From: Candidatus Woesearchaeota archaeon
GTDB taxonomy: Archaea; Nanobdellota; Nanobdellia; Woesearchaeales; WAPY01
Direction of reading: 5' to 3'
Assembly (NCBI GenBank): GCA_049700835.1
Contig: JBNAUL010000003.1
Coordinates: 9,775-73,774 of the forward strand
Length of the DNA stretch: 64,000 nt
Part shown: positions 1 through 64,000 of the stretch, piece by piece
Layout of the letters: every line of letters starts with the position of its first letter
How positions within the stretch are numbered: the stretch's first letter is position 1
The notes under the pieces: generated by a model
Databases searched by the model: none
What the model was told of the DNA's origin: nothing
The model's input: only the letters and a program-made list of their open reading frames with translations
Translations under genes and position numbers: made by a program

Positions 1-860
1 TTGTCTTTATCAGCGGTTGCGTTTCTGAATCAGGAATAAGCATATTCAATCCTTATATAGGGAACCAAGGGGCTGAGGTCAATTTTATGAAGAATGCACC
101 TCCTGATTTTGTATTTGAGGATTCTTCATTCCATGTAGGTTTTGAATTGGAAAACAAAGGAGCGCTTAATGTTGAGAAGGGCATAATAACAATAGGGCTT
201 TCAGACATTTATGGCTTGAGCATTGACAAGAGAACAATAAATTTTGAATTGAAGGGAAAAAAGGATAGGAGAAGCATCTATGGAGAAAAAAAGTATGAAA
301 TAGTGCAAGCAAAAGCCCCAAAATTAGAGGGCAAGGCACAGTCAGAGTTTCTGATTAACATGATTGCTTGTTATCAATACTCAACATTCCTGCAAACAAG
401 CATATGCGTAAATCCAGACCATTTCAATCCAAAACCAGAGAATTGCAATCCAACCCCTTTGCAATTTTCTTCTCAGGGATCTCCTGTGGCAGTTAGAAGG
501 GTTGAGCAATCAGTGATTCCAGTTAGTGAAAAGCAGTCAAAGCTCATGTTTACAATCTACGTTGAAAACATAGGGGATGGTTTTGTAACCTTGAAGGATT
601 CTTATCACAAGATTTGCAGTAACCTGCCTTTGAAAGTTCAGGATGTTGATTATTTAGAAGTGAGCGCAAAATTAGGGCACGAGGACTTGACATGCTCCCC
701 TAAAAAGGTTGTTTTAAAGCAAGGCAAGGGCTATGTTACCTGCTATTCAAAACCATTGGACATACAGCCCTCGTACAAAACTTCCTTGTCAGTAAAAGTT
801 GATTTTGGTTATTTTTACTCAAAAACAAAGAATGTGTTGATTTACAAGTTGTTTGATTAG
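1..860 (+). CDS. Putative lipoprotein, paralog 1 of 3 (5' end outside window)
   Basis: Frame is open from nt 3 (VFISGCVSESG...YIGNQGAEVNFMKNAPP), showing a lipobox-like ISGC upstream of the called ATG at 87. Shares FxxxxPP, CYxYxT, C-I/V and GxPVxV motifs with the next two ORFs. Confidence 0.75.
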   Translation, partial: VFISGCVSESGISIFNPYIGNQGAEVNFMKNAPPDFVFEDSSFHVGFELENKGALNVEKGIITIGLSDIYGLSIDKRTINFELKGKKDRRSIYGEKKYEIVQAKAPKLEGKAQSEFLINMIACYQYSTFLQTSICVNPDHFNPKPENCNPTPLQFSSQGSPVAVRRVEQSVIPVSEKQSKLMFTIYVENIGDGFVTLKDSYHKICSNLPLKVQDVDYLEVSAKLGHEDLTCSPKKVVLKQGKGYVTCYSKPLDIQPSYKTSLSVKVDFGYFYSKTKNVLIYKLFD

Positions 861-987
861 TGCAATTTAAAAAAGCAAAAAATAAAAGAAGAAATTTTTT
901 AAATGCAGAAAAGTTTTAAAACAAAAATACCATTTTAAAATAGAAAAATAGAAAAATTTAATAAATGAAAGATTTTTTGGTGCTAAT

Positions 988-1914
988 ATGCATAGAAAGA
1001 AATTTAAAATGAAGCAAGCAATTAAAACAAGCGCAAGAACAAGCGCAAGTTATGTTTTATTCATGCTTCTTGTCTTAACAATAATTTCTGGCTGCGTAAC
1101 TCCTGATTCAAAAACAAACACTTACTATGTTGGAAAAGAAGGGGTTGTTGTAAAGTTTGCGCAGGGAAGCCCACCAGACATTGTCTACGATGGAAAATCA
1201 TTTCCAATAATATTAGATGCTCAAAACTTAGGAGCAATAACAACCTCTCCAAAGGTTTTCTTTGTTGGTTTTGAAAAGCAAATACTTCCAATACAAGAGA
1301 GTTTTGACATTGGAAATTTAAATGGAAAATCAAACAGGTTTCCTCAAGGAGAGAGAAAAGTTGTTAAGGTAGGCAGTTTTGCTCCAAAACTTCCTGAAGG
1401 AACAGATTTGTTAGAAAACATTCCTGTCAAGATGATTGTTTGTTACACTTATGAAACAAAGGCATCGGAAAAGGTTTGCATTGATCCTGATCCAACAATA
1501 GATTCTTCTGATGTCTGCAAACCGCAAACGATTTCATTGAGTTCAGGACAAGGAGCTCCTGTCGGAGTAACTTCTATAAAGACAGAATCTACATTTGGAA
1601 GCGCCTATTTTGAGATAACAATAAAGAATTTAGGTGGTGGAACAGTAATAAAAAATGACAAGGTTAGCAGTTGCACTCAGGTAACTTATATGGATACCAA
1701 TGAAATCCCTGTTAGCGTTTCTTTGGTTAACAAGCAATTAAGCTGCGACCCTCCAACAGTAATTTTAGATTCCTCAGGAACAGCATCTATTTATTGCAGG
1801 TTAGAAGGATTAGAAGAATCAGGGTCTGCTTACTATTCTCAACTTAACATAAACATAGGCCCTTACGGATATAAAAAGGATGCTGATACAAAAACTCTTA
1901 CAATAAGAAAGTAA
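988..1914 (+). CDS. Putative lipoprotein, paralog 2
   Basis: Hydrophobic signal + ISGC; YVGKEGVVVKFAQGSPP, VCYTYET, GQGAPVGV motifs. Confidence 0.8.
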   Translation: MHRKKFKMKQAIKTSARTSASYVLFMLLVLTIISGCVTPDSKTNTYYVGKEGVVVKFAQGSPPDIVYDGKSFPIILDAQNLGAITTSPKVFFVGFEKQILPIQESFDIGNLNGKSNRFPQGERKVVKVGSFAPKLPEGTDLLENIPVKMIVCYTYETKASEKVCIDPDPTIDSSDVCKPQTISLSSGQGAPVGVTSIKTESTFGSAYFEITIKNLGGGTVIKNDKVSSCTQVTYMDTNEIPVSVSLVNKQLSCDPPTVILDSSGTASIYCRLEGLEESGSAYYSQLNINIGPYGYKKDADTKTLTIRK

Positions 1915-2175
1915 AATTTATTAAAATAAAGAAGAAAAAAATAAGAACAAAAAGCAAGAGCAAAACAAAATTGAAAAATTAAAAAATTCAAAAAAACAAT
2001 GATAAAAAATAAAAAATAATAAAAATCAAGGTTGTTTAATCTTTTGAGATTGAATGAAAATTTATAAAAAATAAGTTTAAAAAATTCAAGTTAAAAATAA
2101 GAGAAAATATAATAATTATTTAATTCAAAATTTATAAAAAACACAATTGATTAAAAACACAAAGGGTGATGAAAG

Positions 2176-3108
2176 ATGAAAGAGAAAAGCGCAATTATTT
2201 TGACAGCAATCTTTGCATTAGGATTTTTATTTTTTTCTGGGTGCGGAGGAAAAACAGAAGGCGGAGTTTCTTTTGTAGGAGGAACAAACGGGCTGTTGGT
2301 TAATTTCATTGAAGGAGCGCCTCCATCTCAGGTTTTTGACTCAGGGAGTTCACCATTTAACATAATAGTAGAGTTAAAGAATGATGGAGAACACACAATA
2401 CCAAAATCAGAAGCAGAGGTCAGGATTTCAGGAATAAATCCAAATGATTTTGGGATTTCATCAAGCGATTTAGTTAGAAATCCTTCTGAGGACTTGGAAG
2501 GCGTTAAACTGATTTCAGGATCAAAGGTTCCTGGAACAACAACTCAAATACAATTTCCTACAATGAATTATAGAGGAAAAGTTTTGGCTGATACGCAATT
2601 TCCAATAAGGGCAGAGGTTTGTTACACTTACACAACAAAGGCACTTTCAAAGATATGCATTAAAAAGGATTTATCAGACACAACAGCTTCTGTTTGCAAG
2701 GTAAAAGAGAAAAAACAGGTTTCAAGTTCAGGAGCTCCTATTCAAGTAACAAATTTTGAACAGGACCAAGCAGGTTCTGACAAGACAAGATTTACATTTA
2801 CAATAGAACAAAAGGGAAATGGAGATGTTTTTGAAAAGGGTTCAAAGTGCTATTCAAGCGTTTCTCCTTACACAATAATGAATAAGGTTTATGTGGATAT
2901 TGACACCGGGTTGCAGGGGCTTAAATGTACAGGGTTAATTGGAGGAGATACAAAGGGATTTGTGGTCTTGTCATCTGGAAAAAGGATTATAGAGTGTGTT
3001 CAAGAGGTCCATACTGAAACAGATTTCAATGCCAATGTCAACATAGTCCTGACATATGATTTCAGGAACATTAAGGAAACAACATTGACTGTTAGAAAGC
3101 AGATTTAA
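2176..3108 (+). CDS. Putative lipoprotein, paralog 3
   Basis: Signal + FSGC; FVGGTNGLLVNFIEGAPP, VCYTYTT, SSGAPIQV; GGGTGA RBS upstream. Confidence 0.8.
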   Translation: MKEKSAIILTAIFALGFLFFSGCGGKTEGGVSFVGGTNGLLVNFIEGAPPSQVFDSGSSPFNIIVELKNDGEHTIPKSEAEVRISGINPNDFGISSSDLVRNPSEDLEGVKLISGSKVPGTTTQIQFPTMNYRGKVLADTQFPIRAEVCYTYTTKALSKICIKKDLSDTTASVCKVKEKKQVSSSGAPIQVTNFEQDQAGSDKTRFTFTIEQKGNGDVFEKGSKCYSSVSPYTIMNKVYVDIDTGLQGLKCTGLIGGDTKGFVVLSSGKRIIECVQEVHTETDFNANVNIVLTYDFRNIKETTLTVRKQI

Positions 3109-3204
3109 TTAAAAAAACACAAATTTTAAATATTCAGCACCTTAATCATTATAAAATAAATAAAAATATGATATTAAACAAAGTCAAAGAATAAAGGTGA
3201 AAAA

Positions 3205-3465
3205 ATGGCTGATGATAAAAGAGTTGCAAGGGAGTTGTTTGGAAAGACGGTTGTTAGCAAAACAGGAAAAAAGTTTGGGGAAGTTGGAGATATTGTTTTT
3301 GAGGCAAAATCAGGAGAGTTGATACACATCGTTCTTAAGAACCCGACACCTCATGCTGAAAGATTAGAGCTTGAAAAGGATAAGCAGGGAAGATTCCTCG
3401 TGCCTTTCAGCGCTGTAATGGCTTCAGGCGATTTCTTGGTTATATCTGAGGAAGACATCATTTAA
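3205..3465 (+). CDS. PRC-barrel domain protein
   Basis: ELFGKTVVSKTGKKFGEVGDIVFEAKSGEL...VPFSAVMASGDFLVI is a typical stand-alone archaeal PRC barrel; AGGTGA RBS. Confidence 0.85.
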   Translation: MADDKRVARELFGKTVVSKTGKKFGEVGDIVFEAKSGELIHIVLKNPTPHAERLELEKDKQGRFLVPFSAVMASGDFLVISEEDII

Positions 3466-3611
3466 AGAAGGGATTCAGAGAAAAAAATTTTATGAATTTT
3501 TTAGTAGAACAAACATTCAGCGAGAGCTTAGATCATAAGAATTATTTTGAATTATTTTGAGGTTTTATTTAAAAAATTCAAAATTTCTTTTTAAGTTTTA
3601 ATTGATTGCTT

Positions 3612-5396
3612 TTAACTATTGTTTTCGCTAAATTCACCTATTGCTTCCTCTACAAGTTCTCTTTGGTAACCAGAATTTAGCAGTGATTCGCGAATGCTCT
3701 GCAACGAGTCGCCATGCTGCAGTGCAATCTCAATCATGTTATTTAATTCGTCCTTTGTTATGATTATTTGGCCTTTGCTGAACTCTCCTGCATAACTAAG
3801 GTAGTCCTTATTCTCTGATTTTGATTCAACTCCTGTTTCTGCAAAATCAGGTTTTATCAAAATCCCTAAAACTCCTTCATTAGCGGCATTTTTGTTTTTT
3901 AATTCTGTCTTCTTTCTCTCCTCTGCTGTAATTTGCTCAGAAAGATTTTTTGCAATGAATTTATCTCTTTCAAATCCTTGCTGTTCAATTTTTGAATTTG
4001 TATTTGAAGTTTCTTCAATTTTTGAACGCTCGTTTTTAAATTCAAAATCTTTCATTCCAAACCTCTTGAGCGCCAACTCTTTGAATTCCTTTATTGCTGC
4101 TTCTCTGTCCATCAACAATCTGTTCTTCTCTACAAGTTCGTTTTCAAGTTTTTTGTTTCTTTCTTGAAGTTCTTTTATTTTTGAATTGAAGAGCAATTCT
4201 TTTTCAAGATAGTCCTTTTGCAGTTTTTCCTTTAAATCCTCAATCTCCTCAAGATTTTTTGCTTTCAATCTTGAAATCTCTGCCTGATAATCAAATATTA
4301 TCTTTTCTCTTTCCTTTAGTTTTTCAAACAACTTGCTGTTGTTTAATTTTAAATCGTTTATTTCAGCATTTAGTTTTTTTATTGTTTCTTCATTAATCCT
4401 TACTAAGACATTGAGTTTCTTTATTTCTTCGCTCAGATTTTGCACTGCTTCCTGTTTCTTCAAAAGCTCTGATTCAAAATTTCCAAAATTCTTGTGCAGT
4501 TCAATGAGCATGCTCTGCTTTCTGAAGAGTTCTTCATTTGAAATTCCTAACTGCCTGTTCAATTCAGAAATTTTTTGATTTAAAGCATCGTTGAGTTTTT
4601 TCAGCTCATCTCTTTCCTTTAAAAAAATCTCGTTCCTTGCTTTTAAATTTTGCACTTCCTGCTCTTTCAGATTAAAATTCTCTTTGAGTATCTTTACTTC
4701 CTCATTCAAGTCCTCAATTGTGCTCTTCAGCAATAATTTTTCCTTCTTCAATCCTTCAATGCTAAAGTTTTCTTCACTTGAATTCTCTTCTAAAAGCGCA
4801 TAAACCCTTGACTTCAACGCCTGAATCTCTTCTTCCCTTTCCTCCAATTCCTTCTTCAGTTTGTTGTTTTGCTCTTCTAAACTCTTTAGCAGGAAATCAT
4901 TTTTTTCTTTTTGCTCCACGACGCCCTTAAAGAATTTTTCTTTTTCTATTAGTTCTGCTTTTGTTTTCAGTAACTCGTTGCTAATAGCTCTTATCTTTTC
5001 TTCGCCTGAATTCAAAGCATTTAATTTGAAATCCTCAAAAACCCTTTTCAAATTGTTTATTTCAGAATCCTTCTGCTCTATAGTCCTTTTTGACTCTTCA
5101 ATCTTGTTGCTCAACTCCTCAATTTTTTTCTCATAAAATTTTGATTTTTCAATTAATTCTTTAACTTCTTCTTCTCTGCTTTGAAGTTTTTCGCTGATAT
5201 CTGCTAAGCTGTTGCTCATAAGATTTGTTTTTGTTTTTTCATTCAACAACTCCTTGCTCAAGAATTCGTTCTCCTGCTTCAATCTTTCAATAATCTCTTC
5301 CTTGTTTTTCAGTTCTCCCCTAAGCCTGTCAAGGGTCTTATTTATTATCTGCGATGTAAGAATTATTTCATCGTCCTGCGAAAGATCGCCTTGCAT
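3612..5396 (-). CDS. Long coiled-coil protein with small C-terminal helical domain
   Basis: ~450 aa of E/K/L/N heptads, no Walker motifs; GAGGTG RBS before ATG 5396; 13 nt downstream of rfcS stop. Confidence 0.75.
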   Translation of the reverse strand: MQGDLSQDDEIILTSQIINKTLDRLRGELKNKEEIIERLKQENEFLSKELLNEKTKTNLMSNSLADISEKLQSREEEVKELIEKSKFYEKKIEELSNKIEESKRTIEQKDSEINNLKRVFEDFKLNALNSGEEKIRAISNELLKTKAELIEKEKFFKGVVEQKEKNDFLLKSLEEQNNKLKKELEEREEEIQALKSRVYALLEENSSEENFSIEGLKKEKLLLKSTIEDLNEEVKILKENFNLKEQEVQNLKARNEIFLKERDELKKLNDALNQKISELNRQLGISNEELFRKQSMLIELHKNFGNFESELLKKQEAVQNLSEEIKKLNVLVRINEETIKKLNAEINDLKLNNSKLFEKLKEREKIIFDYQAEISRLKAKNLEEIEDLKEKLQKDYLEKELLFNSKIKELQERNKKLENELVEKNRLLMDREAAIKEFKELALKRFGMKDFEFKNERSKIEETSNTNSKIEQQGFERDKFIAKNLSEQITAEERKKTELKNKNAANEGVLGILIKPDFAETGVESKSENKDYLSYAGEFSKGQIIITKDELNNMIEIALQHGDSLQSIRESLLNSGYQRELVEEAIGEFSENNS

Positions 5397-5409
5397 AAGC
5401 ACCTCTTTT

Positions 5410-6360
5410 TTATTTATTCAAAATAAGAGCAATGTAACTGAGCAGAGCTTCAAGTTGCAAGAACTCGTCAGAGCCCTCGCTCATCCTGAATTCAATCTCT
5501 GCTGCCCTATCTATAATCTTCATCTTCTTTTTAGAGTCAATGTTCAAACCCAAGATTATGTTTTCAAACTGCTTTATCAAATCAACTCCTGAAATTCCTT
5601 GGGAATATATGACTTCAAGAAGCTTGTCCCTTGCTTTTATGAAGTTGCTCTTTGAGAGTTCTATTATTTCTTTTAGCTCCTTTGGCTTTGCATAAGAAGC
5701 AACTTCAAAAACTATCTTCTCAGTTATTTTGTTAGAGAGAGCTGCGCAGCTCTGCATCAAGTTTTGAAGTTTTCTGCAATCACCATTACTAATCTCGTAC
5801 AATGCATTCTTTGCTTCCTCGCTAATCTCAAGTTTTTCATTCTTTGCAATCCTTTCTATTAAATTAAAAATGTCTTCCTTGCTTAGTTTTTTAAACCTAA
5901 AAATTGCGCACCTTGATTGTATTGGCTCAATAATCTTTGTGCTGTAATTAGCGCTTAAAATGAACCTGCATGTTTTTGTGAAGTTTTCCATTGTTCTCCT
6001 CAAAGCCTGTTGGGCTTCTCTTGTTAGAGCATCGCTCTCATCCAAATAGATTATTTTAAAAGGAACATTCCCTATTGCTTTTGTTCTTGCAAAGTCCTTA
6101 ACCTTAATTCTTATAACATCTATTCCTCTCTCATCAGAAGCATTCAACTCTAAAAAGTTCTCTTTCCAAGAATCACCAAAGAGTTTTTTAGCAACGACCA
6201 TTGCCAATGATGTTTTTCCAGTTCCAGCAGGACCAACAAATAACAAGTGAGGCATATTCTTTGATTCAACAAGGGCTTTAACCCTTGCAACAATGCTTTC
6301 TTGCCCTATAATTTCTGAAAAATCTTTTGGCCTGTATTTTTCAGTCCAAATAACGCTCAT
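5410..6360 (-). CDS. rfcS: Replication factor C small subunit
   Basis: WTEKYRP, GPAGTGKT, LELNASDERGIDVIR, LDESDALT, AQQALRRTME, QSRC; no intein. Confidence 0.97.
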   Translation of the reverse strand: MSVIWTEKYRPKDFSEIIGQESIVARVKALVESKNMPHLLFVGPAGTGKTSLAMVVAKKLFGDSWKENFLELNASDERGIDVIRIKVKDFARTKAIGNVPFKIIYLDESDALTREAQQALRRTMENFTKTCRFILSANYSTKIIEPIQSRCAIFRFKKLSKEDIFNLIERIAKNEKLEISEEAKNALYEISNGDCRKLQNLMQSCAALSNKITEKIVFEVASYAKPKELKEIIELSKSNFIKARDKLLEVIYSQGISGVDLIKQFENIILGLNIDSKKKMKIIDRAAEIEFRMSEGSDEFLQLEALLSYIALILNK

Positions 6361-6487
6361 TAAACCACCTTATTAAACCACTTTTCTTAAAGATAAATTA
6401 TTACAATATAAATATTTTGTTTTATTCTTCTGCTTGAATGCCATTTTAGAAAAATTTAAATATTGTTATTTATTTTAAATAAAAATA

Positions 6488-7336
6488 ATGAAGCAAACAA
6501 GCAAAAAAGCGCAAATTTCGCTCTTTGTAATTCTTGGATTAGTGATTGTAATAGCTATTTTATTTGTTTGGTATTTGAACTCAATAAAGCCAGAAAAGAT
6601 TAATTTTGAAAAGATAAGCGAGAATCCAGTCAGAACTTATGTTGAGAGCTGCTTGGATGTAACAACAAGAAGAGCCCTAACAAATCTTGGTTTAAGAGGA
6701 GGTTATATCTATTTGCCTCAAGGAATAAAAGAGTTTGAACCGTTAAAACCAATTGTTTATTTATACTACTATGGTGAGTATCCTGCTTACATTTCTCCAT
6801 TAGAAACAGGTTATTACAGGTTAGCAACACTTTCTTCTTGGGAAAATGATATCTCAAAATACATTTATGAAGAACTTCCAAAATGCATTAATGATTTTGA
6901 ACCATTGAAAGAATTTGGCTATGAGGTTGATTTCAAAACCCCAAAGCCGAATGTAATGATAAGAGATGCTGATGTTTTAGTAAAACTAAACTATCCTTTA
7001 AAAATAACAAAGGATGATAAAGTTATGAACATTGAAGAATTCCAAATAATAATTCCATTAAACTTAAAAGATGTTCATGATGAAGCAGAAAGGGCTTTGA
7101 ATGCAATTTACCTTGCTGATGCAAGCGAGGACAAGGAATTAACAAGATCAATGAGTCCAAGATTAGCTGTTAAACCGAAATTCTCACTTAATTTTATAAC
7201 ATGGGACAGGCGCTTAGAAACAGATTATGAAATATACGATCCTTTAACAACTTTTTGGCAGATTAAGACGCAGTATAAAACAAAAGAACCATACTACTTT
7301 ATTTTTACAGTAAAGCACAAACAAATAATCCAGTAA
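6488..7336 (+). CDS. Class III signal peptide (prepilin-like) protein
   Basis: N-terminus KKA|QISLFVILGLVIVIAILF; VRTYVESCL and LGLRGGY motifs. Confidence 0.7.
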   Translation: MKQTSKKAQISLFVILGLVIVIAILFVWYLNSIKPEKINFEKISENPVRTYVESCLDVTTRRALTNLGLRGGYIYLPQGIKEFEPLKPIVYLYYYGEYPAYISPLETGYYRLATLSSWENDISKYIYEELPKCINDFEPLKEFGYEVDFKTPKPNVMIRDADVLVKLNYPLKITKDDKVMNIEEFQIIIPLNLKDVHDEAERALNAIYLADASEDKELTRSMSPRLAVKPKFSLNFITWDRRLETDYEIYDPLTTFWQIKTQYKTKEPYYFIFTVKHKQIIQ

Positions 7337-7373
7337 ATTTTAATTTGTTTTGAACTTCCAACGGAGGTTTATT

Positions 7374-10300
7374 ATGAAAAAAAAGAATAAAGAAATTGCA
7401 AAAAAACAAAGTATTCTCTTTTTTTTAGTGATAATAACAATTTTATTTATTATTGTTGGAACTAAGTTAGGTGTTTGTAATAAACCAGAAGAAAAGTGCG
7501 GAGGAGAAATCAAAACTGGAGACATATATGCAGAGTCAAACCCTTCAATGAGTTATGTTAATGCTCTTGACCCTAAAACAGATTCTAAAAGTTATAACAT
7601 CATAAGTAACTTCATAGGGTCTTCTGGAAATAATGTAATAACATATAAATGTAAACCTTGTTACAGTCCAATATTAACATTTACTGGAGCAGGAAGTAAC
7701 CCGCCAATAACTAGATATTATACATGCGATGCATCAAGCTGTAATAATAAAGAATGTTTTGATGTACAAACTGGCAAATGCAAAGATGGAACTTGTTATC
7801 CGCTTTGTAAAGAGAATGAAAAGATAGAAAAAAAATGTCTTTGCGGAGAAACGCTTACCGATGATGAAAATAAATATTGTTGTGTAGAAAAACATGTTGT
7901 TGAAGACACAAAAACTTACACAATTTCAAGTACTCCTTGTAGTGCCCCATCACCTTCTCCTTCACAAACACAACCCACTCCAACACAAACCCAAACACCA
8001 ATTCCAACTCAAACGCAAACTCAAGACATGAGTTGTAGTAAAATTGATGCAGGTCATTCAAGGTTTAATCCTTTTGGAGAGTGCAAAAAATTTAATTGTT
8101 GCAGTAAAGATTTAAAAGGAGTTGCTGATTATATTTGCAGTAAAGAAAATAAATGTTCTCCTTATGTTTCTGGGCAAGATCAAGCAACTACAGACACAAG
8201 CAAAGAAATCTTTAAAGATAATTCTGGAAATGTTTATTTAAACTGCAATTATGATTGGGATAAACAGCAAGGAAAAGTTGTTTCTAAAGGAGAAAATTAT
8301 GCAAAGTGTATTGAGGGAATGAAAGTTGGAAATGCTAAAACAAAAGCATTTTGTTGCATTCTTGAAGACAATGCTTGTAATGCTGATAGCAATACAGAGA
8401 ATGCTGATTCTAATGGGGGAATAAGAATTTGTTGTCCTGGTTTGGTGTGCAGTGATGGAAAATGCGTAAAAGAAGGCGAGAAAGAAGAAAAAGAAGAAAA
8501 GAAACAAGGCATTTCTTGCAGTTTTACTCTTGAATCAAAATCAGGAGATACCAATTATCCTGTAAATAATAATGTTATTGAAATAAGTTTTGATAACCAA
8601 GAATCAAAAAAGGTAAATCTTTATGTAGAAGGAGAATCAACTTCAGAAGTAGGTTTTGAAGGTTATAAAGTTTCTGTTGATTGCGGGAATGGCAAAAATA
8701 AAGAGGAAGCAGAAATAAAAAATGTAATTTCTGATAATGGAAAAACAAAATTTAAAATTGGTTTTAATTGCGAATATAATATTGAAAATTTAGAAAATAC
8801 TAAAGAAAAAGATATTGTTGTAAAGGTTGAACTTCAAAAGGAAAACTCAGAAGCAATAACATGCTCGCTATTGCCAATACAAGAAGCGACAGATAAGATA
8901 AAGTTAAAGTTAGGAAAATATGCTTTAAAAATTATTATTAATACAAAAATAGTTTATTCTGATATTGAATATCCTTTAATAATAGAGAGCAAATTAAAAT
9001 TAGACAATGATGCAATTCCTATAATTCCTGCTGTTAAGAATAAAAATAATGAAGATGTTGCTTTGGAATGCTTAGGCAAAAAAGATTGTGAGTTTAAGGT
9101 CTATAATGTTAAAGGAGAAGAAATTGATGACAAAATTGGAGACTTTGTCAATATTAAGGGTTCTGATTTTGACGAGAAAGGAGTTTTTAATGGGAAATTT
9201 TCAATAAAAATAGTTAATCCTGCTAATCTTAAAATTCCTATTGAAAATGTTTATTTATGGGGGGTTTATTCAGGAGCAAGCTATTATTCTGACACTTTCA
9301 CAATTGATTCCTGCAAGAAAAACAACACCCAAGTTTCAGATCCAAGCAAAAAAGAAGAGGAGTTGGTTAAAGAGTGTTGTTCTCATTACATGGAAGATGC
9401 AAAGGTTGCAGATCCAAACAATCCGAATCAGCAAAAGGAGGTTTTCAGGTGTTATTTTACTCCTAAAATAGGAAAAAGAACTGATTCTCAAGGAAAAGAA
9501 GAGAAGTTTTGCGAGTTCAATTATGAAGATGCTGATAAGAGCAACGATCCTGAAAAGAATAAGAACATACAATGCACTGATGATGGAATATGCATCAAGG
9601 GAAGTGCTGAAATATGCAATAACAACAAGGATGATAATTGCGATGGTTTAATTGATTGTGAGGATCCATTGTGCTATGCAAAGCAAGCTCCTCCATGGAC
9701 TTTAGCTTTAAAATCAAAAGAGTTTGAGTATCTTGATTGCGTTGCTTCAATAAGATTTGGTTATCCTGGTTGCGGAATTGCTCAATGCGGAGAGTTTGCT
9801 GGGAAATTCTTGTGCAAGTGTTGGATTTCAGAACCAGCAAAAGAAGACATTGCTAAAAAGACATGCGCTTTAAAACCAGAAAAGCCTCAAACAGAGAATG
9901 ATTGCATAAAAGCAGGTGGTTTTTGCATTGAAAGGCAATTCTTGGGAACAAAGATTTTGGAGAATGGTTTAAAGGTTGATGGGAGCTGTGATGGCACTTT
10001 GGGATTGGCATCTGTTAATCAAAAGGTTAAAACTCCAAGTAACAAGGAAATTGAAATTCCAATGAATTGCGGAAGTTGTGATGTTTTCTGCTGCAAAAAG
10101 AATGATGCCTTTAAGGCTTGCGGCGTTGTTGAGGGATTGCATTGCTGTGCTTATGGTTGCAGCAATGATTTGGTTTGTTGCAATCCTCCTGAAAAAATTG
10201 ATAGCGTGAAAGTTGAGAATGAAAATTATAAGAATTATATTAAAGAGTTGTTGATTAGCGAAGGGAAGAAAGAGGATGAAATTAAAGATGAGGACATTGT

Positions 10301-13300
10301 CAAAAAAGAACATGAATTAATACAAAATTATGGAGTTTGCAAAAAGAGTTGTGATGCGAAGCAAGCAGCAATTGATTTGATATCAAGAGCAACTCAACAA
10401 CAGCAACAACAGGGATTTTCAGCAACAGTTTATGGTACTTTGTTAGATCAAACTTGTTTCTATGCTAATATTGACGATAAAGGAAGGATAAAAGAGGTTT
10501 TCACTGATGATAAGGTTAGTAATGATGGGAATTGTCCTGCAATTGGTTCTGACAAGTTCAAAAAGGTTGAGAATTTAGAGAACAATCAAAAACTTTTAGA
10601 ACAATTAAAAAGGGTTGTTGAGCAGAGCGTTGATTTCTTGAAAACAGAGTATTCAAAAGCAGATAATTTATTGAGAAATCCTACTTTTGAGGAAAAACTT
10701 TCCTATTGGTTGAGTTCAAAAGCAGAAATTGATAATGAAAATTATAAACTTACTCCTTCATCTGCCCATATTAATAAGGATGGTTACTTGGCTCAGTATG
10801 TTATTACCAATCTTTATCCAAACGATGTTTTGAGACTTTCTGGATTTGTCAAGGGAAAGGATTGCAAGGTTAATGTTGTTTTAGGATTGGTTGATGTTAA
10901 TGGCAATTTTATAAAACAAAAAGAAAATAATAAAGAAGTTGAGAAGAAAACTTCTAAGGAAATAACAGGAACTGATGATTTCGCAGAGTTCAAAGATGTC
11001 AGCATAACGATAACTGATGCTGACTTGCTAAAAGGAGGAACGAGAATTTTAGTTAATTTCAGCGCTAATTGCGAGTTTTGGGTTGATGATTTGTTGCTCC
11101 TGAGAACAAAAAAAGGAACTTACGATAATAATGGAAAACAAGAGCAGAGATATGCTGATTACAATGAACTTTGCGGCCAAAGCTCTAATGGAGTTAGTTG
11201 CGATTCTGACAAGGGACTTGTTTGCGTTTTAAAGGACAATGTTTACAGGTGCGATTGCAAGAAGGATTATAAATGGGATTCAAGCAAGGGTTGTGTTGAG
11301 ATCTCAGAAGAAGAGAAAAAAGCAGCATCAAACCTTATAAAAAATTCTGGTTTTGAGGATGTTGAGGATTTTACAGATCTTAACAATCAAAACAAAAAGG
11401 TTCCCAAGGATTGGGTCATAGTTCCAAAGGTTCCAACTGTGGAAGCAAGTTCTGATTGCAAAAAATCAGGGAGTTATGGTTTAAAAATAACTTATGATTC
11501 AAACCAAATAATGAATTCTCAGGTTATACAAAAAGTTTTTATTAAAGAAAAAGGCACATATGAAATTAGCGGTTACTTAACAGGAAAAGCAAGAATTATT
11601 ATTGTAGAACATGGCAAAGACCCAACTTCTGGCTCTTACAGAATATTTGAGTATACTCAAGAGGATGATAGTAAAGAATTCTCAAAAACATTTACAGTAA
11701 CAGAAGCGCAATCTAATAAAGAATATGATGTTGTGCTTTGGGTTTGGCAGGATCAAAATAAAAAGTTTGCTTGTTTTGATGATTTGTATCTTGGTTTAAG
11801 TTCAGAATTTGATGTTAAGAGTTTTGAAATTAAAGCAGAAAAAACCCAAGAATTTGATAACAAACTCTCTGTTAAAGAAGAAAATGCCCAATTGTTGCTT
11901 AACTCTCCTAATGATATCTTTGTTTCTTCTGAAAAAGTAGACGATAAGAATGTTGATGTTGTTTACATAGCAGACACAAACAACAACAGGGTTGCTGTGG
12001 TTAACGACTTTGCTAATCCTAAAATAAAATACTTGCAGTTTGACAGAAAACCAGTTCAAGTTGTTGTTGATGAAAAAAATCTGTTTGTTTTACTTGTTGA
12101 TGAAAAGTTTGATGTTAGTGATTATAACTCATACATCTATGTTGTTAACAAGGAGACTCTTTCGATAAGCAAGAAACTTACTATTAAGAAACAGCTCGTT
12201 GGTTTGGCAGCAACAAAGGACTTTGTTGTCTCAGCAAAACTCTCTAATAATGACTTATCAAAACCTGATTACGCTGTTGTTTTCTTTAGAAAAGAAGCGC
12301 TTATTAATGGCAACTCTGCTGATTTTACAGAAGTCAAAAATGATAAAATAAGCATCCCGATTGATGTTTCAACTGCTAATTACGACAAGAATGGAGTTTT
12401 TATAATAAACAAGGATGATGATGCAAACAAAGATATTAAGAAACTTGTTTATGTTTCAAACACCAATGTTATTAAAGAACTTGAAGATATCAAAAAACCA
12501 TTGGTATTGCACTCTTTAATCAAGGACGATGATTATGTTGTTTTTGTCGTTGCAGATAATGGTAATAATGATAAAATCCTTGTTTACAACATTACTTCAA
12601 AAGAACAAATTACAAAAATAAATGAAATAGGTATGAACTACAAGATAAAGAGTTTGTCAGCAAGCGATAATTTTGTTTATGTTTTGTCAGGAGAAAAGAT
12701 TTACAGGTATCCTTACAATGTTAAAGAAAATAAGGCATCTGTTGAAACAGATAAGGAGGAAAAACTTGGAAGCAAGGGTTCTCTTTATGATGGGGTTTTG
12801 GCTTTGAAGAGCATTGCATTCACAAGCAACAATGTTTTCTTTTCTGTCAGCGATGCAACTTTAAATAATTTTGCTGTTCTATCTTTTGACAATAATTTTA
12901 ATCCAATCAACTACATAAAGTTTGATTACACGCCTTTAATTTCGTTGCAGAACAGATTATTCATTGCTGTGTTAAACAATATTTCAGAATATGTTTCTGG
13001 GAACTTAAAATATTCAAACTCTAAAAAAATTGACAAGGAGATAAAGCAGTATTATTACTCTAACAAACACTACTTTGTTGTTGAAGAAGGAGAGAGTAAT
13101 AAAAAGAACTATTGCATATATTCATTAGATAACTTAGAAGAAAAGACGACCTATTCAAAGATTAATTGTTTGGATGAAAAAATAATGAGCATTTATGTTG
13201 AATCAGGAGTTATTTATGCTCTGACAGAAAAAGATAACAATAACAACTGGAAGATTTACTCTGTGACAAAGGACAGCAAGAAAGAAGTATGCTCTGGAAC

Positions 13301-13550
13301 AATAGGTTATCCAAGGAGTTTGCTCTATGATTCAAGCAATAAAGTGTTTTGGATAGGAGTTTCAGCAAATCCTTCAAAAATATTAGTAAGTAATGACTGC
13401 AAGAACTTTATTGAATACAAGTTTGACAAGGTTTACGATACGATGTATATAACAAAAAAAGACAGTAATGTTTATGTTTTAGTCTCTTCAAAATTCAATA
13501 ACGAGTATAAATCAATGTTGTACAAACTACACCTTGAGAAAAAGAATTAA
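7374..13550 (+). CDS. Giant secreted Cys-rich multidomain surface protein (~2058 aa): Pro/Thr linker, metal-binding-like motif, two CBM4/9-like domains, C-terminal NHL/beta-propeller region
   Basis: GGAGG RBS before ATG 7374; N-terminal TM; EICNNNKDDNCDGLIDCEDPLC; NLLRNPTFEE and NLIKNSGFED; LNSPNDIFV...VYIADTNNNRV. Confidence 0.75.
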   Translation: MKKKNKEIAKKQSILFFLVIITILFIIVGTKLGVCNKPEEKCGGEIKTGDIYAESNPSMSYVNALDPKTDSKSYNIISNFIGSSGNNVITYKCKPCYSPILTFTGAGSNPPITRYYTCDASSCNNKECFDVQTGKCKDGTCYPLCKENEKIEKKCLCGETLTDDENKYCCVEKHVVEDTKTYTISSTPCSAPSPSPSQTQPTPTQTQTPIPTQTQTQDMSCSKIDAGHSRFNPFGECKKFNCCSKDLKGVADYICSKENKCSPYVSGQDQATTDTSKEIFKDNSGNVYLNCNYDWDKQQGKVVSKGENYAKCIEGMKVGNAKTKAFCCILEDNACNADSNTENADSNGGIRICCPGLVCSDGKCVKEGEKEEKEEKKQGISCSFTLESKSGDTNYPVNNNVIEISFDNQESKKVNLYVEGESTSEVGFEGYKVSVDCGNGKNKEEAEIKNVISDNGKTKFKIGFNCEYNIENLENTKEKDIVVKVELQKENSEAITCSLLPIQEATDKIKLKLGKYALKIIINTKIVYSDIEYPLIIESKLKLDNDAIPIIPAVKNKNNEDVALECLGKKDCEFKVYNVKGEEIDDKIGDFVNIKGSDFDEKGVFNGKFSIKIVNPANLKIPIENVYLWGVYSGASYYSDTFTIDSCKKNNTQVSDPSKKEEELVKECCSHYMEDAKVADPNNPNQQKEVFRCYFTPKIGKRTDSQGKEEKFCEFNYEDADKSNDPEKNKNIQCTDDGICIKGSAEICNNNKDDNCDGLIDCEDPLCYAKQAPPWTLALKSKEFEYLDCVASIRFGYPGCGIAQCGEFAGKFLCKCWISEPAKEDIAKKTCALKPEKPQTENDCIKAGGFCIERQFLGTKILENGLKVDGSCDGTLGLASVNQKVKTPSNKEIEIPMNCGSCDVFCCKKNDAFKACGVVEGLHCCAYGCSNDLVCCNPPEKIDSVKVENENYKNYIKELLISEGKKEDEIKDEDIVKKEHELIQNYGVCKKSCDAKQAAIDLISRATQQQQQQGFSATVYGTLLDQTCFYANIDDKGRIKEVFTDDKVSNDGNCPAIGSDKFKKVENLENNQKLLEQLKRVVEQSVDFLKTEYSKADNLLRNPTFEEKLSYWLSSKAEIDNENYKLTPSSAHINKDGYLAQYVITNLYPNDVLRLSGFVKGKDCKVNVVLGLVDVNGNFIKQKENNKEVEKKTSKEITGTDDFAEFKDVSITITDADLLKGGTRILVNFSANCEFWVDDLLLLRTKKGTYDNNGKQEQRYADYNELCGQSSNGVSCDSDKGLVCVLKDNVYRCDCKKDYKWDSSKGCVEISEEEKKAASNLIKNSGFEDVEDFTDLNNQNKKVPKDWVIVPKVPTVEASSDCKKSGSYGLKITYDSNQIMNSQVIQKVFIKEKGTYEISGYLTGKARIIIVEHGKDPTSGSYRIFEYTQEDDSKEFSKTFTVTEAQSNKEYDVVLWVWQDQNKKFACFDDLYLGLSSEFDVKSFEIKAEKTQEFDNKLSVKEENAQLLLNSPNDIFVSSEKVDDKNVDVVYIADTNNNRVAVVNDFANPKIKYLQFDRKPVQVVVDEKNLFVLLVDEKFDVSDYNSYIYVVNKETLSISKKLTIKKQLVGLAATKDFVVSAKLSNNDLSKPDYAVVFFRKEALINGNSADFTEVKNDKISIPIDVSTANYDKNGVFIINKDDDANKDIKKLVYVSNTNVIKELEDIKKPLVLHSLIKDDDYVVFVVADNGNNDKILVYNITSKEQITKINEIGMNYKIKSLSASDNFVYVLSGEKIYRYPYNVKENKASVETDKEEKLGSKGSLYDGVLALKSIAFTSNNVFFSVSDATLNNFAVLSFDNNFNPINYIKFDYTPLISLQNRLFIAVLNNISEYVSGNLKYSNSKKIDKEIKQYYYSNKHYFVVEEGESNKKNYCIYSLDNLEEKTTYSKINCLDEKIMSIYVESGVIYALTEKDNNNNWKIYSVTKDSKKEVCSGTIGYPRSLLYDSSNKVFWIGVSANPSKILVSNDCKNFIEYKFDKVYDTMYITKKDSNVYVLVSSKFNNEYKSMLYKLHLEKKN

Positions 13551-13562
13551 AAGGGGATTTTT

Positions 13563-14312
13563 ATGAAAAACAAAATTTTTTTAGTATCAATTTTAGCAAT
13601 GCTGATTTTTTTGTCAGGATGCGACAAAAAAAAGGTTGAGATAGAAGGAGACACTGCAAATGCCTGTTTTTTTAGATCTTGCGAAAAAGAAGAAAGCATA
13701 AATGGGTGGACTACTTTTTTAGAAGGTGAAAAAATAATTGATTTTAAAAGCGAAGAAGATTGCATTAAAAAAGTTTATGAGACCTTTGGTGTTGAACAAA
13801 GAGTGTATTCTTCTCTTAATGCAAGGGTTTATGGTTTGGATTACAAGTATGTTAAGAATCTAAACAAAGAGGAAAAAGAGGCTTTGACTAACATAAGTGA
13901 AAGCATTAAAAACAATCCTTATGGAGAATACCAAAAAGCGCTTTATGACAAACTTATTAATAAATATCCAAAACTTTCATTTTTAAAAATTCCTTGTGCT
14001 TGTTCAAAGTTTTGCGTTACCCCAAAAGGTTCATACCTTAACATAAAAGTTTCCACGGATGATTTAAAAGGATTTAGTTGTGGAGATAAGGATGATTTAG
14101 AAATTGGTTATTATGCAATACACAACGACTGTTGCTGGGTTAAAAGTTTTAATTGTGATATAAATCCTTATTCTGAAGAGTGTTCTTGGTTTAAGTGCGG
14201 TGAGATAAAGAGTTCGTCTGCAATACCTTCTTGCGGTTGTTTGTGCGGGACAGAGATTTTGACAATTGAAAGCAATAAGTGTTGCTCAAATGATAATGTG
14301 AAAAACTGCTAA
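13563..14312 (+). CDS. Cys-rich putative lipoprotein
   Basis: MKNKIFLVSILAMLIFLSG|C; many Cys; 12 nt after the giant gene. Confidence 0.75.
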   Translation: MKNKIFLVSILAMLIFLSGCDKKKVEIEGDTANACFFRSCEKEESINGWTTFLEGEKIIDFKSEEDCIKKVYETFGVEQRVYSSLNARVYGLDYKYVKNLNKEEKEALTNISESIKNNPYGEYQKALYDKLINKYPKLSFLKIPCACSKFCVTPKGSYLNIKVSTDDLKGFSCGDKDDLEIGYYAIHNDCCWVKSFNCDINPYSEECSWFKCGEIKSSSAIPSCGCLCGTEILTIESNKCCSNDNVKNC

Positions 14313-14371
14313 AATTATTTTTACTATATAATAGAAACATTTAAAAAGAAGGCGCTCTTTTTTTTGAATTT

Positions 14372-14929
14372 ATGGAGAGCATAGAAGAAATTCTCTCAAA
14401 AACCAAAGAACATGCTAAAAAGGTAATTCTGACAGCAACATCCATATGCCTAATAGGAGTAATAGGGACAGGAGCTCTCTATTATAAAAAAGCTTTGGAG
14501 CTTAAAAAAGAAAATGAAAGAGAAGAATATTATCAAGAAACCCTTTTAAATTCGCTTTCTTCTATTTCAGACGAATTTGAAAATTTAAAGGATTCTTATA
14601 GGTATCTTATGTATAAAATGTATCAGCAAAAAGATGATATAAGCATAGTTCCTTATGAAATTTTATGCCCTGTTTTAGACACATTCCCAGATATCGTTGT
14701 TTCAGTTCCGCACAAAAAAGGCACAGGGCTTCTCTATCTGTTTGTAATGGATGAAAGAAGGAAACAAGACGCAAGATTGCATGATTGCCAAGATGATGAG
14801 CACAAGACAAAAATGATAAGATTGATAGATATAGATGAGAGTTTAGAAGATAGCTTGAGAAGAAGCTTCCTATACAATTCAATCGACTACATTATATTTG
14901 AAGCAAAAAGATTTTATAATGAGAATTGA
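14372..14929 (+). CDS. Hypothetical membrane-anchored protein
   Basis: 185-aa ORF, single N-terminal hydrophobic segment followed by coiled coil. Confidence 0.6.
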   Translation: MESIEEILSKTKEHAKKVILTATSICLIGVIGTGALYYKKALELKKENEREEYYQETLLNSLSSISDEFENLKDSYRYLMYKMYQQKDDISIVPYEILCPVLDTFPDIVVSVPHKKGTGLLYLFVMDERRKQDARLHDCQDDEHKTKMIRLIDIDESLEDSLRRSFLYNSIDYIIFEAKRFYNEN

Positions 14930-14997
14930 TAAAAAATAAAAATTTAGAAATATTGAAAACTTTTATAAGCAAGTTTCTAATTATTCCTTTTTGTTTT

Positions 14998-15753
14998 ATG
15001 AACGAAGAAAAAGATTTTGAGGAGAAAGAACTTCCAGAACTTAGGATTAAAGTAATCTACAATGATTTTTTGGACCAGAATTTAAAGAACAAGGAGCTCT
15101 TGCCAGATCATGGTTTTTCAGCTCTTGTTGAAATTTCAAGCGCAAGTATTCTGTTTGATGCAGGGCAGAACTTTAATGTTCTTTCAAGGAATATGCTTAA
15201 CCTTGACTTGAAATCAGAAGAGATAAATTTTGTTTTTTTAAGCCACTACCACAAAGACCATTATGGAGGATTGTTTGATTTTTTAAGAGAAAATTATAAT
15301 GTTACTGTTTTTCTGACAAAGGATTTTCCTCAGGATTTCAAGCAGAGAATAATAAACTTAGGAGCGTCTTTGGTTGAAATAAAAAAACTTTCAACATTGT
15401 TTAACAATGTTGCGACTACCGGCTCAATGGGTACTATGATAAAAGAGCAGTCCATGATTGTGATGACCTCAAAAGGAGCTGTTATAATAACTGGATGCGC
15501 TCATCAGGGCTTGTTGGAGCTTGCAAGTAGCGTAAAGATTCTTGAAGACAATATTCTTGCAGTGGTTGGCGGGTTTCACTTGTTTGAAAAATCAGAACAA
15601 GAAATAAGAAAAATTGCTGAAGATCTTAAAAACTTAGGAGTCAAGAAGGTTGCGCCATTACACTGTTCTGGAGAGATTGCTCTGAAGATTTTCAAGGATA
15701 TTTTTAAACAGGATTTTATAAGTGCTGGTTTGGGAAGTGTTATCGAGTTTTAA
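14998..15753 (+). CDS. MBL-fold metallo-hydrolase (COG1237-like)
   Basis: HGFSALVE, ILFDAG, SHYHKDHYGG, TGCAHQG, GGFHL, PLHCSG; ATG 14998 chosen over TTG 14926. Confidence 0.9.
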   Translation: MNEEKDFEEKELPELRIKVIYNDFLDQNLKNKELLPDHGFSALVEISSASILFDAGQNFNVLSRNMLNLDLKSEEINFVFLSHYHKDHYGGLFDFLRENYNVTVFLTKDFPQDFKQRIINLGASLVEIKKLSTLFNNVATTGSMGTMIKEQSMIVMTSKGAVIITGCAHQGLLELASSVKILEDNILAVVGGFHLFEKSEQEIRKIAEDLKNLGVKKVAPLHCSGEIALKIFKDIFKQDFISAGLGSVIEF

Positions 15754-15928
15754 ATTTTCAACAATATTAAAAATTTAAAAAATAAAAATCTGAGATTAAT
15801 TGTATTAAAAACCCTACATCAAAAGGCGTGTAGACATAATAATTCTGGTAATAATTATAATGCATAATAATTTTAGGCATAGAAAAACACTTTTATTACC
15901 AGATTTACACTGGCTCCACGCTTAGATG

Positions 15929-16666
15929 TTAATCTGTTTCTACCCTTGGAGCAAGTATAAAGCTCAAAAGCACTTTATCAACTTCCTTGTATTCAAGCTT
16001 TAATGGGTAATCAGTGTTTAATTGTATTGTGACTTCATCTGCTATCTTGCTTCCAGAAATCATCTTTTTAAGGTATTCTATGGAATATTTGGATTTGGCT
16101 TTTCCATCAGCAATTATCCTTGTTGTTTCGCTTGGCTTTATTTCAACAATAACCTTGTTTAAATCGCCTTCTGCCATTATTGTAAACTTTTCCTTCTCAA
16201 CAATGAAGCTTACTGCTTCTGCAAAAACAGCAGCATCCTCTATTGCTTCGTCAAGCAGAGAAGATTCTGTTTTTACAGTGTAAGGAAATTCTAATTCAGG
16301 AACCCTTTGTTCCTTTTCCTCAACATCAATTATAGGTATTGAGAATATCTTCTTTGTTGTTCCCTGTATGGTTATCCTCAATTTGTCCTCGCTTGCATCA
16401 AGGGTTATAAGCTCTGTGGGCTTAACTCTTCTTAAAACTTGCTTTAGGTTGTTGAGATTAACTCCTATTGTTTCTGTTTTTTTGACATCGTATTCAACGA
16501 AAACGCTGCTGAACAGCTTGAAAATGACCATTGCTACATTGGCAGGGTCTATTGCTATAAGTTCAACGCATTCAGGCGTTATCTTAAAACTTGCCTCGCT
16601 TACAAGGTCTGATATTATTGACACGCTTTCCTTAAGGTATTTTGGGTCTGCAAGCGTGAGTTTCAT
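15929..16666 (-). CDS. pcn: DNA polymerase sliding clamp PCNA
   Basis: AIDPANVAMV, SKYSIEYLKKM, DYPLKLEY, FILAPRVE; 245 aa. Confidence 0.97.
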   Translation of the reverse strand: MKLTLADPKYLKESVSIISDLVSEASFKITPECVELIAIDPANVAMVIFKLFSSVFVEYDVKKTETIGVNLNNLKQVLRRVKPTELITLDASEDKLRITIQGTTKKIFSIPIIDVEEKEQRVPELEFPYTVKTESSLLDEAIEDAAVFAEAVSFIVEKEKFTIMAEGDLNKVIVEIKPSETTRIIADGKAKSKYSIEYLKKMISGSKIADEVTIQLNTDYPLKLEYKEVDKVLLSFILAPRVETD

Positions 16667-16814
16667 AAGAGATCACCCCCGATTTATATGGAAAGAATTT
16701 TCTTGTTTATAAATTTTTGTTTTTTGTTTTGATTATGCTGTTTGAACTTTTTTGCACTTTTTTGCTTGTTTTTAGAAATATTTAAAAACAAAACCATTTT
16801 TTTGTTAGAGCATT

Positions 16815-18002
16815 ATGAAAAAGAATGTTACTATGGCCAACATGCTCATTAACAAGAATGTTTTTCTTCTTGGAATAACGAGTTTTTTCAACGATATAAG
16901 CAGCAAGATTATTGAGCCAATTCTTCCAATGTTCCTAATCATAGCAGGAGCAAATCCTTTTATAATTGGAATCATAGGGGGTCTTCGGGATTCAATCTCT
17001 TCATTGCTTGATCTGTTCTCTGGTTACTGGTCTGACAAGCTTAAATCAAGGAAGTTCTTTGTTTTTCTGGGTTATTTCAGTTCATCCTTGTTTAAGTTTT
17101 TTATTTCAATTGCAAAAGCCCCATTCCTGCTTTTTTCATTTGCAAGCTTGGAGAGAATAGGCAAGGGTTTGAGAAGCGCTCCAAGAGACGCTATAATTGC
17201 TGATTCTTCAAAAAAACAAACAGGAAAGAACTTTGCAATACACAGGTTTTTTGACAGCGGAGGAGCATTTGTTGGGGCTCTGATTGTTTTTTTAATGCTT
17301 TGGTATCTGAAATTGAATTATAAGTTGATAATACTGATTTCTGCTCTTTTGGGTTTTTTGGCTTTAGTTCCTTTGGCTTTTGTAAAAGAACCTAGAGTTA
17401 ATAATCCGAAGGGTTCAAAGCCAAGTTTGTCTTTTAAAAATATTCCTTCAAACATAAAGTACTTTATCATTGTCTCAGCATTATTTGCTTTCAGCAACAT
17501 AAATTACATGTTTTTCATATTGAGGGTTCAAGATTATTTTGCAGAAGATTTTTACAAGAAGACAATTCCAATCCTTTACTACATGCTCTTTAATTTAGTT
17601 TATGCTTTGTTTGCAATTCCTTTTGGAAGGTTTGCTGATAAGAAGAGAAAGCACTATGTATTAATTCTAGGTTATTTTTCTTTTTCAATAGTTATGCTCC
17701 TTTTTGCTAATCTTTCAGGACCGAAAATTTTTGTTATGTTGTTTGTTTTGCTCGGAATTACGAATGCAATGATAAACTCAAATGAAAGAGCTTTGATATC
17801 AGACCTTTCAAAAAATTTCAAAGCAACTAACTTTGGAATTTATTATTTTGTAATAAGCATCATTGCATTCTTGTCAAGTTTTATTGCAGGAACGATTTAC
17901 TCCTTTAATTCAAGTTTTGCCTTCTATTATGCTTTTGTTTTTAGTTTAATGGCAGGAATAAGCCTTGTGCTTTTTAAAGAGAAAATTGTTGTAAAGAGTT
18001 AA
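16815..18002 (+). CDS. MFS transporter
   Basis: ~12 TM; SGYWSDKLKSRK, ERIGKGLRSAPRDAIIADS, FGRFADK. Confidence 0.92.
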   Translation: MKKNVTMANMLINKNVFLLGITSFFNDISSKIIEPILPMFLIIAGANPFIIGIIGGLRDSISSLLDLFSGYWSDKLKSRKFFVFLGYFSSSLFKFFISIAKAPFLLFSFASLERIGKGLRSAPRDAIIADSSKKQTGKNFAIHRFFDSGGAFVGALIVFLMLWYLKLNYKLIILISALLGFLALVPLAFVKEPRVNNPKGSKPSLSFKNIPSNIKYFIIVSALFAFSNINYMFFILRVQDYFAEDFYKKTIPILYYMLFNLVYALFAIPFGRFADKKRKHYVLILGYFSFSIVMLLFANLSGPKIFVMLFVLLGITNAMINSNERALISDLSKNFKATNFGIYYFVISIIAFLSSFIAGTIYSFNSSFAFYYAFVFSLMAGISLVLFKEKIVVKS

Positions 18003-19030
18003 AAGCTTTTTTCATAAATTGATTTTAAGAATTCAATTTCATTCTTATAACCGTTTGACTTTGCCATTCTTATTATTGCGCTCTCAAATAAAGAGCCGTA
18101 TTGGGCTGCTTTTTTAGGCCTTAAACAAATTTCTTCTGGCAGCCCAATCTTTAGCCCCAATTTTCTCAATATGATTTTCTTTTCTTTCATGCTTATTTTG
18201 AGTTCTTGTTTTATTCTCATTGCAGTTCTTATCACTTGTTTATCCAAAAAAGGAGTTCTTAGATTAATTCCTAAACATGATGAAATCCTAAAGTCCCTTG
18301 TCAAGTCCCTTTCATGCATTGTTTTTAATCCATTCCAGCACTCTTCATTTACATCTACTTTTTCATTAAGCGCTTTTAAATGCCTTTGGTAACCAGCAAA
18401 TAATTCTTCTGCTCCTAATCCTGAGAAAACATTCTTTATTCCAAGAGCCAGAGATAACTTTGTTGCCAAGAATGCAACGCTTCCAACTCCTACCTTCATC
18501 TTGTCATAAGAATTTATTATCTTTACAACTTCTCTGATTGTTTCAAGCAGTTCATTTTCTGTTACAATCCTTGTTTTTATCTCAAAACCAAGTTTTTCAG
18601 AGTATTCAACTGCTTTCTCAACATCAGGGCTGTTCTTCATGCCAACAGAGCAGCATACAAAATCAAAGTCTAATTTTTTTAAAGTCCAAGCGATTATCGT
18701 TGAGTCAATTCCTCCAGAATAGAGCACAGAGTTCTTCTTATCTGCTCTTTTTTTTACTGCATTTTCTATGCATTCTTTCAATTTTTCTATTGCCTTGTTC
18801 TCTTCTAAATATCCTGTGTTCTTTATTTCATTGCAAACAGATTTTTTTATGCTTTCAATTCTTGAAAACCATTCTTCTTGTTTTACAAGCATGTTTTGTT
18901 CTAAATAAATTTCATTACTCTTATCTTTAATTTTCTCTTCTTTATTTTCATTCTTCTCTTTATTTTTATTTTCCGAATGCTTTTCTTTGCTTGGCATTTT
19001 TAAAATCCTGAAACAACAAGAGTAACTCAT
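17999..19030 (-). CDS. Asparagine synthase C-terminal (synthetase) domain protein without glutaminase domain
   Basis: LYSGGIDST PP-loop, SGLGAEELFAGY, LRTPFLD, RPKKAAQYGS; true start may be ATG 18997. Confidence 0.85.
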   Translation of the reverse strand: MSYSCCFRILKMPSKEKHSENKNKEKNENKEEKIKDKSNEIYLEQNMLVKQEEWFSRIESIKKSVCNEIKNTGYLEENKAIEKLKECIENAVKKRADKKNSVLYSGGIDSTIIAWTLKKLDFDFVCCSVGMKNSPDVEKAVEYSEKLGFEIKTRIVTENELLETIREVVKIINSYDKMKVGVGSVAFLATKLSLALGIKNVFSGLGAEELFAGYQRHLKALNEKVDVNEECWNGLKTMHERDLTRDFRISSCLGINLRTPFLDKQVIRTAMRIKQELKISMKEKKIILRKLGLKIGLPEEICLRPKKAAQYGSLFESAIIRMAKSNGYKNEIEFLKSIYEKSF

Positions 19031-19253
19031 TAAAAATCAAATCATGCTTTCTTAATTTTTGATAAAAATTAACTAATATAAATTAAATAATATAAATTAA
19101 ATAACACAAATTAAAATATAATATTTATAAAATATATATTAATCAGCATTAAACATGCATGAAAACATATGTCAAAATGAATACAATCATGTGCTAAACT
19201 AAAATGAATATGCTAAATTATTTTCTCTTTTTTGTTTTTTATTTTTTTATTTC

Positions 19254-20348
19254 TTATTTTAAATGCAGCTGCACAATGTCCTTGTCCTTTAAAACATAAT
19301 CAAGCCCAACCTTTTGTCCTGGAAATTTTGCAGAGCCCCATATCCTTGCAAACCTAAATCTCTGAATAAAACCAGAATGGATTTTAAGACAGAGTTCTCT
19401 TATGTTGCTGTTGTTCTTTAGTATTATTGGTTCGTTCAAATCAGGTTTTTGCCCTTGTTTTTTTAAGTAAACCCTTATGAGATTTGTTTTTTCAAATATT
19501 TTGTTTTTAAGAACATCAAGGTTTATCTTTTTTTCAGCAGAAATTAGCAATGCATCATTCTTTTTTATGAATTCCTTAAATTGCTCAGAATTAAGTTCCT
19601 CTTGGCTCAGCAAATCTGATTTATTGATAACAACAATCATTGGAAGATAAACCCTGTTGGCATAAACAGCGTCTATTATGTCCTCAACATCAATGTTCTC
19701 TCTTATGAGGACATCAGCATTTATTACCTTTAACTCCTTTAGAACCTCTTCAATCGTTTTTTTGTTTATGCTTAATGGAACTGTTGAAGCTATGCTTATC
19801 CCGCCGTAAGGTTTTTTTGTAATCTTTATGTCAGGTTTTTTCTTATTGACAACTATTCCTGCTTCCTTTAGTTCTTTAAGTATTGTGTTTAACTGTTCAA
19901 GTTTCTTTGAATCAATAAGAACTATTATCAAATCGCAGCTCCTTATGATGCTCAAAACCTCTCTGCCTCTTCCTGCTCCATAAGAAGCGCCTGAGATTAT
20001 TCCAGGAATATCTATTATCTGTATCTTTGCATTATTGTATTCCAAAATTCCTGGAACGCAGTTCAAGGTTGTAAAGTCATAATCTCCTACTTTTGAGTTT
20101 GCATTGGTTATCTTGTTGAGCAAGGTTGACTTTCCAACAGAAGGGAATCCAAGCAGGACAGCAGCTGCGTCTCCTGTTTTCTTTATTGAAAAACCGAATT
20201 TTTCACCTGATGATTTTGCTTTTTCAAGCTCTTTTTTTGTTCTTGCTATCTTTGCCTTTAACAGCCCAATCGCGTGTTCTGTTCTTTTATTGTATTTTGT
20301 TTTGCTCAATTCCTCTTTCAATGCTTTTAGTTCTTCTAAACTAGCCAT
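19254..20348 (-). CDS. DRG/Rbg-family OBG GTPase with TGS domain
   Basis: NKRTEHAIGLLKAK, GFPSVGKST, YDFTTL, DIPGII, NKSD, ARIWGSAKFPGQKVG; GGAGG RBS before ATG 20348. Confidence 0.95.
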   Translation of the reverse strand: MASLEELKALKEELSKTKYNKRTEHAIGLLKAKIARTKKELEKAKSSGEKFGFSIKKTGDAAAVLLGFPSVGKSTLLNKITNANSKVGDYDFTTLNCVPGILEYNNAKIQIIDIPGIISGASYGAGRGREVLSIIRSCDLIIVLIDSKKLEQLNTILKELKEAGIVVNKKKPDIKITKKPYGGISIASTVPLSINKKTIEEVLKELKVINADVLIRENIDVEDIIDAVYANRVYLPMIVVINKSDLLSQEELNSEQFKEFIKKNDALLISAEKKINLDVLKNKIFEKTNLIRVYLKKQGQKPDLNEPIILKNNSNIRELCLKIHSGFIQRFRFARIWGSAKFPGQKVGLDYVLKDKDIVQLHLK

Positions 20349-20563
20349 CAGAGGCCCTCCTAACAAATGCTTAAATGTTTTGCAAACGCTTTAAGCAATG
20401 CTTTAATCAATTCTTTGCCTTTTGCAATCTCTTGCTTACTCTTACTTATTTCTTGATTATTTTTTATTTTTAATATTAAATTTTTGTTTATTAAACTTTT
20501 TATAAAAATCTTTTGTTGTTTTGAAACTAAAGATTTATAAACCATTATTTTAACTATCAGAAT

Positions 20564-21358
20564 ATGAATAATATAAGCATAGAGTTAATAAATACCACTG
20601 TCAATGCTACTCAGGGCTATTTTTTAAGAATTACAGAAAGGTATCTTTCCCCATTAATAGGGCTTTTTATAGGATTGATAATAGGAAAACTTGCGGGTTA
20701 TTTTCTAAAAAAGCTCTTGCACTACTTTAATTTAAACAAATTCCTAAAGAAGAGGTTTAACAAGGACTTTCTTGCAGAAGAATCAATATCATTATTTATA
20801 TCATTTGTTATATATTTTCTAACAATTATTTTGGTTTTAAGCAAATTGAATATCATTAAAAGTATAATAACAATAATAATCATTGGAATAATTCTTTTAT
20901 TCCTTATCTCAACAGTGCTTGCATTCAAGGACTTTGTGCCAAATATAAGCTCAGGAATGCTGATAAGGAACAAAAAACTGATAAAGTTGAAGGATGTTGT
21001 TAAAATAGGAGACATAAAAGGCAGGGTTGTAAAGATCGATTTGTTGGAAACAATACTAATTGGAGAAAATCAGGAAGTAATAAGAATTCCAAACTCAACA
21101 GTCATAGCCTCAAGCATAGTGAAATTCAGCAATGGAAGCAATGGCAAGGAAGCAAAAGAGAAAAAAAGAGTTAAAAATAAAGAAAATGAAGAATCAACAA
21201 AAAAGCATGTTGCTAAAAATGAGAAAAGATCAAAAAAGAGAAGCGAAAGCAAAGAAGAAAAGGAAATAAAAGAAAAAGAAGAAAGTAAAAAATTAGATAA
21301 GGAAAAGAAAGAGGAAATAAGTTTTGAAGAAGATAAAAAACGAGGCAAAGAACATTAA
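20564..21358 (+). CDS. Small-conductance mechanosensitive channel (MscS family), K/E-rich tail
   Basis: TM helices, LAFKDFVPNISSG, DVVKIGDIKGRVVKIDLLET, IRIPNS. Confidence 0.85.
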   Translation: MNNISIELINTTVNATQGYFLRITERYLSPLIGLFIGLIIGKLAGYFLKKLLHYFNLNKFLKKRFNKDFLAEESISLFISFVIYFLTIILVLSKLNIIKSIITIIIIGIILLFLISTVLAFKDFVPNISSGMLIRNKKLIKLKDVVKIGDIKGRVVKIDLLETILIGENQEVIRIPNSTVIASSIVKFSNGSNGKEAKEKKRVKNKENEESTKKHVAKNEKRSKKRSESKEEKEIKEKEESKKLDKEKKEEISFEEDKKRGKEH

Positions 21359-21532
21359 CAACAGATTGATTTCTGATTTTCAAAGTTCTGAAACAAAAAC
21401 TGAAAAGGAAAACAAGGAACAAGGTATTGAATTTGAACACTTAGAATAATGCAAATATGTGCATTACATTGCAGATAAAATTGCAAGGTCATCAAACCTG
21501 AAAAGATTTTGCCGAGTTAACTGAGTTAAGGT

Positions 21533-22107
21533 TTATGAAACAGCGTGTTTTCTATATAATTTTTTATATTCTAATCTTAACATGCCAAATTTTAATTCAT
21601 TGTGCCATTTACCATATCTGTACCTGCACTCCCTGATTATACCTTCTAATTTAAAACCGCATTTTTCTAATACTCTCTTTGATGAAATATTTTCCTCAAA
21701 TAAATTAGCATAAACCCTATGAAGTTTTAATTTATCAAAAGCAAATTTAAGCATTAATGCAACGGCTTCTGTAGTAAAACCTTTCTTCCAATAATTCTTT
21801 CCAAGCCAATAGCTATTTCTGCATTTTTGTTTTTATAATTGACTTGCATCAAACTCATAGAACCAATAACTTTGTTTTCAGATTTTAAAACAATGCCAAA
21901 AGAGTATTCTTTCTTATTCTTAATTCTAAAATGCGTTTTCTGTATACATTTTATTGCATCCTATTTTTTGTATGGCCAAGAAATGTTTAAAGTCTATTTA
22001 ACCATCTCTTTATCCTTCAAATTCTTACAGATATCCTCAACATCAAAAAGTTTTAACTTTCTTAAAATTATTCTTTTACCACATATTTCAAGTTTTTGTT
22101 AGGCCAT
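21533..22107 (-). pseudogene. RimJ/RimL-type GNAT acetyltransferase pseudogene
   Basis: Conceptual translation MA*QKLEICGKRIILRKL...VK*TLNISWPYKK*DA...KNAEI/(G)YWLGKNYWKKGFTTEAV...NISSKRVLEKCGFKLEG. Stops at 22099-22101, 21994-21996 and 21961-21963; frameshift near 21812. Confidence 0.88.
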
Positions 22108-22313
22108 AAAACATCTCTATGTCTAAAAAACTTGTGCTTGTTTTTATGCTCTCTGAATTTTTAATGCCTTTTCTTTGCTTTTTGCTTGCTTTGTCTTTGT
22201 ATTACGCTTGACAACTTACTTTTATTTCATAAAAATTTCAGTAAAACAACAGGATATAACATGCTATAGTATACTATAAATTTTAACCATCAATCTAAAA
22301 TATTTTTATTTTG

Positions 22314-22559
22314 TTAAGTTAGTTTTTCAAGCATTGAAGCAATGTCCCAAAGCTGAGTTCTTGTGTAGCTTTGAACATTGGAATCATCGTTTAGATCTTC
22401 TAGAATATTCAGTGCTTTATAACTTGCAACGCAGACATCCTTTTCTTCTTTTAGAGTTTTTATCATGTTTATTATTACTGATTTTACATTCTTTGGAATC
22501 GTGGTGTCGTTTAGCATCTCTTCAAGGAGTTCTATTATCCTTTTAAGTTCAGAGTTCAT
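22314..22559 (-). CDS. UPF0147 family protein
   Basis: DTTIPKNVK...LEDLNDDSNVQSYTRTQLWDIASMLE. Confidence 0.9.
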   Translation of the reverse strand: MNSELKRIIELLEEMLNDTTIPKNVKSVIINMIKTLKEEKDVCVASYKALNILEDLNDDSNVQSYTRTQLWDIASMLEKLT

Positions 22560-22640
22560 TTTTCATCACCAGCTCAGCGTTGTTTGTTAATTTGTTTATT
22601 ACTCATTCAGGCATTCACAGGTTTTTGTTCAATACTTTTG

Positions 22641-22961
22641 TTACTTTTTCATTATCTCGTCCTGAAGATTTTTCATCTTTTGCGTTATGTTTTCTTCTTG
22701 TTTTTCAATTGATTTTATTCTAAGTTCAATGAGTTCATTCTCTTCTTTAAGTTCCTTTTTTAGTTTTTCCTTCTCAGAAAGAAGCATTATGTTTCCTATT
22801 ATTTTGTAGGCCTCGTTTGTCTTTTCAAGCTCGCTCAGCGCGAGTTCAATCTCCATTTTTCTTGCCTGAAAACTCTGCTTTTGAGCATTAAGAGTTTGCC
22901 TGCTTTGCTCTAATATTTGCAGTTTTTCAATCTTTTCCTCATCTTCTTTTGTGACATTCAT
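22641..22961 (-). CDS. pfdB: Prefoldin beta subunit
   Basis: Coiled coils flanking ALSELE...AYKIIGNIML hairpin; conserved position after rpoP. Confidence 0.9.
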   Translation of the reverse strand: MNVTKEDEEKIEKLQILEQSRQTLNAQKQSFQARKMEIELALSELEKTNEAYKIIGNIMLLSEKEKLKKELKEENELIELRIKSIEKQEENITQKMKNLQDEIMKK

Positions 22962-22986
22962 CTTATGAGCTCGGATTGCAACCTTT

Positions 22987-23124
22987 TCATCTTGCTTTGA
23001 CTTTGGTTGAAATCTGCCTTTTTTTTATTAGAATCTTGCTGCCGCAATAAGGGCATCTTATTCTTCTCCTGAATTCAAGATCAGATATCTTTTTTCCGCA
23101 ATTGAAACAAACATATTCTACCAT
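22987..23124 (-). CDS. rpoP: DNA-directed RNA polymerase subunit P (Rpo12)
   Basis: Not in ORF track; 45 aa MVEYVCFNCGKKISDLEFRRRIRCPYCGSKILIKKRQISTKVKAR; GGTGGG RBS. Confidence 0.93.
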   Translation of the reverse strand: MVEYVCFNCGKKISDLEFRRRIRCPYCGSKILIKKRQISTKVKAR

Positions 23125-23184
23125 AAAAACCCACCGCTTTAAAAAAATAATTTATTGTAGGATTATTTTATTTGATTATTTTGT

Positions 23185-23409
23185 TTATTTTTCTCTCTTT
23201 AAAGAGTAAGCGCCAGCAGTAAACTTTACTTTGCACTTTTGGCACTGCCAAATACCTGGAGCTATTCTCTTAACTTTTTTGTAATGGCAGTAAGGGCAAG
23301 TTCTCCTTACTCTGTAACCTGCTTCTGCCTTTGCAAACCTTTCCTTTACAGTCCTTCCATACCTTGCTCCAAATCTCTTGTAGGATGCCAATTCTTTACT
23401 TACTTTCAT
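23185..23409 (-). CDS. rpl37ae: 50S ribosomal protein L37Ae (eL43)
   Basis: RFGARYG, CPYC, GIWQCQKC, FTAGAY. Confidence 0.95.
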   Translation of the reverse strand: MKVSKELASYKRFGARYGRTVKERFAKAEAGYRVRRTCPYCHYKKVKRIAPGIWQCQKCKVKFTAGAYSLKREK

Positions 23410-23537
23410 TTTCAAAAAAGTATTTTGCTTTTATTTTAAAAAACTTTTGTTTTTTAAGGTGTTTTAACGCGTTTTTAAATCTTTTTGTTTTTTTAGAAAG
23501 TTTTATAAAAAATCATTTTCTAATAAGAATTAAGAGC

Positions 23538-24242
23538 ATGAAAAAAACAAAACCAAGAATCTTTATTGTAGTGCCTGCTTACAATGAGAAAAAATCAATA
23601 ACTAAAGTTCTAAAAAGTTTGAAATCAAAGGGTTACAATAATATAATTGTGGTTGATGATGGTTCAAGAGATAAAACTTATTCTCTTGCCAAGAGAGAGC
23701 ATGTTGTTGTTTTAAAGCACAGGATAAATAGAGGCTTGGGAGGGGCTTTGAACACAGGAATAACTGCTGCTTTAAAATTAGGCGCTGATATAATAGTTAC
23801 CTTTGATGCTGATGGACAGCACTCTGTTTATGACATTCCAAAAATGACAGAACCAATAATAAGAGGAGAAGCTGATTTTGTCGTAGGTTCAAGATTCTTA
23901 AATGAGCCATTGTTTGCTCACAAAAAATTGATTGTAAAGATAAGAAGATTGGGTATTTTTGTTCTAAATATTTTAACCTTTATGCTTTACGGAATAAGAA
24001 CAACCGATTCCCAATCAGGCTTTAGGGCTTTTTCAAGAGAAGCAGCTTCAAAGATAAAAATTACTGCCAACAGAATGGAGGTTTCCTCAGAGTTTTTCAG
24101 AGAAGTAAAGGAAAGTAATTTAAGGTACAAAGAAGCTCCTATAAGAACAATATACACAGAATACTCTCTTAAAAAGGGTCAGAGATTGCTCAATGGTTTC
24201 AAAATAATTTTAAAGTTAATCTTTAGGAAGATTGTTGATTGA
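23538..24242 (+). CDS. GT2 glycosyltransferase (polyprenol-phosphate glycosyltransferase-like)
   Basis: VVPAYNE, VVDDGSRD, NRGLGGAL, TFDADGQH, DSQSGFRAF; ATG 23538. Confidence 0.92.
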   Translation: MKKTKPRIFIVVPAYNEKKSITKVLKSLKSKGYNNIIVVDDGSRDKTYSLAKREHVVVLKHRINRGLGGALNTGITAALKLGADIIVTFDADGQHSVYDIPKMTEPIIRGEADFVVGSRFLNEPLFAHKKLIVKIRRLGIFVLNILTFMLYGIRTTDSQSGFRAFSREAASKIKITANRMEVSSEFFREVKESNLRYKEAPIRTIYTEYSLKKGQRLLNGFKIILKLIFRKIVD

Positions 24243-24349
24243 TTTTTAGATTTAAAAAACAAAATATTTTTAAAAACAAAAATTAAAAACTTAAAAACAA
24301 CACAAAAAAGGAGGTGTTTAAATAACTGTTATAAGAGTAAAGAAAATAA

Positions 24350-24700
24350 ATGTTTTTTTCTCTTGCAAAAATTTATGCTGCAATAAGTTTTGGTTCGGTT
24401 CTTATCCTTCTAATTCCTTATTTAATTTCAGCTTCTTTAATTTCTTCTACTGAGAAAGGTGTAGATTCATTTCTTGAAGTTCAAGGAATGAGTCATGATC
24501 AAAAACCTCTTAATACCGCAACCATTCTTTTAACTTTTATTTTTTATCTTATCGCTTCCCCAATAGCAGGTTTTATAATCGGTTTAATACAAGGGGTGCT
24601 TTATAATTTATTTTCAAATCTTATTGGAGGTTTGAAGTTAGATTTGGAACAAGTAGAAACTGAAGTTGATAGGCCGTTAGGCACAGAACCAACTCAATAA
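24350..24700 (+). CDS. Small membrane protein (DUF3566-like), possibly frameshifted at 5' end
   Basis: Two TM segments, SLAKIYA...GFIIGLIQGVLYNLFSNLIGGLKLDLE; upstream frame supplies ...RVKKINVF. Confidence 0.6.
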   Translation: MFFSLAKIYAAISFGSVLILLIPYLISASLISSTEKGVDSFLEVQGMSHDQKPLNTATILLTFIFYLIASPIAGFIIGLIQGVLYNLFSNLIGGLKLDLEQVETEVDRPLGTEPTQ

Positions 24701-24777
24701 TCTCATTTGATTTTTATTTTTTTTATGTTCTTTTTTTATTTTTATTATTTTTATCTATTTTAATTATATTTATTATT

Positions 24778-25857
24778 TTAATTATTCAGTTTTGTACTTA
24801 AAATTTTTATAATTCTTTCTGCTGCTTTTCCATCTCCAAAAGGATTCTTCCAATTTCTCTTTCTTTTAAGCATTGTTCTTGCAGATTTTAGCATTTTCTT
24901 AGGATTAGTTCCTGCGAGAATATTAGCTCCAACCTCAATTGTTTCCAGCCTTTCAGTGTTTTCTCTCAAAGTAACGCAGGGCACTCTTAAAACGCAACTC
25001 TCTTCTTGAACTCCTCCAGAATCAGTTAATACTATTTTAGCATTCTCTTCAAGCTTTAAAAAATCAATATAACCAACAGGTTCTATTAGTTCAATTCCCC
25101 CTGGTATTTTTATTTTAAACCTTTCAAGGTTCTTCCTTGTCCTTGGATGTATTGGATAAACAATTTTTAAACCAAACTCTTTGTTTATCATTTCCAAACC
25201 TTTAATTATTCCTTTCAATCTCTCCTTGAAATCAACATTTTCAAATCTGTGAGCAGTCAAAAGAGCATAGAAATCTTTTTTTAATCCCAATTTTTTAATT
25301 ATACTTGATCTTTCTGCTAATCTTGAGTTTTGGATAACAGCATCAACTATTGTGTTTCCAGTAACAAAAACATTGCTTTTAATTCCTTCTTGCTCTAATA
25401 TTTTCTTTGCCTTTTTTGTCGGAGCAAACAAGAAATCAGAGCAGTGGTCTGTTAGAATTCTATTTATTTCTTCTGGCATAAACCTAAAATAACTTCTCAA
25501 ACCTGCTTCAACATGCCCAACTTTAATGTGGAGTTTTGAAGCTGCTAAAGCGCCTGCAAGAACAGTGTTGGTATCACCTTCAACCAAAACAACATCTGTT
25601 CTTTCTTTCAACAAAACATTTTCTATTCTTTCAAGAGCCCTTGCTGTTTGTTCTGCTTGCGTTCCAGAACCAACCTCTAAATTATAATCTGCTTCTGGAA
25701 GCTTTAGCTCTTTGAAAAAAATTTTATCCATATTATAACTGTAATGCTGTCCTGTGTGAACAACATAAAAATCGATATTTTGTTTTTTGCAAGCCCTAAT
25801 AATAGGACTCATTTTTATAATTTCAGGTCTAGTTCCCAAGATGATGCATGTTCTCAT
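24778..25857 (-). CDS. wecB: UDP-N-acetylglucosamine 2-epimerase (non-hydrolysing)
   Basis: GTRPEIIKM, HTGQHY, GDTNTVLAG, HVEAGLRS, PEEINR, TDSGGVQEE, NPFGDG. Confidence 0.95.
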   Translation of the reverse strand: MRTCIILGTRPEIIKMSPIIRACKKQNIDFYVVHTGQHYSYNMDKIFFKELKLPEADYNLEVGSGTQAEQTARALERIENVLLKERTDVVLVEGDTNTVLAGALAASKLHIKVGHVEAGLRSYFRFMPEEINRILTDHCSDFLFAPTKKAKKILEQEGIKSNVFVTGNTIVDAVIQNSRLAERSSIIKKLGLKKDFYALLTAHRFENVDFKERLKGIIKGLEMINKEFGLKIVYPIHPRTRKNLERFKIKIPGGIELIEPVGYIDFLKLEENAKIVLTDSGGVQEESCVLRVPCVTLRENTERLETIEVGANILAGTNPKKMLKSARTMLKRKRNWKNPFGDGKAAERIIKILSTKLNN

Positions 25858-25888
25858 TATAGCAACTCTAATTATGATTCCCTTTTGC

Positions 25889-26626
25889 TCAATCCTTGCC
25901 AAACCATCTGTAAAAAAACAATTTTATTATTGTTGGCGCATAAGTTTTTAATGCCTTAATGTAGTTGAATTTTGAAACCCCTTTTTTCCTTACATCAAGT
26001 ATTATTGGAATTTCCTTAAACCTTAAACCCTTCTTTAATATCTTAACGCTTATTTCTAAAGGAGTTTCAAACCTTTTACTCTGTAGGTTTAATTCCTTAA
26101 TTATTCTTTTATTATAAGCCCTAAATCCAGAAGTCATATCTCTTATTCTTGAAAGAAATATTATTCTAAAAATAACAAAACCTCCTATAAAGCTTATAAC
26201 TCTCCTAAAAAAAGGAACTCCTCTATAACCCCCTCCTTTAATGTATCTTGAACCAATTACGACATCATAGCCCTGCTTTATTAAATTTGCCATTTCTTCT
26301 ATTTTGTCAAGCGGGTGGGTTAAATCAGCATCCATGTTCACTATAATTTCTGAGGAAGCATTGTTGAAACCCGTGTTTAAAGCAGCACCCATTCCCATGT
26401 TTTTTTCGTGATTTATCAATCTCAAATTAGAATATTTACTCATTAATTTTTCAACAATCTTTTTTGTATTATCAGCAGAACCATCATTAACTATTAACAA
26501 TTCAAAATTCTTATTTTTAAAATAATTTTCTATTGCATTTATTGTTTCTTCAATTACTTCCTCTTCATTCCAAGCAGGAATTACTATTGTAAAATCAAAT
26601 TTTTTTGTTTTAAGCTTAGCAGGCAT
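25889..26626 (-). CDS. GT2 glycosyltransferase (DPM1-like)
   Basis: VIPAWNEE, VNDGSAD, MDADLTHP, GSRY, DMTSGFRAY. Confidence 0.92.
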   Translation of the reverse strand: MPAKLKTKKFDFTIVIPAWNEEEVIEETINAIENYFKNKNFELLIVNDGSADNTKKIVEKLMSKYSNLRLINHEKNMGMGAALNTGFNNASSEIIVNMDADLTHPLDKIEEMANLIKQGYDVVIGSRYIKGGGYRGVPFFRRVISFIGGFVIFRIIFLSRIRDMTSGFRAYNKRIIKELNLQSKRFETPLEISVKILKKGLRFKEIPIILDVRKKGVSKFNYIKALKTYAPTIIKLFFYRWFGKD

Positions 26627-26741
26627 CTTAGCACCTTATTTTTCCTTTTTTTTATTTTTTTATTTTTTTCTATTTTTGTTCTTTTGTTTTTCGCCTTTTC
26701 ACGTTTTTATATTTTTATTAAAATCTTAAAAAATAATAATT

Positions 26742-28544
26742 TTATGTTATTTTATAAAATCCAAAATATGTTATGTTTTGATAACTCACTGCTCTTATTT
26801 GGCTTAAATTCAATTTTATTTCATTAGGCTTGATAGCAAGGATTCTAAACTTAGGAGCATCTTCAGCAGCGACATTTAACCTTGCATAAACCTCTTTCAC
26901 TTCAATCCCGTTTTGTTCTAAATAATCTTTGTAATCCAAGCTTGTTCTTAAACAACTATAAGAATACTCTGAATACATTTCGTCTGATAGATTCTCCCAG
27001 TATTGAAGGCAAGCGTAAATATTCTGCAGAGCATAAAAATCGTAGTAAAAGTATTTTATATTATATTTGCTTAACAGTTTTCTTCTCAAAGATTCATTGT
27101 TTCCGTACAAAATGATGGCAGCGTCTGCTTCTCTCTTGTTGGCATCAACAAAAGTGCTTGCATGAGTTCTCCTTAAAAATAAAACCTTTCTGCCTGTTAG
27201 AGCATTTATTGCAAAAGATGTTTCTCCATGAGGAGTTATTATTACCTCATCTTTGTTTGTGTTTTGAATAATGAAATTAGCTATTTCAAATTGAGCTTTT
27301 GTCAGGTCATCATAACTAAAGCCGATTTTTGACCACCTATCTTTCTTGAAATTGTTTATTTCAATAAAAAATCCACCTGCAACCAAAAGAGAAGAAAAAA
27401 TTAAAACGCCAATTTTATAAATCATTTCCTTATTAAACTTGTATATTAAATATACTCCTGAAAATGCAAGAATGCTTCTCAATAGAATGAAATTAACATT
27501 AAATGCAAAATAACCGAAAGAGGTTTTTATTAATGGTTGTGTTATTATAGGATGAATTAGTCCTAAAAATCCTGTCAAAAATAATATTTTTATTAATGAA
27601 TTTCTTTCGCTCTTGAAAGCAAATAAAGATAATATCCCTGCAATAACTAACAAGCTAATTATAGATTGATAAAAATTTTGAAAATTAAAAAAATAGTTCT
27701 TTAATGCATCAGAAATTATGCTTAAATTTCCTGAAGGACTGTAATAAATATACTCTTGCCACGGATTTAGGGTTTTTCCGTGATAATAAATGATTAGCGG
27801 AGCCCAATAAAGCAGCGCAATAGGAATTCCAACCAAAAAGATAATTAAATATTTTTTCGCTGTGTTAAAAAACAATCTTAAAGAAATCATTTTTTTTGAT
27901 TTCTTAAACTCGATTTTTTTGTTATTTGTGGTTTCATATAAAAACAATAACACTAAAAACAAAGATATACCCAAAAAAGCAGCAACATGGCTTAAACCGC
28001 TTACGCCTAAAAAAATTCCTGCAAGAATTATATTTATGAAATCAGCCTTGTTTTTCAGTTGGTTGTTGAATATGAGATAAAAACTTATTGGTTGTAACAA
28101 TATCACAACATATTTAAAAAATGATGTTGGAACGCTGGCTGGAATTCCTAAAGCATAACTTATTGCAAACAATAACGCAATTGTTTTGTCTTTGAACAAA
28201 AATCTTCCAAGAATATAAGAAAGAATGATTGAAAAGGCAACAATCGCAAGCGGGAACAGAATTGCTGCTTTTAGTATGCTTATAAAAAATATTTTTGAGA
28301 ACAAAAAGATTAAAACATAGAGCAACCATGGATAGTGCTGCCATTCATTCAAGTAATGGTTGCTCTTAAAAACAGAACCTCCATAGTAAATGTGCAGGAC
28401 ATTTCCAAAATGATAGTAAACATCTCCACCATACAGTGGGCCTGGAAGTTGTTTTAAGTCCTTTAAAATCTGAAATTCATAAACAAGTATTATTAACAAA
28501 AGAAAAATAAGAGCATAATCCTGCCAATCAAGTTTTTTGCCCAA
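26742..28544 (-). CDS. Multi-pass membrane protein, probable GT-C-fold glycosyltransferase
   Basis: First loop GPLYGGDVYYH, ~12 TM, C-terminal external domain with LLSKYNIKYFY; lies between aglB and GT2 genes; TTG start after GGGGTGA RBS. Confidence 0.65.
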   Translation of the reverse strand: MGKKLDWQDYALIFLLLIILVYEFQILKDLKQLPGPLYGGDVYYHFGNVLHIYYGGSVFKSNHYLNEWQHYPWLLYVLIFLFSKIFFISILKAAILFPLAIVAFSIILSYILGRFLFKDKTIALLFAISYALGIPASVPTSFFKYVVILLQPISFYLIFNNQLKNKADFINIILAGIFLGVSGLSHVAAFLGISLFLVLLFLYETTNNKKIEFKKSKKMISLRLFFNTAKKYLIIFLVGIPIALLYWAPLIIYYHGKTLNPWQEYIYYSPSGNLSIISDALKNYFFNFQNFYQSIISLLVIAGILSLFAFKSERNSLIKILFLTGFLGLIHPIITQPLIKTSFGYFAFNVNFILLRSILAFSGVYLIYKFNKEMIYKIGVLIFSSLLVAGGFFIEINNFKKDRWSKIGFSYDDLTKAQFEIANFIIQNTNKDEVIITPHGETSFAINALTGRKVLFLRRTHASTFVDANKREADAAIILYGNNESLRRKLLSKYNIKYFYYDFYALQNIYACLQYWENLSDEMYSEYSYSCLRTSLDYKDYLEQNGIEVKEVYARLNVAAEDAPKFRILAIKPNEIKLNLSQIRAVSYQNITYFGFYKIT

Positions 28545-28810
28545 AAAATCACCCCTAAAAATGCCGGCTTTTATCTTGTTTTTATTTTAAACACAAATAA
28601 AGTAACTCAAAGCATTTTGTTCTTTTAATTGCTTAAAAAACTTTTTTTTATGCTTATTAATCTGACTATTTCCTATCTTTAGATTATATTTATCTTTTTG
28701 CTATTGCACATAAAAAACGATTTTAATCATCAATCTTATACAGCTAAATTTTATTTATTTTACTTTCTTATTTTATTATTTTAAATTTCATTCTATTTTT
28801 AATTTTATTT

Positions 28811-31800
28811 TTATTCAATTCTTAAAACCTTAACCTTGAATACCAAGGTTTTATTTGCAAGTTCCCCTTCTTTATAACCTTCCTCAGGCTTTACAACAAT
28901 TTTTTTTTGTTCTCCTGTTTTCATTCCTAAAACTTGGTTTTCCAATCCCTTAATCACTTGCCCGCTTCCAACGCTGAATTTAAGAGGGCTCCTGAATAAA
29001 TAATCCTTGAAATCAGAGTTCTTTGTTACATTAAGTTTTTCAAAATTTTTTATTGAGGAATCAAAAACAGTTCCGTTTTCAAAATAACCAATATAATCAA
29101 TGGTTATTGAATCTCCTTTGCTAACAACTTCCTTTGGCTTCCAACTAACATTCCAAACATAAATGTTTGTTCCAAAAACCCCTGATTCATGGGTATAAAG
29201 CTTGAAGTGGTTCAAACCAACAGCATCCATAAAATATAATCTTGTGAATAAACTCTTGGAAATTTCTTTTGAACACCAAAATGCCATGGGTTGATCTTTG
29301 TTCAGCAAAACAACAAGGGTGTATGGAAATTCAGAATTGTTGAATTCTTTTTCTATTATGCCGTCGTTTGTTGCAAAAACAACTGATAATGGTTTAATGC
29401 TCTTGGTGTTTGTTGGAATAACAACATCCAACTTTTCCAAATCAACAATGCTTGGCAGGTATTGACCTTGAAACATGTTGACGCAGTTAAGCTTTGTTTC
29501 ATTTGCAAAGGAGCAGGTTGTTAAACCAGTTATAAAGCCAGGCCATGGAGAAACCCATGCTTCTTCTTCTTTTGAACTAAGGATTGAAACTTCGTCGTAG
29601 TATCTTCTCGCTTCCTCTTGGCTTAAATTAAGATTGTTAATCATATAATCAACAGAATTTCTTCCCATTGTTTTAACAGCATTTAGTATTTTTGCCCTTC
29701 TGAAATCCCAAAGCCCGAAATGTGCCCAAACATTTGCTTTGCCAATCATATCTTCACTAGTTATTAAATAGTCTTCAGGAGGTTCGCAATGAGTGTAATT
29801 TAATATTCTAAGAATTTTTTCATCACTAAAACCAAGGTTTCTTAAATAATTCGAAGCGTTTTCTTTAGTCATCATTATTATCTTTCTTACAACGCTTACA
29901 GAAAACTCTGTGTCATTGAATTCTTTGTCAACTTCTTCAAAAGCATTGTTTGAACCGCAATCGAGCATTCTTAAAATTGCTATGCTTTCATCCTCATCCT
30001 CGCTAACCAATAATCTTCCAAGCCAATAAGTTTGTGGAGAGTTTTGAGTTGCTCCGTCAGCAGTCACGCTTCTGTTAGCAAAATACTTGAACCAATGCCC
30101 AAAGTCCCACCAAGAATTTATTATTGCATTGGTGCTAGCATTTTCATTTATCTTTGTAAGTGCAGTATACCATGTTTTATTTATGCTCGGAATGAAAGTC
30201 CTTCCTGCTTCTATTCCTGCTTTCACAGGAACTATCATCAACGCAAGTATGAAAGCGAAAACAACTACCTTTACAATATAATCTTTCTTTAAATCAAAAA
30301 TCCTAGACAACTCTTTCCCAGAAAACTCAACCAATAAACCTAATTCTATTCCCAAAATCATTGTTGCAACAGGCATCAACAGAACCAAAAATCTTATACC
30401 AACTAAACTTGCATATATTGCAACAGCATACCAAACAAAAAATATTATTGGCATTAATGAATTATGAATTAAACTAAACTTTTCTTCAGAACCTTGACTG
30501 ATTTTTATTATTTTTTTGTTAAATACAATCAGCAAGAGTCCTATGAATGAAAAGCACAGAATCATTTTTTGCACAAACATGTTGCTGTAGCCATTGCTAA
30601 TAGCGCTTAGAATATCATCCCATCTACCTGCATTCAGTTCAGCAACTGTTGTGAAAATATTTGGCCATAAGGTCTTCTGCTTAACGCTTGCTTTTAGCTC
30701 TCTTGATTTCAGCGCTTCTATTGGAGCATTAAAGTAAAATTTTGGTCCTTTTAAAACGCTCACAAAAACAAATGAAAAAGCTAAATACATCAGAATGACA
30801 AGCAGGTATTTTTTTGTTGTTTTTTCCTTGAAAAAAGTCATTATTCCTAAAAAGCTTTTTTTCTTTGCAAAAACCAAATAGACTATGATTGTTAAAAAAT
30901 ATAGCACAAAAGAAATTCCTAAAATGTCAAATAGATACCACCAACCATTCCAAGAAAGGGCAAATAATCCTGTGAATAAACCGCTTAGCGCAGAATATAT
31001 TATTCTTTGCTTACTGTCCTTAGCATAAACTGCCTCTACAAACGCCCAAATTATCAGGACAGGGAACAAGATGTTGTAAATATCGTCATCAGAACCTGCT
31101 GTTCTCCTTATTACAAAAGCATTGATTGTTATGAGCAGCGATGATAAAAATCCACCATATTTTCCAGCAATTCTGTTGCCTATTAAAAAAGCAAATACTG
31201 CTATTATTAAAGACAGGATTACAGGCACATAGAAAGATGCCTGCATCAAGGTCAAACTGTTATTAAATGGCTTAAGCATTTTGTAAACAAAAACTATCAT
31301 GTATGGGTGGATTGCAGGATAAGCATAGGTTCCTAGAGGAGCAACCATCAAATTATCATAAGGTCTTCCATTTCTTATCTCGTCTCCGTACATTCCTTTT
31401 TCCAACAAATTTCTTGCATATCTGAGCCAATGATACGAGTCCAAATCTCCTAAGAAAACATATGTTTTATTTCCTATTTGGTATTGGAATTCCTTTTTTA
31501 AGTAATCAGATGTCTGCTTTACCTGTAATTCTATTTGCTCATTGTTAGTCTTTAATAAATGATTGAAATTATTTTCAACATAGGAATTCTTTTGCTCTTC
31601 AGGAAGATTAGGGAATTGCTGTTCAATCTGCGTTTTCAGGTTTTGCTTTATGTAGGAATAAACATTGTTCCTTGCAATGTCGTCCATTATTCCTAATTTT
31701 GTAGGCAACAACCTTATGTAAAGAGTAAATATTATAATTAAAATAATTATAATTAATGTTGAATGCTTGGAAAAGAAACCCTTGACTTTTCTTAAATCAA

Positions 31801-31960
31801 AATTTAATTCTTCTTTTTCTTCATTTTCATGATTTCTCTCTCTGCCATGTTTTTCTGTGGCTTCATCTCTGCTCGTTCTTTTCTTATTCTTCCTCTTTTT
31901 GAAAGGATTAAGTTTTGAAAAGTTAATGTTTAGTTCTTCACCATTTTCATCTTTTTCCAT
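28811..31960 (-). CDS. aglB: Oligosaccharyltransferase AglB/STT3 with C-terminal FKBP-type PPIase domain
   Basis: DLDSYHWLRYA, TTVAEL, WWDFGHW, DMIGK; C-terminus KGDSITIDYIGYFENGTVFDSS...FSVGSGQVIKGLE...KPEEGY; GGTGGT RBS before ATG 31960. Confidence 0.93.
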   Translation of the reverse strand: MEKDENGEELNINFSKLNPFKKRKNKKRTSRDEATEKHGRERNHENEEKEELNFDLRKVKGFFSKHSTLIIIILIIIFTLYIRLLPTKLGIMDDIARNNVYSYIKQNLKTQIEQQFPNLPEEQKNSYVENNFNHLLKTNNEQIELQVKQTSDYLKKEFQYQIGNKTYVFLGDLDSYHWLRYARNLLEKGMYGDEIRNGRPYDNLMVAPLGTYAYPAIHPYMIVFVYKMLKPFNNSLTLMQASFYVPVILSLIIAVFAFLIGNRIAGKYGGFLSSLLITINAFVIRRTAGSDDDIYNILFPVLIIWAFVEAVYAKDSKQRIIYSALSGLFTGLFALSWNGWWYLFDILGISFVLYFLTIIVYLVFAKKKSFLGIMTFFKEKTTKKYLLVILMYLAFSFVFVSVLKGPKFYFNAPIEALKSRELKASVKQKTLWPNIFTTVAELNAGRWDDILSAISNGYSNMFVQKMILCFSFIGLLLIVFNKKIIKISQGSEEKFSLIHNSLMPIIFFVWYAVAIYASLVGIRFLVLLMPVATMILGIELGLLVEFSGKELSRIFDLKKDYIVKVVVFAFILALMIVPVKAGIEAGRTFIPSINKTWYTALTKINENASTNAIINSWWDFGHWFKYFANRSVTADGATQNSPQTYWLGRLLVSEDEDESIAILRMLDCGSNNAFEEVDKEFNDTEFSVSVVRKIIMMTKENASNYLRNLGFSDEKILRILNYTHCEPPEDYLITSEDMIGKANVWAHFGLWDFRRAKILNAVKTMGRNSVDYMINNLNLSQEEARRYYDEVSILSSKEEEAWVSPWPGFITGLTTCSFANETKLNCVNMFQGQYLPSIVDLEKLDVVIPTNTKSIKPLSVVFATNDGIIEKEFNNSEFPYTLVVLLNKDQPMAFWCSKEISKSLFTRLYFMDAVGLNHFKLYTHESGVFGTNIYVWNVSWKPKEVVSKGDSITIDYIGYFENGTVFDSSIKNFEKLNVTKNSDFKDYLFRSPLKFSVGSGQVIKGLENQVLGMKTGEQKKIVVKPEEGYKEGELANKTLVFKVKVLRIE

Positions 31961-32225
31961 TAAAACCACCACCAAAGCAGTTTTTCTTTTGAATAACAAA
32001 AATTCCAATAACTTTATTAATTTTTTTATATGGTATCCCTACATTGTTTATAAATCTATTCCCAAACACCTGTTTTTGTTCTGCTCTTAAAAAAAATTCT
32101 GAAAGATATCTTAAAAATTCATCAGAATAAACCAATATTAACAATTAAAAAATAGTAAAATTTATAAAGAAATGTTCTATTTTATATTAGAACTAAAAGC
32201 AAACAAAAGAGCGGAGAGGATAAAA

Positions 32226-32453
32226 ATGGAAGATGTTTCTAAAACAACTTTGGCAATTTTGCTTATTTTGACAATAATTCTCTCAGTTATTGGAACTTGG
32301 ACAACAATCTCAACGCTGAATAAAGTAAGCTACAAAGAACAACAAAAAAACAACAATAACGGAATTGTTTCAATGACAATAGCAAAACCGAACGATGGAT
32401 TTAAAGAAGCAATGGTAAGCCTTTCTATTGTAAAGGAAGAAAAAGGAGGTTAA
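32226..32453 (+). CDS. Small membrane-anchored protein, N-terminus paralogous to next gene
   Basis: MEDVSKTTLAILLILTIILSVIGTW vs MAKEVSNRTIALLLVLALAISVFGTF; GGAGAGG RBS. Confidence 0.7.
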   Translation: MEDVSKTTLAILLILTIILSVIGTWTTISTLNKVSYKEQQKNNNNGIVSMTIAKPNDGFKEAMVSLSIVKEEKGG

Positions 32454-32456
32454 AAA

Positions 32457-33119
32457 ATGGCAAAAGAAGTTTCTAATAGAACAATAGCTTTGCTGTTGGT
32501 TTTGGCTTTGGCTATATCTGTTTTCGGAACATTTTTGAGCTTGCAAAGAATTTCAAGATTAGGAGTAACAGGATTTGCTTCAACAGGAATAACAAATCTT
32601 ACCATAGCAAGCACAAAATCAATAAATGTTCAAGTTGCAAATATTGACTTTGGCTCTGGCTATGCAACAGACGGAACAACATGCACGATGGAAAGCAATG
32701 CAACTGCTCCTGAAACAAACTGTAATGGTGCTAGTAGCGCAGGGATTGATTGGAACGAAAGGCCATTGAGCAGTTATGGGGGAAATCCATACTTTATTAT
32801 AAATAACACAGGAAACATAAATACAAATATAAGCGTTAATGCTTCTGATAATGCAACAACTTGGATTGGAAACTATGCAGGAGTTGGTGCTTGGATTGGA
32901 GGGCATGCAGCTACAGAAGCTCAGAATGCTTGCGGAACAATAAATACGACCTATCAAACTTTGGCAACAGGAGATCCTGTAGTGCTTTGCACCGGAACCG
33001 GTTTGAATTGGGTTGATGGCAACGATACTATATATGCTGCTGTAAAAGTAAGCATTCCATCAACAGTTCCTCCAGGAGAAAATAAGCACACAACAGTGAC
33101 ATTCCACACCCTGCCGTAA
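32457..33119 (+). CDS. Secreted beta-rich surface protein (fibre/pilin- or S-layer-like subunit)
   Basis: GGAGGT RBS; TM then VTGFA; IDFG, INNTGN, VSIPS motifs; T/N/G/A-rich; T-run terminator follows. Confidence 0.65.
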   Translation: MAKEVSNRTIALLLVLALAISVFGTFLSLQRISRLGVTGFASTGITNLTIASTKSINVQVANIDFGSGYATDGTTCTMESNATAPETNCNGASSAGIDWNERPLSSYGGNPYFIINNTGNINTNISVNASDNATTWIGNYAGVGAWIGGHAATEAQNACGTINTTYQTLATGDPVVLCTGTGLNWVDGNDTIYAAVKVSIPSTVPPGENKHTTVTFHTLP

Positions 33120-33348
33120 AAATTTTTTTGCTTTTTATTTTTTTCTTTTTCAGAGTTTCAGATAACATTTAAAGAAAAAGATTTTTGCTTTCGCAGTTTT
33201 AAGAACCAATAAAATTAAAATCTTAATATTAAAATAAATCTTAATATCAAAATTTTAATAATAAAAAAATATAATAAAATATGATAAAAATTTTATTAGA
33301 GAATGCTTTTAGCAAGATTTAAAAACAAACTCCACTTTATTTTAAAAT

Positions 33349-34572
33349 ATGAAAAGCAATAAAGAAAGTAAAAAAGGATTATTTTTAACAAAAAATAATT
33401 TCATCGGCTTTTTGTTTTTAATACTCTTCATTCTGGTTTTTTGCTGCAATGAAGTTTTTTCAATCGGATTAACGCCAGCAGACATTCTTGTTTACTATGA
33501 ACCTGATAAAGAGGTTGTATTAAATTATGCTGTGAGCAACACTCTTGATTTTGAAATAAACGCTTCCTTGTTTGTCACAGGAGAACTTTCCCAATATTTT
33601 GAACTCAGCGAAGTTAATGTTGTTTTAGGTCCTAAAGAAGCAAAATCATTCTATGTAAAATACAAGCTTCCTAAAGGTTTAAATCCAGGAACTTATGTTG
33701 TAAGATTAAACGCTTTGGAAATAAGAGCTCCTACAACTCAGGGAGTAGGAGCAAGGGCTTCTGTTATTGACAGGATTACAATAAGAGTTCCTGAGAAAGG
33801 GAAATACATTGAAACAAGTTTAAGGGTTGATGATGCTGAATTAAATAAGACAACAAAAGCATATGTTGATGTTTCAAATTTTGGAGAAGAAACAATAAAT
33901 TTCATGTTTGCTGAAATTGAATTCTTCACCTTAGAAAACAAAACAATTTCAAAAGTAAGAACAAAAACCTATTATTCATTAAAAACCTTTGAAACAGCAA
34001 CATTGGATGCAGATTTTGAAACAACAGGGCTTGAAAAAGCAACTTACAAAGCAAAGGCAATTGTTTATTATGATTCCATGTCAAAGGAGACAAACTTTGC
34101 TAATTTTAGGATTGGAAGCATAGAGATTAAGATAGTTGATTTCACAAGAAAGGCGTATCATGGGTTAATAAGCAAGTTCAACGTAACCATTGAAAACAGG
34201 TGGAACACTGAGGTGAATTTTGATTTGGAAGTTTTAATAAAAAAGGACAATAAGATTGTGCAAACAATAAGATTTAGCTCTGAATTATTGAAACCATTCG
34301 AAACAAAAACAATCAGTTCATTTTTGGATGCAACAAACCTTGAGTTAGGTTTGTATGATGTTGAGGCGAATGCTTACTACAACAACAATACAGAAACTCT
34401 TAAAGGAAATCTTGAGATTGTAGAGGTTCCAAAAGAGAAATTAGAGTCCTTCAATTATAAGTTCATAATTGCGATTTTATTGCTGCTCATTGTTCTCAAT
34501 ATTATTTGGTTATTCTTCTTAAAGAGAAAATCTTCAGCAAAGAATTCTATCCAAGAAGTAGAAAATAAGTAA
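33349..34572 (+). CDS. Secreted Ig-like domain protein with C-terminal membrane anchor
   Basis: Signal peptide, IGLTPA, LPKGLNPGTY, beta-rich repeats, C-terminal TM + KRK. Confidence 0.75.
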   Translation: MKSNKESKKGLFLTKNNFIGFLFLILFILVFCCNEVFSIGLTPADILVYYEPDKEVVLNYAVSNTLDFEINASLFVTGELSQYFELSEVNVVLGPKEAKSFYVKYKLPKGLNPGTYVVRLNALEIRAPTTQGVGARASVIDRITIRVPEKGKYIETSLRVDDAELNKTTKAYVDVSNFGEETINFMFAEIEFFTLENKTISKVRTKTYYSLKTFETATLDADFETTGLEKATYKAKAIVYYDSMSKETNFANFRIGSIEIKIVDFTRKAYHGLISKFNVTIENRWNTEVNFDLEVLIKKDNKIVQTIRFSSELLKPFETKTISSFLDATNLELGLYDVEANAYYNNNTETLKGNLEIVEVPKEKLESFNYKFIIAILLLLIVLNIIWLFFLKRKSSAKNSIQEVENK

Positions 34573-34604
34573 TAGAAGAAAGGGAAATAGAAGAAAGGTG
34601 CAAA

Positions 34605-35096
34605 ATGAGGTTTAACAAGAGAATGCGCTCTCTCTGTGATGGTTTCTCACTCTTTATTGAAAAAAACCAAAAATTTCTTATTGTATTATTTTCTATAATT
34701 GTGTTGTTTCTCCTTGTTTTTTTGATTGGCATGTGCGCTTTGCAAAAAAATTTGAACCAAAATTCATTTGAGAAGAGAGTTCCGATATCAATAATAGTAG
34801 GTTCTTCAAACACAATATTCATAAATGCGCAGACAGACGCTTTTTACCTTGGGGGAGGGCCTCCTGGTTCTACTATAACAGCGAATTTCAATATAACAAA
34901 CATCATTGGCAGGACTGTTCTGATAAAACTTTCTGCAGAAGGTTCTGTTAAGGATTGGATTTCATTCTCTGAAAATGATTTTATCTTGAAACCGAATGAA
35001 TTAAAAGAGATAGTGCTGATTGCAGAGATTCCAGAGAATGCTTTCAAAGGAACATACAACGATAGTTTTGTTGTTATAAAACACTATTTAAAATAA
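34605..35096 (+). CDS. Membrane-anchored Ig-like hypothetical protein
   Basis: N-terminal TM; WISFSENDFILKPNE...IPENAFKGTY resembles the first domain of 33349..34572. Confidence 0.65.
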   Translation: MRFNKRMRSLCDGFSLFIEKNQKFLIVLFSIIVLFLLVFLIGMCALQKNLNQNSFEKRVPISIIVGSSNTIFINAQTDAFYLGGGPPGSTITANFNITNIIGRTVLIKLSAEGSVKDWISFSENDFILKPNELKEIVLIAEIPENAFKGTYNDSFVVIKHYLK

Positions 35097-35241
35097 TTTT
35101 AGAGCGATTCTTTAATTCAGTTTAATGCAGTATTAAGTAAGCAGAAAAATCTTTGGTTATTTTTAAAGCTATTTATATATCAAAAATATATTAATATGAT
35201 ACATACATTTAAATTTATAATTATTAATTTATTACATAAAA

Positions 35242-35280
35242 AGAAAAGATTTATATATTAATATATCAAAATGATATATA
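35242..35280 (+). promoter_or_regulatory. BRE/TATA promoter with downstream inverted-repeat operator
   Basis: AGAAAAGA then TTTATATA (35250-35257); ATATATCA-AAA-TGATATAT (35261-35279) directly before ATG 35281. Confidence 0.55.
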
Positions 35281-35526
35281 ATGGATACTTTGCTTCATAT
35301 AAGAATAGGCAGGGAACTGAAGAAAAGGATTGATGAACTTGTTGAAGCAGGAGTTTTTTCTAATCAGGCAGAAGTTGTAAGGGAAGCTCTCAGAAGTTTG
35401 ATTTTAAAGTATGACAAGGAATTCCTCTCCTTGATAAAAAATCAGGAAAATAAAGTAAATAATGAAAATCATGCAAAAAACAAAAAGGGCAATAAAAGCG
35501 ATGAAAGGGGATTCAATAAAAAATGA
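35281..35526 (+). CDS. Ribbon-helix-helix (CopG/Arc/MetJ) transcription regulator
   Basis: LLHIRIGRELKKRIDELVEAGVFSNQAEVVREALR; stop overlaps next start (ATGA). Confidence 0.88.
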   Translation: MDTLLHIRIGRELKKRIDELVEAGVFSNQAEVVREALRSLILKYDKEFLSLIKNQENKVNNENHAKNKKGNKSDERGFNKK

Positions 35527-38102
35527 GGCTATCAAACAATTTAATGCTCTTTGCAATTTTAATTATAATAGTAATAAACATATTCAATATCTATGTTTAT
35601 TATACGATAGGCCTTCCAAAAATTTCAGGCAGGGTAACCTCTGGTTTGGTTCACCTCTGCATCGGAAAGCCGTCAATAATAAACTTCATTTATCCTAATG
35701 AGTGGGATGTTTTAAATGGAGTGATTAATGTGAGCGTAATAGCAACAAATCCTGACGGCCCGCACTATGTTCAATGGGTTTTGTTTAGTTATGGAATATC
35801 TGCTGTCAATGATTTTTGTCAGGATAACTACGATGGAGATTCGTTTTACAGCTGCATCTTAAACACATCACTGCTTCCTGAAGGAAACTGCAATTACTTT
35901 TTCATGGCAAGATGCCAAGGTCCTTGCTCTCAATCAGGAACAACGCACTATTACATTTCAATAAATAATATTGACGAGCCCCCTGTTTGGGATAATTTTA
36001 AAAACAACATCACAACGAACTTTTCAAAATTTTCTTCTTGGGGCAACATAAGCAATGCAGTTATAGGAATTCCAGGCAAGGTTGTTGTCAATTTTTCAGG
36101 GCAAACAATAAATTTTGACAGCGCAAACCTTGATTCTTATCTTTTAATAGGCCAAAACTATCTCAACATAAACATTGACGCTTTGAAGTGCCTGAGAAAA
36201 CCAGCAACAGTCACTTTCTATAATTTGAGCTTTGATGTTCCAAAAATCCTCAGGAACAATCAAGTATGCGTCTCTCCTTTGTGTTCCTTGGTTTCATACG
36301 ATTCAAATTCAGTAACCTTCAGTGCAATATACTTAAATGGAATTTATAATGTTACTGAAGGAGCAACTCTGAATTTAAAACTTTTAGACACATCTGATTT
36401 TAGAAAGGTCTATGTTAAAGAAGAGATGAGTTTCTATGCTAATCTAACAAACTCAGTTGGGAGAGTAATAAATTTCAGCGATGTTTATTGCGACATTATG
36501 ATAAATGAAACAAATCACTCTTATGCTGAGAGGATGAGTTTTAACCAAGAACTTCAGCTTTACGAGTTTAAGAAGACATTCTATAGAGCAGGAAACTTTA
36601 AATACGCTGTTGTTTGCAATGCTACAACCCACTATTATAACATAATTGAAAACTCATCTACATTCACAATAACAAACAGGCCCCCAATTCTTGTAAATTT
36701 AATTCCTAACCAAACATGGCTTGAAAATACAATGGTTTCAGGAATAGATTTGGATGATTATTTTGTAGACCCTGACGGGGATGTCTTAAATTACACGCAC
36801 TCTCCTGTACAAAACATACAGATAAACATATCCCCATCAAATGTCGTTACATTCATTCCTCAGAATTGGTGGTATGGAAACAGAACAGTCATCTTTTACG
36901 CATACGATCCTTACAGGGCTTCGAATGAGAGCAATGTTGTTTATCTAACAGTAATCCATGTTCCAAGACCGGAACTTGAGCAATCGCAGGTAGGTGGAGG
37001 AGGAGGCACAGGATCCTCAGAACAAAGCATGCTCTGCACGCCTAAGTGGGAATGCACAGAATTTGGGCTATGTTTGGCAACAGGGATAAGGGTTAGGAAG
37101 TGCATTGATGCTAACAACTGCCAAAACGAAAACCTTGGAAAGCCAAAGGAGTTCGAGTATTGCAATTACACTCCTACATGTTTTGATTTGCTTAAGAATG
37201 GGAATGAGGAATGGGTTGATTGTGGGGGTCCTTGCAAACCTTGTCCTTCCTGCTACAATCTAATTCAGGATCAGGGAGAGACAGGGGTTGATTGTGGGGG
37301 TCCTTGCAAACCTTGTCCTTCTTGCTCAAATGGAATTCAGGATTTTGGCGAAGAAGGAATTGATTGTGGAGTTGTTTGCAATAAGAGCTGCTCAAGACTT
37401 GAAATTCCAGGAAGGATTAAAAAGAGAATTTCAAACGCTGTTTTTTTATTAGCTCTCTCAATGATTGCAGTTGTTTCGTCAGGATACCTTGTTTTAAAAA
37501 AACTGAGGAAACAAAAAGAGGCTCTTATACCAGAGAAAGTGTTGTTAAAATCAGAACTTAATCTAAGAAGCAACGATTTAATCCTTGATTTCATAAGGGG
37601 AATATTCAATTGCAGCGAGATACAATCAATATTCAGAAAATTGATTTCAGAATCCCTTGAAATAAATTATGAATTCACAACTCAAGAACTTGAGAAGGAA
37701 ATGGCAGCGAGCGAGCTTAAACAGGATTTAAAGCAGAGAATTTTAAATTTTTCAAGCTTGGTTGAAAGCAAAATTTTCAGCAACGAAAAGATGGGAATTA
37801 AGGAATACGAAGCGTCTGTTAATGAGTTGAGAGGGCTTGTTGAAGATATTTTAACTCCCATTATTGCAGAGGAGATAAAATTTTTGGAAGAGGAAATGAA
37901 AAGAAGAAAGTTTGTTTCAGAGATAAAGAAATTGATTAGAGATATTCAAAGCGATTTCAAGGAGAACAAAACAGAGAGCGCTGAAGCGAAGTATTCAAAA
38001 TTAAAGCGTCTGTATTCAAAACTGCCTCTTAACTTGAAGAAAAAATACTATTCAATAATCATAAAGCTCTATGAACAATTGAACAGAAACAAAGAAAGCT
38101 AA
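35523..38102 (+). CDS. Adhesin-like surface protein: Ig-like domains, Gly linker, DCGGPC repeats, second TM, helical cytoplasmic tail
   Basis: N-terminal TM; NRPP...IDLDDYFVDPDGD; GGGGG; CTPKWECTEFGLC; three DCG repeats; TM then ~200-aa tail. Confidence 0.8.
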   Translation: MRLSNNLMLFAILIIIVINIFNIYVYYTIGLPKISGRVTSGLVHLCIGKPSIINFIYPNEWDVLNGVINVSVIATNPDGPHYVQWVLFSYGISAVNDFCQDNYDGDSFYSCILNTSLLPEGNCNYFFMARCQGPCSQSGTTHYYISINNIDEPPVWDNFKNNITTNFSKFSSWGNISNAVIGIPGKVVVNFSGQTINFDSANLDSYLLIGQNYLNINIDALKCLRKPATVTFYNLSFDVPKILRNNQVCVSPLCSLVSYDSNSVTFSAIYLNGIYNVTEGATLNLKLLDTSDFRKVYVKEEMSFYANLTNSVGRVINFSDVYCDIMINETNHSYAERMSFNQELQLYEFKKTFYRAGNFKYAVVCNATTHYYNIIENSSTFTITNRPPILVNLIPNQTWLENTMVSGIDLDDYFVDPDGDVLNYTHSPVQNIQINISPSNVVTFIPQNWWYGNRTVIFYAYDPYRASNESNVVYLTVIHVPRPELEQSQVGGGGGTGSSEQSMLCTPKWECTEFGLCLATGIRVRKCIDANNCQNENLGKPKEFEYCNYTPTCFDLLKNGNEEWVDCGGPCKPCPSCYNLIQDQGETGVDCGGPCKPCPSCSNGIQDFGEEGIDCGVVCNKSCSRLEIPGRIKKRISNAVFLLALSMIAVVSSGYLVLKKLRKQKEALIPEKVLLKSELNLRSNDLILDFIRGIFNCSEIQSIFRKLISESLEINYEFTTQELEKEMAASELKQDLKQRILNFSSLVESKIFSNEKMGIKEYEASVNELRGLVEDILTPIIAEEIKFLEEEMKRRKFVSEIKKLIRDIQSDFKENKTESAEAKYSKLKRLYSKLPLNLKKKYYSIIIKLYEQLNRNKES
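37213..37321 (+). repeat. Intragenic 37-bp exact direct repeat (72-bp period)
   Basis: GGGTTGATTGTGGGGGTCCTTGCAAACCTTGTCCTTC at 37213-37249 and 37285-37321. Confidence 0.9.
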
Positions 38103-38133
38103 AGAAAAGAATGATAAAAAAGAGGAAATTAAG

Positions 38134-41100
38134 ATGATTAAAAAGCCAGAATTCAAGATGCATCACAGGATTACGGCACTGTTTGCAATCACTTTCCTAA
38201 TATTTGCATTTTCATTGATCATAGATTATTCTGATTTTTCATTCAACGCAAGCATTTTCAAAAACAAGAACTCAATCACAGGATATTCCATCTATGCAAA
38301 TCATGCACAAAGCCAAAATTCAAATGGTTCTCAAACTTTTAAAAAGATTCGCGTTTTAAACCCGAAATCCAACCCTGTTGTTTTTGGAGAATGGGTTATC
38401 AACTTTACAACAAATGGCATTGGAAATCTTACAATAAGGGCAATTAATGGAACCTTGTTTGAATACGATGTAAAACTCTTGAAGCTGTACTGCGATGGCT
38501 TTGACACAAACACGAGCTATTTAGGGGCAAAGATTTTTTTTGAGAACTGGAGTTGTTCTTCAGGAAGTCTTGTCTTATTAGTTCTAACCTCTGGAAAGCA
38601 CTATTTGGAATTTAATTTTTTGGACGACAGAGATTTTGCAGAAAACTATGCCTGTAACGAATCAACAATGCCTGTAATCAACGATGCTTTTGAACAATAC
38701 GGCTACGAAGGAATTTTGTTTTCAAAAAATATGGATGTTTCTGATCCTTCTGGATACCCAATAGTTTACTATGACATCTATGTCTCTGTAAACGACACGC
38801 TCAACATAACGATAAACAAGGATACAGGATTGATAACATTCTTTCCAGAGGATGATGATTTCGGAGAGCACATAGTTCAGTATTTGGCAAAGAACAACGA
38901 GAGTTGCTTGGGCTCAAAATGGATAACAATAATTGTTTATGACAGGCCTAACATAACAGCGCACTATCCTGAACAACTGAATTTTTCAATGTATGAAAAT
39001 TCAACCCAAAATTTTAATGTAACAGTCACTGACAGAAATTCGGATAACAATATAACATATTCATGGTATTTAGACTATGCTCTTGTTTCAAATGAGAGTT
39101 CTTATGAATATGCTCCTGATTTTTGCAGTTTTGGAGAGCACAATCTCACATTAATTGTTAAAAATTCTTACAACTTGACAGCAAATCTTTCTTGGAATTT
39201 AAGCGTTCTGAATGTTAACAGGCCGCCTTATTTTATCGGAGAAATACCCAATTTTTCTTGGAATGAGAGCAGCAACCTTACCAATGCTTTCAATCTTTTT
39301 GATTACTTCAACGACTCTGACTTGCACTGCAGCAATAACGAAGACAATTTGAGTTTCAACTATTCTATAATAGAAAATGATTATAATGTTTCAGTAGAAA
39401 TCAATCAGGGCAATGTAAGTTTTATCCCAGTTATACATTGGTTTGGGAACAGGACAATAGTATTCTACGCTTTTGACAGCTACGGCGCTTACAATCTAAG
39501 CAACAACATAACGCTCGAAGTTATTTTTGTCAACGACCCCCCAATAATAGGTTACAATAACTTTTCGGTTTTTGCCTATTCAAGAGTTAACAGAATGTTG
39601 AACTTTACTGATTATGACCTGCCTTATGATACCCTGACTTTTAATTATACGACTTTGGATGATTTTCCTGAATTTTATATGGAAAGCAGTACTGGAATGA
39701 TCAATTTCACTCCCACAAGCGTAGGAGAGCATTATGTCAATGTTACAGCAATAGACAGCCACAACGCTTCTGACTTAAAGATTATCTACATTGAAATAAA
39801 AAACAATTCACACCCACATTTCAATGAGATTCCTCCAAATGTCACGAAGCATTCAAATGAAACCTTTTATTATGCTGTCAATGCATCTGATGAAAACGGA
39901 GATGAAATAACTTATTATGTTGAAAGCATTGAGGATTTCCCAAGTTTGAACATAAACAAGACAACAGGAATTATGAATTTTTCATTGACAAAGTGCGATG
40001 TCGGGAACCATTCTGTAACAATAACAATAACTGATGTCTACAACGCTTCAAACTCTTCTTCATTTTTGTTTGAAGTAATCAACATTCCAGAACCGCCGAT
40101 TCTCGAGGAACTCTCCGACATGCATACGAGAATAAACAAAACATTTTCTATAATAATCTCTGCAGAAGATAATGACATTTTATGCCCAGGCGACAATCTT
40201 GATTTTGCAATCAATTCAACCTACGGAGGATTATTTTCAATAACAAACATAAATTCTACCAAGAACTATAAATCCAATTTCACTGCTTACAGCAATATCG
40301 TTGGGAACTATTCGATAAACATAAGTGTAATAGATTCCTATGGCCTGCAGGACAGCGTTTCAATAAACTTCTCATTCACAGAAAATCACGCTCCTGAAAT
40401 CAACGAGGACACCATAACAGCAAACGCTTCGCAAAATTTTTCATATTTGCTCAACATAACAGATTATGACGAAGATGAATTGACTATTGAATATTCAACA
40501 GACATGACAGGTTTTTACATGAGCCCAGCAGGTTTAATAAATTTCACTCCGCTAATCAATGAGACAGGAACTCATGTTTTGTATGTCAATGCTTCTGATT
40601 CAATAGCAATTTCCGAGAAAAACATCACTTTCATAATAATAACTCCAAACAACCCGCCAATCCTGAATGTTTCAAACCTAAACGCTACTGCTGGAATAAA
40701 CTTTGATTATCAAATAACTGCATACGATGAGGACAATGACACCCTTAATTTTTCATACAGCTTCATTGGTTCAAACATATCAAACTTCTTCATGAACTCA
40801 TCTGGATTTATAAATTTCACCCCACTCGATTCAGAAGTAGGGGTTTATTCTTTGAATATAAGCGTTAGCGATGGAAAATCCATTTCTTATGCGTTGATAA
40901 ATTTCACAATACTGTGGCAGAACCACAATCCTAAAATAATTGAATATTTTCCTTTATATGCAGAAACAAGCGAAGGCCAAAGCATAATCTTTAATGTTAC
41001 TATAAATGATAGCGATTTGTCCTATGGAGATTCGATAACTGCTGTATGGCGTGTTGATGATGCGCTTTTCAACTCCACACAAAAATATTCTGTTGGGAAC

Positions 41101-42639
41101 TACACCTATGCAGTATTTAACTACTCTCCAGGTTATTGCGATTATGGAACGCACAATATAACAATTCTTGCTTACGACTCTTATGGCAATTCAACATGGT
41201 TTTCTTGGAATGTTACTGTTAACAATACCAACAGGCCGCCTTTCTTTGGAATGAAGATTTTAAGAAGTATAAATGATTTCTCAAACGCAATAAGATCTAA
41301 CATAACACTATCAAACAACTCAATAGAATTGCTTAACTTGGAAAATTGTTCTGATTGCTACAATTATTCTGAATTTGGCTATCTTGAGATAGCAATAGAC
41401 CTTAGGGCAGACAATTCAAACTATGCTCAATTTGTTTTTGGGAAAATACTTTTAGAAGGAAGCATAAGCAATGTTACAAACATAAGCATTGAAACAAGGA
41501 CTTCTATGGACAACATTACTTGGAGCGATTGGAGTTTGCAGCAAAACAACACAAAAATCTCTTCAGCACCAAATCGCTATCTTGAACTGAGATTAAATTT
41601 ATCGACAACGAACAATTCCATAAGTCCAAAAATAAATAACATAACCATAGAATACTTCATCTCAAATCTCACTATACAGGAGAACATAAACCCATGGTGG
41701 CTAAACCTGAATTATTTCTTCTATGACGAAGATATCAGCTGTAGGGATGACAGTTTGACATTCAACAGTTCCTTGAACTCGATATTAGGCATAAACATTT
41801 TCAACGGATTGGTCCAACTGCAACCGGTGCAGGACGGAACAGCAGACATTTATTTTACAGCAACAGATTCCTACAATGAAACAGCAAACAGCAACACAGC
41901 AAGGATAATAATAGAAAATGTTGAGCAAATTACTCCTCAAACAATCTATGTCGGAGGTGGAACTTCATCTACGATTAAGGAAAAATATGTTGACAAACCT
42001 TATTCCCAAAACATAATCTTTCCTTTGGAAGCAACAATCTATCAGAATGATACGATAATAATTCCATTGGAAATAGTTAATTCTGGAAATGAAACCCTTG
42101 AAGGAATAACGCTTGAAGCATTTTCTGAGAGAGATGTTTCGATGGCATTCGCAAAGAACTCATTTGAAAAAATCCCAAAAAACTCAAAGGAGAGAACAGA
42201 ATTGATAGTTGTTTCTTACAAGACGTATCCTTCTTATGAGATTGTTGTTAAGGCAAAGGTTAAAAAACCTGAATTTGAGGACTCTGCAAAGATACTTATA
42301 AACTCAATAGAGCTTGGTTCAGAATCAGAAAAGGAGTTCAACACAAAGATAACCTTTACAAGGGACCTGCTCAGGGAAAATCCTGAGTGCCTGGAGTTGA
42401 ATGAGCTTTTAAACAAAGTAGAGGATTACATAAGAAATAAGGAGTATGAAAAAGCAAATGCAATGATCGAATCAACAATTAGGGCTTGCAAATACTTGTT
42501 AACCTCAAAATCTCCGATAAAAGAAAAACCTGCAAGAATAATCATATCAAGGAATTACTCTACAATTGCAATTCTCTTTGTCGTTATCGCAATGCTTACC
42601 CTTGTGATATTCTACTATGTTAAGAGGAGGTTTTCTTAA
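38134..42639 (+). CDS. Large cadherin-like/Ig repeat adhesin (1501 aa), C-terminal TM
   Basis: Repeated NxPP...DxD...G(L/M/F)INFTP...VGxH units of ~90 aa; very many N-x-S/T sequons; C-terminal TM + KRR. Confidence 0.85.
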   Translation: MIKKPEFKMHHRITALFAITFLIFAFSLIIDYSDFSFNASIFKNKNSITGYSIYANHAQSQNSNGSQTFKKIRVLNPKSNPVVFGEWVINFTTNGIGNLTIRAINGTLFEYDVKLLKLYCDGFDTNTSYLGAKIFFENWSCSSGSLVLLVLTSGKHYLEFNFLDDRDFAENYACNESTMPVINDAFEQYGYEGILFSKNMDVSDPSGYPIVYYDIYVSVNDTLNITINKDTGLITFFPEDDDFGEHIVQYLAKNNESCLGSKWITIIVYDRPNITAHYPEQLNFSMYENSTQNFNVTVTDRNSDNNITYSWYLDYALVSNESSYEYAPDFCSFGEHNLTLIVKNSYNLTANLSWNLSVLNVNRPPYFIGEIPNFSWNESSNLTNAFNLFDYFNDSDLHCSNNEDNLSFNYSIIENDYNVSVEINQGNVSFIPVIHWFGNRTIVFYAFDSYGAYNLSNNITLEVIFVNDPPIIGYNNFSVFAYSRVNRMLNFTDYDLPYDTLTFNYTTLDDFPEFYMESSTGMINFTPTSVGEHYVNVTAIDSHNASDLKIIYIEIKNNSHPHFNEIPPNVTKHSNETFYYAVNASDENGDEITYYVESIEDFPSLNINKTTGIMNFSLTKCDVGNHSVTITITDVYNASNSSSFLFEVINIPEPPILEELSDMHTRINKTFSIIISAEDNDILCPGDNLDFAINSTYGGLFSITNINSTKNYKSNFTAYSNIVGNYSINISVIDSYGLQDSVSINFSFTENHAPEINEDTITANASQNFSYLLNITDYDEDELTIEYSTDMTGFYMSPAGLINFTPLINETGTHVLYVNASDSIAISEKNITFIIITPNNPPILNVSNLNATAGINFDYQITAYDEDNDTLNFSYSFIGSNISNFFMNSSGFINFTPLDSEVGVYSLNISVSDGKSISYALINFTILWQNHNPKIIEYFPLYAETSEGQSIIFNVTINDSDLSYGDSITAVWRVDDALFNSTQKYSVGNYTYAVFNYSPGYCDYGTHNITILAYDSYGNSTWFSWNVTVNNTNRPPFFGMKILRSINDFSNAIRSNITLSNNSIELLNLENCSDCYNYSEFGYLEIAIDLRADNSNYAQFVFGKILLEGSISNVTNISIETRTSMDNITWSDWSLQQNNTKISSAPNRYLELRLNLSTTNNSISPKINNITIEYFISNLTIQENINPWWLNLNYFFYDEDISCRDDSLTFNSSLNSILGINIFNGLVQLQPVQDGTADIYFTATDSYNETANSNTARIIIENVEQITPQTIYVGGGTSSTIKEKYVDKPYSQNIIFPLEATIYQNDTIIIPLEIVNSGNETLEGITLEAFSERDVSMAFAKNSFEKIPKNSKERTELIVVSYKTYPSYEIVVKAKVKKPEFEDSAKILINSIELGSESEKEFNTKITFTRDLLRENPECLELNELLNKVEDYIRNKEYEKANAMIESTIRACKYLLTSKSPIKEKPARIIISRNYSTIAILFVVIAMLTLVIFYYVKRRFS

Positions 42640-42710
42640 GGAACCATTCACAGATATTTGATTCACAATCTTTGGAAAAATTTAAAAATCATCTTATTTT
42701 TCGTTTTTGC

Positions 42711-45062
42711 ATGTTTAAAAAGGAATTGAAAAGAGGGCAGATGCAATCTGTTTTTTTAATAGCTTTTGTGGCAATAGCATGTGCATTCCTCTTAATATTT
42801 GGCTACAATGCTTTAAAGAGTATTAAATCCTCAGGAAAAAAAGCAGAAACAGCAAATTTTTTCATGGAGCTGAAATCAGGAATTTCTGAAATTTCAGAAC
42901 AAGAAGACAGCGTAGAAAAATTTAATTTAAAAGCGCCTTCTGATATGCAGCTCGTTTGTTTTGTCAGCAACGCCTTGTTAGAAAATAAAGAACTTCTAGA
43001 GAATTATTGCAGCAATTTAAGAGATGATTTTTACTATGCGGAAAGGATAAGAATATGCTCTCTTTTAATGGAAGGAGTTAAAAAGAATGTTTTTTTGATT
43101 CCATCTTTTGAGAACTATTATGTTCAAGGGATAATTCTGGAGGACTTTATTTTGTGTGTTCCTACATACAACAATCACTTGCATCTTTTATTGTTGGGTT
43201 TAAAAGGAAACACTTACCTTAGAAAGGACAATTCATTCACAAAGATATGCACGCTTGATGAAGATTGCAATCAAGATGAATTCTGCAACGATAAAAACAT
43301 TTGCGTTTTAAAGTGCAAACGCAACGATGACTGCAAATCAGAAGAAAAGGTTTGCAATTTTAACACAGGCAGATGCGTTGATTGCATGTTTGATGAAGAT
43401 TGCGATTCAGATTTGTTCTGCAGTCAAAATAACACTTGCATTGAATGCTTTTTAGATAATGATTGCAATGAAGATGAAATTTGTTTAAATAACAAATGCG
43501 AAAAAATCAGGTGCGGTTATGCAGATATTAACTATTCCAACGGTGAAAAGTTTTGCATTTCAAACAGAGTTGTTGGAATTTGCGAAATAATAAATCATAG
43601 CCAAAGCATAAAGAACATTGATTGCGAAAATAACTTTTGCGTTAATGGCGCTTGCGAGAATACTTGTAATAATGGAATTTTAGAAGAGTGGGAGGATTGT
43701 GAGGGAGACAATTTACGGGATAAGGAATGTAAAGATTTAAAAGACCCTGTTTTTGGTTTTAATTATAACGGAGGAAAATTAAGTTGCTATGATAACTGTT
43801 CTTTTGATGTTTCCATGTGTGATTCCCCAATTCTATCGTACATGCTTAATTATCAGGACGAAAATTTATTATGTTTGTTGAATAAAAGCGTCAATAAAAA
43901 TTCGCAAGAATGTTTTTCTTTTGTTGGTAGATTAGCAAATTCTTTATGCAACGGAGACACACTTTATTGCGATTCTTCAATTAACTTTTTAAAAGAGATA
44001 TGCACAAAATCTTATGGAAAAAATAATTTTGATTTAGTTCTCTTTAAATTGCCTGCTGACAGCACGCAGCAATTTTATTATAATACTTATAATATTAAGG
44101 GAAATTTTGGAATTGATGATTTAGTGATTTCATCAAAAATAATTCCTAAACAAGATTACTCAGGAGAAGGTTTTGTATGCTATGATCTTTGCAATAAGGG
44201 CTATGATTTCTTGAAAATTTTTATATACAAAAATAACAAAAAAGGCAAAATACTGAAAGTAGAAAGATCTTCTTATCCATGCAGCATTTGCAGATTTTGG
44301 TTAAAGGATCATTCTTGTGAGAGCGCATTAACTTGCAGCAATCAAGTTTTTGGCTTGGTTTGTTCTGACAATAAAGTTTGCTGTAAGACAAATGCTCTAT
44401 GTCCTAACAATAAACTTTATTATTGTTCTGATGTATGCTCTTCGGGAGATTATGTTAATTATGAGTATTACTGCAGTGATGGAAAGAAGTGCTGTTATTC
44501 CGCAAGCAGCGATGAATGCCTAATGAAGAATGGATTTTATGTTTTTATCGACAAATGTGCTTCAAATTGTATAATTCAAACATCATCAGTTCCTTCAGGT
44601 TATGTTTGTTGCAAGGCGAATTGCTGCGGTAACAAAAATTGCGAGTTTGAAGAAGATGAACATAACTGCAAAGCAGACTGCAGTAGCAATTCATCGCCTA
44701 CACCAAATCCTACTTCAAACTCAACACCTAATCCAACACCTACTCAATCTCCTTCTCCAACTCCTACACCCAAAAATTGCGATCCAAATAAAAAGATAAC
44801 TTGTTCTTGGATGAGAGATCCTAAATGCGTGGAAGGAAAATGCGTTTACAGAGGAAAAGCAATAGTAGTAACTTGCGATGAGTGCAACATTGATGAATGC
44901 TGCCAGCATAATGAACCCTTGGTCTGCGATCCTCCTTGCGAAGTTTTAGATTGTTCAAAAGATTGCACATGCACTTGCGATCCACCTTGCAAATATCCAT
45001 ATAGTTGTGATACTGGTTCAGGAGAGTGCACTTATGCACCATCTGGTTACATATGCCCTTAA
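42711..45062 (+). CDS. Class III signal peptide protein with long Cys-rich region and Pro/Thr linker
   Basis: KRG|QMQSVFLIAFVAIACAFLLIFGY; VCFV motif; CxxDxDC repeats; PTPNPT linker. Confidence 0.75.
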   Translation: MFKKELKRGQMQSVFLIAFVAIACAFLLIFGYNALKSIKSSGKKAETANFFMELKSGISEISEQEDSVEKFNLKAPSDMQLVCFVSNALLENKELLENYCSNLRDDFYYAERIRICSLLMEGVKKNVFLIPSFENYYVQGIILEDFILCVPTYNNHLHLLLLGLKGNTYLRKDNSFTKICTLDEDCNQDEFCNDKNICVLKCKRNDDCKSEEKVCNFNTGRCVDCMFDEDCDSDLFCSQNNTCIECFLDNDCNEDEICLNNKCEKIRCGYADINYSNGEKFCISNRVVGICEIINHSQSIKNIDCENNFCVNGACENTCNNGILEEWEDCEGDNLRDKECKDLKDPVFGFNYNGGKLSCYDNCSFDVSMCDSPILSYMLNYQDENLLCLLNKSVNKNSQECFSFVGRLANSLCNGDTLYCDSSINFLKEICTKSYGKNNFDLVLFKLPADSTQQFYYNTYNIKGNFGIDDLVISSKIIPKQDYSGEGFVCYDLCNKGYDFLKIFIYKNNKKGKILKVERSSYPCSICRFWLKDHSCESALTCSNQVFGLVCSDNKVCCKTNALCPNNKLYYCSDVCSSGDYVNYEYYCSDGKKCCYSASSDECLMKNGFYVFIDKCASNCIIQTSSVPSGYVCCKANCCGNKNCEFEEDEHNCKADCSSNSSPTPNPTSNSTPNPTPTQSPSPTPTPKNCDPNKKITCSWMRDPKCVEGKCVYRGKAIVVTCDECNIDECCQHNEPLVCDPPCEVLDCSKDCTCTCDPPCKYPYSCDTGSGECTYAPSGYICP

Positions 45063-45119
45063 TATTTTTTAAAATTAAAAGAGAAGCAGTAAAAATCTTT
45101 TATTTTATCTTTATTTTAT

Positions 45120-45857
45120 CTATTTCATCTTTTCAATAATTTTGTTATAAAAATCAACTATTTCCTCTCTAACGCTCTTCTTTTCCTCTATGCTAAGTTT
45201 ATTGTAAATTTCTCTTATCAATTCATACTTCTTTTGGGCTTCTTCCAAGTTGAAATTTAAGAGTTCGTTTCCTTCTAACAGGAGTTCGTAAATACTTTCC
45301 AATTCCTCTTTTGGTTCTTTGATTTTCTTTTTTTCAATCTGCTCTTTTCTAATTCCTGTATTTTCTTCTCTTTTTTCCTTTCCAACGATTACAGAATTTT
45401 TTCTTTTAGCAAAATTATTTTTTGTTCCTTTGACCCTCTTTATGATTGGATGAAACACAGAAATTTTAAATCCTTTCTGCTCATTGCTGTTTTCAATCTG
45501 ATTTTTTGCTTTTAGAATGTATCTCTTGAATTCTCTTGCGATTTTTTTTATTCTCTCATGCTCAATTTTTTTGTTTGGGAATTTCTTGTATTCATATTCT
45601 TCTGCGACCTTCAATAAATCAAGAATTTTCTGCTTTTCTTTTGAATCTATCCTTCTGTTGGCAAGCTCCTTTTCAAGCTCTTCGTAGGTAAAGGAATACC
45701 TTATGTTGTATTTCGAAGCAAAATAATTCTTTATTATGTGGAATAGCTGTATGCTTGAGTCCTCAACATTAGTAATTTTCAGCCTTCTTAGAAATCTTTC
45801 AAGCACATTCAAAGTATGATTTTTCAATACAACTTCCTTGTCAACCTCTTTTTTCAT
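45120..45857 (-). CDS. Soluble helical protein similar to cytoplasmic tail of 35523..38102
   Basis: IRYSFTYEELEKEL and AQKKYELIREIYNKL motifs; divergent from moxR. Confidence 0.7.
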   Translation of the reverse strand: MKKEVDKEVVLKNHTLNVLERFLRRLKITNVEDSSIQLFHIIKNYFASKYNIRYSFTYEELEKELANRRIDSKEKQKILDLLKVAEEYEYKKFPNKKIEHERIKKIAREFKRYILKAKNQIENSNEQKGFKISVFHPIIKRVKGTKNNFAKRKNSVIVGKEKREENTGIRKEQIEKKKIKEPKEELESIYELLLEGNELLNFNLEEAQKKYELIREIYNKLSIEEKKSVREEIVDFYNKIIEKMK

Positions 45858-45990
45858 ATCAATATTATCATTTGAATAAACTATTTAAATTTAACTGAGT
45901 TTTTAAAAAGAGATTGCCATCTTAGCAATTTTTTTTACTCTTATAAAGTGAAACTATAAAAATTTAAACTTTTTTTTATCTTTAAAACTT

Positions 45991-46971
45991 ATGGACAATA
46001 TTTCAAAACAGGTTGTTGCATGCAAGAAAGATATAGAATTGATAAAAAAAGAAGTTTCAAAGGTCGTCATAGGTCAGCAGGAGCTTGTTGATTCAATAAT
46101 AAGGGCAATAATCTCTGACGGGCATGTTCTGCTTGAAGGAGTTCCAGGTCTTGCAAAAACTCTTGTTGTAAGGACAATCGCCTCTGTTTTTGGTTGTGAT
46201 TTCAAAAGAATACAATTCACTCCTGATCTGCTTCCAGCAGACCTGATTGGAATAACAACCTATGACAAGGAGAAGGGTTTTTATGTTGTAAAAGGACCAA
46301 TCTTTACAAACTTTGTTTTGGCTGACGAGATAAACAGGGCACCGCCAAAGGTTCAGTCCGCATTGCTTGAATGCATGCAGGAAAGGCAGGCAACGATTAG
46401 TAGGGAATCCTTCCAAATCCAATCACCTTTTTTTGTTCTTGCAACTCAAAATCCATTGGAGTCCTTAGGAACATATCCGCTGCCAGAAGCACAGATTGAC
46501 AGGTTTTTATTCAAGTTGAAGGTTGGTTATCCTAATCTTGAAGAGGAAAAATTGATTTTGGAAAACAACATTACCATAAGAAAGTTTGAGGCTTATAACC
46601 TGAAACCTGTTTATTCATCTGAAAAACTGATAAAATTGCAGGAAACAGTAAAACAGATTTATTTGGACGATAAAATAAAGAAGTACATAGTATCTATAGT
46701 TGATGCTACAAGGCACCCAAGCGATTATGGGATAAAGCTTGGCAAGTATATAGAGTGGGGTGCTTCCCCAAGAGCATCTATAGGGCTTTATATTGCTTCA
46801 AAAGCAGAGGCTCTAATGCAGGGAAAGACATTTGTTGTTCCGCAGTTTGTAAAGAACATCGCATACGATGTTTTAAGGCACAGAATAATAGTTAATTATG
46901 AAGGGCAATCAGAAAATATAACTTCTGAGGACATTATCAAAGAAGTGCTAAACAGGGTTCCAATACCTTAA
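45991..46971 (+). CDS. moxR: MoxR-family AAA+ ATPase
   Basis: GHVLLEGVPGLAKT, RIQFTPDLLPAD, LADEINRAPPKVQSALLE, GTYPLPEAQIDRF, GASPRAS. Confidence 0.96.
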   Translation: MDNISKQVVACKKDIELIKKEVSKVVIGQQELVDSIIRAIISDGHVLLEGVPGLAKTLVVRTIASVFGCDFKRIQFTPDLLPADLIGITTYDKEKGFYVVKGPIFTNFVLADEINRAPPKVQSALLECMQERQATISRESFQIQSPFFVLATQNPLESLGTYPLPEAQIDRFLFKLKVGYPNLEEEKLILENNITIRKFEAYNLKPVYSSEKLIKLQETVKQIYLDDKIKKYIVSIVDATRHPSDYGIKLGKYIEWGASPRASIGLYIASKAEALMQGKTFVVPQFVKNIAYDVLRHRIIVNYEGQSENITSEDIIKEVLNRVPIP

Positions 46972-47087
46972 TCAAAAATTTAGAAAAAGAACTTAATAAA
47001 ATTTTAGAATTTAATAAGGAATTTGATGATAAATTTGATGAAAAATTCAATGAATAATAGATCATAAAATTCTTTTTAGGTGTAAAA

Positions 47088-47978
47088 ATGTATGAATTCA
47101 ATGTCAATCTAAAACCGCTTTTAAAGCAAATGGAGATTTTTTCAAAAAAGGATATTGCAGGAGGAGGTTTTGCAGGTGGCTATACAAGCGTTTTCAAGGG
47201 AAGGGGGTTAGAGTTTGAGGGCTACAGAGAGTATACTCCTAATGATGACGCGAGCTTGATTGACTGGAAAGCAAGTTTGAGGAGTAATGAACTTCTGATA
47301 AAAGAATTTGCAGAGGAAAGAAATGTAAATGTTGTATTTGCTTTTGATGTAAGCTCTTCGATGTCTTATGCTTCTACAAAAAAACTTAAGAATGAGTATG
47401 CCATTGAATTGATAGCAAGCATTGCATTTTCAATCTTGAGGGCAGGAGATAGCATTGGACTGCTGATGTTTTCTGACAGAGTGAAGTATTATCTTAAACC
47501 AGCTCTTGGGCATAAACAATACTATGTAATAATAAAAGCTCTTTTGAATCCGAAGCTTTACGAGGGAGATTTTGAATTATCAAAAGCGCTTTCGTTTTTA
47601 ACAACAAACCTTAAAAAGGGTTCTATTGTTATTTTGGTTTCTGATTTTATTGGGTTAAAGTCAGGTTGGCAGAATGTTTTGGATGTTGCTGTTAAAAAGT
47701 TTGATTTCATTGGAATAATGGTTCGGGATCCTGTTGACAACGAACTTCCAGTAAAAGTTGGACCTGTTGTCATTTCAGACCCTTTTTCAGACGATGAATT
47801 ATTAGTAGATCCTGATTTCATAAAACAGAAGTATGACAACTACACAAGGAACCAGAGAGCGGCTGTTAAAGAGGAGTTTTTAAAAAGGAGATGTGGCTTC
47901 ATAGAATTGAGAACAGACAAACCTTTTGAAGATGAGATACTAAAATTTTTTAAGCAGAGGGCAAAACAATGGAGATAA
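47088..47978 (+). CDS. DUF58 domain protein
   Basis: FKGRGLEFEGYREYTPNDDASLIDWKAS, FAEER, DVSSSM, SDF. Confidence 0.93.
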   Translation: MYEFNVNLKPLLKQMEIFSKKDIAGGGFAGGYTSVFKGRGLEFEGYREYTPNDDASLIDWKASLRSNELLIKEFAEERNVNVVFAFDVSSSMSYASTKKLKNEYAIELIASIAFSILRAGDSIGLLMFSDRVKYYLKPALGHKQYYVIIKALLNPKLYEGDFELSKALSFLTTNLKKGSIVILVSDFIGLKSGWQNVLDVAVKKFDFIGIMVRDPVDNELPVKVGPVVISDPFSDDELLVDPDFIKQKYDNYTRNQRAAVKEEFLKRRCGFIELRTDKPFEDEILKFFKQRAKQWR

Positions 47979-48922
47979 TATTTTTAAGACCAGAATACCT
48001 TTGGCTTTTGATTTCGCTTCCATTATTGGCAGCAACCCATTTCTTTGTTTTAAGATATTTGAAGAGAAGGGCTTTAAAGTTTGCCAATTTTGAAGCAATA
48101 AGAAGGGTTGTCGGCCCAGAAGGAACTTCAAAGAATGTGAATTTCTTATCAAAAAATCTTGGGCTTTTGATATTGAGAATGCTTGCCTTGTTTTTTGTAA
48201 TAACAGGATTGGCAACTCCTGTTGTTTATTATTCTGCTAAGACATCGTCCTCTGTTTTTGTTTTGGCTATAGACACTTCTTCAAGCATGCTTGCAGACGA
48301 TTTTACTCCTTCAAGATTAGAATCTGCAAAGCATTCTGCTCTGAAGTTTTTAGAGAAAATGCCATCAAAGACAAGAGCAGGGCTTATCTCTTTTTCAGGT
48401 TCCTCTTTTGTTGAAAACGACCTAACAGATGACAAACTTCTGCTGAGCTCAAAAATAAAAAATCTAGGTGTAAGTTCAATAGGAGGAACAGATATAGGGA
48501 GCGCATTAATAACCTCAACAAACCTTCTCTTTAAAGAAAACTCCTCAAAGATGATCATTTTAATAACAGATGGGCAAAGCAATGTCGGCGTTGAACCTTT
48601 AAAAGGAGCAGAGTATGCCAAGTCCAAAAATGTTGTTGTTCACACAATAGGAATTGGAACTAAATCAGGAGGTTCTTTTTTGCTTCCAGAAGCTGTTTCG
48701 ACCCTTGACGAGGAAACCCTGAAGAAGATTTCGCAAATGACTTATGGAGAGTATTTTAGGGCTGAAAATCCAAAGTCGTTAGAACGGGCTTATGAGACAA
48801 TAGCAGAGCACTCTGTTCAAAGAATATCAAGAAATATAAGTTTTGAACTACTGCTGATTGCGATTGTATTGTTGTTCATTGAATGGTCTCTAATGAATAC
48901 AAGATACAGAACTCTGCCGTAA
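47969..48922 (+). CDS. BatA-like von Willebrand factor A membrane protein
   Basis: FLRPEYLWLL N-terminus, MIDAS DTSSSM, GGTDIG, ITDGQ, LDEETL; C-terminal TM. Confidence 0.93.
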   Translation: MEIIFLRPEYLWLLISLPLLAATHFFVLRYLKRRALKFANFEAIRRVVGPEGTSKNVNFLSKNLGLLILRMLALFFVITGLATPVVYYSAKTSSSVFVLAIDTSSSMLADDFTPSRLESAKHSALKFLEKMPSKTRAGLISFSGSSFVENDLTDDKLLLSSKIKNLGVSSIGGTDIGSALITSTNLLFKENSSKMIILITDGQSNVGVEPLKGAEYAKSKNVVVHTIGIGTKSGGSFLLPEAVSTLDEETLKKISQMTYGEYFRAENPKSLERAYETIAEHSVQRISRNISFELLLIAIVLLFIEWSLMNTRYRTLP

Positions 48923-48968
48923 TTATTAAATCTAAAAATTAAATCTAACTTTTTGTTATTTAAATTTT

Positions 48969-49631
48969 TTATTTATGCAAAAACTCACCTATCTTTCTTT
49001 GCTTTGACTTTTTGTTCAGCTCTGAATAGGTGCTCCAAGATTTCCTGAACAATGCATTTAATCTTTGGTCATTAAAATTGTTCTTAAGAAATTCTCTTGT
49101 CAAAGGATCGCTTGGATAACCAGAACCAAAATCAACCTTGTATTTGTTTTTTATTTTTTCTATTTCTTGCTCTCTGACGACCTTTGCGATTATTGAGGCA
49201 GCCCCGACAACCTTGTATCTAAAATCAGCCTTGTGCTCAACTAAAAACTCAATGTTCTTTTTTAGAACATGCTCTTTTAAAAAATCCTCAAATTTCTTTT
49301 TGTTATTGCTTGGGCAATCGATTATGATTTTATCAGGGTTCAAGCAGTTTATTATTTCAACCATCTTGAGAGCTTCCAACTCGTTCAATCTTTTTTGGTT
49401 AACAAAGAAATCAATTTCTTTAGGAGGAATGATTATTATTTTGCTCTTTTTACTCAGCTTAAGTATCTTTTGAAACAATTCTTCTCTGGTTTTTTGAGCA
49501 AGGAGTTTTGAATCTTTAACTCCTATTCTTTCAAGTTTTTCAATGTTCTTTTCATCAAAAGAAACTCCTGCCAAAACCAAAGGCCCTATTACAGGGCCTC
49601 TTCCTGCTTCGTCTATTCCTGCAACAATCAT
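48969..49631 (-). CDS. rnhB: Ribonuclease HII
   Basis: GIDEAGRGPVIGP, VKDSK, EHKAD, AASIIAKV, GSGYPSDP, RKSW. Confidence 0.96.
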   Translation of the reverse strand: MIVAGIDEAGRGPVIGPLVLAGVSFDEKNIEKLERIGVKDSKLLAQKTREELFQKILKLSKKSKIIIIPPKEIDFFVNQKRLNELEALKMVEIINCLNPDKIIIDCPSNNKKKFEDFLKEHVLKKNIEFLVEHKADFRYKVVGAASIIAKVVREQEIEKIKNKYKVDFGSGYPSDPLTREFLKNNFNDQRLNALFRKSWSTYSELNKKSKQRKIGEFLHK

Positions 49632-49755
49632 ATTATTTAGTATGCTGAATTTATTTTTTTTATTTTTTGTTTTTATTTTTTTTATAACCAAAAAATCAAA
49701 TGAAAAATCAGATGAAAAAGAATGGTAACGAGCAATTAATTTAACAGAGGATAAA

Positions 49756-49830
49756 TAGCGGGGAGTGGATTTGAACCACCGACCTGTGGGTTATGAGCCC
49801 ACCGGGCACTCCTGACTGCCCTACCCCGCT
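49756..49830 (-). tRNA. tRNA-Met(CAT), initiator
   Basis: AGCGGGG...CCCCGCT-A with A1:U72; anticodon arm GTGGG-CTCATAA-CCCAC (three consecutive G:C); GGTTCAAATCC T-arm; no encoded CCA. Confidence 0.95.
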
Positions 49831-49990
49831 GTAATCACAAATTATTATAAACATTTGAAGCGCAACATTTACAAGACAAAAAAGCTTATTTATAAATTTT
49901 GTTGTTTTTGGGTTAAACTTAAAAAAGTTTATAAACTATCATGAAAAACCAAGAATGAAATAAATTACGAATAAATTTTTGGTGGTTAAG

Positions 49991-51115
49991 ATGCTTAATA
50001 AAAACAATGAAATAAAAGAAATAAGAAAAGAAAGAAAAAAAGAAAGAGGAAAAAAAATAAAGAAGAGCGATAATAAAAAAACATTTCTGGTTACAGGTGC
50101 ATCAGGGTTTTTGGGCTACAATCTGTGCAAGTTTCTTGTCAACAAAAAACAGAGGGTTATAGGCGTTGATATCAGCGACTTTAATTATGATGACTTAAAA
50201 GATAAGATTGTTTTTTACAGAGCAGACATAAGAGAAAAGTTTGCCATGGAAAAAATAATTAAAGGAGTTGACATCATAGTGCACGCAGCAGCAGCGCTTC
50301 CGCTGTGGAGCAAAAAAGAAATTTTTTCAGTTAATGTTTACGGCACAAAACTACTTTTGGAATTAGCTTATCAGGAAAATGTTGAAAGGTTTATCTTTAT
50401 ATCATCAACAGCAGTTTACGGCATACCAAAAACGCACCCTGTGACAGAGGAATCTCCAATATCTGCAATAGGCCCGTATGCAGAAAGCAAGATTGAAGCA
50501 GAAAAAATTTGCCTTGAATATAGGAAAAAAGGGATGTGCATTCCAATAATTAGGCCTAAAACTTTTGTTGGAGAGGCAAGGTTAGGAGTTTTTTCAATTT
50601 TTTTTGATTGGGCAAGAACAGGGCACAACTTTCCTATAATAGGCAACGGCAGAAACAGATACCAACTATTGGATGTTTCTGATTTAGCAGAAGCAATATG
50701 GCTTTGTTGCACAAAAGAGAAAAACATCGTCAATGATACTTTCAATGTCGGAGCAAAAGAATTTAAAACAATGAGAGAGGACTTTCAAGCTGTGCTTGAT
50801 TATGCAGGGCATGGAAAAAGGATAATAACTACTCCTGCATGGCTTGTAATTCCTGCAATAAAGGTTTTGAGTTTATTAAAACTTCTGCCTCTCTATCCTT
50901 GGATTTATGAGACAGCACATATAGAACACTATGTGGATGTTTCAAAGATTGAAAAAAAGCTTGGATGGGAACCAAAAAAGAGCACTTCGCAAGCATTGGT
51001 TGACTCTTACAAATGGTATGAAAAACATTGGAAGGAATACGAAAATTCAAGCGGAATAACTCATAGAACAAAATGGAATGAAGGAGTTATGAAATTCCTA
51101 AAATTTTTTATTTAA
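49991..51115 (+). CDS. NAD-dependent epimerase/dehydratase (extended SDR)
   Basis: VTGASGFLG, HAAA, ISSTAVYG, YAESK. Confidence 0.92.
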   Translation: MLNKNNEIKEIRKERKKERGKKIKKSDNKKTFLVTGASGFLGYNLCKFLVNKKQRVIGVDISDFNYDDLKDKIVFYRADIREKFAMEKIIKGVDIIVHAAAALPLWSKKEIFSVNVYGTKLLLELAYQENVERFIFISSTAVYGIPKTHPVTEESPISAIGPYAESKIEAEKICLEYRKKGMCIPIIRPKTFVGEARLGVFSIFFDWARTGHNFPIIGNGRNRYQLLDVSDLAEAIWLCCTKEKNIVNDTFNVGAKEFKTMREDFQAVLDYAGHGKRIITTPAWLVIPAIKVLSLLKLLPLYPWIYETAHIEHYVDVSKIEKKLGWEPKKSTSQALVDSYKWYEKHWKEYENSSGITHRTKWNEGVMKFLKFFI

Positions 51116-51176
51116 GATTTTTGCGATCAAAACCTTTAAAAATAATTTGTCATTCTTTTAATTGTATCAATTGCAC

Positions 51177-51326
51177 GCCGAGGTCGCATAACCTGGTATT
51201 GCGGAGGATTGCTAACTGCAATACTTTCGTAAAAATCCTCTGCCCGAAAGGGCTTAGGGGTTCAAAAGCACTTTCACAACCAAAGGCATTTCTGCTGTGG
51301 AATGCGTGGAAGTCCCCTCCTCGGCG
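51177..51326 (+). tRNA. tRNA-Ser(GCT) with two introns (37/38: 51215-51234; 59/60: 51267-51312)
   Basis: Acceptor GCCGAGG/CCTCGGC + G73; anticodon stem GAGGA/TCCTC; long variable arm GCCC-GAAA-GGGC; T-stem AGGGG/CCCCT; both inserts form bulge-helix junctions. Confidence 0.88.
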
Positions 51327-51469
51327 TTTTCTTTTTCTTTTTTCTCATTTCAAATTTTTTTATTTAATAGACAATGTTAAAAATTAATATATTTTAAAAA
51401 ACAATAAAATATAAAAGGAAGTTTGTTTTACATTTTTTTGCAAAAATATTTTTAGGGGAATGATTTTTC

Positions 51470-52789
51470 ATGGAGCCAAAAAATTTTCTTTTTGTTTCGC
51501 TAGATGCCTTAAGCATAGACCTTGCTTGGCATGTAAAAAAAGAAGGACATAATGTAAAGTATTACATTGAGAACAAAAACTTAAAGGATATTGGAGACGG
51601 TTTTGTTGAAAAGACAGAGGATTGGCAGCAGGAGATTGATTGGGCTGATGTTATTGTTTTTGACGATGTTTTAGGGCAAGGAATAAAGGCAAAGAAATTA
51701 AGGGATTCTGGAAAATTAGTTGTTGGAGGAACTCCATATACTGACAGGTTGGAAGATGACAGGACCTTTGGGCAGCAGGAACTCAAAGAACACGGTATAC
51801 CTATTCTGCCTCACAAGGACTTCACTTCATTTGATGAGGCAATAGATTTCATAAAACAGAATCCAGGAAGGTATGTCATAAAACCGAACATTTCCTCAAA
51901 TGCGCAATCAGTTTTTAAAGGGCTTTTATTCGTTGGAGAAGAAGAGGACGGCAGGGATGTCATTCAGCTCTTGGACGCTTATAAAAAGGCATGGGCAAAA
52001 AAACAGATTTCATTTCAGCTACAAAAGAGAGTTATGGGAGTTGAGGTTGCTGTTGGTGCTTTCTTTAATGGAAAAAAATTCATTTATCCGATAAATGTTA
52101 ATTTTGAGCACAAAAAATTATTTCCAGGTGATTTAGGGCCTTCAACAGGGGAGATGGGAACTTCAATGTTTTGGAGTTCTCCAAACAAAATATTCAATCA
52201 AACGCTTAAGAAATTTGAAGAAACCCTTGCAAATGAAAATTATGTTGGTTACATCGACATAAACTGCATTGTAAACAATTATGGGATATATCCATTAGAA
52301 TGGACTACGAGGTTTGGTTATCCAACAATCCACATTCAGCAAGAAGGAATTTTAAATCCGATTGGAGAGTTTTTATACCAACTTGCAAAGGGGGAAGATA
52401 TAAAGTTCAGAACAAGGAGCGGTTTTCAGATTGGAGTTAGAATAGTTATGCCTCCTTTTCCGTTTGAGGATAAAAAAACCTTTGAGATTAAATCAAAGGA
52501 GGCTGTTATTTATTTTAAAAAGAACGGTTCTAAAAATGGCGATGTTTACAATGGAATTCATATAGAGGATGCAAAGATTGTTAATGACGAATGGGTTGTT
52601 GCTGGAGATACAGGAGTTGTTCTGGTAATCTGCGGGACAGGACAAACAATGAAACAAGCGCAGAAACAGGCTTATACAAGGATAAAGAACATAATCATTC
52701 CAAACATGTATTACAGGACTGACATAGGAGATCGCTGGGTCGATGATTCTGACAAGCTAAATACTTGGGGTTATTTGAGAGAAAACTGA
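51470..52789 (+). CDS. Phosphoribosylamine-glycine ligase-like ATP-grasp enzyme
   Basis: LEDDRTFG, YVIKP, EHKKLFPGDLGPSTGEMG, GYIDIN, LEWTTRFGYP, YRTDIG. Confidence 0.85.
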   Translation: MEPKNFLFVSLDALSIDLAWHVKKEGHNVKYYIENKNLKDIGDGFVEKTEDWQQEIDWADVIVFDDVLGQGIKAKKLRDSGKLVVGGTPYTDRLEDDRTFGQQELKEHGIPILPHKDFTSFDEAIDFIKQNPGRYVIKPNISSNAQSVFKGLLFVGEEEDGRDVIQLLDAYKKAWAKKQISFQLQKRVMGVEVAVGAFFNGKKFIYPINVNFEHKKLFPGDLGPSTGEMGTSMFWSSPNKIFNQTLKKFEETLANENYVGYIDINCIVNNYGIYPLEWTTRFGYPTIHIQQEGILNPIGEFLYQLAKGEDIKFRTRSGFQIGVRIVMPPFPFEDKKTFEIKSKEAVIYFKKNGSKNGDVYNGIHIEDAKIVNDEWVVAGDTGVVLVICGTGQTMKQAQKQAYTRIKNIIIPNMYYRTDIGDRWVDDSDKLNTWGYLREN

Positions 52790-53054
52790 AAACAGCACAG
52801 AATATTTAACATAAAAAATTTAGGACTTTTAAAATTAGTTCAAAATTTGGTTTGGAAAAAACAAGGGTTTCTTAATTTTCTTTCAGCATGAAAAACTGGG
52901 CTGCGTTTTCAATAAATTTTATATTGTTTTTAATACTGTTTTTAAAGATTTGTTAACACTTTAACAATAAAATTCAGCGGGTTTTGGGGATTCATTTAAA
53001 CTACTCTTAAATAAAAATAAAAATTTATAATGAACAAGATTGCCATTTTTTTAT

Positions 53055-53624
53055 ATGATAGCATTATTGGAATCTCAAATGTTTGGTTTAATAGTAATGC
53101 CCATACTAATTTTCATTCTAAGAGTTTTGGATGTAAGTTTGGAAACCTTGAGGATAATCTTTATATCAAGAGGGATGAAATTAATCTCAAGCATAATTGG
53201 CTTTGTTGAATTGATGATTTGGCTCGTTGCAATAAGCCAAATAATGTCTAATCTAAACAATTTTCTTTATTATATTTCCTATGCAGCAGGTTTTGCAGTT
53301 GGAACATATGTAGGAATTGCCATAGAAGACAAAATTGCAATGGGGCTTGATTTGCTTATGATAATTACAACCAAAGACGTGTCAAAATTAGTTGCTTTTT
53401 TGAACTCAGTGAACTACGGCATAACAATAATGGACGGGCAGGGAACAACAGGAAAGGTAAAAATAATCTATACAGTAGTAAAGAGAAAAGATGTGAGTGA
53501 TATAATCGGGTTGATAAAAAAATTCAATCCAGACGCATTTTACAGCATTGCAGATGTGAGGAGCGTAAGCCCAATGGCAATATTCCCAAGAAGTTCTTTA
53601 AAAACTTTTAAGATAGGAAAATAA
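53055..53624 (+). CDS. UPF0316 / DUF5698-DUF2179 membrane protein
   Basis: IFILRVLDVSLETLRII, GFVELMIW, YAAGFAVGTYVG, GITIMDGQG, NPDAFYSIADVR. Confidence 0.88.
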   Translation: MIALLESQMFGLIVMPILIFILRVLDVSLETLRIIFISRGMKLISSIIGFVELMIWLVAISQIMSNLNNFLYYISYAAGFAVGTYVGIAIEDKIAMGLDLLMIITTKDVSKLVAFLNSVNYGITIMDGQGTTGKVKIIYTVVKRKDVSDIIGLIKKFNPDAFYSIADVRSVSPMAIFPRSSLKTFKIGK

Positions 53625-53628
53625 TTTT

Positions 53629-55647
53629 TTATTGAATATTTAATTTTTCTTGAAGTTTGTACAGCTTTAAAAGGATTTTCTGCCAAATGTTAAGTTTTTC
53701 AAGATTTATGCTTGCTTTGCTCTCAACAAAATACTTTCTCTGGCGTTTGTCAAAATAAGCAATTCTTAAATTTATTTTGTTTTCACCTTCATTCAATAAT
53801 TTTGAAGGGAGTTCTATTATTAACTCATTCTCTTCTTGAATGTTTTCAATATTAATTTTTCTCTCAAAGTTTTCATGGGTTACATAAAGGACAGCATAAT
53901 CCAAATTCCCTTTTTCCTTTTTGATGCTTATCTTTATCCTAAAGTTATCCCTGAAACTGGTCTTTTCAGGTATTTCAACTTTTGTTATTGATATTTTTGG
54001 GGTTTCTATTACCTTGTATTCAAAAAGATAGTTTTTTGAGAAGTCTTCTGCTTTCAGAGCAATTTCTTCTCTTGAAAATCCAATTTTAGAGTTGTTTATC
54101 TTAAAGTTTAAAGTTACATTGTCATTTATCGAAAGTTTTGTTTCAAAGCATTCTTTTGAAAAACATACAATCAAAGGCTCCAAAATTGTGTTGCCCAAAT
54201 TCCTTAATACACAGGTAAGATTATCTTCATCCTCATAAAACTCTTTTGGGCTGCACTTTAGTTCTATCTTTCTTACATATTCTCTTTTCTCGAAACTTTT
54301 TGCAAACTCATAAACTCCTTCCTTTGATAACTTAGGATAGTTCTCTGAGACAGCAAAGTTCGTTTCAGCACGATAAACGTTGTTATAAACAACAACAGGC
54401 ACTTTATATATGTAATTTCTTTCAAAGCCACTTGTTCTCAAAAACCAATAGATTGTTGATTTTGATTCTGGCTTTAAGACAACGCACTTTTCAACATCAT
54501 CTTCTAAAATAACATTCTTGTTTTCTGATATTTTCAGGCAAATCGTCCTGTAACTTCTAAGTTTGTTTTCTATAACAGAATAAACTACATTGTATGAATC
54601 CAAATAAATCTCTTTTTTAAAAACATATACTTCAATTTTCAAGCCTTCATCATTTTCAGTTTTTTCAAGTTCAAGCACGCTTGCATTCATTACACTACTT
54701 TCGCTGACAATCTCAATATTGTTCCCAACCCATGAATATGTTATTTGGCTCTTATTTTCCGAAGGGTATTCTAAAATTATATGGGAATTGTCCAAAAACC
54801 CAAACTCACCGTAGTTTGCATCAAAAGGAACCCAACCAATGCTATTGAAATATGCCTCAATCCAAGCATGGGGATTAAAACCTCTTGTTTCTTCCAAATC
54901 TGAATAGGCAATTCCGCTAACAACCCTTGCAGGAATTCCTATTGAACGAAGCATGGCAACATACAAAGTGCTGTACTCGTCGCATGTTCCTCTCATGTTT
55001 TCAAAGACCCAAACAGCATCCTTCTCAAAATTAGAATAATTCAAATCGTATTCCATGTTTTTGTAAATCCAAAAACCTATTTCGCTCACAGCGCTGAACA
55101 AATCAGGAGAGCCCTCTGTGAGTTCTGATGCTTTGCGTTTTATCCTTTCGTTAAAATTGAATCTGCTTGTTCTTTTCAGGTATTCTTCCATGCCAGAACT
55201 GTTTTCTGGGAATTGGATCTCTTCAGCAGTAAGATAAATTTTTTCTCTTTGGATAATAGAATTGAGTTTGAAATCGATGATTTCATTGGGCATGAGTTCT
55301 GTTGTGAGTTCTTCATCTGTTATCTTCGAATTAGGCAGAGTTTCAAAAAAGATTATTCTTTGATAACTGTTGTTTTTTGGAAAAGTTCTTGTTTTAAAAC
55401 TAATGTTTTTTATGTAGTAATCTTTTCCCTTTATTAATCGCGCTCTAAGCGTGATGTTTAATTCCAAATTTGCAATTTTGGATTTCATTAAATCGTTATA
55501 AATTTCATCAGAGTTATCTTCTGATGCGCATGCAGTCAACGAATCAAACAACAGAAATATTGATATGGAAACAATGATACAAATTAAAAAGGATTTATTT
55601 TTCAATATTTTTTTTAAAACTCGTTTGTTTGTTTTCATTAAAATCAC
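53629..55647 (-). CDS. Secreted transglutaminase-like domain protein with C-terminal Ig-like domains
   Basis: GTCDEYS, RSIGIPARVVSG, HAWIEAY, GWVPFDAN (Cys-His-Asp triad); N-terminal signal. Confidence 0.9.
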   Translation of the reverse strand: MILMKTNKRVLKKILKNKSFLICIIVSISIFLLFDSLTACASEDNSDEIYNDLMKSKIANLELNITLRARLIKGKDYYIKNISFKTRTFPKNNSYQRIIFFETLPNSKITDEELTTELMPNEIIDFKLNSIIQREKIYLTAEEIQFPENSSGMEEYLKRTSRFNFNERIKRKASELTEGSPDLFSAVSEIGFWIYKNMEYDLNYSNFEKDAVWVFENMRGTCDEYSTLYVAMLRSIGIPARVVSGIAYSDLEETRGFNPHAWIEAYFNSIGWVPFDANYGEFGFLDNSHIILEYPSENKSQITYSWVGNNIEIVSESSVMNASVLELEKTENDEGLKIEVYVFKKEIYLDSYNVVYSVIENKLRSYRTICLKISENKNVILEDDVEKCVVLKPESKSTIYWFLRTSGFERNYIYKVPVVVYNNVYRAETNFAVSENYPKLSKEGVYEFAKSFEKREYVRKIELKCSPKEFYEDEDNLTCVLRNLGNTILEPLIVCFSKECFETKLSINDNVTLNFKINNSKIGFSREEIALKAEDFSKNYLFEYKVIETPKISITKVEIPEKTSFRDNFRIKISIKKEKGNLDYAVLYVTHENFERKINIENIQEENELIIELPSKLLNEGENKINLRIAYFDKRQRKYFVESKASINLEKLNIWQKILLKLYKLQEKLNIQ

Positions 55648-55682
55648 TTGCTTTTTTTATGCTATTTCAATATTAAACCATT

Positions 55683-56231
55683 CTATAAAATGCTATAAAA
55701 AACTGATATAAAAATAAAAATAAGCAATAAAATCAACCAAAACAAGTTTATTAAAAAATATTGTTTTGCTGTTTTTTTAAGTATCAAGTGCATCTCATTC
55801 TTTTTAAGGTATTTTTTGTTTTTGTCAAAGACCTTTGGAATCAAAAAATAACTTTCAAGCAGTCCGAAAAATAGCAAATTCAAGAATATGAGTGGGCTGT
55901 TAGCATACTTTGCAATGCTGAGTTTTCCTATTGTAAGATTCAACATGAGAAACAAAGGCAGCAAACAAAATAAAATCCTTAAGAAAGTTTTGATTCTCAA
56001 ATTCAGGAAAATAACCAAGGCAGCATAAAATAAAATTTTTATTGCCAAACTCTTAATCAAGAAATGAATTGTAATGGTCGTTATTGCTAAAAAAATAATC
56101 TTTGCCAAAAATTCATATGTCTTCTTCCAATAAGAAACCTCCTCAGGAGCTATTAAACTCAAAAAACTGCCAACCATTATTCCTGAATTACAAACAGCTC
56201 CAAAAATTATTAATTCAAGATATTGATCCAT
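55683..56231 (-). CDS. Hypothetical multi-pass membrane protein
   Basis: Several TM segments; LSLIAPEE motif. Confidence 0.65.
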   Translation of the reverse strand: MDQYLELIIFGAVCNSGIMVGSFLSLIAPEEVSYWKKTYEFLAKIIFLAITTITIHFLIKSLAIKILFYAALVIFLNLRIKTFLRILFCLLPLFLMLNLTIGKLSIAKYANSPLIFLNLLFFGLLESYFLIPKVFDKNKKYLKKNEMHLILKKTAKQYFLINLFWLILLLIFIFISVFYSIL

Positions 56232-56269
56232 TTTTAATTTATCCTTAATTTATTTTATTTGTTCCTTTT

Positions 56270-57988
56270 TTAAAGATTCTTTAAATAATCTATCAATTCT
56301 TCCAAAATTTTTTCTCTTACTGCTTTTACAAACTTTATTGTTCCTGCCATTTTATGACCACCGCCGCTTATAAAACCGCTGCTTATCTTTTTCTTCAAGT
56401 GTTCTATGGCTCTAACAGTGTTGAATTTCTCAAGAGAGGTTCTTATGGTTATGTAATCAGAGCCGATTCCCAGAACAATAACATCCATAAGTTTTCCACG
56501 TTCTGAAAAAAAGTCATAAGCCATTCCAGTTATCTTTCCAGGAGGAGGGAATTCTGCTCTCAAGCTTATCTCATCAAGATTGAGCATGAATATCCTGAAT
56601 CCATTAACTTCTTTTTCTTCTTTTAAGTCCTGAATTATCTTTAATTGTTCCTTTTCTCTCCTTTCAATATCCTGCATCAGCAGTTCAACAAGTTTCTTCT
56701 GTTTTTCAATATTGCTGCCAAGCAAATCATCTATCAAGCTTCTGCTCTCAACAAAGCCCAAGTAATAGGCTTCAAAATCAATGCACTTTGCAACCTTTTT
56801 TAGAAATTCTAAATCTATCCTATTGGAAGCAATTTTCAAGTATTCCTCAATTTCTCTTCCCTTAACTTTATCTCCAAGTCCTGAGAGAGCAGGAAGCAGT
56901 TCAATGTTGCTTGCATTTTCATTTATAAATCTTGAAAGTTCTGAGCAGAGCATTCCTGCTGTTATGCTCTCGTTAAAATTAAATAGATGAGGATTTAAGT
57001 GAACCTCAACTATTTTTTTTACAGGACACTCTTCCTCATGCAAAAATGGTTGGTGATGGTCTATTACAATTACTTGAGCATCATAAATCTTTAGTTTCTT
57101 TATTGCAAGCAGGTCCTCTTCGCTGCTCCCAAAATCAGCCAATATTATCAACGGAGGTTTCTCTTCGTATTTTTCAATCCATTCTAAACTGTAACTTAAA
57201 TCCTTTGTTGCGTCAGCATACTCGTAGAAAGGAGTTTTGCTAGGGCTTCTCCTGTAATAATAAGACGCTGTTGTTTCATTTTTATGTTCTTCAATTATTA
57301 ATGGCAGTATTGCCCTTTCCAAAGCAATCCCGCCGCAATAACCATCGCAATCTGCATGGTGTCTTATTATGATTTTTCTTGAATCAATTATTGCTCTTCT
57401 TATTAATGTAGCTGCTTTTAGGAATGTTTCCTTCATTGCATCATAGCATTCAGATTTTATTATGAATTCTTGGTTCTTTGGAATACTTCTTTTATCTTTT
57501 TCCTCATCAATGTTTCTGCTTACTTCCTCTTTTCTTTCTTGATTCAGGTCATCGTATCCTAAAAACTCTGCTTCTTTTTTGTTGTCATAAACCCTAATGA
57601 AGAGTTTTGCCCTTATTATGTCGCCTGTTTTTATATCTGAAAAAGCTCTTTTTCCAGGACTAAATGATTTTGCATAGATAAATCCTGAACCGTCATTCAG
57701 CTTGAATACTATTGGTCCTGAAGTTTCTGTTACTGATTCAACCAAAACATCAAAAGCATATTGTTTTCCATTGTCCTCTTTTCCAAGCTCTGAAATTCTT
57801 TTTGATTCTGATGCTCTTACAAACTTAAAGACAGGAGTTCCTGAGAAATCGATCTTTGCAAGTTTTAGAATTGCATTTCCATTAAACTCTTTATCCTCAA
57901 GTTTGCCTTTTATGCTGTTGAGCTTTACAATCCTGCCTTCAACAAAGCAAGAATATTCTTTTCCTACTATTAAATCTGTTATTTTCAT
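56270..57988 (-). CDS. RecJ-like DHH phosphoesterase with OB-fold (archaeal COG1107-like)
   Basis: IRHHADCDG, SPSKTPFYE, DFGSSEED, IDHH, PPPGK, GGGHKMAG. Confidence 0.9.
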   Translation of the reverse strand: MKITDLIVGKEYSCFVEGRIVKLNSIKGKLEDKEFNGNAILKLAKIDFSGTPVFKFVRASESKRISELGKEDNGKQYAFDVLVESVTETSGPIVFKLNDGSGFIYAKSFSPGKRAFSDIKTGDIIRAKLFIRVYDNKKEAEFLGYDDLNQERKEEVSRNIDEEKDKRSIPKNQEFIIKSECYDAMKETFLKAATLIRRAIIDSRKIIIRHHADCDGYCGGIALERAILPLIIEEHKNETTASYYYRRSPSKTPFYEYADATKDLSYSLEWIEKYEEKPPLIILADFGSSEEDLLAIKKLKIYDAQVIVIDHHQPFLHEEECPVKKIVEVHLNPHLFNFNESITAGMLCSELSRFINENASNIELLPALSGLGDKVKGREIEEYLKIASNRIDLEFLKKVAKCIDFEAYYLGFVESRSLIDDLLGSNIEKQKKLVELLMQDIERREKEQLKIIQDLKEEKEVNGFRIFMLNLDEISLRAEFPPPGKITGMAYDFFSERGKLMDVIVLGIGSDYITIRTSLEKFNTVRAIEHLKKKISSGFISGGGHKMAGTIKFVKAVREKILEELIDYLKNL

Positions 57989-58073
57989 TTTATCTTTTGC
58001 TTTTTAAAATTATTGATTAACGTGTTCTTTTATTATTTTATCATTAACTTTTAATTATTAAATTTTTTTAAAT

Positions 58074-58484
58074 TTACGCAATTTTTAATTGTAAAGTCTT
58101 TAGGTTTTTTATTGTTAAAATTTTTTGAAAGGTTTCTTTAAAACTTGGAGTAAATTTTTCTTTTTTAAGCACTTCTTTTATAGAATTAAATCTTAAATCC
58201 TCAACTTCTTCCTCATTAAAACTTATTCTTATCTCTTTCTTGTTATCAATAAAACCAAAGAAGAGCATTGCAATCCGCTTATGTTTAAACCTTATTTTCA
58301 TTGCAGGATATAATCTTGTTTTTATTCCAAATTCTTCTTTGAGTTTCCTAATTGCGGCTTTTAAATAATCCTCTTTAAAATCAATATATCCTGAATCAAA
58401 ACTCTCATAACAATCAGAAGATATTTTCAAATTTTTACTTTTCTTCTTCAATAAAAGTTTTTCAAATTTATTTAAACTTTCCAT
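58074..58484 (-). CDS. Degenerate/truncated NUDIX hydrolase-like protein
   Basis: GYIDFKEDYLKAAIRKLKEEFGI fits the Nudix box GX5EX7REUXEEXGU with RE->RK. Confidence 0.6.
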   Translation of the reverse strand: MESLNKFEKLLLKKKSKNLKISSDCYESFDSGYIDFKEDYLKAAIRKLKEEFGIKTRLYPAMKIRFKHKRIAMLFFGFIDNKKEIRISFNEEEVEDLRFNSIKEVLKKEKFTPSFKETFQKILTIKNLKTLQLKIA

Positions 58485-58759
58485 TTGCTGTGCCCCCATT
58501 GTATCAGCAAATCAACACATTCTACTTTAGGAATATCGCAGGCGCCAAAACAAGAACCAGCCCAGATAAAAACCCTTGCTTTTTTGTTTGTTTTTTCTTC
58601 AATAAAATTTTGGATTTCCTCCGCTCTTGGTTTTAAACCATCAGGCAATTGTATTAGTATTGTTTTTGCATTATTTTTTTTTATCTCATTTAAAACTCTG
58701 TCCAATTCTAAATCAAAATCATTCTCAAAATCTCCTTTTTCCTCTCTATGCTTATTCAT
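58472..58759 (-). CDS. Diphthamide synthesis Dph2 N-terminal domain only
   Basis: ILIQLPDGLK, GSCFGACD, DLLIQWGHS; only 95 aa. Confidence 0.8.
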   Translation of the reverse strand: MNKHREEKGDFENDFDLELDRVLNEIKKNNAKTILIQLPDGLKPRAEEIQNFIEEKTNKKARVFIWAGSCFGACDIPKVECVDLLIQWGHSKWKV

Positions 58760-58896
58760 AAGAAAGAAGAATTAAAAAAAGTTTATAAAGATTATTAAAA
58801 ATTATTCCCTAAAACAAAATTAATAAAAAACCAATCAATAACTTAAAAATATTTTAATAAGTTTTTCTTGCAAACTTTAATTTTGTTTATTTTATT

Positions 58897-59370
58897 TTAA
58901 TGATAGTATTCTTTCAACCACTCAGCCTTTCTGTCTTTTATCAAATTTTCAATCCTATGTGCTTCTGTACTGTCTAAAATCCTTGGAACAAGATAAGTTT
59001 GGCCTGCTATTATGTGTTCATTTCTTTGTAATCCATTAAGGGTCGTAAAGAGATTGTACCACTCGCTTCTGTTCTCTTCCATCTTCTCATAAACATCAAT
59101 TCCTTTGTTTAATAACAATTGTTCAATCGTGTCTCCTTTTTTTGCAACAACTTTTTCCAAAACAAAAATTCTAGGATCATTTTCATCTATTTTTATGTAC
59201 CTCTCAAGATTGCTTTCTTGATTTTTATTTAGTTCCAATTCATAATAAGTTTTTGATTCTTCAATGTTATTCTTTACTTTTCTAACATAAGCTTGTATTC
59301 CTTTATACCCTCCATAAATTAATCCTAAAATCAAAGCCCCTTCTACTATCCTTTTTGCAAAATTTTTCAT
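58897..59370 (-). CDS. Membrane-anchored LysM-like domain protein
   Basis: N-terminal TM; VVAKKGDTIEQL...LNGLQRNEHIIAGQTYLVP; GGGTGA RBS. Confidence 0.65.
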   Translation of the reverse strand: MKNFAKRIVEGALILGLIYGGYKGIQAYVRKVKNNIEESKTYYELELNKNQESNLERYIKIDENDPRIFVLEKVVAKKGDTIEQLLLNKGIDVYEKMEENRSEWYNLFTTLNGLQRNEHIIAGQTYLVPRILDSTEAHRIENLIKDRKAEWLKEYYH

Positions 59371-59384
59371 TTTTTCACCCCTCA

Positions 59385-59504
59385 TTAAAAATATTCAATA
59401 AGATAATCTTGGCAATTAAGATTTTCTTTTAAACCTTTGTAAATCTTGATTTCTTTTTCCTTTTCAAAAACCAATTTTTCCTCAAGACGATTTAAATTTT
59501 TCAT
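59385..59504 (-). CDS. Small hypothetical protein (39 aa)
   Basis: Not in ORF track; GAGGTGG RBS; MKNLNRLEEKLVFEKEKEIKIYKGLKENLNCQDYLIEYF; ends at RBS of the LysM-like gene. Confidence 0.5.
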   Translation of the reverse strand: MKNLNRLEEKLVFEKEKEIKIYKGLKENLNCQDYLIEYF

Positions 59505-59661
59505 AAAACCACCTCTTGTTTTTTATTATTTTTATTATGTTACTACCAAATGATTACTACTATATAAATCTTTCGTTTTTGTAACTACTTATTAGTTACT
59601 ATATAAAATGTAGTTAAAGAAATGATTTTTAGGAAGTAAAAAAGAATAAGATAAAAAGGTC

Positions 59662-60432
59662 TTATGTTGCTACAATAACCTGATTTTCCTTAAAATCAAT
59701 AACAACCAAGTATTTTCCCCTAGTTAAATTAAAACTCCTGACATTGCAGCTAAAGTAAGGATAAAAGTAAAAGTCCCCTACTCTAAAAACATTCTTTTTT
59801 GAATCATAACTAATGCTGTAATCAGTTATAAGATTATAGGTTTCCCTTGTTTTAGAGTGGCAAACCTTTTTGATTTTACCATAAAACAACGGAATGTTTC
59901 CAGTATAAATTGTTAGCGAAGCCCTTGCTTGATGTATCTCTGGCAAACTGCCATTAGTTACTGGATGAGTTGCATTGTACTTTATTGAAGAAGCCAAAGT
60001 TGCTGTTATTGTTCTCTCAGAAAAATTAGGATAATTTTTGATTCCAAGATTAAACACTTTTTCATTTTCCAAATCAGTTATTTTCAAGCTGTACATGAAG
60101 TTGAAGTTTTCAACGCACCACAATTCCTGATTGTTGTTGTTGGACTCTTCAAGTTTTTTATAATCAAGCACCGATTGTATAGGAAGCTGCCATCTTGTAG
60201 AGTAATTTCCAATGCTTATACAATGGCTTCCAAGCAAGGACAAAAAAGTATTCTCCAATTCATAATAACTTGAGAATTGTTGTTCTTGAATCTTAACTCC
60301 AACATTTCCTTGCATTACTGTGTAAAGAATAAAAAACACCAAGAGCACTATGAATATTCCAAACATTGATTTTATGGTGAGTTCAGAATCCCCTGACTTT
60401 GATTTTAAAATTTTTAATGCCAATTTTTTCAT
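59662..60432 (-). CDS. Hypothetical protein with class III-like signal peptide
   Basis: KSKSG|DSELTIKSMFGIFIVLLVFFILY; last gene of the minus-strand operon. Confidence 0.6.
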   Translation of the reverse strand: MKKLALKILKSKSGDSELTIKSMFGIFIVLLVFFILYTVMQGNVGVKIQEQQFSSYYELENTFLSLLGSHCISIGNYSTRWQLPIQSVLDYKKLEESNNNNQELWCVENFNFMYSLKITDLENEKVFNLGIKNYPNFSERTITATLASSIKYNATHPVTNGSLPEIHQARASLTIYTGNIPLFYGKIKKVCHSKTRETYNLITDYSISYDSKKNVFRVGDFYFYPYFSCNVRSFNLTRGKYLVVIDFKENQVIVAT

Positions 60433-60453
60433 AATCCATTTTCCTTTAATCTT

Positions 60454-61287
60454 TTATTTTTGTTCTTGCAAATTTTCAACTTTCTCTTGAATAAAACTCT
60501 TTGGCTTTCTCTTAAAGATTGCAATCAAAACAAGGATTATTATTATTGTTACAAAAATTGTTGATGCAATAAACAAAAAGCCAACATTGTTGCTCTCTTT
60601 TTGCGTAACCTTAACTTCCTCTTTTTTTGCAGGACAATCAGAATCCTCTCCTTGCATGCAGTCAGGGTCGCAAATCCCATCCTTCACCATATCGCAATAT
60701 CCGTCCTTGCTTCCTGAAGGGCAATCTTCTGGGCAGTTCTTGTATGACTCTTGAGCATCGCAAAAATTGTTGCCACAAATTTTTTCTTCCTTAGAAACAG
60801 GAATTTCAGGAGTTTCTTTTGGAGTTTCCTCTTGAATCTTTTCTTCTGTTGCTTCTTCAGGTTCTGTCTTAGGGCAATCTTCTGGGCAGTTTTCATAACT
60901 TTCTCCTAAAACGCACCTTCCATCACCACAGACTCCTTCTCTAAAATTAAGTTCCATTAAATCTGTAACCTCAATTTCAGTTCCATTTGGCAATATGCAA
61001 ACAGCGCATTCTTCTGTTAAGAATTTTAAGCACTTATCATTTGGGTCATTGATTGTTTTTATTTGATAACCTTGCTTTGAGCAATAACTGTAATCCTGAG
61101 CAACTTTCCCTTCTAAGAAATCCCAATCAGAAACTCTTTCTCCATTAGAGAGTTCGCAAAGACCTTCTTCTTGCAAATATTTATAGCCCATTGCTTCGCA
61201 ATAAACAGCAGCAGGGTTAAGCATTCCAAAACAATTTTTTATAAAAAATATTGCAAACAAACCAAGCACTAAAACTTTTTTATTCAT
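60454..61287 (-). CDS. DUF333-like Cys-rich surface protein with C-terminal TM
   Basis: MLNPAAVYCEAMGY...GLCELSNGERVSDWDF; two CGxxxCxxxESYxNCPEDC repeats (21-bp exact repeat at 60718-60738 and 60871-60891). Confidence 0.75.
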   Translation of the reverse strand: MNKKVLVLGLFAIFFIKNCFGMLNPAAVYCEAMGYKYLQEEGLCELSNGERVSDWDFLEGKVAQDYSYCSKQGYQIKTINDPNDKCLKFLTEECAVCILPNGTEIEVTDLMELNFREGVCGDGRCVLGESYENCPEDCPKTEPEEATEEKIQEETPKETPEIPVSKEEKICGNNFCDAQESYKNCPEDCPSGSKDGYCDMVKDGICDPDCMQGEDSDCPAKKEEVKVTQKESNNVGFLFIASTIFVTIIIILVLIAIFKRKPKSFIQEKVENLQEQK

Positions 61288-61288
61288 T

Positions 61289-62929
61289 TCAACTCACCTT
61301 TTTTACATTTTTAACAGCAATTGTATATCCTATTATATCGCTGTATGGATGACCTGTGTATGGAATTCCAGCATAACCATTACTCCCCCAATTAGGACCC
61401 CAACTGTTTTTTATTATCCACAACTTTCTTTCATCATCATAACCAACAAGAACTATTGCGTGAAGCCAATTTGAACTTGCAACGCTTAAAGGTCCATTGC
61501 ATACAACAGCCCTCTTTATTTTTTCAACATCTGCTTTAATGTATGGATAATTTATTTCAGGATAAATTCTAACAAATTCGTTTGAAACCATTTCATAACT
61601 TTCAAAACTGTACATCTTATCTTTATAATTACTGCACAAATCGCAAGTGCAAGGTTTGGAACATCTTTGATTGCAACTGCAACTAGCAGAACAAGGGTTT
61701 GTTCCACAATTCGAAGATTGATAATTCATACAACTCTCCTCCACAATTCCACCAAAACCTTTTAAATAATCAAAAGCCAAATTAGGCCAACTACCTTGGC
61801 AATCTCCTTCTGGACTGCAAGAAACAAGTTGCTGTTCTGACAAATCAACATTGCAACCAGGACAATTATTATAAACATTATGAGTTCCTTCTATGGCGCC
61901 TGCTGTTGAGAAAGCCCAGCAACTGCCGCAATGTGCTTGGTTTTTTACAGGGGTTAAATAATTAACCCCATTAACATTTCTCCAATCCCATTTTTTTGGA
62001 AGTATACAATTAGGAGTGCAAGGATAACTGCATACTTTTTGAATGCAGGTTTTTGTTTTTGAATCCCATTCCATGTCCTGAGGACAACAAGCCATTTCAG
62101 AAGGATTATTACTATCCTTTGAGCACTTTAAATCTTGCTCACATTCAGCATCGCACTCGCAATTTTCTCCTTGCTTTGACTTTGTTTTTATTTCCTTGCA
62201 GTTTCCTGAGCAGTTTATTTGATTTTTTGGGCAACAGCCATTTTCTAAATTGCCAGTGCAATTGACGCAGCACTCTCCTAATTCCAAGTTATTGCAATTG
62301 CAGTCCTTTGAACTGAAAGTGCAGTTCTCAAAGAAAGGAGAAGTTGAATTGCAAATATCATCGCCTAAAAAACTGATACATTTTCCTTTTTCTTGATTAA
62401 AGTATTCTCCTTTTTCGCAGCAATAACCAAAGATGCAGTTGTTGCTTAAGCATTGGCAGCTATAATTGCACTTTGCGCCATTATTGTAGAGAAGTGTTTT
62501 GTTAATGCAACCGCTTTCTCTTATTCCTTGTATTTCGCAATCAACCCTGCACGCTTCTTCATCCTTACAGCTACAATCCTTTGTGTTCTCGCAATTTTCT
62601 CCTCTTTCTGGCTCGCAAATATAATTGTTTTTTGAAGGGCAATCAGGATCATAACTCTTGCAGTCAGGATCACAAACACCATTTGCTGGCAAGCAATCAA
62701 CATCGCAAAAATTATCAACTATGTTGTGAGTTGCAGGATCACATACACCATCGCTAAATTCAATAGTTTTTTCTTTTAACAAAACAAATTCATTTGGAAT
62801 TGAAGCAATTTTTCCTTCATAAAAATTTTTATTTACATTGTTTATTGCAATTAAAGAAGTCATTGTTAAAAACATTGCCAAGAATAAAACCAAACTAAAA
62901 AAATATTTTGCTTTGTTAATGCTTCTCAT
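61289..62929 (-). CDS. Papain-family (C1A) cysteine protease with N-terminal TM and Cys-rich stalk
   Basis: LPKKWDWR, VKNQAHCGSCWAFS, LSEQQLVSC, HAIVLVGY, IKNSWGPNWG. Confidence 0.95.
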   Translation of the reverse strand: MRSINKAKYFFSLVLFLAMFLTMTSLIAINNVNKNFYEGKIASIPNEFVLLKEKTIEFSDGVCDPATHNIVDNFCDVDCLPANGVCDPDCKSYDPDCPSKNNYICEPERGENCENTKDCSCKDEEACRVDCEIQGIRESGCINKTLLYNNGAKCNYSCQCLSNNCIFGYCCEKGEYFNQEKGKCISFLGDDICNSTSPFFENCTFSSKDCNCNNLELGECCVNCTGNLENGCCPKNQINCSGNCKEIKTKSKQGENCECDAECEQDLKCSKDSNNPSEMACCPQDMEWDSKTKTCIQKVCSYPCTPNCILPKKWDWRNVNGVNYLTPVKNQAHCGSCWAFSTAGAIEGTHNVYNNCPGCNVDLSEQQLVSCSPEGDCQGSWPNLAFDYLKGFGGIVEESCMNYQSSNCGTNPCSASCSCNQRCSKPCTCDLCSNYKDKMYSFESYEMVSNEFVRIYPEINYPYIKADVEKIKRAVVCNGPLSVASSNWLHAIVLVGYDDERKLWIIKNSWGPNWGSNGYAGIPYTGHPYSDIIGYTIAVKNVKKVS

Positions 62930-62983
62930 GTTTTACCTCTTTTTTAATTTTAATAAAATGTTTTTTATTTTTAATCTTTTCTT

Positions 62984-63634
62984 TTATTGAAGGCAGTCGT
63001 AATCGTAAACAAATTTATATTCGTTGCTGTAGCAGTCAGGATCGCATATGCCATCGCTATCCTTATAATCAACAAAACCATCTCTATTTGTATCCAAACA
63101 ATACATGTTGCATATTTCATCGCTTTCCTCAGAATAACATTTTGGATCGCAAACCTTTTTTATTATGCATCCAGCATCACAAATATCATCGTTTATGTTG
63201 CAAACAAGTTCGTTTGTTACCAATAGATTGTTGTTGTCCTTATAAACATAGATTTCTCCTGATGTTGAGAATTTTGATGGAATAATATAAACCTTTGGTA
63301 GAAGTATTTCACTTGAGACGACAACATTCCTCCTTGTAAAATTTAATGTTATTATGTTATTTTTTATTTCTGCTTTGAATTCTTCTGCTATTTGCAGATT
63401 TATCTTGTACCTTGCTCCTGTTGGGAAAGCATTTGCCTTATCGCTTGATGTTATGATTTCCTTTACAACAGCGCTCAATACTTCCTGCTCAACGCTCTTT
63501 GCTTGTTGATATGTTATCTTTCTGATTGAAAGAATAGCAATTAATCCAATAACTAAAAGTCCTGTTGTTAGTGCAACGTTTGTTAAGGTTGATGCTTTTC
63601 TGCTTATATGATGTGTATGCTTATAAGAATTAAT
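62984..63634 (-). CDS. Prepilin-like protein with Cys/Asp-rich C-terminal repeats; probable non-canonical start
   Basis: Frame open 52 codons upstream of TTG 63478, adding SRKA|STLTNVALTTGLLVIGLIAILSI; GAGGTG 5 nt before ATT 63634. Confidence 0.65.
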   Translation of the reverse strand: MNSYKHTHHISRKASTLTNVALTTGLLVIGLIAILSIRKITYQQAKSVEQEVLSAVVKEIITSSDKANAFPTGARYKINLQIAEEFKAEIKNNIITLNFTRRNVVVSSEILLPKVYIIPSKFSTSGEIYVYKDNNNLLVTNELVCNINDDICDAGCIIKKVCDPKCYSEESDEICNMYCLDTNRDGFVDYKDSDGICDPDCYSNEYKFVYDYDCLQ

Positions 63635-63900
63635 GCTTTCACCTCTTTTTTGTTCTTTTTTATTATGATAATAAAAATTGTATCTTAATTTCTTTATTAT
63701 TCTTTCAAATTTTTATATTTTACTATTTTTAGCTTTCTATATTTTTTTGTTCTTTGCGAATTTTAGAATTTTATGCTAAGAAACATTGCTAAAGCTTGAT
63801 GCTTTAGTTTAAAGAATTCTTTTAGAGTAATTTATGTTCTATTTTATCATGTTTTGTTAAATATTTTTTAGTGAATGGTTTTTATTTATTGTTCTTTTAT

Positions 63901-64000
63901 TTATTTAGCGCCTTTATAGAAACCATACTTTAATATCCAATTGTTCTGGCTTTTATCATCTAAACCGCAATCTCCTGTTTTGTTGGCATACTCTAATCTT
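63901..64000 (-). CDS. 3' end of a CDS beginning outside the window
   Basis: RLEYANKTGDCGLDDKSQNNWILKYGFYKGAK* followed by T-rich tract. Confidence 0.5.
   Translation of the reverse strand, partial: RLEYANKTGDCGLDDKSQNNWILKYGFYKGAK

What the first reader, a model, noticed from the sequence alone, without database searches (positions are those of the whole stretch)
32226..48922. Candidate adhesin/fibre assembly system coupled to a MoxR-DUF58-vWA chaperone module
Seen: co-oriented run of two paralogous small subunits, two Ig-like membrane proteins, an RHH regulator, 859-aa and 1501-aa adhesins and a prepilin-like Cys-rich protein. Next come a soluble protein resembling the adhesin tail and moxR-DUF58-batA-like genes. 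Known: MoxR AAA+ ATPases work with vWA partners to assemble or remodel complexes, and substrates of the Bat-type module are largely unknown. Inference: an undescribed DPANN surface attachment apparatus, with 32457..33119 as major subunit and MoxR as assembly/remodelling motor.
Basis: partly seen in the sequence, partly recalled or inferred. Interest (0 to 1): 0.72.

Follow-up and report, generated by a model that had tools for sequence, protein, structure and literature searches.

The report
Strand-exchange pilus gene cassette in DPANN archaea
This stretch of a Woesearchaeota genome most likely encodes a thin surface fibre whose subunits lock together by lending each other a beta-strand, which would be the first such system proposed for DPANN archaea; the neighbouring MoxR ATPase genes are probably a separate unit.

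Summary
The core is not the whole 16.7 kb. It is a four-gene cassette, B-C-D-E (32226..35096), found in every one of 15 related loci from Woesearchaeota/Nanobdellota genomes.

- **C (220 aa, no Pfam family):** it models as a beta-sandwich with a free N-terminal strand. A three-copy complex prediction places that strand in the neighbour's groove (score 0.55, best control 0.00). This is donor-strand complementation, as in chaperone-usher pili, TasA fibres, archaeal threads and cannulae.
- **B:** it has the same leader and strand as C but no body, so it is a candidate base anchor or terminator.
- **D and E:** these are membrane-anchored Ig-like proteins and candidate chaperones. D resembles the membrane-anchored chaperones of the Elr/WxL and Pam pili only weakly.
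- **G (859 aa):** it shares the B/C N-terminal module.
- **Tip adhesins:** large proteins ending in a C-like domain occur elsewhere, but not in this window.
- **MoxR-DUF58-BatA:** these genes are real but form their own unit, behind an opposite-strand gene. MoxR lies within 10 kb downstream of C in 1 of 10 relatives with enough sequence. In that relative it follows G-H-J, as here.

Verdict: the fibre system is supported. MoxR as its motor is not shown.

The parts
28811..32008 (-). Neighbour, not core: oligosaccharyltransferase AglB/STT3 fused to a C-terminal FKBP prolyl isomerase domain. It is transcribed divergently from B-C and is the likely N-glycosylation enzyme for the sequon-rich fibre and adhesin proteins.
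   Evidence: STT3 2.8e-30 and FKBP_C 4.3e-20 at residues 962-1062. The same gene lies beside the cassette in L001. A separate 183-aa ORF matching only that C-terminal FKBP part (phmmer 2e-9, no family scan run) lies next to B in L014. C has 9 N-x-S/T sequons and H has 96.
32226..32453 (+). B: 75-aa protein with an N-terminal TM anchor, a linker and two short amphipathic beta-strands (G.V.L.I..P and A.V.L.I). It has no (T/S)GxA motif and no globular body. Proposed membrane anchor or terminator that lends a strand to C.
   Evidence: Family alignment A5. Present beside C in 15 of 15 loci by family HMM, and in 14 of 15 by phmmer. N-terminal module shared with C: hhalign probability 97.9%, E 4.6e-13.
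32457..33119 (+). C: 220-aa major-subunit candidate. In order it has a conserved leader (xSN[KR]T plus a ~23-residue hydrophobic helix), a conserved TGxA site (G39, A41), a donor strand at residues ~42-55 and a beta-sandwich with two conserved Cys (C159, C178).
   Evidence: 623 relatives at E<=1e-3. No Pfam or NCBIfam family. AF2 pLDDT 86.0. Weak Foldseek matches, mostly donor-strand pilins. Three-copy prediction: score 0.55 against a best control of 0.00, with residues 42-53 and 55 docking on 56-70 and 196-218 of the next copy.
33120..33150 (+). Oligo-T tract directly after C, followed by a 229-nt AT-rich spacer. This may be the end of a B-C transcript.
   Evidence: Read from the sequence. 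That T-runs act as archaeal terminators is recalled knowledge and was not tested here.
33349..34572 (+). D: 407-aa membrane protein with a signal peptide, three Ig-like domains, a C-terminal TM helix (370-406) and a short basic tail. Candidate membrane-anchored chaperone or assembly platform.
   Evidence: AF2 pLDDT 86.5. Foldseek: tandem Ig proteins of the ciliary central apparatus (3.9e-14; I read them as ASH/PapD-like from memory), WxLIP 9i1y_A 4.7e-10, WxLIP bound to WxL 9i25_C 1.3e-9, RbmA 5.4e-9. The middle domain of relatives hits WxLIP_HBD in 9 of 19 at E<=1, with 1 above the curated cut-off. Beside C in 14 of 14 loci.
34605..35096 (+). E: 163-aa protein with an N-terminal TM helix and one Ig-like domain related to D's first domain. 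Second candidate assembly factor.
   Evidence: BLASTP against D gives E 5e-6. Follows D in 12 of 12 loci where sequence continues.
35281..35526 (+). F: ribbon-helix-helix regulator. It overlaps the start of G by 4 nt and travels with G/H rather than with B-E.
   Evidence: RHH_1 9.1e-7. F-like ORFs lie directly upstream of G-like genes in L001, L009 and L012.
35523..38102 (+). G: 859-aa surface protein. In order it has the same N-terminal module as B/C (SNN leader, SGRV(T) site, strand GLVHLCIGKP), a ~600-aa ectodomain with Cys-rich DCGGPCKPCPSC repeats, a TM at ~636-659 and a ~200-aa helical cytoplasmic tail. Candidate fibre-base anchor or adhesin joined to the fibre by its N-terminal strand.
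   Evidence: hhalign of G N-termini against C N-termini: probability 94.3%, E 9.6e-8. Against B: 94.1%, E 1.3e-7. TM scan. G-like genes lie near the cassette in L001, L009, L012, L013, L014 and L015.
38134..42639 (+). H: 1501-aa Ig/cadherin-like repeat adhesin with a C-terminal TM and 96 N-glycosylation sequons. It has no B/C-type leader and no C-like domain.
   Evidence: Big_9 4.8e-19, He_PIG 6.6e-11, Cadherin_4 4.1e-6. Shares a repeat with G (E 2e-13). Sequons. No match to the C HMM.
42672..45062 (+). I: 796-aa Cys-rich secreted or membrane protein (82 Cys). It is lineage-specific and not part of the conserved set.
   Evidence: No family match. Absent from the close relative L001, where H is followed directly by J. 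BLASTP against the ORFs of the 15 loci gave one weak row, E 0.30.
45120..45857 (-). J: 245-aa soluble, Lys/Glu-rich protein on the opposite strand. It shares a ~60-aa motif with the cytoplasmic tails of G-like proteins.
   Evidence: Against G's tail, E 6e-5. Against the tails of the L012 and L009 G-like proteins, 4e-5 to 6e-5. J-like ORFs on the opposite strand follow H in L001, L009 and L015.
45991..46971 (+). MoxR-type AAA+ ATPase, first gene of a separate three-gene unit.
   Evidence: AAA_3 7.4e-60 and AAA_lid_2 8e-17. Separated from J's start by a 133-nt divergent spacer.
47088..47978 (+). DUF58 protein (vWA-like), with no TM segment.
   Evidence: DUF58 7.1e-48. TM scan.
47969..48922 (+). 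BatA-like membrane protein: an N-terminal double-TM domain, a vWA domain and a C-terminal TM. It overlaps the DUF58 gene by 10 nt.
   Evidence: VWA 6.3e-22 and BatA 2.6e-9. NCBIfam VWA_BatA 1.4e-30, below its curated cut-off. TM scan.

Best explanation
B-C-D-E (32226..35096) is a conserved cassette of Woesearchaeota/Nanobdellota. I propose that it builds a thin, N-glycosylated surface fibre by donor-strand complementation.

Proposed steps:
1. C is exported by its unusual leader and cut at the conserved TGxA site (inferred).
2. C is glycosylated by the adjacent AglB (inferred).
3. C polymerises head to tail. The N-terminal strand (residues ~42-55) of one subunit fills a groove lined by residues 56-70 and 196-218 of the next (predicted).
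4. D (three Ig-like domains, C-terminal TM) and E (one Ig-like domain, N-terminal TM) hold and hand over subunits at the membrane. This is the role of the membrane-anchored chaperones of the Elr/WxL and Pam pili of bacteria that lack an outer membrane. The role is inferred from architecture and strict co-occurrence only.
5. B has the leader, TM and donor-type strand but no cleavage motif and no body. It would plug the last groove and tie the fibre to the membrane (inferred).
6. G carries the same N-terminal module on a large ectodomain with its own TM and cytoplasmic tail. It could join the fibre base in the same way (inferred).
7. In other genomes, large lectin-type proteins end in a C-like domain and would sit at the tip.

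H and I are further surface proteins. MoxR-DUF58-BatA is a separate transcription unit that the fibre does not need.
For: **Family and fold of C**
- 623 representatives at E<=1e-3, nearly all ~200-250 aa among the 150 listed.
- The nearest Atlas clusters are Nanobdellota (0.98).
- The AF2 model has pLDDT 86.0 with an unstructured segment at residues 35-55 before the sandwich.
- 25 of the 46 listed Foldseek rows are donor-strand fibre subunits or their assembly complexes: FimA, PapA, Csu, CupE, TasA, Saci_0406 thread, CanA. The best are the Hyper2 tube 9bab (probability 0.94, TMt 0.61) and cannulae 9h8b (0.92, 0.56).

**Self-association of C**
- Three copies of residues 42-220 scored 0.59, 0.00 and 0.55 in three runs (median 0.55). 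The best of 3 controls scored 0.00.
- The tool's calibration: 20 of 30 solved pairs and 1 of 23 single chains reach this mark.
- Partner pLDDT was at least 80 and the runs shared at least 15% of contacts.
- The contacts are the N-terminal strand against the first and last strands of the neighbour.

**Conservation of the cassette in 15 loci fetched by a C motif**
- B is beside C in 15 of 15, D in 14 of 14 and E in 12 of 12.

**Shared N-terminal module**
- B against C: probability 97.9%, E 4.6e-13. G against C: 94.3%, 9.6e-8. G against B: 94.1%, 1.3e-7.

**Tip-adhesin-like fusions**
- A C-like domain sits at the extreme C-terminus of L010:679-2886 (735 aa, Laminin_G_3; E 7.6e-13), right beside a D-C-C-B-D cluster.
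- The same is true of P0156 (947 aa) and P0157 (1946 aa).

**D**
- Three Ig-like domains plus a C-terminal TM.
- Foldseek hits to WxLIP alone and bound to WxL (4.7e-10, 1.3e-9).
- WxLIP_HBD is hit by 9 of 19 family members at E<=1.
- A Bacillota WxLIP cluster appears at 0.89 with 199 shared features.

**Precedents**
- Membrane-anchored chaperones with a C-terminal TM drive donor-strand exchange in the Elr pilus (preprint 10.64898/2026.10.17.759780; abstract and sections 7, 8 and 12 read) and in the Pam pilus (PMC13278184; abstract and passages).
Against: - No filament has been seen, and everything about assembly is prediction.
- Every Foldseek match of C has E>=0.026, with none at E<=0.001.
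- One of the three complex runs scored 0.00. The job had three copies and my own alignment, unlike the tool's calibration.
- C has no sequence-level link to any known pilin. At E<=0.1, 0 of 85 members hit TasA/Peptidase_M73, WxL or fimbrial families. The profile search of PDB sequences gave only one chance-level hit, E 0.89.
- D's likeness to WxLIP is not specific:
  - The top Foldseek hits are generic tandem Ig proteins, and TM-scores to WxLIP are 0.24-0.40.
  - CARDB is hit about as often as WxLIP_HBD, 7 against 9 of 19. Only 1 of 19 members passes the WxLIP_HBD cut-off, and the window's own D does not match it.
  - The D profile did not find WxLIP among PDB sequences at E<=10.
- D-C, E-C, B-C and G-C binding were not tested.
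- Signal-peptide cleavage is inferred from a conserved G-x-A about 10 residues after a long hydrophobic helix. If it is not cut, C stays membrane-bound.
- The window itself holds no protein with a C-terminal C-like domain.
Confidence: 0.6

Rival explanations
1. One reading: the whole stretch from 32226 to 48922 is one apparatus, and MoxR-DUF58-BatA is the ATP-driven assembly or remodelling motor of the fibre and adhesins.
For: - The MoxR genes lie next to the cluster in the window.
- In L015, a very divergent relative (60% GC against 32.5%; C 30% and MoxR 55.5% identical), the order B-C-D-E-G-H-J(-)-MoxR is the same.
- So MoxR follows G-H-J in 2 of 2 cases where sequence runs that far (the window and L015). 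It is absent from all 7 loci that have at least 8 kb downstream and no G-H pair.
- J and the cytoplasmic tail of G share a motif. These are cytoplasmic parts that an AAA+/vWA system could reach.
Against: - MoxR lies within 10 kb downstream of C in 1 of 10 relatives with at least 8 kb visible there. No DUF58 or BatA homologue was found in any of the 15 loci, although L015 ends inside MoxR.
- In L002, L003 and L005 the cassette sits among housekeeping genes such as TruD, adenylate kinase and LPG_synthase.
- In the window the MoxR unit is separated from the run by the minus-strand J and a divergent spacer.
- MoxR and DUF58 have no TM segment, whereas strand exchange would happen outside the cell.
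- The donor-strand systems I read about are described without an ATPase.
- Two loci are too few to tell linkage from inherited gene order.
Confidence: 0.12
2. C is not a fibre subunit. It is a membrane-tethered or envelope-associated glycoprotein, and B, D, E, G and H are further coat components encoded beside the glycosylation genes. The predicted strand swap would then be only a dimer or lattice contact.
For: - The hydrophobic helix of C is long (about 23 residues) and cleavage is unproven.
- B, D, E, G and H all carry TM anchors.
- The cluster adjoins AglB and glycosyltransferase genes.
- D's Foldseek list includes an S-layer protein (7ptp_A, TMq 0.34).
- Fold matches of C to pilins are weak, and CBM and capsid jelly-rolls score similarly.
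Against: - The predicted contact is the head-to-tail strand insertion typical of fibres, with controls at 0.00.
- G39 and A41 are invariant in the 11 closest sequences. G39 alone is kept in at least 90% of 85. That fits a processing site.
- B keeps the strand but lacks both the site and the body, which makes sense for a fibre base.
- Large lectin-type proteins ending in a C-like domain mirror tip adhesins.
Confidence: 0.2
3. The region is just an island of unrelated surface-protein genes, and the order B-C-D-E reflects shared ancestry of close relatives rather than joint function.
For: - All 15 loci come from one phylum-level group.
- They were found with a narrow motif, so the sample is small and related.
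Against: - The loci range from 22% to 60% GC, and C identities fall to 25-37%.
- The flanks differ completely between loci, yet B, C, D and E stay adjacent in every readable case.
- B, C and G share a specialised N-terminal module.
Confidence: 0.06

Closest known systems
Elr/WxL pilus of Enterococcus faecalis and other Bacillota (preprint 10.64898/2026.10.17.759780; abstract and sections 7, 8 and 12 read)
   Same: [quoted passage not shown]
- Ig-like accessory protein held in the membrane by a C-terminal TM helix.
- A small protein with a donor strand but no groove, which ends the fibre.
- Large adhesins that carry the pilin-type domain at their extreme C-terminus.
- No outer membrane and no usher.
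- Some relatives of D hit the DUF3324 (WxLIP_HBD) model, and D's model matches the WxLIP structures 9i1y and 9i25.
   Different: - C is not a WxL domain: 0 of 85 members hit PF13731 at E<=0.1, and the Atlas lead is only 0.80.
- No DUF916 match at E<=0.01 in 0 of 18 D relatives.
- D has three Ig-like domains rather than two.
- There is no LPxTG or sortase anchoring. B is anchored by an N-terminal TM instead.
- There is an extra single-domain factor, E.
- The host is an archaeon, while the preprint reports the system only in Bacillota.
Pam pilus of CPR bacteria (PMC13278184; abstract and passages read)
   Same: - An ultrasmall, host-dependent type of organism without an outer membrane.
- A donor-strand pilus.
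- Chaperones PamC/PamD with a C-terminal TM.
- A terminator/anchor, PamR, with a C-terminal TM plus an N-terminal strand. G has this layout.
- D's Foldseek list includes RbmA, the fold assigned to PamR.
- A CPR (Uhriibacteriota) cluster is among D's nearest Atlas clusters (0.95).
   Different: - Pam pilins have two domains joined by a linker strand, while C has one domain with an N-terminal strand.
- No sequence relation was tested, because I held no Pam sequences.
- The preprint reports Pam pilins as exclusive to CPR.
Archaeal donor-strand filaments: Saci_0406 threads (PMC9715654), AbpA bundling pili (PMC9245690) and CanA/CanX cannulae (10.1101/2024.12.30.630787); passages read
   Same: - Archaeal, Sec-exported, N-glycosylated beta-sandwich subunits joined by an N-terminal donor strand.
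- A small co-transcribed partner proposed as a cap (Saci_0405), which parallels B.
- C's best fold matches are cannula-type subunits.
   Different: - Those filaments are described without a chaperone, and their homologues lie mainly in Thermoproteota.
- C shows no profile-level similarity to them.
- C always travels with two Ig-like membrane proteins.
Chaperone-usher pili of Gram-negative bacteria (Fim, Pap, Csu)
   Same: - Donor-strand complementation.
- Tip adhesins with a C-terminal pilin domain.
- An Ig-like accessory protein.
- Many of C's fold matches are Fim, Pap or Csu subunits.
   Different: - No usher and no outer membrane.
- No Pfam match to PapD or fimbrial families.
- The candidate chaperones are membrane-anchored.
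Bat-type MoxR-DUF58-vWA(BatA) module (general knowledge, recalled)
   Same: AAA_3 MoxR, DUF58 and a BatA_N+VWA membrane protein lie in that order, with the last two genes overlapping.
   Different: - Only one BatA-like gene, and no BatB-E seen.
- It lies next to G-H-J here and in L015. That neighbourhood is not part of what I recall for Bat operons.

Membership tests
Donor-strand-complemented fibre subunits (functional class) | Beta-sandwich body preceded by a free N-terminal strand | tested here: met
   The AF2 model has pLDDT 86.0. Residues 35-55 carry no secondary structure and lie ahead of the sandwich.
Donor-strand-complemented fibre subunits (functional class) | The N-terminal strand of one subunit fills a groove of the next | tested here: met
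   This is a prediction only. The median score was 0.55 (runs 0.59, 0.00, 0.55) against a best control of 0.00. Residues 42-53 and 55 dock on 56-70 and 196-218.
Donor-strand-complemented fibre subunits (functional class) | A filament made of the protein is observed | not testable with these tools
   Needs electron microscopy or biochemistry.
TasA superfamily (TasA/Peptidase_M73, AbpA, CanX, thread subunit) | Sequence or profile similarity to a member | tested here: not met
   0 of 85 C-family members hit such a Pfam family at E<=0.1. The profile search against PDB sequences gave no such hit at E<=10.
TasA superfamily (TasA/Peptidase_M73, AbpA, CanX, thread subunit) | Same jelly-roll fold | tested here: inconclusive
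   TasA fibre 8aur E 0.037, TMq 0.37. Hyper2 9bab probability 0.94, TMt 0.61. Cannulae 9h8b 0.92, 0.56. No match reached E<=0.001.
WxL/Elr pilus | The pilin carries a WxL domain (PF13731) | tested here: not met
   0 of 85 at E<=0.1. The Atlas shows a WxL cluster only at 0.80, which is a lead.
WxL/Elr pilus | Chaperone with DUF916 (WxLIP_PGBD) plus DUF3324 (WxLIP_HBD) | tested here: inconclusive
   WxLIP_HBD is hit by 9 of 19 at E<=1 and by 6 of 18 at E<=0.01. Only 1 of 19 is above the cut-off (L013, 31.1 against 28.9 bits). WxLIP_PGBD is hit by 0 of 18 at E<=0.01. CARDB hits are about as frequent. Foldseek to WxLIP gives 4.7e-10 but TM 0.24-0.40.
WxL/Elr pilus | The chaperone is held in the membrane by a C-terminal TM helix | tested here: met
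   D has a helix at 370-406 and a hydrophobic segment at 365-395. The feature is conserved in alignment A4.
WxL/Elr pilus | LPxTG protein and sortase anchor the base | tested here: not met
   By eye, B and its 14 relatives show no LPxTG-like motif. B has an N-terminal TM instead.
WxL/Elr pilus | Tip adhesin with the pilin domain at its C-terminus | tested here: inconclusive
   Found in three relatives: L010's 735-aa protein, P0156 and P0157. Not found in this window.
Chaperone-usher pili | Outer-membrane usher and PapD-family periplasmic chaperone | tested here: not met
   No usher or PapD family appears among the 14 cluster proteins at E<=0.1. None appears among the 25 listed of 47 families hit by D relatives.
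MoxR-DUF58-vWA (Bat-type) module | AAA_3 MoxR ATPase, DUF58 protein and BatA_N+VWA membrane protein encoded together | tested here: met
   AAA_3 7.4e-60, DUF58 7.1e-48, VWA 6.3e-22 with BatA 2.6e-9. The genes are adjacent and on the same strand, and the last two overlap.
Archaeal type IV pilin (claimed for protein I) | Class III signal peptide processed by a prepilin peptidase | not tested
   Only a KRGQ motif before the hydrophobic stretch, read by eye. No pilin family matched in Pfam or NCBIfam.

The most novel reading that the evidence does not exclude
The block B-C-D-E-F-G-H-(I)-J-MoxR-DUF58-BatA is one integrated attachment organelle.

The donor-strand fibre would be tied to the cell through the N-terminal strand of G. 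G's cytoplasmic tail, and its free paralogue J, would be clients of the MoxR/vWA system. A cytoplasmic AAA+ chaperone would then control an extracellular, chaperone-assisted strand-exchange fibre from inside the cell.

This would also give the Bat-type MoxR module its first defined substrate.
Probability: 0.1. Interest if true: 0.9.

Novelty: new variant of a known kind. Interest (0 to 1): 0.7.

Why it matters
**Attachment in DPANN archaea.** These archaea live attached to other cells, yet how Woesearchaeota attach is unknown. My full-text searches found no paper describing a donor-strand fibre in DPANN archaea:
- Woesearchaeota + pili + adhesin.
- DPANN + donor strand.
- DPANN + chaperone-usher.
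- Six terms on Woesearchaeota/Nanobdellota and TasA, pilin or threads.
- A term search of a Nanobdellota genome preprint gave 0 occurrences.

**A possible third lineage.** Two 2026 preprints describe strand-exchange pili with membrane-anchored chaperones. They report them as confined to Bacillota and to CPR bacteria. An archaeal counterpart built from unrelated-looking sequence families would show one of two things. Either this solution arose, or spread, in a third lineage without an outer membrane. Or archaeal donor-strand filaments are not all chaperone-free.

**Practical value.** The finding gives a function to a large unannotated family (623 cluster representatives). It also offers a short, testable parts list: C alone, C with D, and C with B.

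Tried and rejected
- **Bacterial promoter/terminator scan.** It found 67 promoter-like sites against 64.7 in shuffles and 6 terminator-like sites against 9.6. This is uninformative for an archaeon.
- **Sequence-level placement of C and D.** Pfam and NCBIfam gave nothing for C. PDB sequence searches with profiles gave only chance-level hits: C E 0.89, D best E 0.0047 to uncharacterised Ig proteins.
- **Word-indexed homologue searches with D.** They found 5 and 13 proteins, all unannotated, with no bridge to WxLIP.
- **Locus search with the 85- and 11-sequence C alignments.** It was not possible because no stretch was conserved enough. A 5-sequence alignment worked but used one narrow motif, so only 15 loci were obtained.
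- **H and I as fibre subunits.** They have no C-like domain and no B/C-type leader.
- **B as a full paralogue of C.** Rejected: only the first ~55 residues are shared.
- **The transglutaminase-like gene (53632..55647, minus) as part of the MoxR unit.** It lies 4.7 kb away on the other strand, so I did not pursue it.
- **Not tested.** D-C, E-C, B-C and G-C complexes were not run, because the single complex job went to C x3.
- **Pfam scan of flanking ORFs.** It covered 83 of 102. The 19 left out were L003 and L005 ORFs syntenic with L002, plus one 89-aa fragment. All ORFs of at least 50 aa were still screened with the window's own proteins.
- **Collections and supplements not available.** The Elr and Pam preprints may list archaeal hits there that I could not see.

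Full report
**Source and gene content.** The window comes from a Candidatus Woesearchaeota metagenome-assembled genome. Protein D is 100% identical to an NCBI entry from such a genome, on a 115-kb contig. The window has 32.5% GC.

On the plus strand, in order:
- B (32226..32453)
- C (32457..33119)
- D (33349..34572)
- E (34605..35096)
- the RHH protein F (35281..35526)
- G (35523..38102)
- H (38134..42639)
- I (42672..45062)

J follows on the minus strand (45120..45857). Then, on the plus strand again, come MoxR (AAA_3, 7.4e-60), DUF58 (7.1e-48) and a BatA_N+VWA protein, ending at 48922. Upstream and divergent lies an AglB/STT3-FKBP fusion with glycosyltransferase genes behind it.

**The conserved unit.** C has no Pfam or NCBIfam family. 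An exhaustive search nevertheless found 623 cluster representatives at E<=1e-3, and nearly all of the 150 listed are 200-250 aa. The ESM Atlas places its nearest clusters in Nanobdellota.

A motif from the C leader retrieved 15 loci from species-representative genomes. Their GC content ranges from 22% to 60%. Six carry a depositor's 'Methanosarcinales' label, which I could not check.

I screened all ORFs of at least 50 aa in these loci with the window's proteins and with family HMMs. The results:
- B is beside C in 15 of 15.
- D is beside C in 14 of 14 (L009 ends inside C).
- E follows D in 12 of 12 (L009, L010 and L011 end too early).

The flanks differ completely between loci. L002, L003 and L005 have RelA/SpoT, TruD, adenylate kinase and LPG synthase; others have other genes (83 of 102 flanking ORFs scanned). 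B-C-D-E is therefore a cassette, and the window holds only one copy.

**What C looks like.** With an 85-sequence alignment the AF2 model reaches pLDDT 86.0. In order it shows:
- a helix at residues 7-34
- an unstructured stretch at 35-55
- a beta-sandwich

The family consensus has these features:
- a conserved leader (E-I-S-N-K-T-L-A) followed by a hydrophobic helix
- a TGxA motif, with G39 and A41 invariant in the closest 11 sequences
- an alternating strand (G-x-V/A-x-L-x-I)
- invariant N117, G119 and C178, and a nearly invariant C159

Foldseek against the PDB gave no match at E<=0.001. Even so, 25 of the 46 listed rows are donor-strand fibre subunits or their assembly complexes:
- type 1, P, Csu, CupE and CFA/I pili
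- the TasA fibre
- the Saci_0406 thread
- CanA
- the Hyper2 tube (probability 0.94, TMt 0.61)
- native cannulae (0.92, 0.56)

The remaining rows are carbohydrate-binding modules, capsid jelly-rolls and glycosidase domains.

- The three runs scored 0.59, 0.00 and 0.55 (median 0.55). The best of 3 controls scored 0.00.
- The tool's calibration says 20 of 30 solved pairs and 1 of 23 single chains reach this mark. It warns that three copies and my own alignment differ from that calibration.
- Partner pLDDT was at least 80, and the runs shared at least 15% of contacts.
- In the best run, residues 42-53 and 55 of one copy touch 56-58, 61-70 and 196-218 of the next. Residues 44-46 lie against 213-216, and 46-52 against 196-206.

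This is the geometry of donor-strand complementation. It is a model's confidence, not a measurement.

**B, G and the shared N-terminal module.** B relatives keep the leader and TM helix but lack TGxA. They then have only two short amphipathic strands (G.V.L.I..P and A.V.L.I).

Profile-profile comparison aligns B with the first ~60 residues of C in register (probability 97.9%, E 4.6e-13).

The N-termini of G-like proteins have the same layout: an M-R-x-S-N-N leader, an S-G-x-A/V site and a strand x-V-x-L-C-I-x-x-P. They align to C (94.3%, 9.6e-8) and to B (94.1%, 1.3e-7). Because the module includes a TM helix, these scores may be somewhat inflated.

G continues with:
- a ~600-aa ectodomain
- a TM segment at ~636-659
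- a ~200-aa cytoplasmic tail

A strand-only protein can fill a groove but offers none of its own. In the Elr and Pam models such proteins (ElrB, PamR) end and anchor the fibre at its base. By analogy I assign B, and possibly G, that role. This was not tested.

**Tip adhesins.** The mature-C HMM finds a C-like domain at the very end of a 735-aa Laminin_G_3 protein (L010:679-2886, residues 621-733, E 7.6e-13). That protein lies immediately upstream of a D-C-C-B-D cluster.

A search for longer relatives found two more:
- P0156: 947 aa, Laminin_G_3, with the domain at 831-943.
- P0157: 1946 aa, with the domain at 1802-1941.

This matches the layout of FimH-type and WxL tip adhesins. G, H and I in the window have no such domain.

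**D and E.** D models as three Ig-like domains between a signal peptide and a C-terminal TM helix (pLDDT 86.5).
- **Foldseek.** The best hits are tandem Ig-like chains of the ciliary central apparatus (3.9e-14), which I read from memory as ASH/PapD-like. The list also includes WxLIP of E. faecium alone (9i1y_A, 4.7e-10, TMt 0.36), WxLIP bound to a WxL protein (9i25_C, 1.3e-9, TMt 0.40), CfaB and RbmA.
- **Pfam on relatives.** The middle domain hits WxLIP_HBD/DUF3324 in 9 of 19 at E<=1 and in 6 of 18 at E<=0.01. One passes the curated cut-off. CARDB is hit about as often. The window's own D does not hit WxLIP_HBD.
- **ESM Atlas.** It lists a Bacillota WxLIP cluster at 0.89 and a CPR cluster at 0.95.

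E is a single-domain relative of D's first domain, with an N-terminal TM.

These data fit a membrane-anchored chaperone or platform like ElrE or PamC/PamD. They would also fit any tandem-Ig membrane protein. The strongest argument is the invariable adjacency to C.

**MoxR.**
- In the window the MoxR unit starts 133 nt from J's start and on the other strand. MoxR and DUF58 are 116 nt apart, and DUF58 and BatA overlap by 10 nt.
- Ten relatives have at least 8 kb visible downstream of C. Only L015 shows MoxR there (55.5% identity), and none shows DUF58 or BatA, though L015 ends inside MoxR.
- Against simple dismissal: L015 has the same order, B-C-D-E-G-H, a J-like ORF on the opposite strand, then MoxR. 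This holds despite 60% GC and only 22-31% identity in B to H.
- J-like ORFs also follow H in L001 and L009, where the sequence then stops.
- So MoxR is not part of the fibre cassette, but it may be linked to the G-H-J module. Two observations cannot decide this.

**Comparison and novelty.** In mechanism the cassette is closest to the Elr/WxL pilus and the Pam pilus, both described in 2026 preprints. It is also close to archaeal threads, bundling pili and cannulae. It fails the sequence tests for membership in each of these families (see the membership table).

My literature searches found no description of such a system in DPANN archaea. Supplements of the preprints could not be read. I rate it a new variant of a known kind.

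Noticed in passing
window 28811..32008 (-); L014:9088-9639: The oligosaccharyltransferase AglB/STT3 is fused to a C-terminal FKBP prolyl isomerase domain (residues 962-1062) and is divergent from B-C. In L014 a separate 183-aa ORF matching only that C-terminal part (phmmer 2e-9; no family scan run on it) lies directly upstream of B. A folding catalyst outside the membrane may therefore accompany the cassette.
   Followed up: partly
window 45120..45857 (-) and G residues ~696-859; L009:1-996, L015:18874-19473 (-): J is a free-standing relative of the cytoplasmic tail of G-like proteins, sharing a motif around F-T-Y-E-E-L. J-like genes sit on the opposite strand after H in three relatives. Their function is unknown.
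   Followed up: partly
window 32457..32530, 32226..32300, 35523..35600: The leaders of B, C and G share a conserved polar n-region (x-S-N-K/N-x) ahead of the hydrophobic helix. This is unusual for an ordinary Sec signal peptide and hints at a dedicated recognition or processing factor. Rhomboid protease genes lie near the cassette in L013 (9903-10616, -) and L014 (8108-8986).
   Followed up: no
window ~37200..37400 (G residues ~560-625) and 42672..45062 (I): G holds three tandem Cys-rich modules (G-x-D-C-G-G-P-C-K-P-C-P-S-C). I has 82 cysteines in 796 residues. No family matches either.
   Followed up: no
L002:17728-18873, L003:11139-13782, L005:20240-20686; L002:6990-8882: Contigs that otherwise look archaeal (RIO1 kinase, deoxyhypusine synthase, TruD) also carry GGDEF diguanylate cyclase, HDOD and RelA/SpoT genes. 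As far as I recall, these are rare in archaea.
   Followed up: no
window 53632..55647 (-): A transglutaminase-like protein of 672 aa (Transglut_core 6.8e-27) lies 4.7 kb beyond the MoxR unit on the other strand. From memory, MoxR-DUF58 genes often neighbour transglutaminase-like genes in bacteria.
   Followed up: no
window 7350..13550 (+): A further giant ORF of 2066 aa with only a weak CBM_4_9 match (1.7e-4), followed by small ORFs with no family match. This may be another surface-protein locus.
   Followed up: no
window 49756..49830 (-): One tRNA gene (Rfam 61 bits), the only Rfam match in the window.
   Followed up: no
protein D; Atlas cluster at rank 15: A cluster of D-like proteins from CPR bacteria (Ca. 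Uhriibacteriota) scores 0.95 by language-model features. This hints that CPR bacteria and DPANN archaea share this protein type.
   Followed up: no

Follow-up and report, generated by a model that had tools for sequence, protein, structure and literature searches.

A candidate Bat-like module in Woesearchaeota: one cytoplasmic domain in the tail of a surface protein and in a soluble neighbour of moxR

How might a cytoplasmic ATPase and its partners reach the large proteins that an archaeal cell displays on its surface? The question is raised by a locus of a tiny, symbiotic-type Candidatus Woesearchaeota archaeon in which genes for surface proteins lie close to a moxR gene cluster. Operons of the MoxR (MRP)-DUF58-VWA type, known as 'Bat' operons, are widespread. 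In published accounts, the function of the Bat proteins remains elusive (PMC3557215), and that of the MoxR-DUF58-VWA Bat operon is elusive or indirect (PMC3557215, PMC11834572). A sequence-only reading of the window, by which the whole analysed stretch of 64,000 nucleotides is meant, had aligned by eye the tail of an adhesin-like protein (P0001) with a free-standing protein (P0002), whose gene it placed 133 nt from that of MoxR. The sequences quoted in that reading occur in the translations at the coordinates it gives. The spacing is exact when counted from the P0002 start codon to the moxR ATG at 45991, and the features of the locus are collected in Table 1.

Table 1. Features of the locus, with positions in the window and the basis of each assignment.
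Feature	Position	Strand	Basis
P0001, 859-aa single-pass adhesin-like surface protein	35523..38102	+	ORF and translation
P0001 TM helix (about residues 636-661), followed by KKLRKQK	37428..37505	+	Hydrophobicity of translation
P0001 tail N-domain, residues 659-777, five helices, motif YEFTTQEL	37497..37853	+	hmmsearch envelope, AF2 model
P0001 tail C-module, residues 794-859, three helices	37902..38099	+	hmmsearch envelope, shuffle test, model helices
1501-aa surface protein, Ig-like domains, C-terminal TM anchor	38134..42639	+	Pfam
P0002, 245-aa soluble paralog of the P0001 tail	45120..45857	-	ORF and translation
P0002 C-module, residues 182-245, three-helix unit	45123..45314	-	hmmsearch envelope, model
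P0002 N-domain, residues 1-118, motif YSFTYEEL	45504..45857	-	hmmsearch envelope, AF2 model
A/T-rich divergent intergenic region between P0002 and moxR, 133 nt	45858..45990		ORF coordinates
MoxR-type AAA+ ATPase, 326 aa	45991..46971	+	Pfam AAA_3 E 7.4e-60, AAA_lid_2 E 8e-17
DUF58 protein, 296 aa, VWA-like	47088..47978	+	Pfam DUF58 E 7.1e-48
BatA-like membrane VWA protein, 317 aa	47969..48922	+	Pfam VWA E 6.3e-22, BatA N-terminal domain E 2.6e-9

P0001 is arranged as an N-terminal signal or anchor (hydrophobic segment at residues 7-25), an ectodomain, a TM helix (hydrophobic segment at residues 636-654) and a tail of 198 aa. By the positive-inside rule, the basic KKLRKQK stretch behind the TM helix predicts a cytoplasmic location for the tail. 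The ectodomain features Cys-rich CGGPCKPCPSC repeats and a weak Ig-like match that falls below the cut-off (Pfam Big_9, E 0.0016), and homologs bearing a P0001-type tail match Big_9 above the cut-off. The 1501-aa surface protein encoded between P0001 and P0002, a placement that is kept in related loci (tblastn synteny), matches both Big_9 (E 4.8e-19) and He_PIG (E 6.6e-11). P0002 is laid out as an N-domain, a disordered K/E-rich linker and a C-module, with no hydrophobic segment found along its length; among its relatives, the C-module is present in one to five copies. AlphaFold2 models of the P0001 tail (pLDDT 90.7, pTM 0.70) and of P0002 (pLDDT 73) each contain five plus three helices, those of the P0002 N-domain spanning residues 7-25, 28-49, 58-66, 72-90 and 96-116. 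A conserved TxxE falls at the start of helix 3 in the P0002 model, with T57 just before the helix of residues 58-66, and judging from this model it may cap the helix structurally rather than take part in contacts. The idea that its invariant Glu serves as a MIDAS ligand for DUF58 was rejected, as the N-terminus of helix 3 fits a capping box.

The P0001 tail and P0002 are true paralogs that share a cassette composed of an N-domain of ~115 aa with five helices (motif YEFTYEEL) and a C-module of ~65 aa with three. Pairwise BLASTP with composition adjustment aligned P0002 with full-length P0001 (19/47 identities, E 4e-5) and with the tail (23/65 identities, E 9e-6), in both cases through the first block alone, the second (C) block going unreported between the two proteins. 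When a profile of seven P0002 homologs was compared with the P0001 tail by hhalign, both blocks were recovered in collinear order over 154 columns (Prob 96.3, E 1.5e-9). Smith-Waterman scores were set against 2000 composition-preserving shuffles and came to 119 for the whole proteins (shuffled 61 +/- 9.6; 0/2000), 86 for the N block (shuffled 35.7 +/- 6.3; 0/2000) and 61 for the C block (shuffled 32.4 +/- 6.1; 2/2000). An alignment of 15 tails also matched a deep profile of soluble N-domains (Prob 99.7, E 7.7e-26). The correspondence first seen by eye is thus borne out by composition-adjusted BLASTP, by hhalign and by the shuffle tests, and a protein search of the source genome with P0002 returned P0001 and P0002 as its only cassette proteins.

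On the other side of the intergenic region, moxR is followed by the genes for two VWA-type proteins. The DUF58 protein carries a DxSxS motif (DVSSS) and is without a TM segment, and the BatA-like protein has a double-TM N-terminus, a VWA domain with DTSSS and a C-terminal TM helix; its match to the NCBIfam model VWA_BatA_Lepto (E 1.4e-30) stays below the cut-off. The MoxR AAA_3, DUF58 and BatA-type membrane VWA genes are consecutive, which places the locus with the Bat type of MoxR (MRP), and the DUF58 and BatA genes overlap, with nothing encoded between them in the window. From 45991 to an RNase HII-like gene (48969..49691), Pfam and ORF analysis found no gene for a BatB-type second VWA protein, a TPR protein of the BatC/BatE kind or a BatD domain. 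The Bat-type MoxR operon is present here in a reduced form. For positions 45100-47000, a look-up of sequencing data listed no RNA data set; the two DNA data sets listed are metagenomes of hot springs, each from a different study, and one of them may be the source.

The cassette itself recurs in many other genomes. Matches were found in 967 representatives of 50%-identity clusters and in 112 of the 201 genomes sampled from the phylum, and scans of P0002, the P0001 tail and 43 relatives with Pfam and NCBIfam returned no model that covers either module. Literature searches on DUF4381, DPANN MoxR and BatD/MoxR/DUF58 found no published account of the domain. Of the best 150 representatives, a soluble layout that opens with the N-domain accounts for 119, and an N-terminal TM helix ahead of the N-domain (as in the DUF4381 proteins of Legionella and Sagittula) for 9; another 6 carry the cassette as a tail behind the TM helix of a larger protein, and 16 consist of the C-module only.

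The link to moxR-DUF58 proposed from the window alone proved to be conserved. In a synteny sample of 32 loci, chosen by motif alone, 16 of the 21 soluble-type genes are divergent to MoxR; the computed gaps run from -276 to 449 nt, with 14/16 lying within 71-449 nt and the two negative values being an artefact of over-long ORF calls. Two of the remaining soluble-type genes sit at contig ends, and for the other three (L011, L024 and L029) several kb of flanking sequence contain no MoxR. Surface proteins with the cassette as a tail number 16 in the related loci, and seven of them share their locus with MoxR. Six loci besides the window contain both forms. In a tree of N-domains, the tail and soluble labels require 3 changes, where shuffled labels need 13 on average (0/500), and each of the two N-domains of the window clusters with its own kind from other genomes. 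As judged from this tree, the tail and soluble forms are old paralogs.

Whether the cassette has any functional tie to MoxR must be weighed against its distribution and its fold. The related loci all come from one phylum, and DUF58 is present in 101 of 112 domain-positive and 50 of 89 domain-negative genomes, in a tabulation made by hand over related genomes that are not independent of one another. The 50 domain-negative genomes with DUF58 show that the MoxR module can do without the cassette. DUF58 is missing from 11 of the 112 domain-positive genomes, where some cassette matches are weak and may be to the C-module only. Foldseek searches of the PDB with both models gave no match at E <=0.001, the top rows being weak HEPN-type or designed helical bundles (E at least 0.4). 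VIA-align gave its best score (Z 9.7) for the C-module against generic three-helix or TPR-like units and a Z of about 8.3 for the N-domain against HEPN or hemerythrin-like bundles, values of 8-9.7 being within the stated background for helical models. These results would suit a generic helical domain that neighbours moxR because a single archaeal lineage has inherited this gene order, and whose likeness to BatD, described next, reflects a distant common fold.

By profile comparison, two Bacteroidota proteins carry cytoplasmic tails that are homologous to the archaeal N-domain, namely BatD and a membrane protein whose gene sits between those for DUF58 and BatA ('BatIII'). An N-domain profile of 126 sequences matched 161 Bacteroidota BatD tails (hhalign Prob 94.3, E 1.1e-7, 104 columns), and it matched the same tails joined with 11 from BatIII somewhat better (Prob 95.7, E 1e-8, 106 columns); an independent query of 15 P0001-type tails gave Prob 94.9 and E 4.3e-8 over 107 columns against the BatD/BatIII tails. 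Of the controls, the reversed alignments reached E 0.05-0.09, and 30 permutations of the columns gave nothing better than E 0.04. Against BatIII tails alone, the N-domain gave E 1.3e-4 (Prob 54). Significance was reached only with diverse profiles on both sides, a shallow profile of seven sequences giving no significant match to single BatD and BatIII proteins (E 0.11 and 0.69). The BatD tails of the profile were taken from genome scans; a homolog search had returned near-identical Parabacteroides proteins, the 120 listed being about 90% identical or more. BatIII was retrieved by the BatD-tail profile in about 10 genomes (E 1e-4 to 9e-3), and the Prevotella BatIII scored 24.1 bits against the BatD domain. 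A weak lead came from a structure search of the ESM Atlas, in which 4 of the 10 rows listed were BatD clusters (aligned to residues 1-130, TM score about 0.4). A relationship of the C-module to the BatD tails or to the N-domain was rejected, at E 0.015 and E 0.0076, respectively.

This homology bears directly on the notion of a generic domain. The same type of operon carries the homologous domain in another domain of life, a twofold chance association with MoxR-DUF58-BatA is improbable, and the profile E-values lie 5-6 orders of magnitude below the controls. Despite the generic helical bundles returned by the structure searches, the restriction to one phylum and the DUF58 genes in cassette-free genomes, an absence of any functional tie to MoxR is considered very unlikely.

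A kinship with the helical domains of bacterial moxR-DUF58 operons had already been suggested in the sequence-only reading, which named DUF4381 and DUF4129. It holds for the BatD/BatIII tails, fails for DUF4381 in direct comparison and is marginal for DUF4129. The Pfam model of DUF4381 (PF14316, gathering 27.2 bits) found no match at E up to 10, either in the source genome or among 8 family members, the N-domain showed no significant match to 77 DUF4381 proteins from Legionella and other Gammaproteobacteria (E 0.081, 35 columns), and P0001-type tails gave E 0.36 against the DUF4381 alignment. BatD/BatIII tails match DUF4381 weakly (E 5e-4 to 7e-4, 100-101 collinear columns), and the link from DUF4381 to the archaeal N-domain is weakly positive only transitively through BatD/BatIII (E 7e-4). 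P0002 also departs from the DUF4381 type in having no N-terminal TM helix and no place between DUF58 and BatA. The DUF4129 model (PF13559, 24.8 bits) had no match in the source genome (E up to 10) or among the 8 family members. Against 21 Bacteroidota DUF4129 sequences the N-domain gave E 0.0017 (Prob 15, 56 columns), with KTNxDYxxEL falling on FTYEELxxEL and FEYVWYG on EYEYKKF; the reversed control gave E 0.16 and the best of 30 permutations E 0.014, only about 8-fold worse than the match. DUF4129 resembles the P0001 tail in being a helical domain behind a TM helix, and we take DUF4129 tails of membrane proteins to be neighbours of DUF58-MoxR and transglutaminase genes. For the C-module, about 19 of 47 weak sequence matches in the PDB were J-domains; identification as a J-domain (DnaJ) was rejected, with every match at E at least 0.02 and, in residues 182-245 of P0002, no HPD, the tripeptide that J-domains have between helices II and III.

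In all four bacterial Bat operon records examined, the gene order is MoxR-DUF58-(hypothetical or DUF4381)-BatA-BatB-(TPR)-BatD, and each operon encodes two tail-bearing membrane proteins, just as the window's locus encodes two copies of the cassette. Such doubling, seen also in the six related loci with both forms, could mean that P0002 binds or co-oligomerises with the adhesin tail and thereby scaffolds or clusters surface proteins from inside, the MoxR-DUF58-BatA genes being simply co-regulated neighbours. The retention of both old paralogs is in keeping with this, as is a repeatable three-helix C-module whose long relatives give weak TPR-type matches, typical of protein-protein interaction modules. 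However, many genomes and loci have only one form, a soluble copy being absent from the fetched stretch in 10 of the 16 tail-type loci, and the head-to-head arrangement with moxR persists even in lineages whose soluble protein shares no more than about 30% identity with P0002, which co-regulation alone explains less well. A pairing role independent of MoxR seems unlikely. A different role for the soluble copy would be that of a decoy or competitor, with P0002 occupying the adhesin-tail site on MoxR/DUF58 and tuning the amount of surface protein that is processed. P0002 and the tail are alike in domain composition and order, P0002 and moxR have a putative divergent promoter in common, and soluble forms greatly outnumber tails among the best 150 representatives. 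Sequence data cannot separate a decoy from an adaptor, but the slot protein is membrane-anchored in Bacteroidota and Proteobacteria, which is a better fit to a subunit of a complex, and competition by P0002 is given little credence.

Weighed against these alternatives, the cassette probably belongs to an archaeal Bat-like system as its cytoplasmic module, and through it surface proteins would be coupled to MoxR/DUF58. In Woesearchaeota, the locus would correspond to the bacterial operon MoxR-DUF58-(membrane protein)-BatA...BatD, with MoxR and DUF58 in the cytoplasm and BatA as the membrane VWA protein. P0001, with its ectodomain, one TM helix and homologous cytoplasmic tail domain, would stand in place of BatD, and P0002 in place of the small slot protein between DUF58 and BatA. 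The tail domain would most likely act as a cytoplasmic handle by which the MoxR/DUF58 machinery presumably contacts the surface protein, P0002 would be an adaptor or partner in the same putative complex, and the output may be the assembly or remodelling of surface proteins.

One unannotated cytoplasmic domain joins BatD and the DUF58-adjacent slot protein to the tails of Ig-like surface proteins in archaea. It comes in two copies per locus, one of which is soluble and head-to-head with moxR in archaea. These findings make the shared tail domain a concrete candidate for the part that is contacted by the ATPase in the cytoplasm and by its VWA-like partner. In DPANN archaea, large surface proteins that are thought to mediate contact with the host would be tied to an energy-using cytoplasmic module. 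Defining the cassette family, for which Pfam and NCBIfam offer no model, would also improve the annotation of small archaeal genomes.

Compared with known systems, the closest parallels are found in the bacterial Bat operons. As in BatD, the P0001 tail is a helical domain (~110-125 aa in Bacteroidota BatD) that directly follows the single TM helix of a protein whose ectodomain is large, it is encoded alongside MoxR-DUF58-BatA, and it lies outside the region covered by the Pfam BatD model. The BatD tail and the archaeal N-domain have in common a hydrophobic-aromatic helix, an [ST]-x-acidic turn and an E-[FY]-x-x-[FY] helix. The ectodomains differ, being weakly Ig-like (Big_9) with Cys-rich repeats in P0001 and composed of DUF11-like repeats (PF13584) in BatD, and the three-helix C-module of the archaeal cassette is not found in BatD tails. 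P0001 has no match to PF13584, for which the source genome holds one sub-threshold match on another contig (18.8 bits); P0001 is therefore not a member of the BatD family, and the parallel is confined to the tail. BatIII, annotated as hypothetical, likewise carries the tail domain behind a TM helix and, like P0002, is the second tail-domain protein of its operon and is encoded beside MoxR-DUF58. It is membrane-anchored with a small ectodomain and encoded between DUF58 and BatA, whereas P0002 is soluble and its gene is divergent from moxR. The BatIII slot is taken by DUF4381 in the proteobacterial MoxR-DUF58-DUF4381-BatA-BatB-BatD operons, and the DUF4381 layout of an N-terminal TM helix followed by a helical domain recurs in the 9 representatives described above; its WWPLAPGW motif is absent from the archaeal cassette. 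A bolder and rather doubtful extension is that a single conserved tail domain in the cytoplasm serves the Bat-type machines of bacteria and DPANN archaea. It would occur twice in each locus, in a neighbour of MoxR-DUF58 and in a large surface protein, and the machines would spend ATP to remodel that surface protein, or to signal to it, from inside. In the host-dependent Woesearchaeota, such machines would control giant Ig-like proteins that presumably hold the host cell. By analogy, ATP-driven control of adhesion from the inside out may follow a logic comparable to that of integrin activation.

The cytoplasmic tail of an archaeal surface protein and a small soluble protein encoded beside moxR are paralogs, and the domain that they share extends to the Bat proteins of Bacteroidota. 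Both genes lie in an A/T-rich window (G+C ~32%) from a 1.07-Mb genome that is 98.7% complete; its relatives bear the label Candidatus Woesearchaeota. In P0001, the surface protein, the ectodomain combines a weak Ig-like match with Cys-rich repeats, and the second hydrophobic segment (~residues 636-661) leads into KKLRKQK and then the tail, which is 198 aa long. The start of P0002, the soluble paralog, is separated from that of the MoxR gene by 133 nt.

Features of the window discussed in the text
Feature	Position	Strand	Description
Ribbon-helix-helix (CopG-type) protein, 81 aa	35281..35526	+	RHH_1 E 9.1e-7
P0001, 859 aa	35523..38102	+	N-terminal hydrophobic segment, ectodomain, second hydrophobic segment, tail
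Cys-rich protein, 796 aa	42672..45062	+	N-terminal hydrophobic anchor, Pro/Thr/Ser-rich stretch
P0002, 245 aa	45120..45857	-	No hydrophobic segments
MoxR gene	ATG at 45991		
Stretch with near-identical metagenomic DNA	45100..47000		Contigs of two hot-spring runs from two studies; word shares 1.00 (this run possibly the source sample) and 0.66

The sequence-only reading had aligned the P0001 tail with P0002 by eye. The strings that it quoted are found in the translations, and the homology itself is borne out by BLASTP, profile alignment, shuffling and the helix patterns of AlphaFold2 models. With composition adjustment, BLASTP aligned only the first block, both for the full proteins (E 4e-5) and for the tail alone against P0002 (23/65 identities, E 9e-6); the second block was missed. 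A profile of seven P0002 homologs aligned both blocks with the tail over 154 columns (Prob 96.3, E 1.5e-9). Both blocks are significant against composition-preserving shuffles, which equaled the N block in 0/2000 cases and the C block in 2/2000. The helix patterns agree between the model of the tail (pLDDT 90.7, pTM 0.70) and that of P0002 (pLDDT 73), in which residues 118-181 form a disordered K/E-rich linker. The motif TxxE, located at the N-terminus of helix 3 in the P0002 model, may be a simple helix cap.

Other genes of the window surround this pair. The 3' end of the ribbon-helix-helix gene overlaps the start of the P0001 gene by 4 nt, and its product is a possible local regulator. The 796-aa Cys-rich protein, which has no Pfam or NCBIfam match, is encoded between the gene for a 1501-aa surface protein and that for P0002. 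This gene looks like an insertion particular to the window's genome, since tblastn found no counterpart in L003, the closest related locus, where 49 nt separate the end of the 1501-aa homolog from the homolog of P0002.

The shared cassette was divided by local HMMs into an N-domain (~115 aa), whose Y-E-F-T-Y-E-E-L motif is nearly invariant, and a C-module of ~65 aa present in one to five copies. An exhaustive profile search with a limit of E ≤0.001 returned 967 cluster representatives (50% identity), 299 of them at E ≤1e-10. A relaxed version of the motif is present in 110 of the 150 best of these 967 matches. By architecture, 119 of the 150 are soluble proteins that begin with the N-domain, 9 place a transmembrane helix at the N-terminus, ahead of the N-domain, 6 carry the cassette as a tail behind the transmembrane helix of a larger Big_9-bearing protein, and 16 have C-modules without an N-domain. 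Neither part is covered by any Pfam or NCBIfam model, and structure searches with the cassette models retrieved generic helical bundles and nothing more specific. Proteins with C-modules only (P0047, P0058, P0060, P0101, P0108, P0121 and others) are 500-830 aa long and contain four to five units in tandem, and several have sub-threshold TPR matches. A further C-module occurs in the window's own genome (G000:C3:3233-3421), within a 457-aa frame just upstream of the window. P0091, a relative of 2351 aa with four transmembrane helices, appears to be a fusion of two surface-protein genes that are normally separate, because its cassette (residues 702-943) sits internally between two large Ig-like parts.

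As for the affiliation of the C-module, J-domains made up ~19 of 47 weak PDB sequence matches (E 0.02-0.9) to the P0002-family alignment, around helices II-IV (profile positions ~157-210). The J-domain lead is nevertheless rejected, as the C-module lacks the HPD motif, and the resemblance probably reflects only a common A..Y..L...K..Y helix-pair pattern. The comparison with DUF4381 and DUF4129 in the sequence-only reading pointed to the right neighborhood, but membership in either family cannot be claimed from the profile results. The DUF4381 Pfam model had no match in the window's own genome, and an alignment of 77 DUF4381 sequences matched neither the N-domain (E 0.081) nor the archaeal tails (E 0.36), while weakly matching (E 5e-4 to 7e-4, ~100 columns) the tails of BatD and BatIII, the latter being the membrane protein encoded between DUF58 and BatA in Bacteroidota. 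The DUF4129 Pfam model gave no match, and the DUF4129 profile reached the N-domain marginally (E 0.0017, 56 columns; best permuted control 0.014).

Gene order was examined in 32 loci from species-representative genomes, picked by motif alone before ORFs were called, which yielded 21 soluble-type and 16 tail-type single-pass ORFs. Sixteen of the 21 soluble-type ORFs directly adjoin a MoxR gene on the opposite strand, beyond which come DUF58 and a BatA-like gene. The computed gaps range from -276 to 449 nt, with 14 at 71-449 nt and two negative values produced by over-long ORF calls. The remaining five are at contig ends (two) or have no MoxR gene in the flank (L011, L024 and L029). Tail-type ORFs share a locus with MoxR in 7/16 cases, and both forms occur together in six loci plus the window. 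In a maximum-likelihood N-domain tree (n=39), the sequences cluster by form, tail or soluble (3 label changes against a mean of 13 when shuffled; 0/500 shuffles as low), and each of the window's two copies groups with sequences of its own form from L003, L006 and others. This grouping indicates that the duplication is old, with both copies retained. A cassette match at E ≤1e-5 was found in 112 of 201 genomes sampled from the phylum; by hand tabulation, DUF58 is present in 101/112 domain-positive and 50/89 domain-negative genomes, related genomes not being independent and some weak matches among the 112 possibly being C-module only. Some records (L004, L006, L013-L015, L017, L022, L024, L027, L028, L032 and L034) bear the titles 'uncultured Methanosarcinales archaeon' and 'Alphaproteobacteria bacterium', and P0007 bears the name 'Nitrospiraceae bacterium', yet they carry loci of Woesearchaeota type with the same gene order, and these labels look like binning or naming errors.

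The Bat/MoxR-DUF58 system is already known. In the literature searched, the following seem to have gone undescribed: the shared cytoplasmic domain, the presence of two copies at each locus, the soluble version next to moxR, and the domain's attachment to Ig-like surface proteins in DPANN archaea. The P0001 tail is inferred from the positive-inside rule to be cytoplasmic; MoxR and DUF58 should be so as well, as they have no transmembrane segments. The VWA domain of the BatA-like protein would lie outside the cell, given the basic loop between its transmembrane helices 1 and 2. The proposed layout would thus span the membrane, with the Ig-like ectodomains outside, together with the VWA domain of BatA, and the tail domain, soluble paralog, DUF58 and MoxR inside. 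The function of Bat proteins is called elusive in two published accounts (PMC3557215; PMC11834572). Through a putative interaction, the tail-bearing surface protein offers a concrete candidate client for this long-unexplained ATPase system.

The bacterial operons provide the closest comparison. The order MoxR-DUF58-(hypothetical or DUF4381)-BatA-BatB-(TPR)-BatD is common to those of Parabacteroides, Prevotella, Legionella and Sagittula. The BatD proteins have a C-terminal transmembrane helix and then a ~125-aa helical tail, placed behind the membrane helix as in P0001 and outside the coverage of the Pfam BatD model; the protein encoded between DUF58 and BatA is built likewise. An ESM Atlas structure search gave Bacteroidota BatD clusters in 4 of 10 rows, aligned to P0002 residues 1-130 (TM ~0.4), a lead only. 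Shallow profiles against single BatD or BatIII sequences were not significant. With 161 BatD and 11 BatIII tails gathered across Bacteroidota, the N-domain matched BatD tails (Prob 94.3, E 1.1e-7, 104 columns), both sets together (Prob 95.7, E 1e-8, 106 columns) and BatIII tails alone (Prob 54, E 1.3e-4, 80 columns), and 15 archaeal tails matched the combined set (Prob 94.9, E 4.3e-8, 107 columns). Set against reversed alignments (E 0.05-0.09) and 30 column permutations (lowest E 0.04), these E-values indicate that the archaeal N-domain and the cytoplasmic tail domain of BatD/BatIII are homologous. In Prevotella nigrescens (L036), the 'hypothetical' slot protein, encoded between DUF58 and BatA, joins a BatD-type ectodomain repeat (24.1 bits, exactly the Pfam cut-off) to the tail domain, which argues that the Bacteroidales slot protein is a miniature BatD. 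On the most economical reading, the tail domain would serve as the surface protein's inside handle for the MoxR/DUF58 module, and soluble P0002 would correspond to the slot protein of bacteria.
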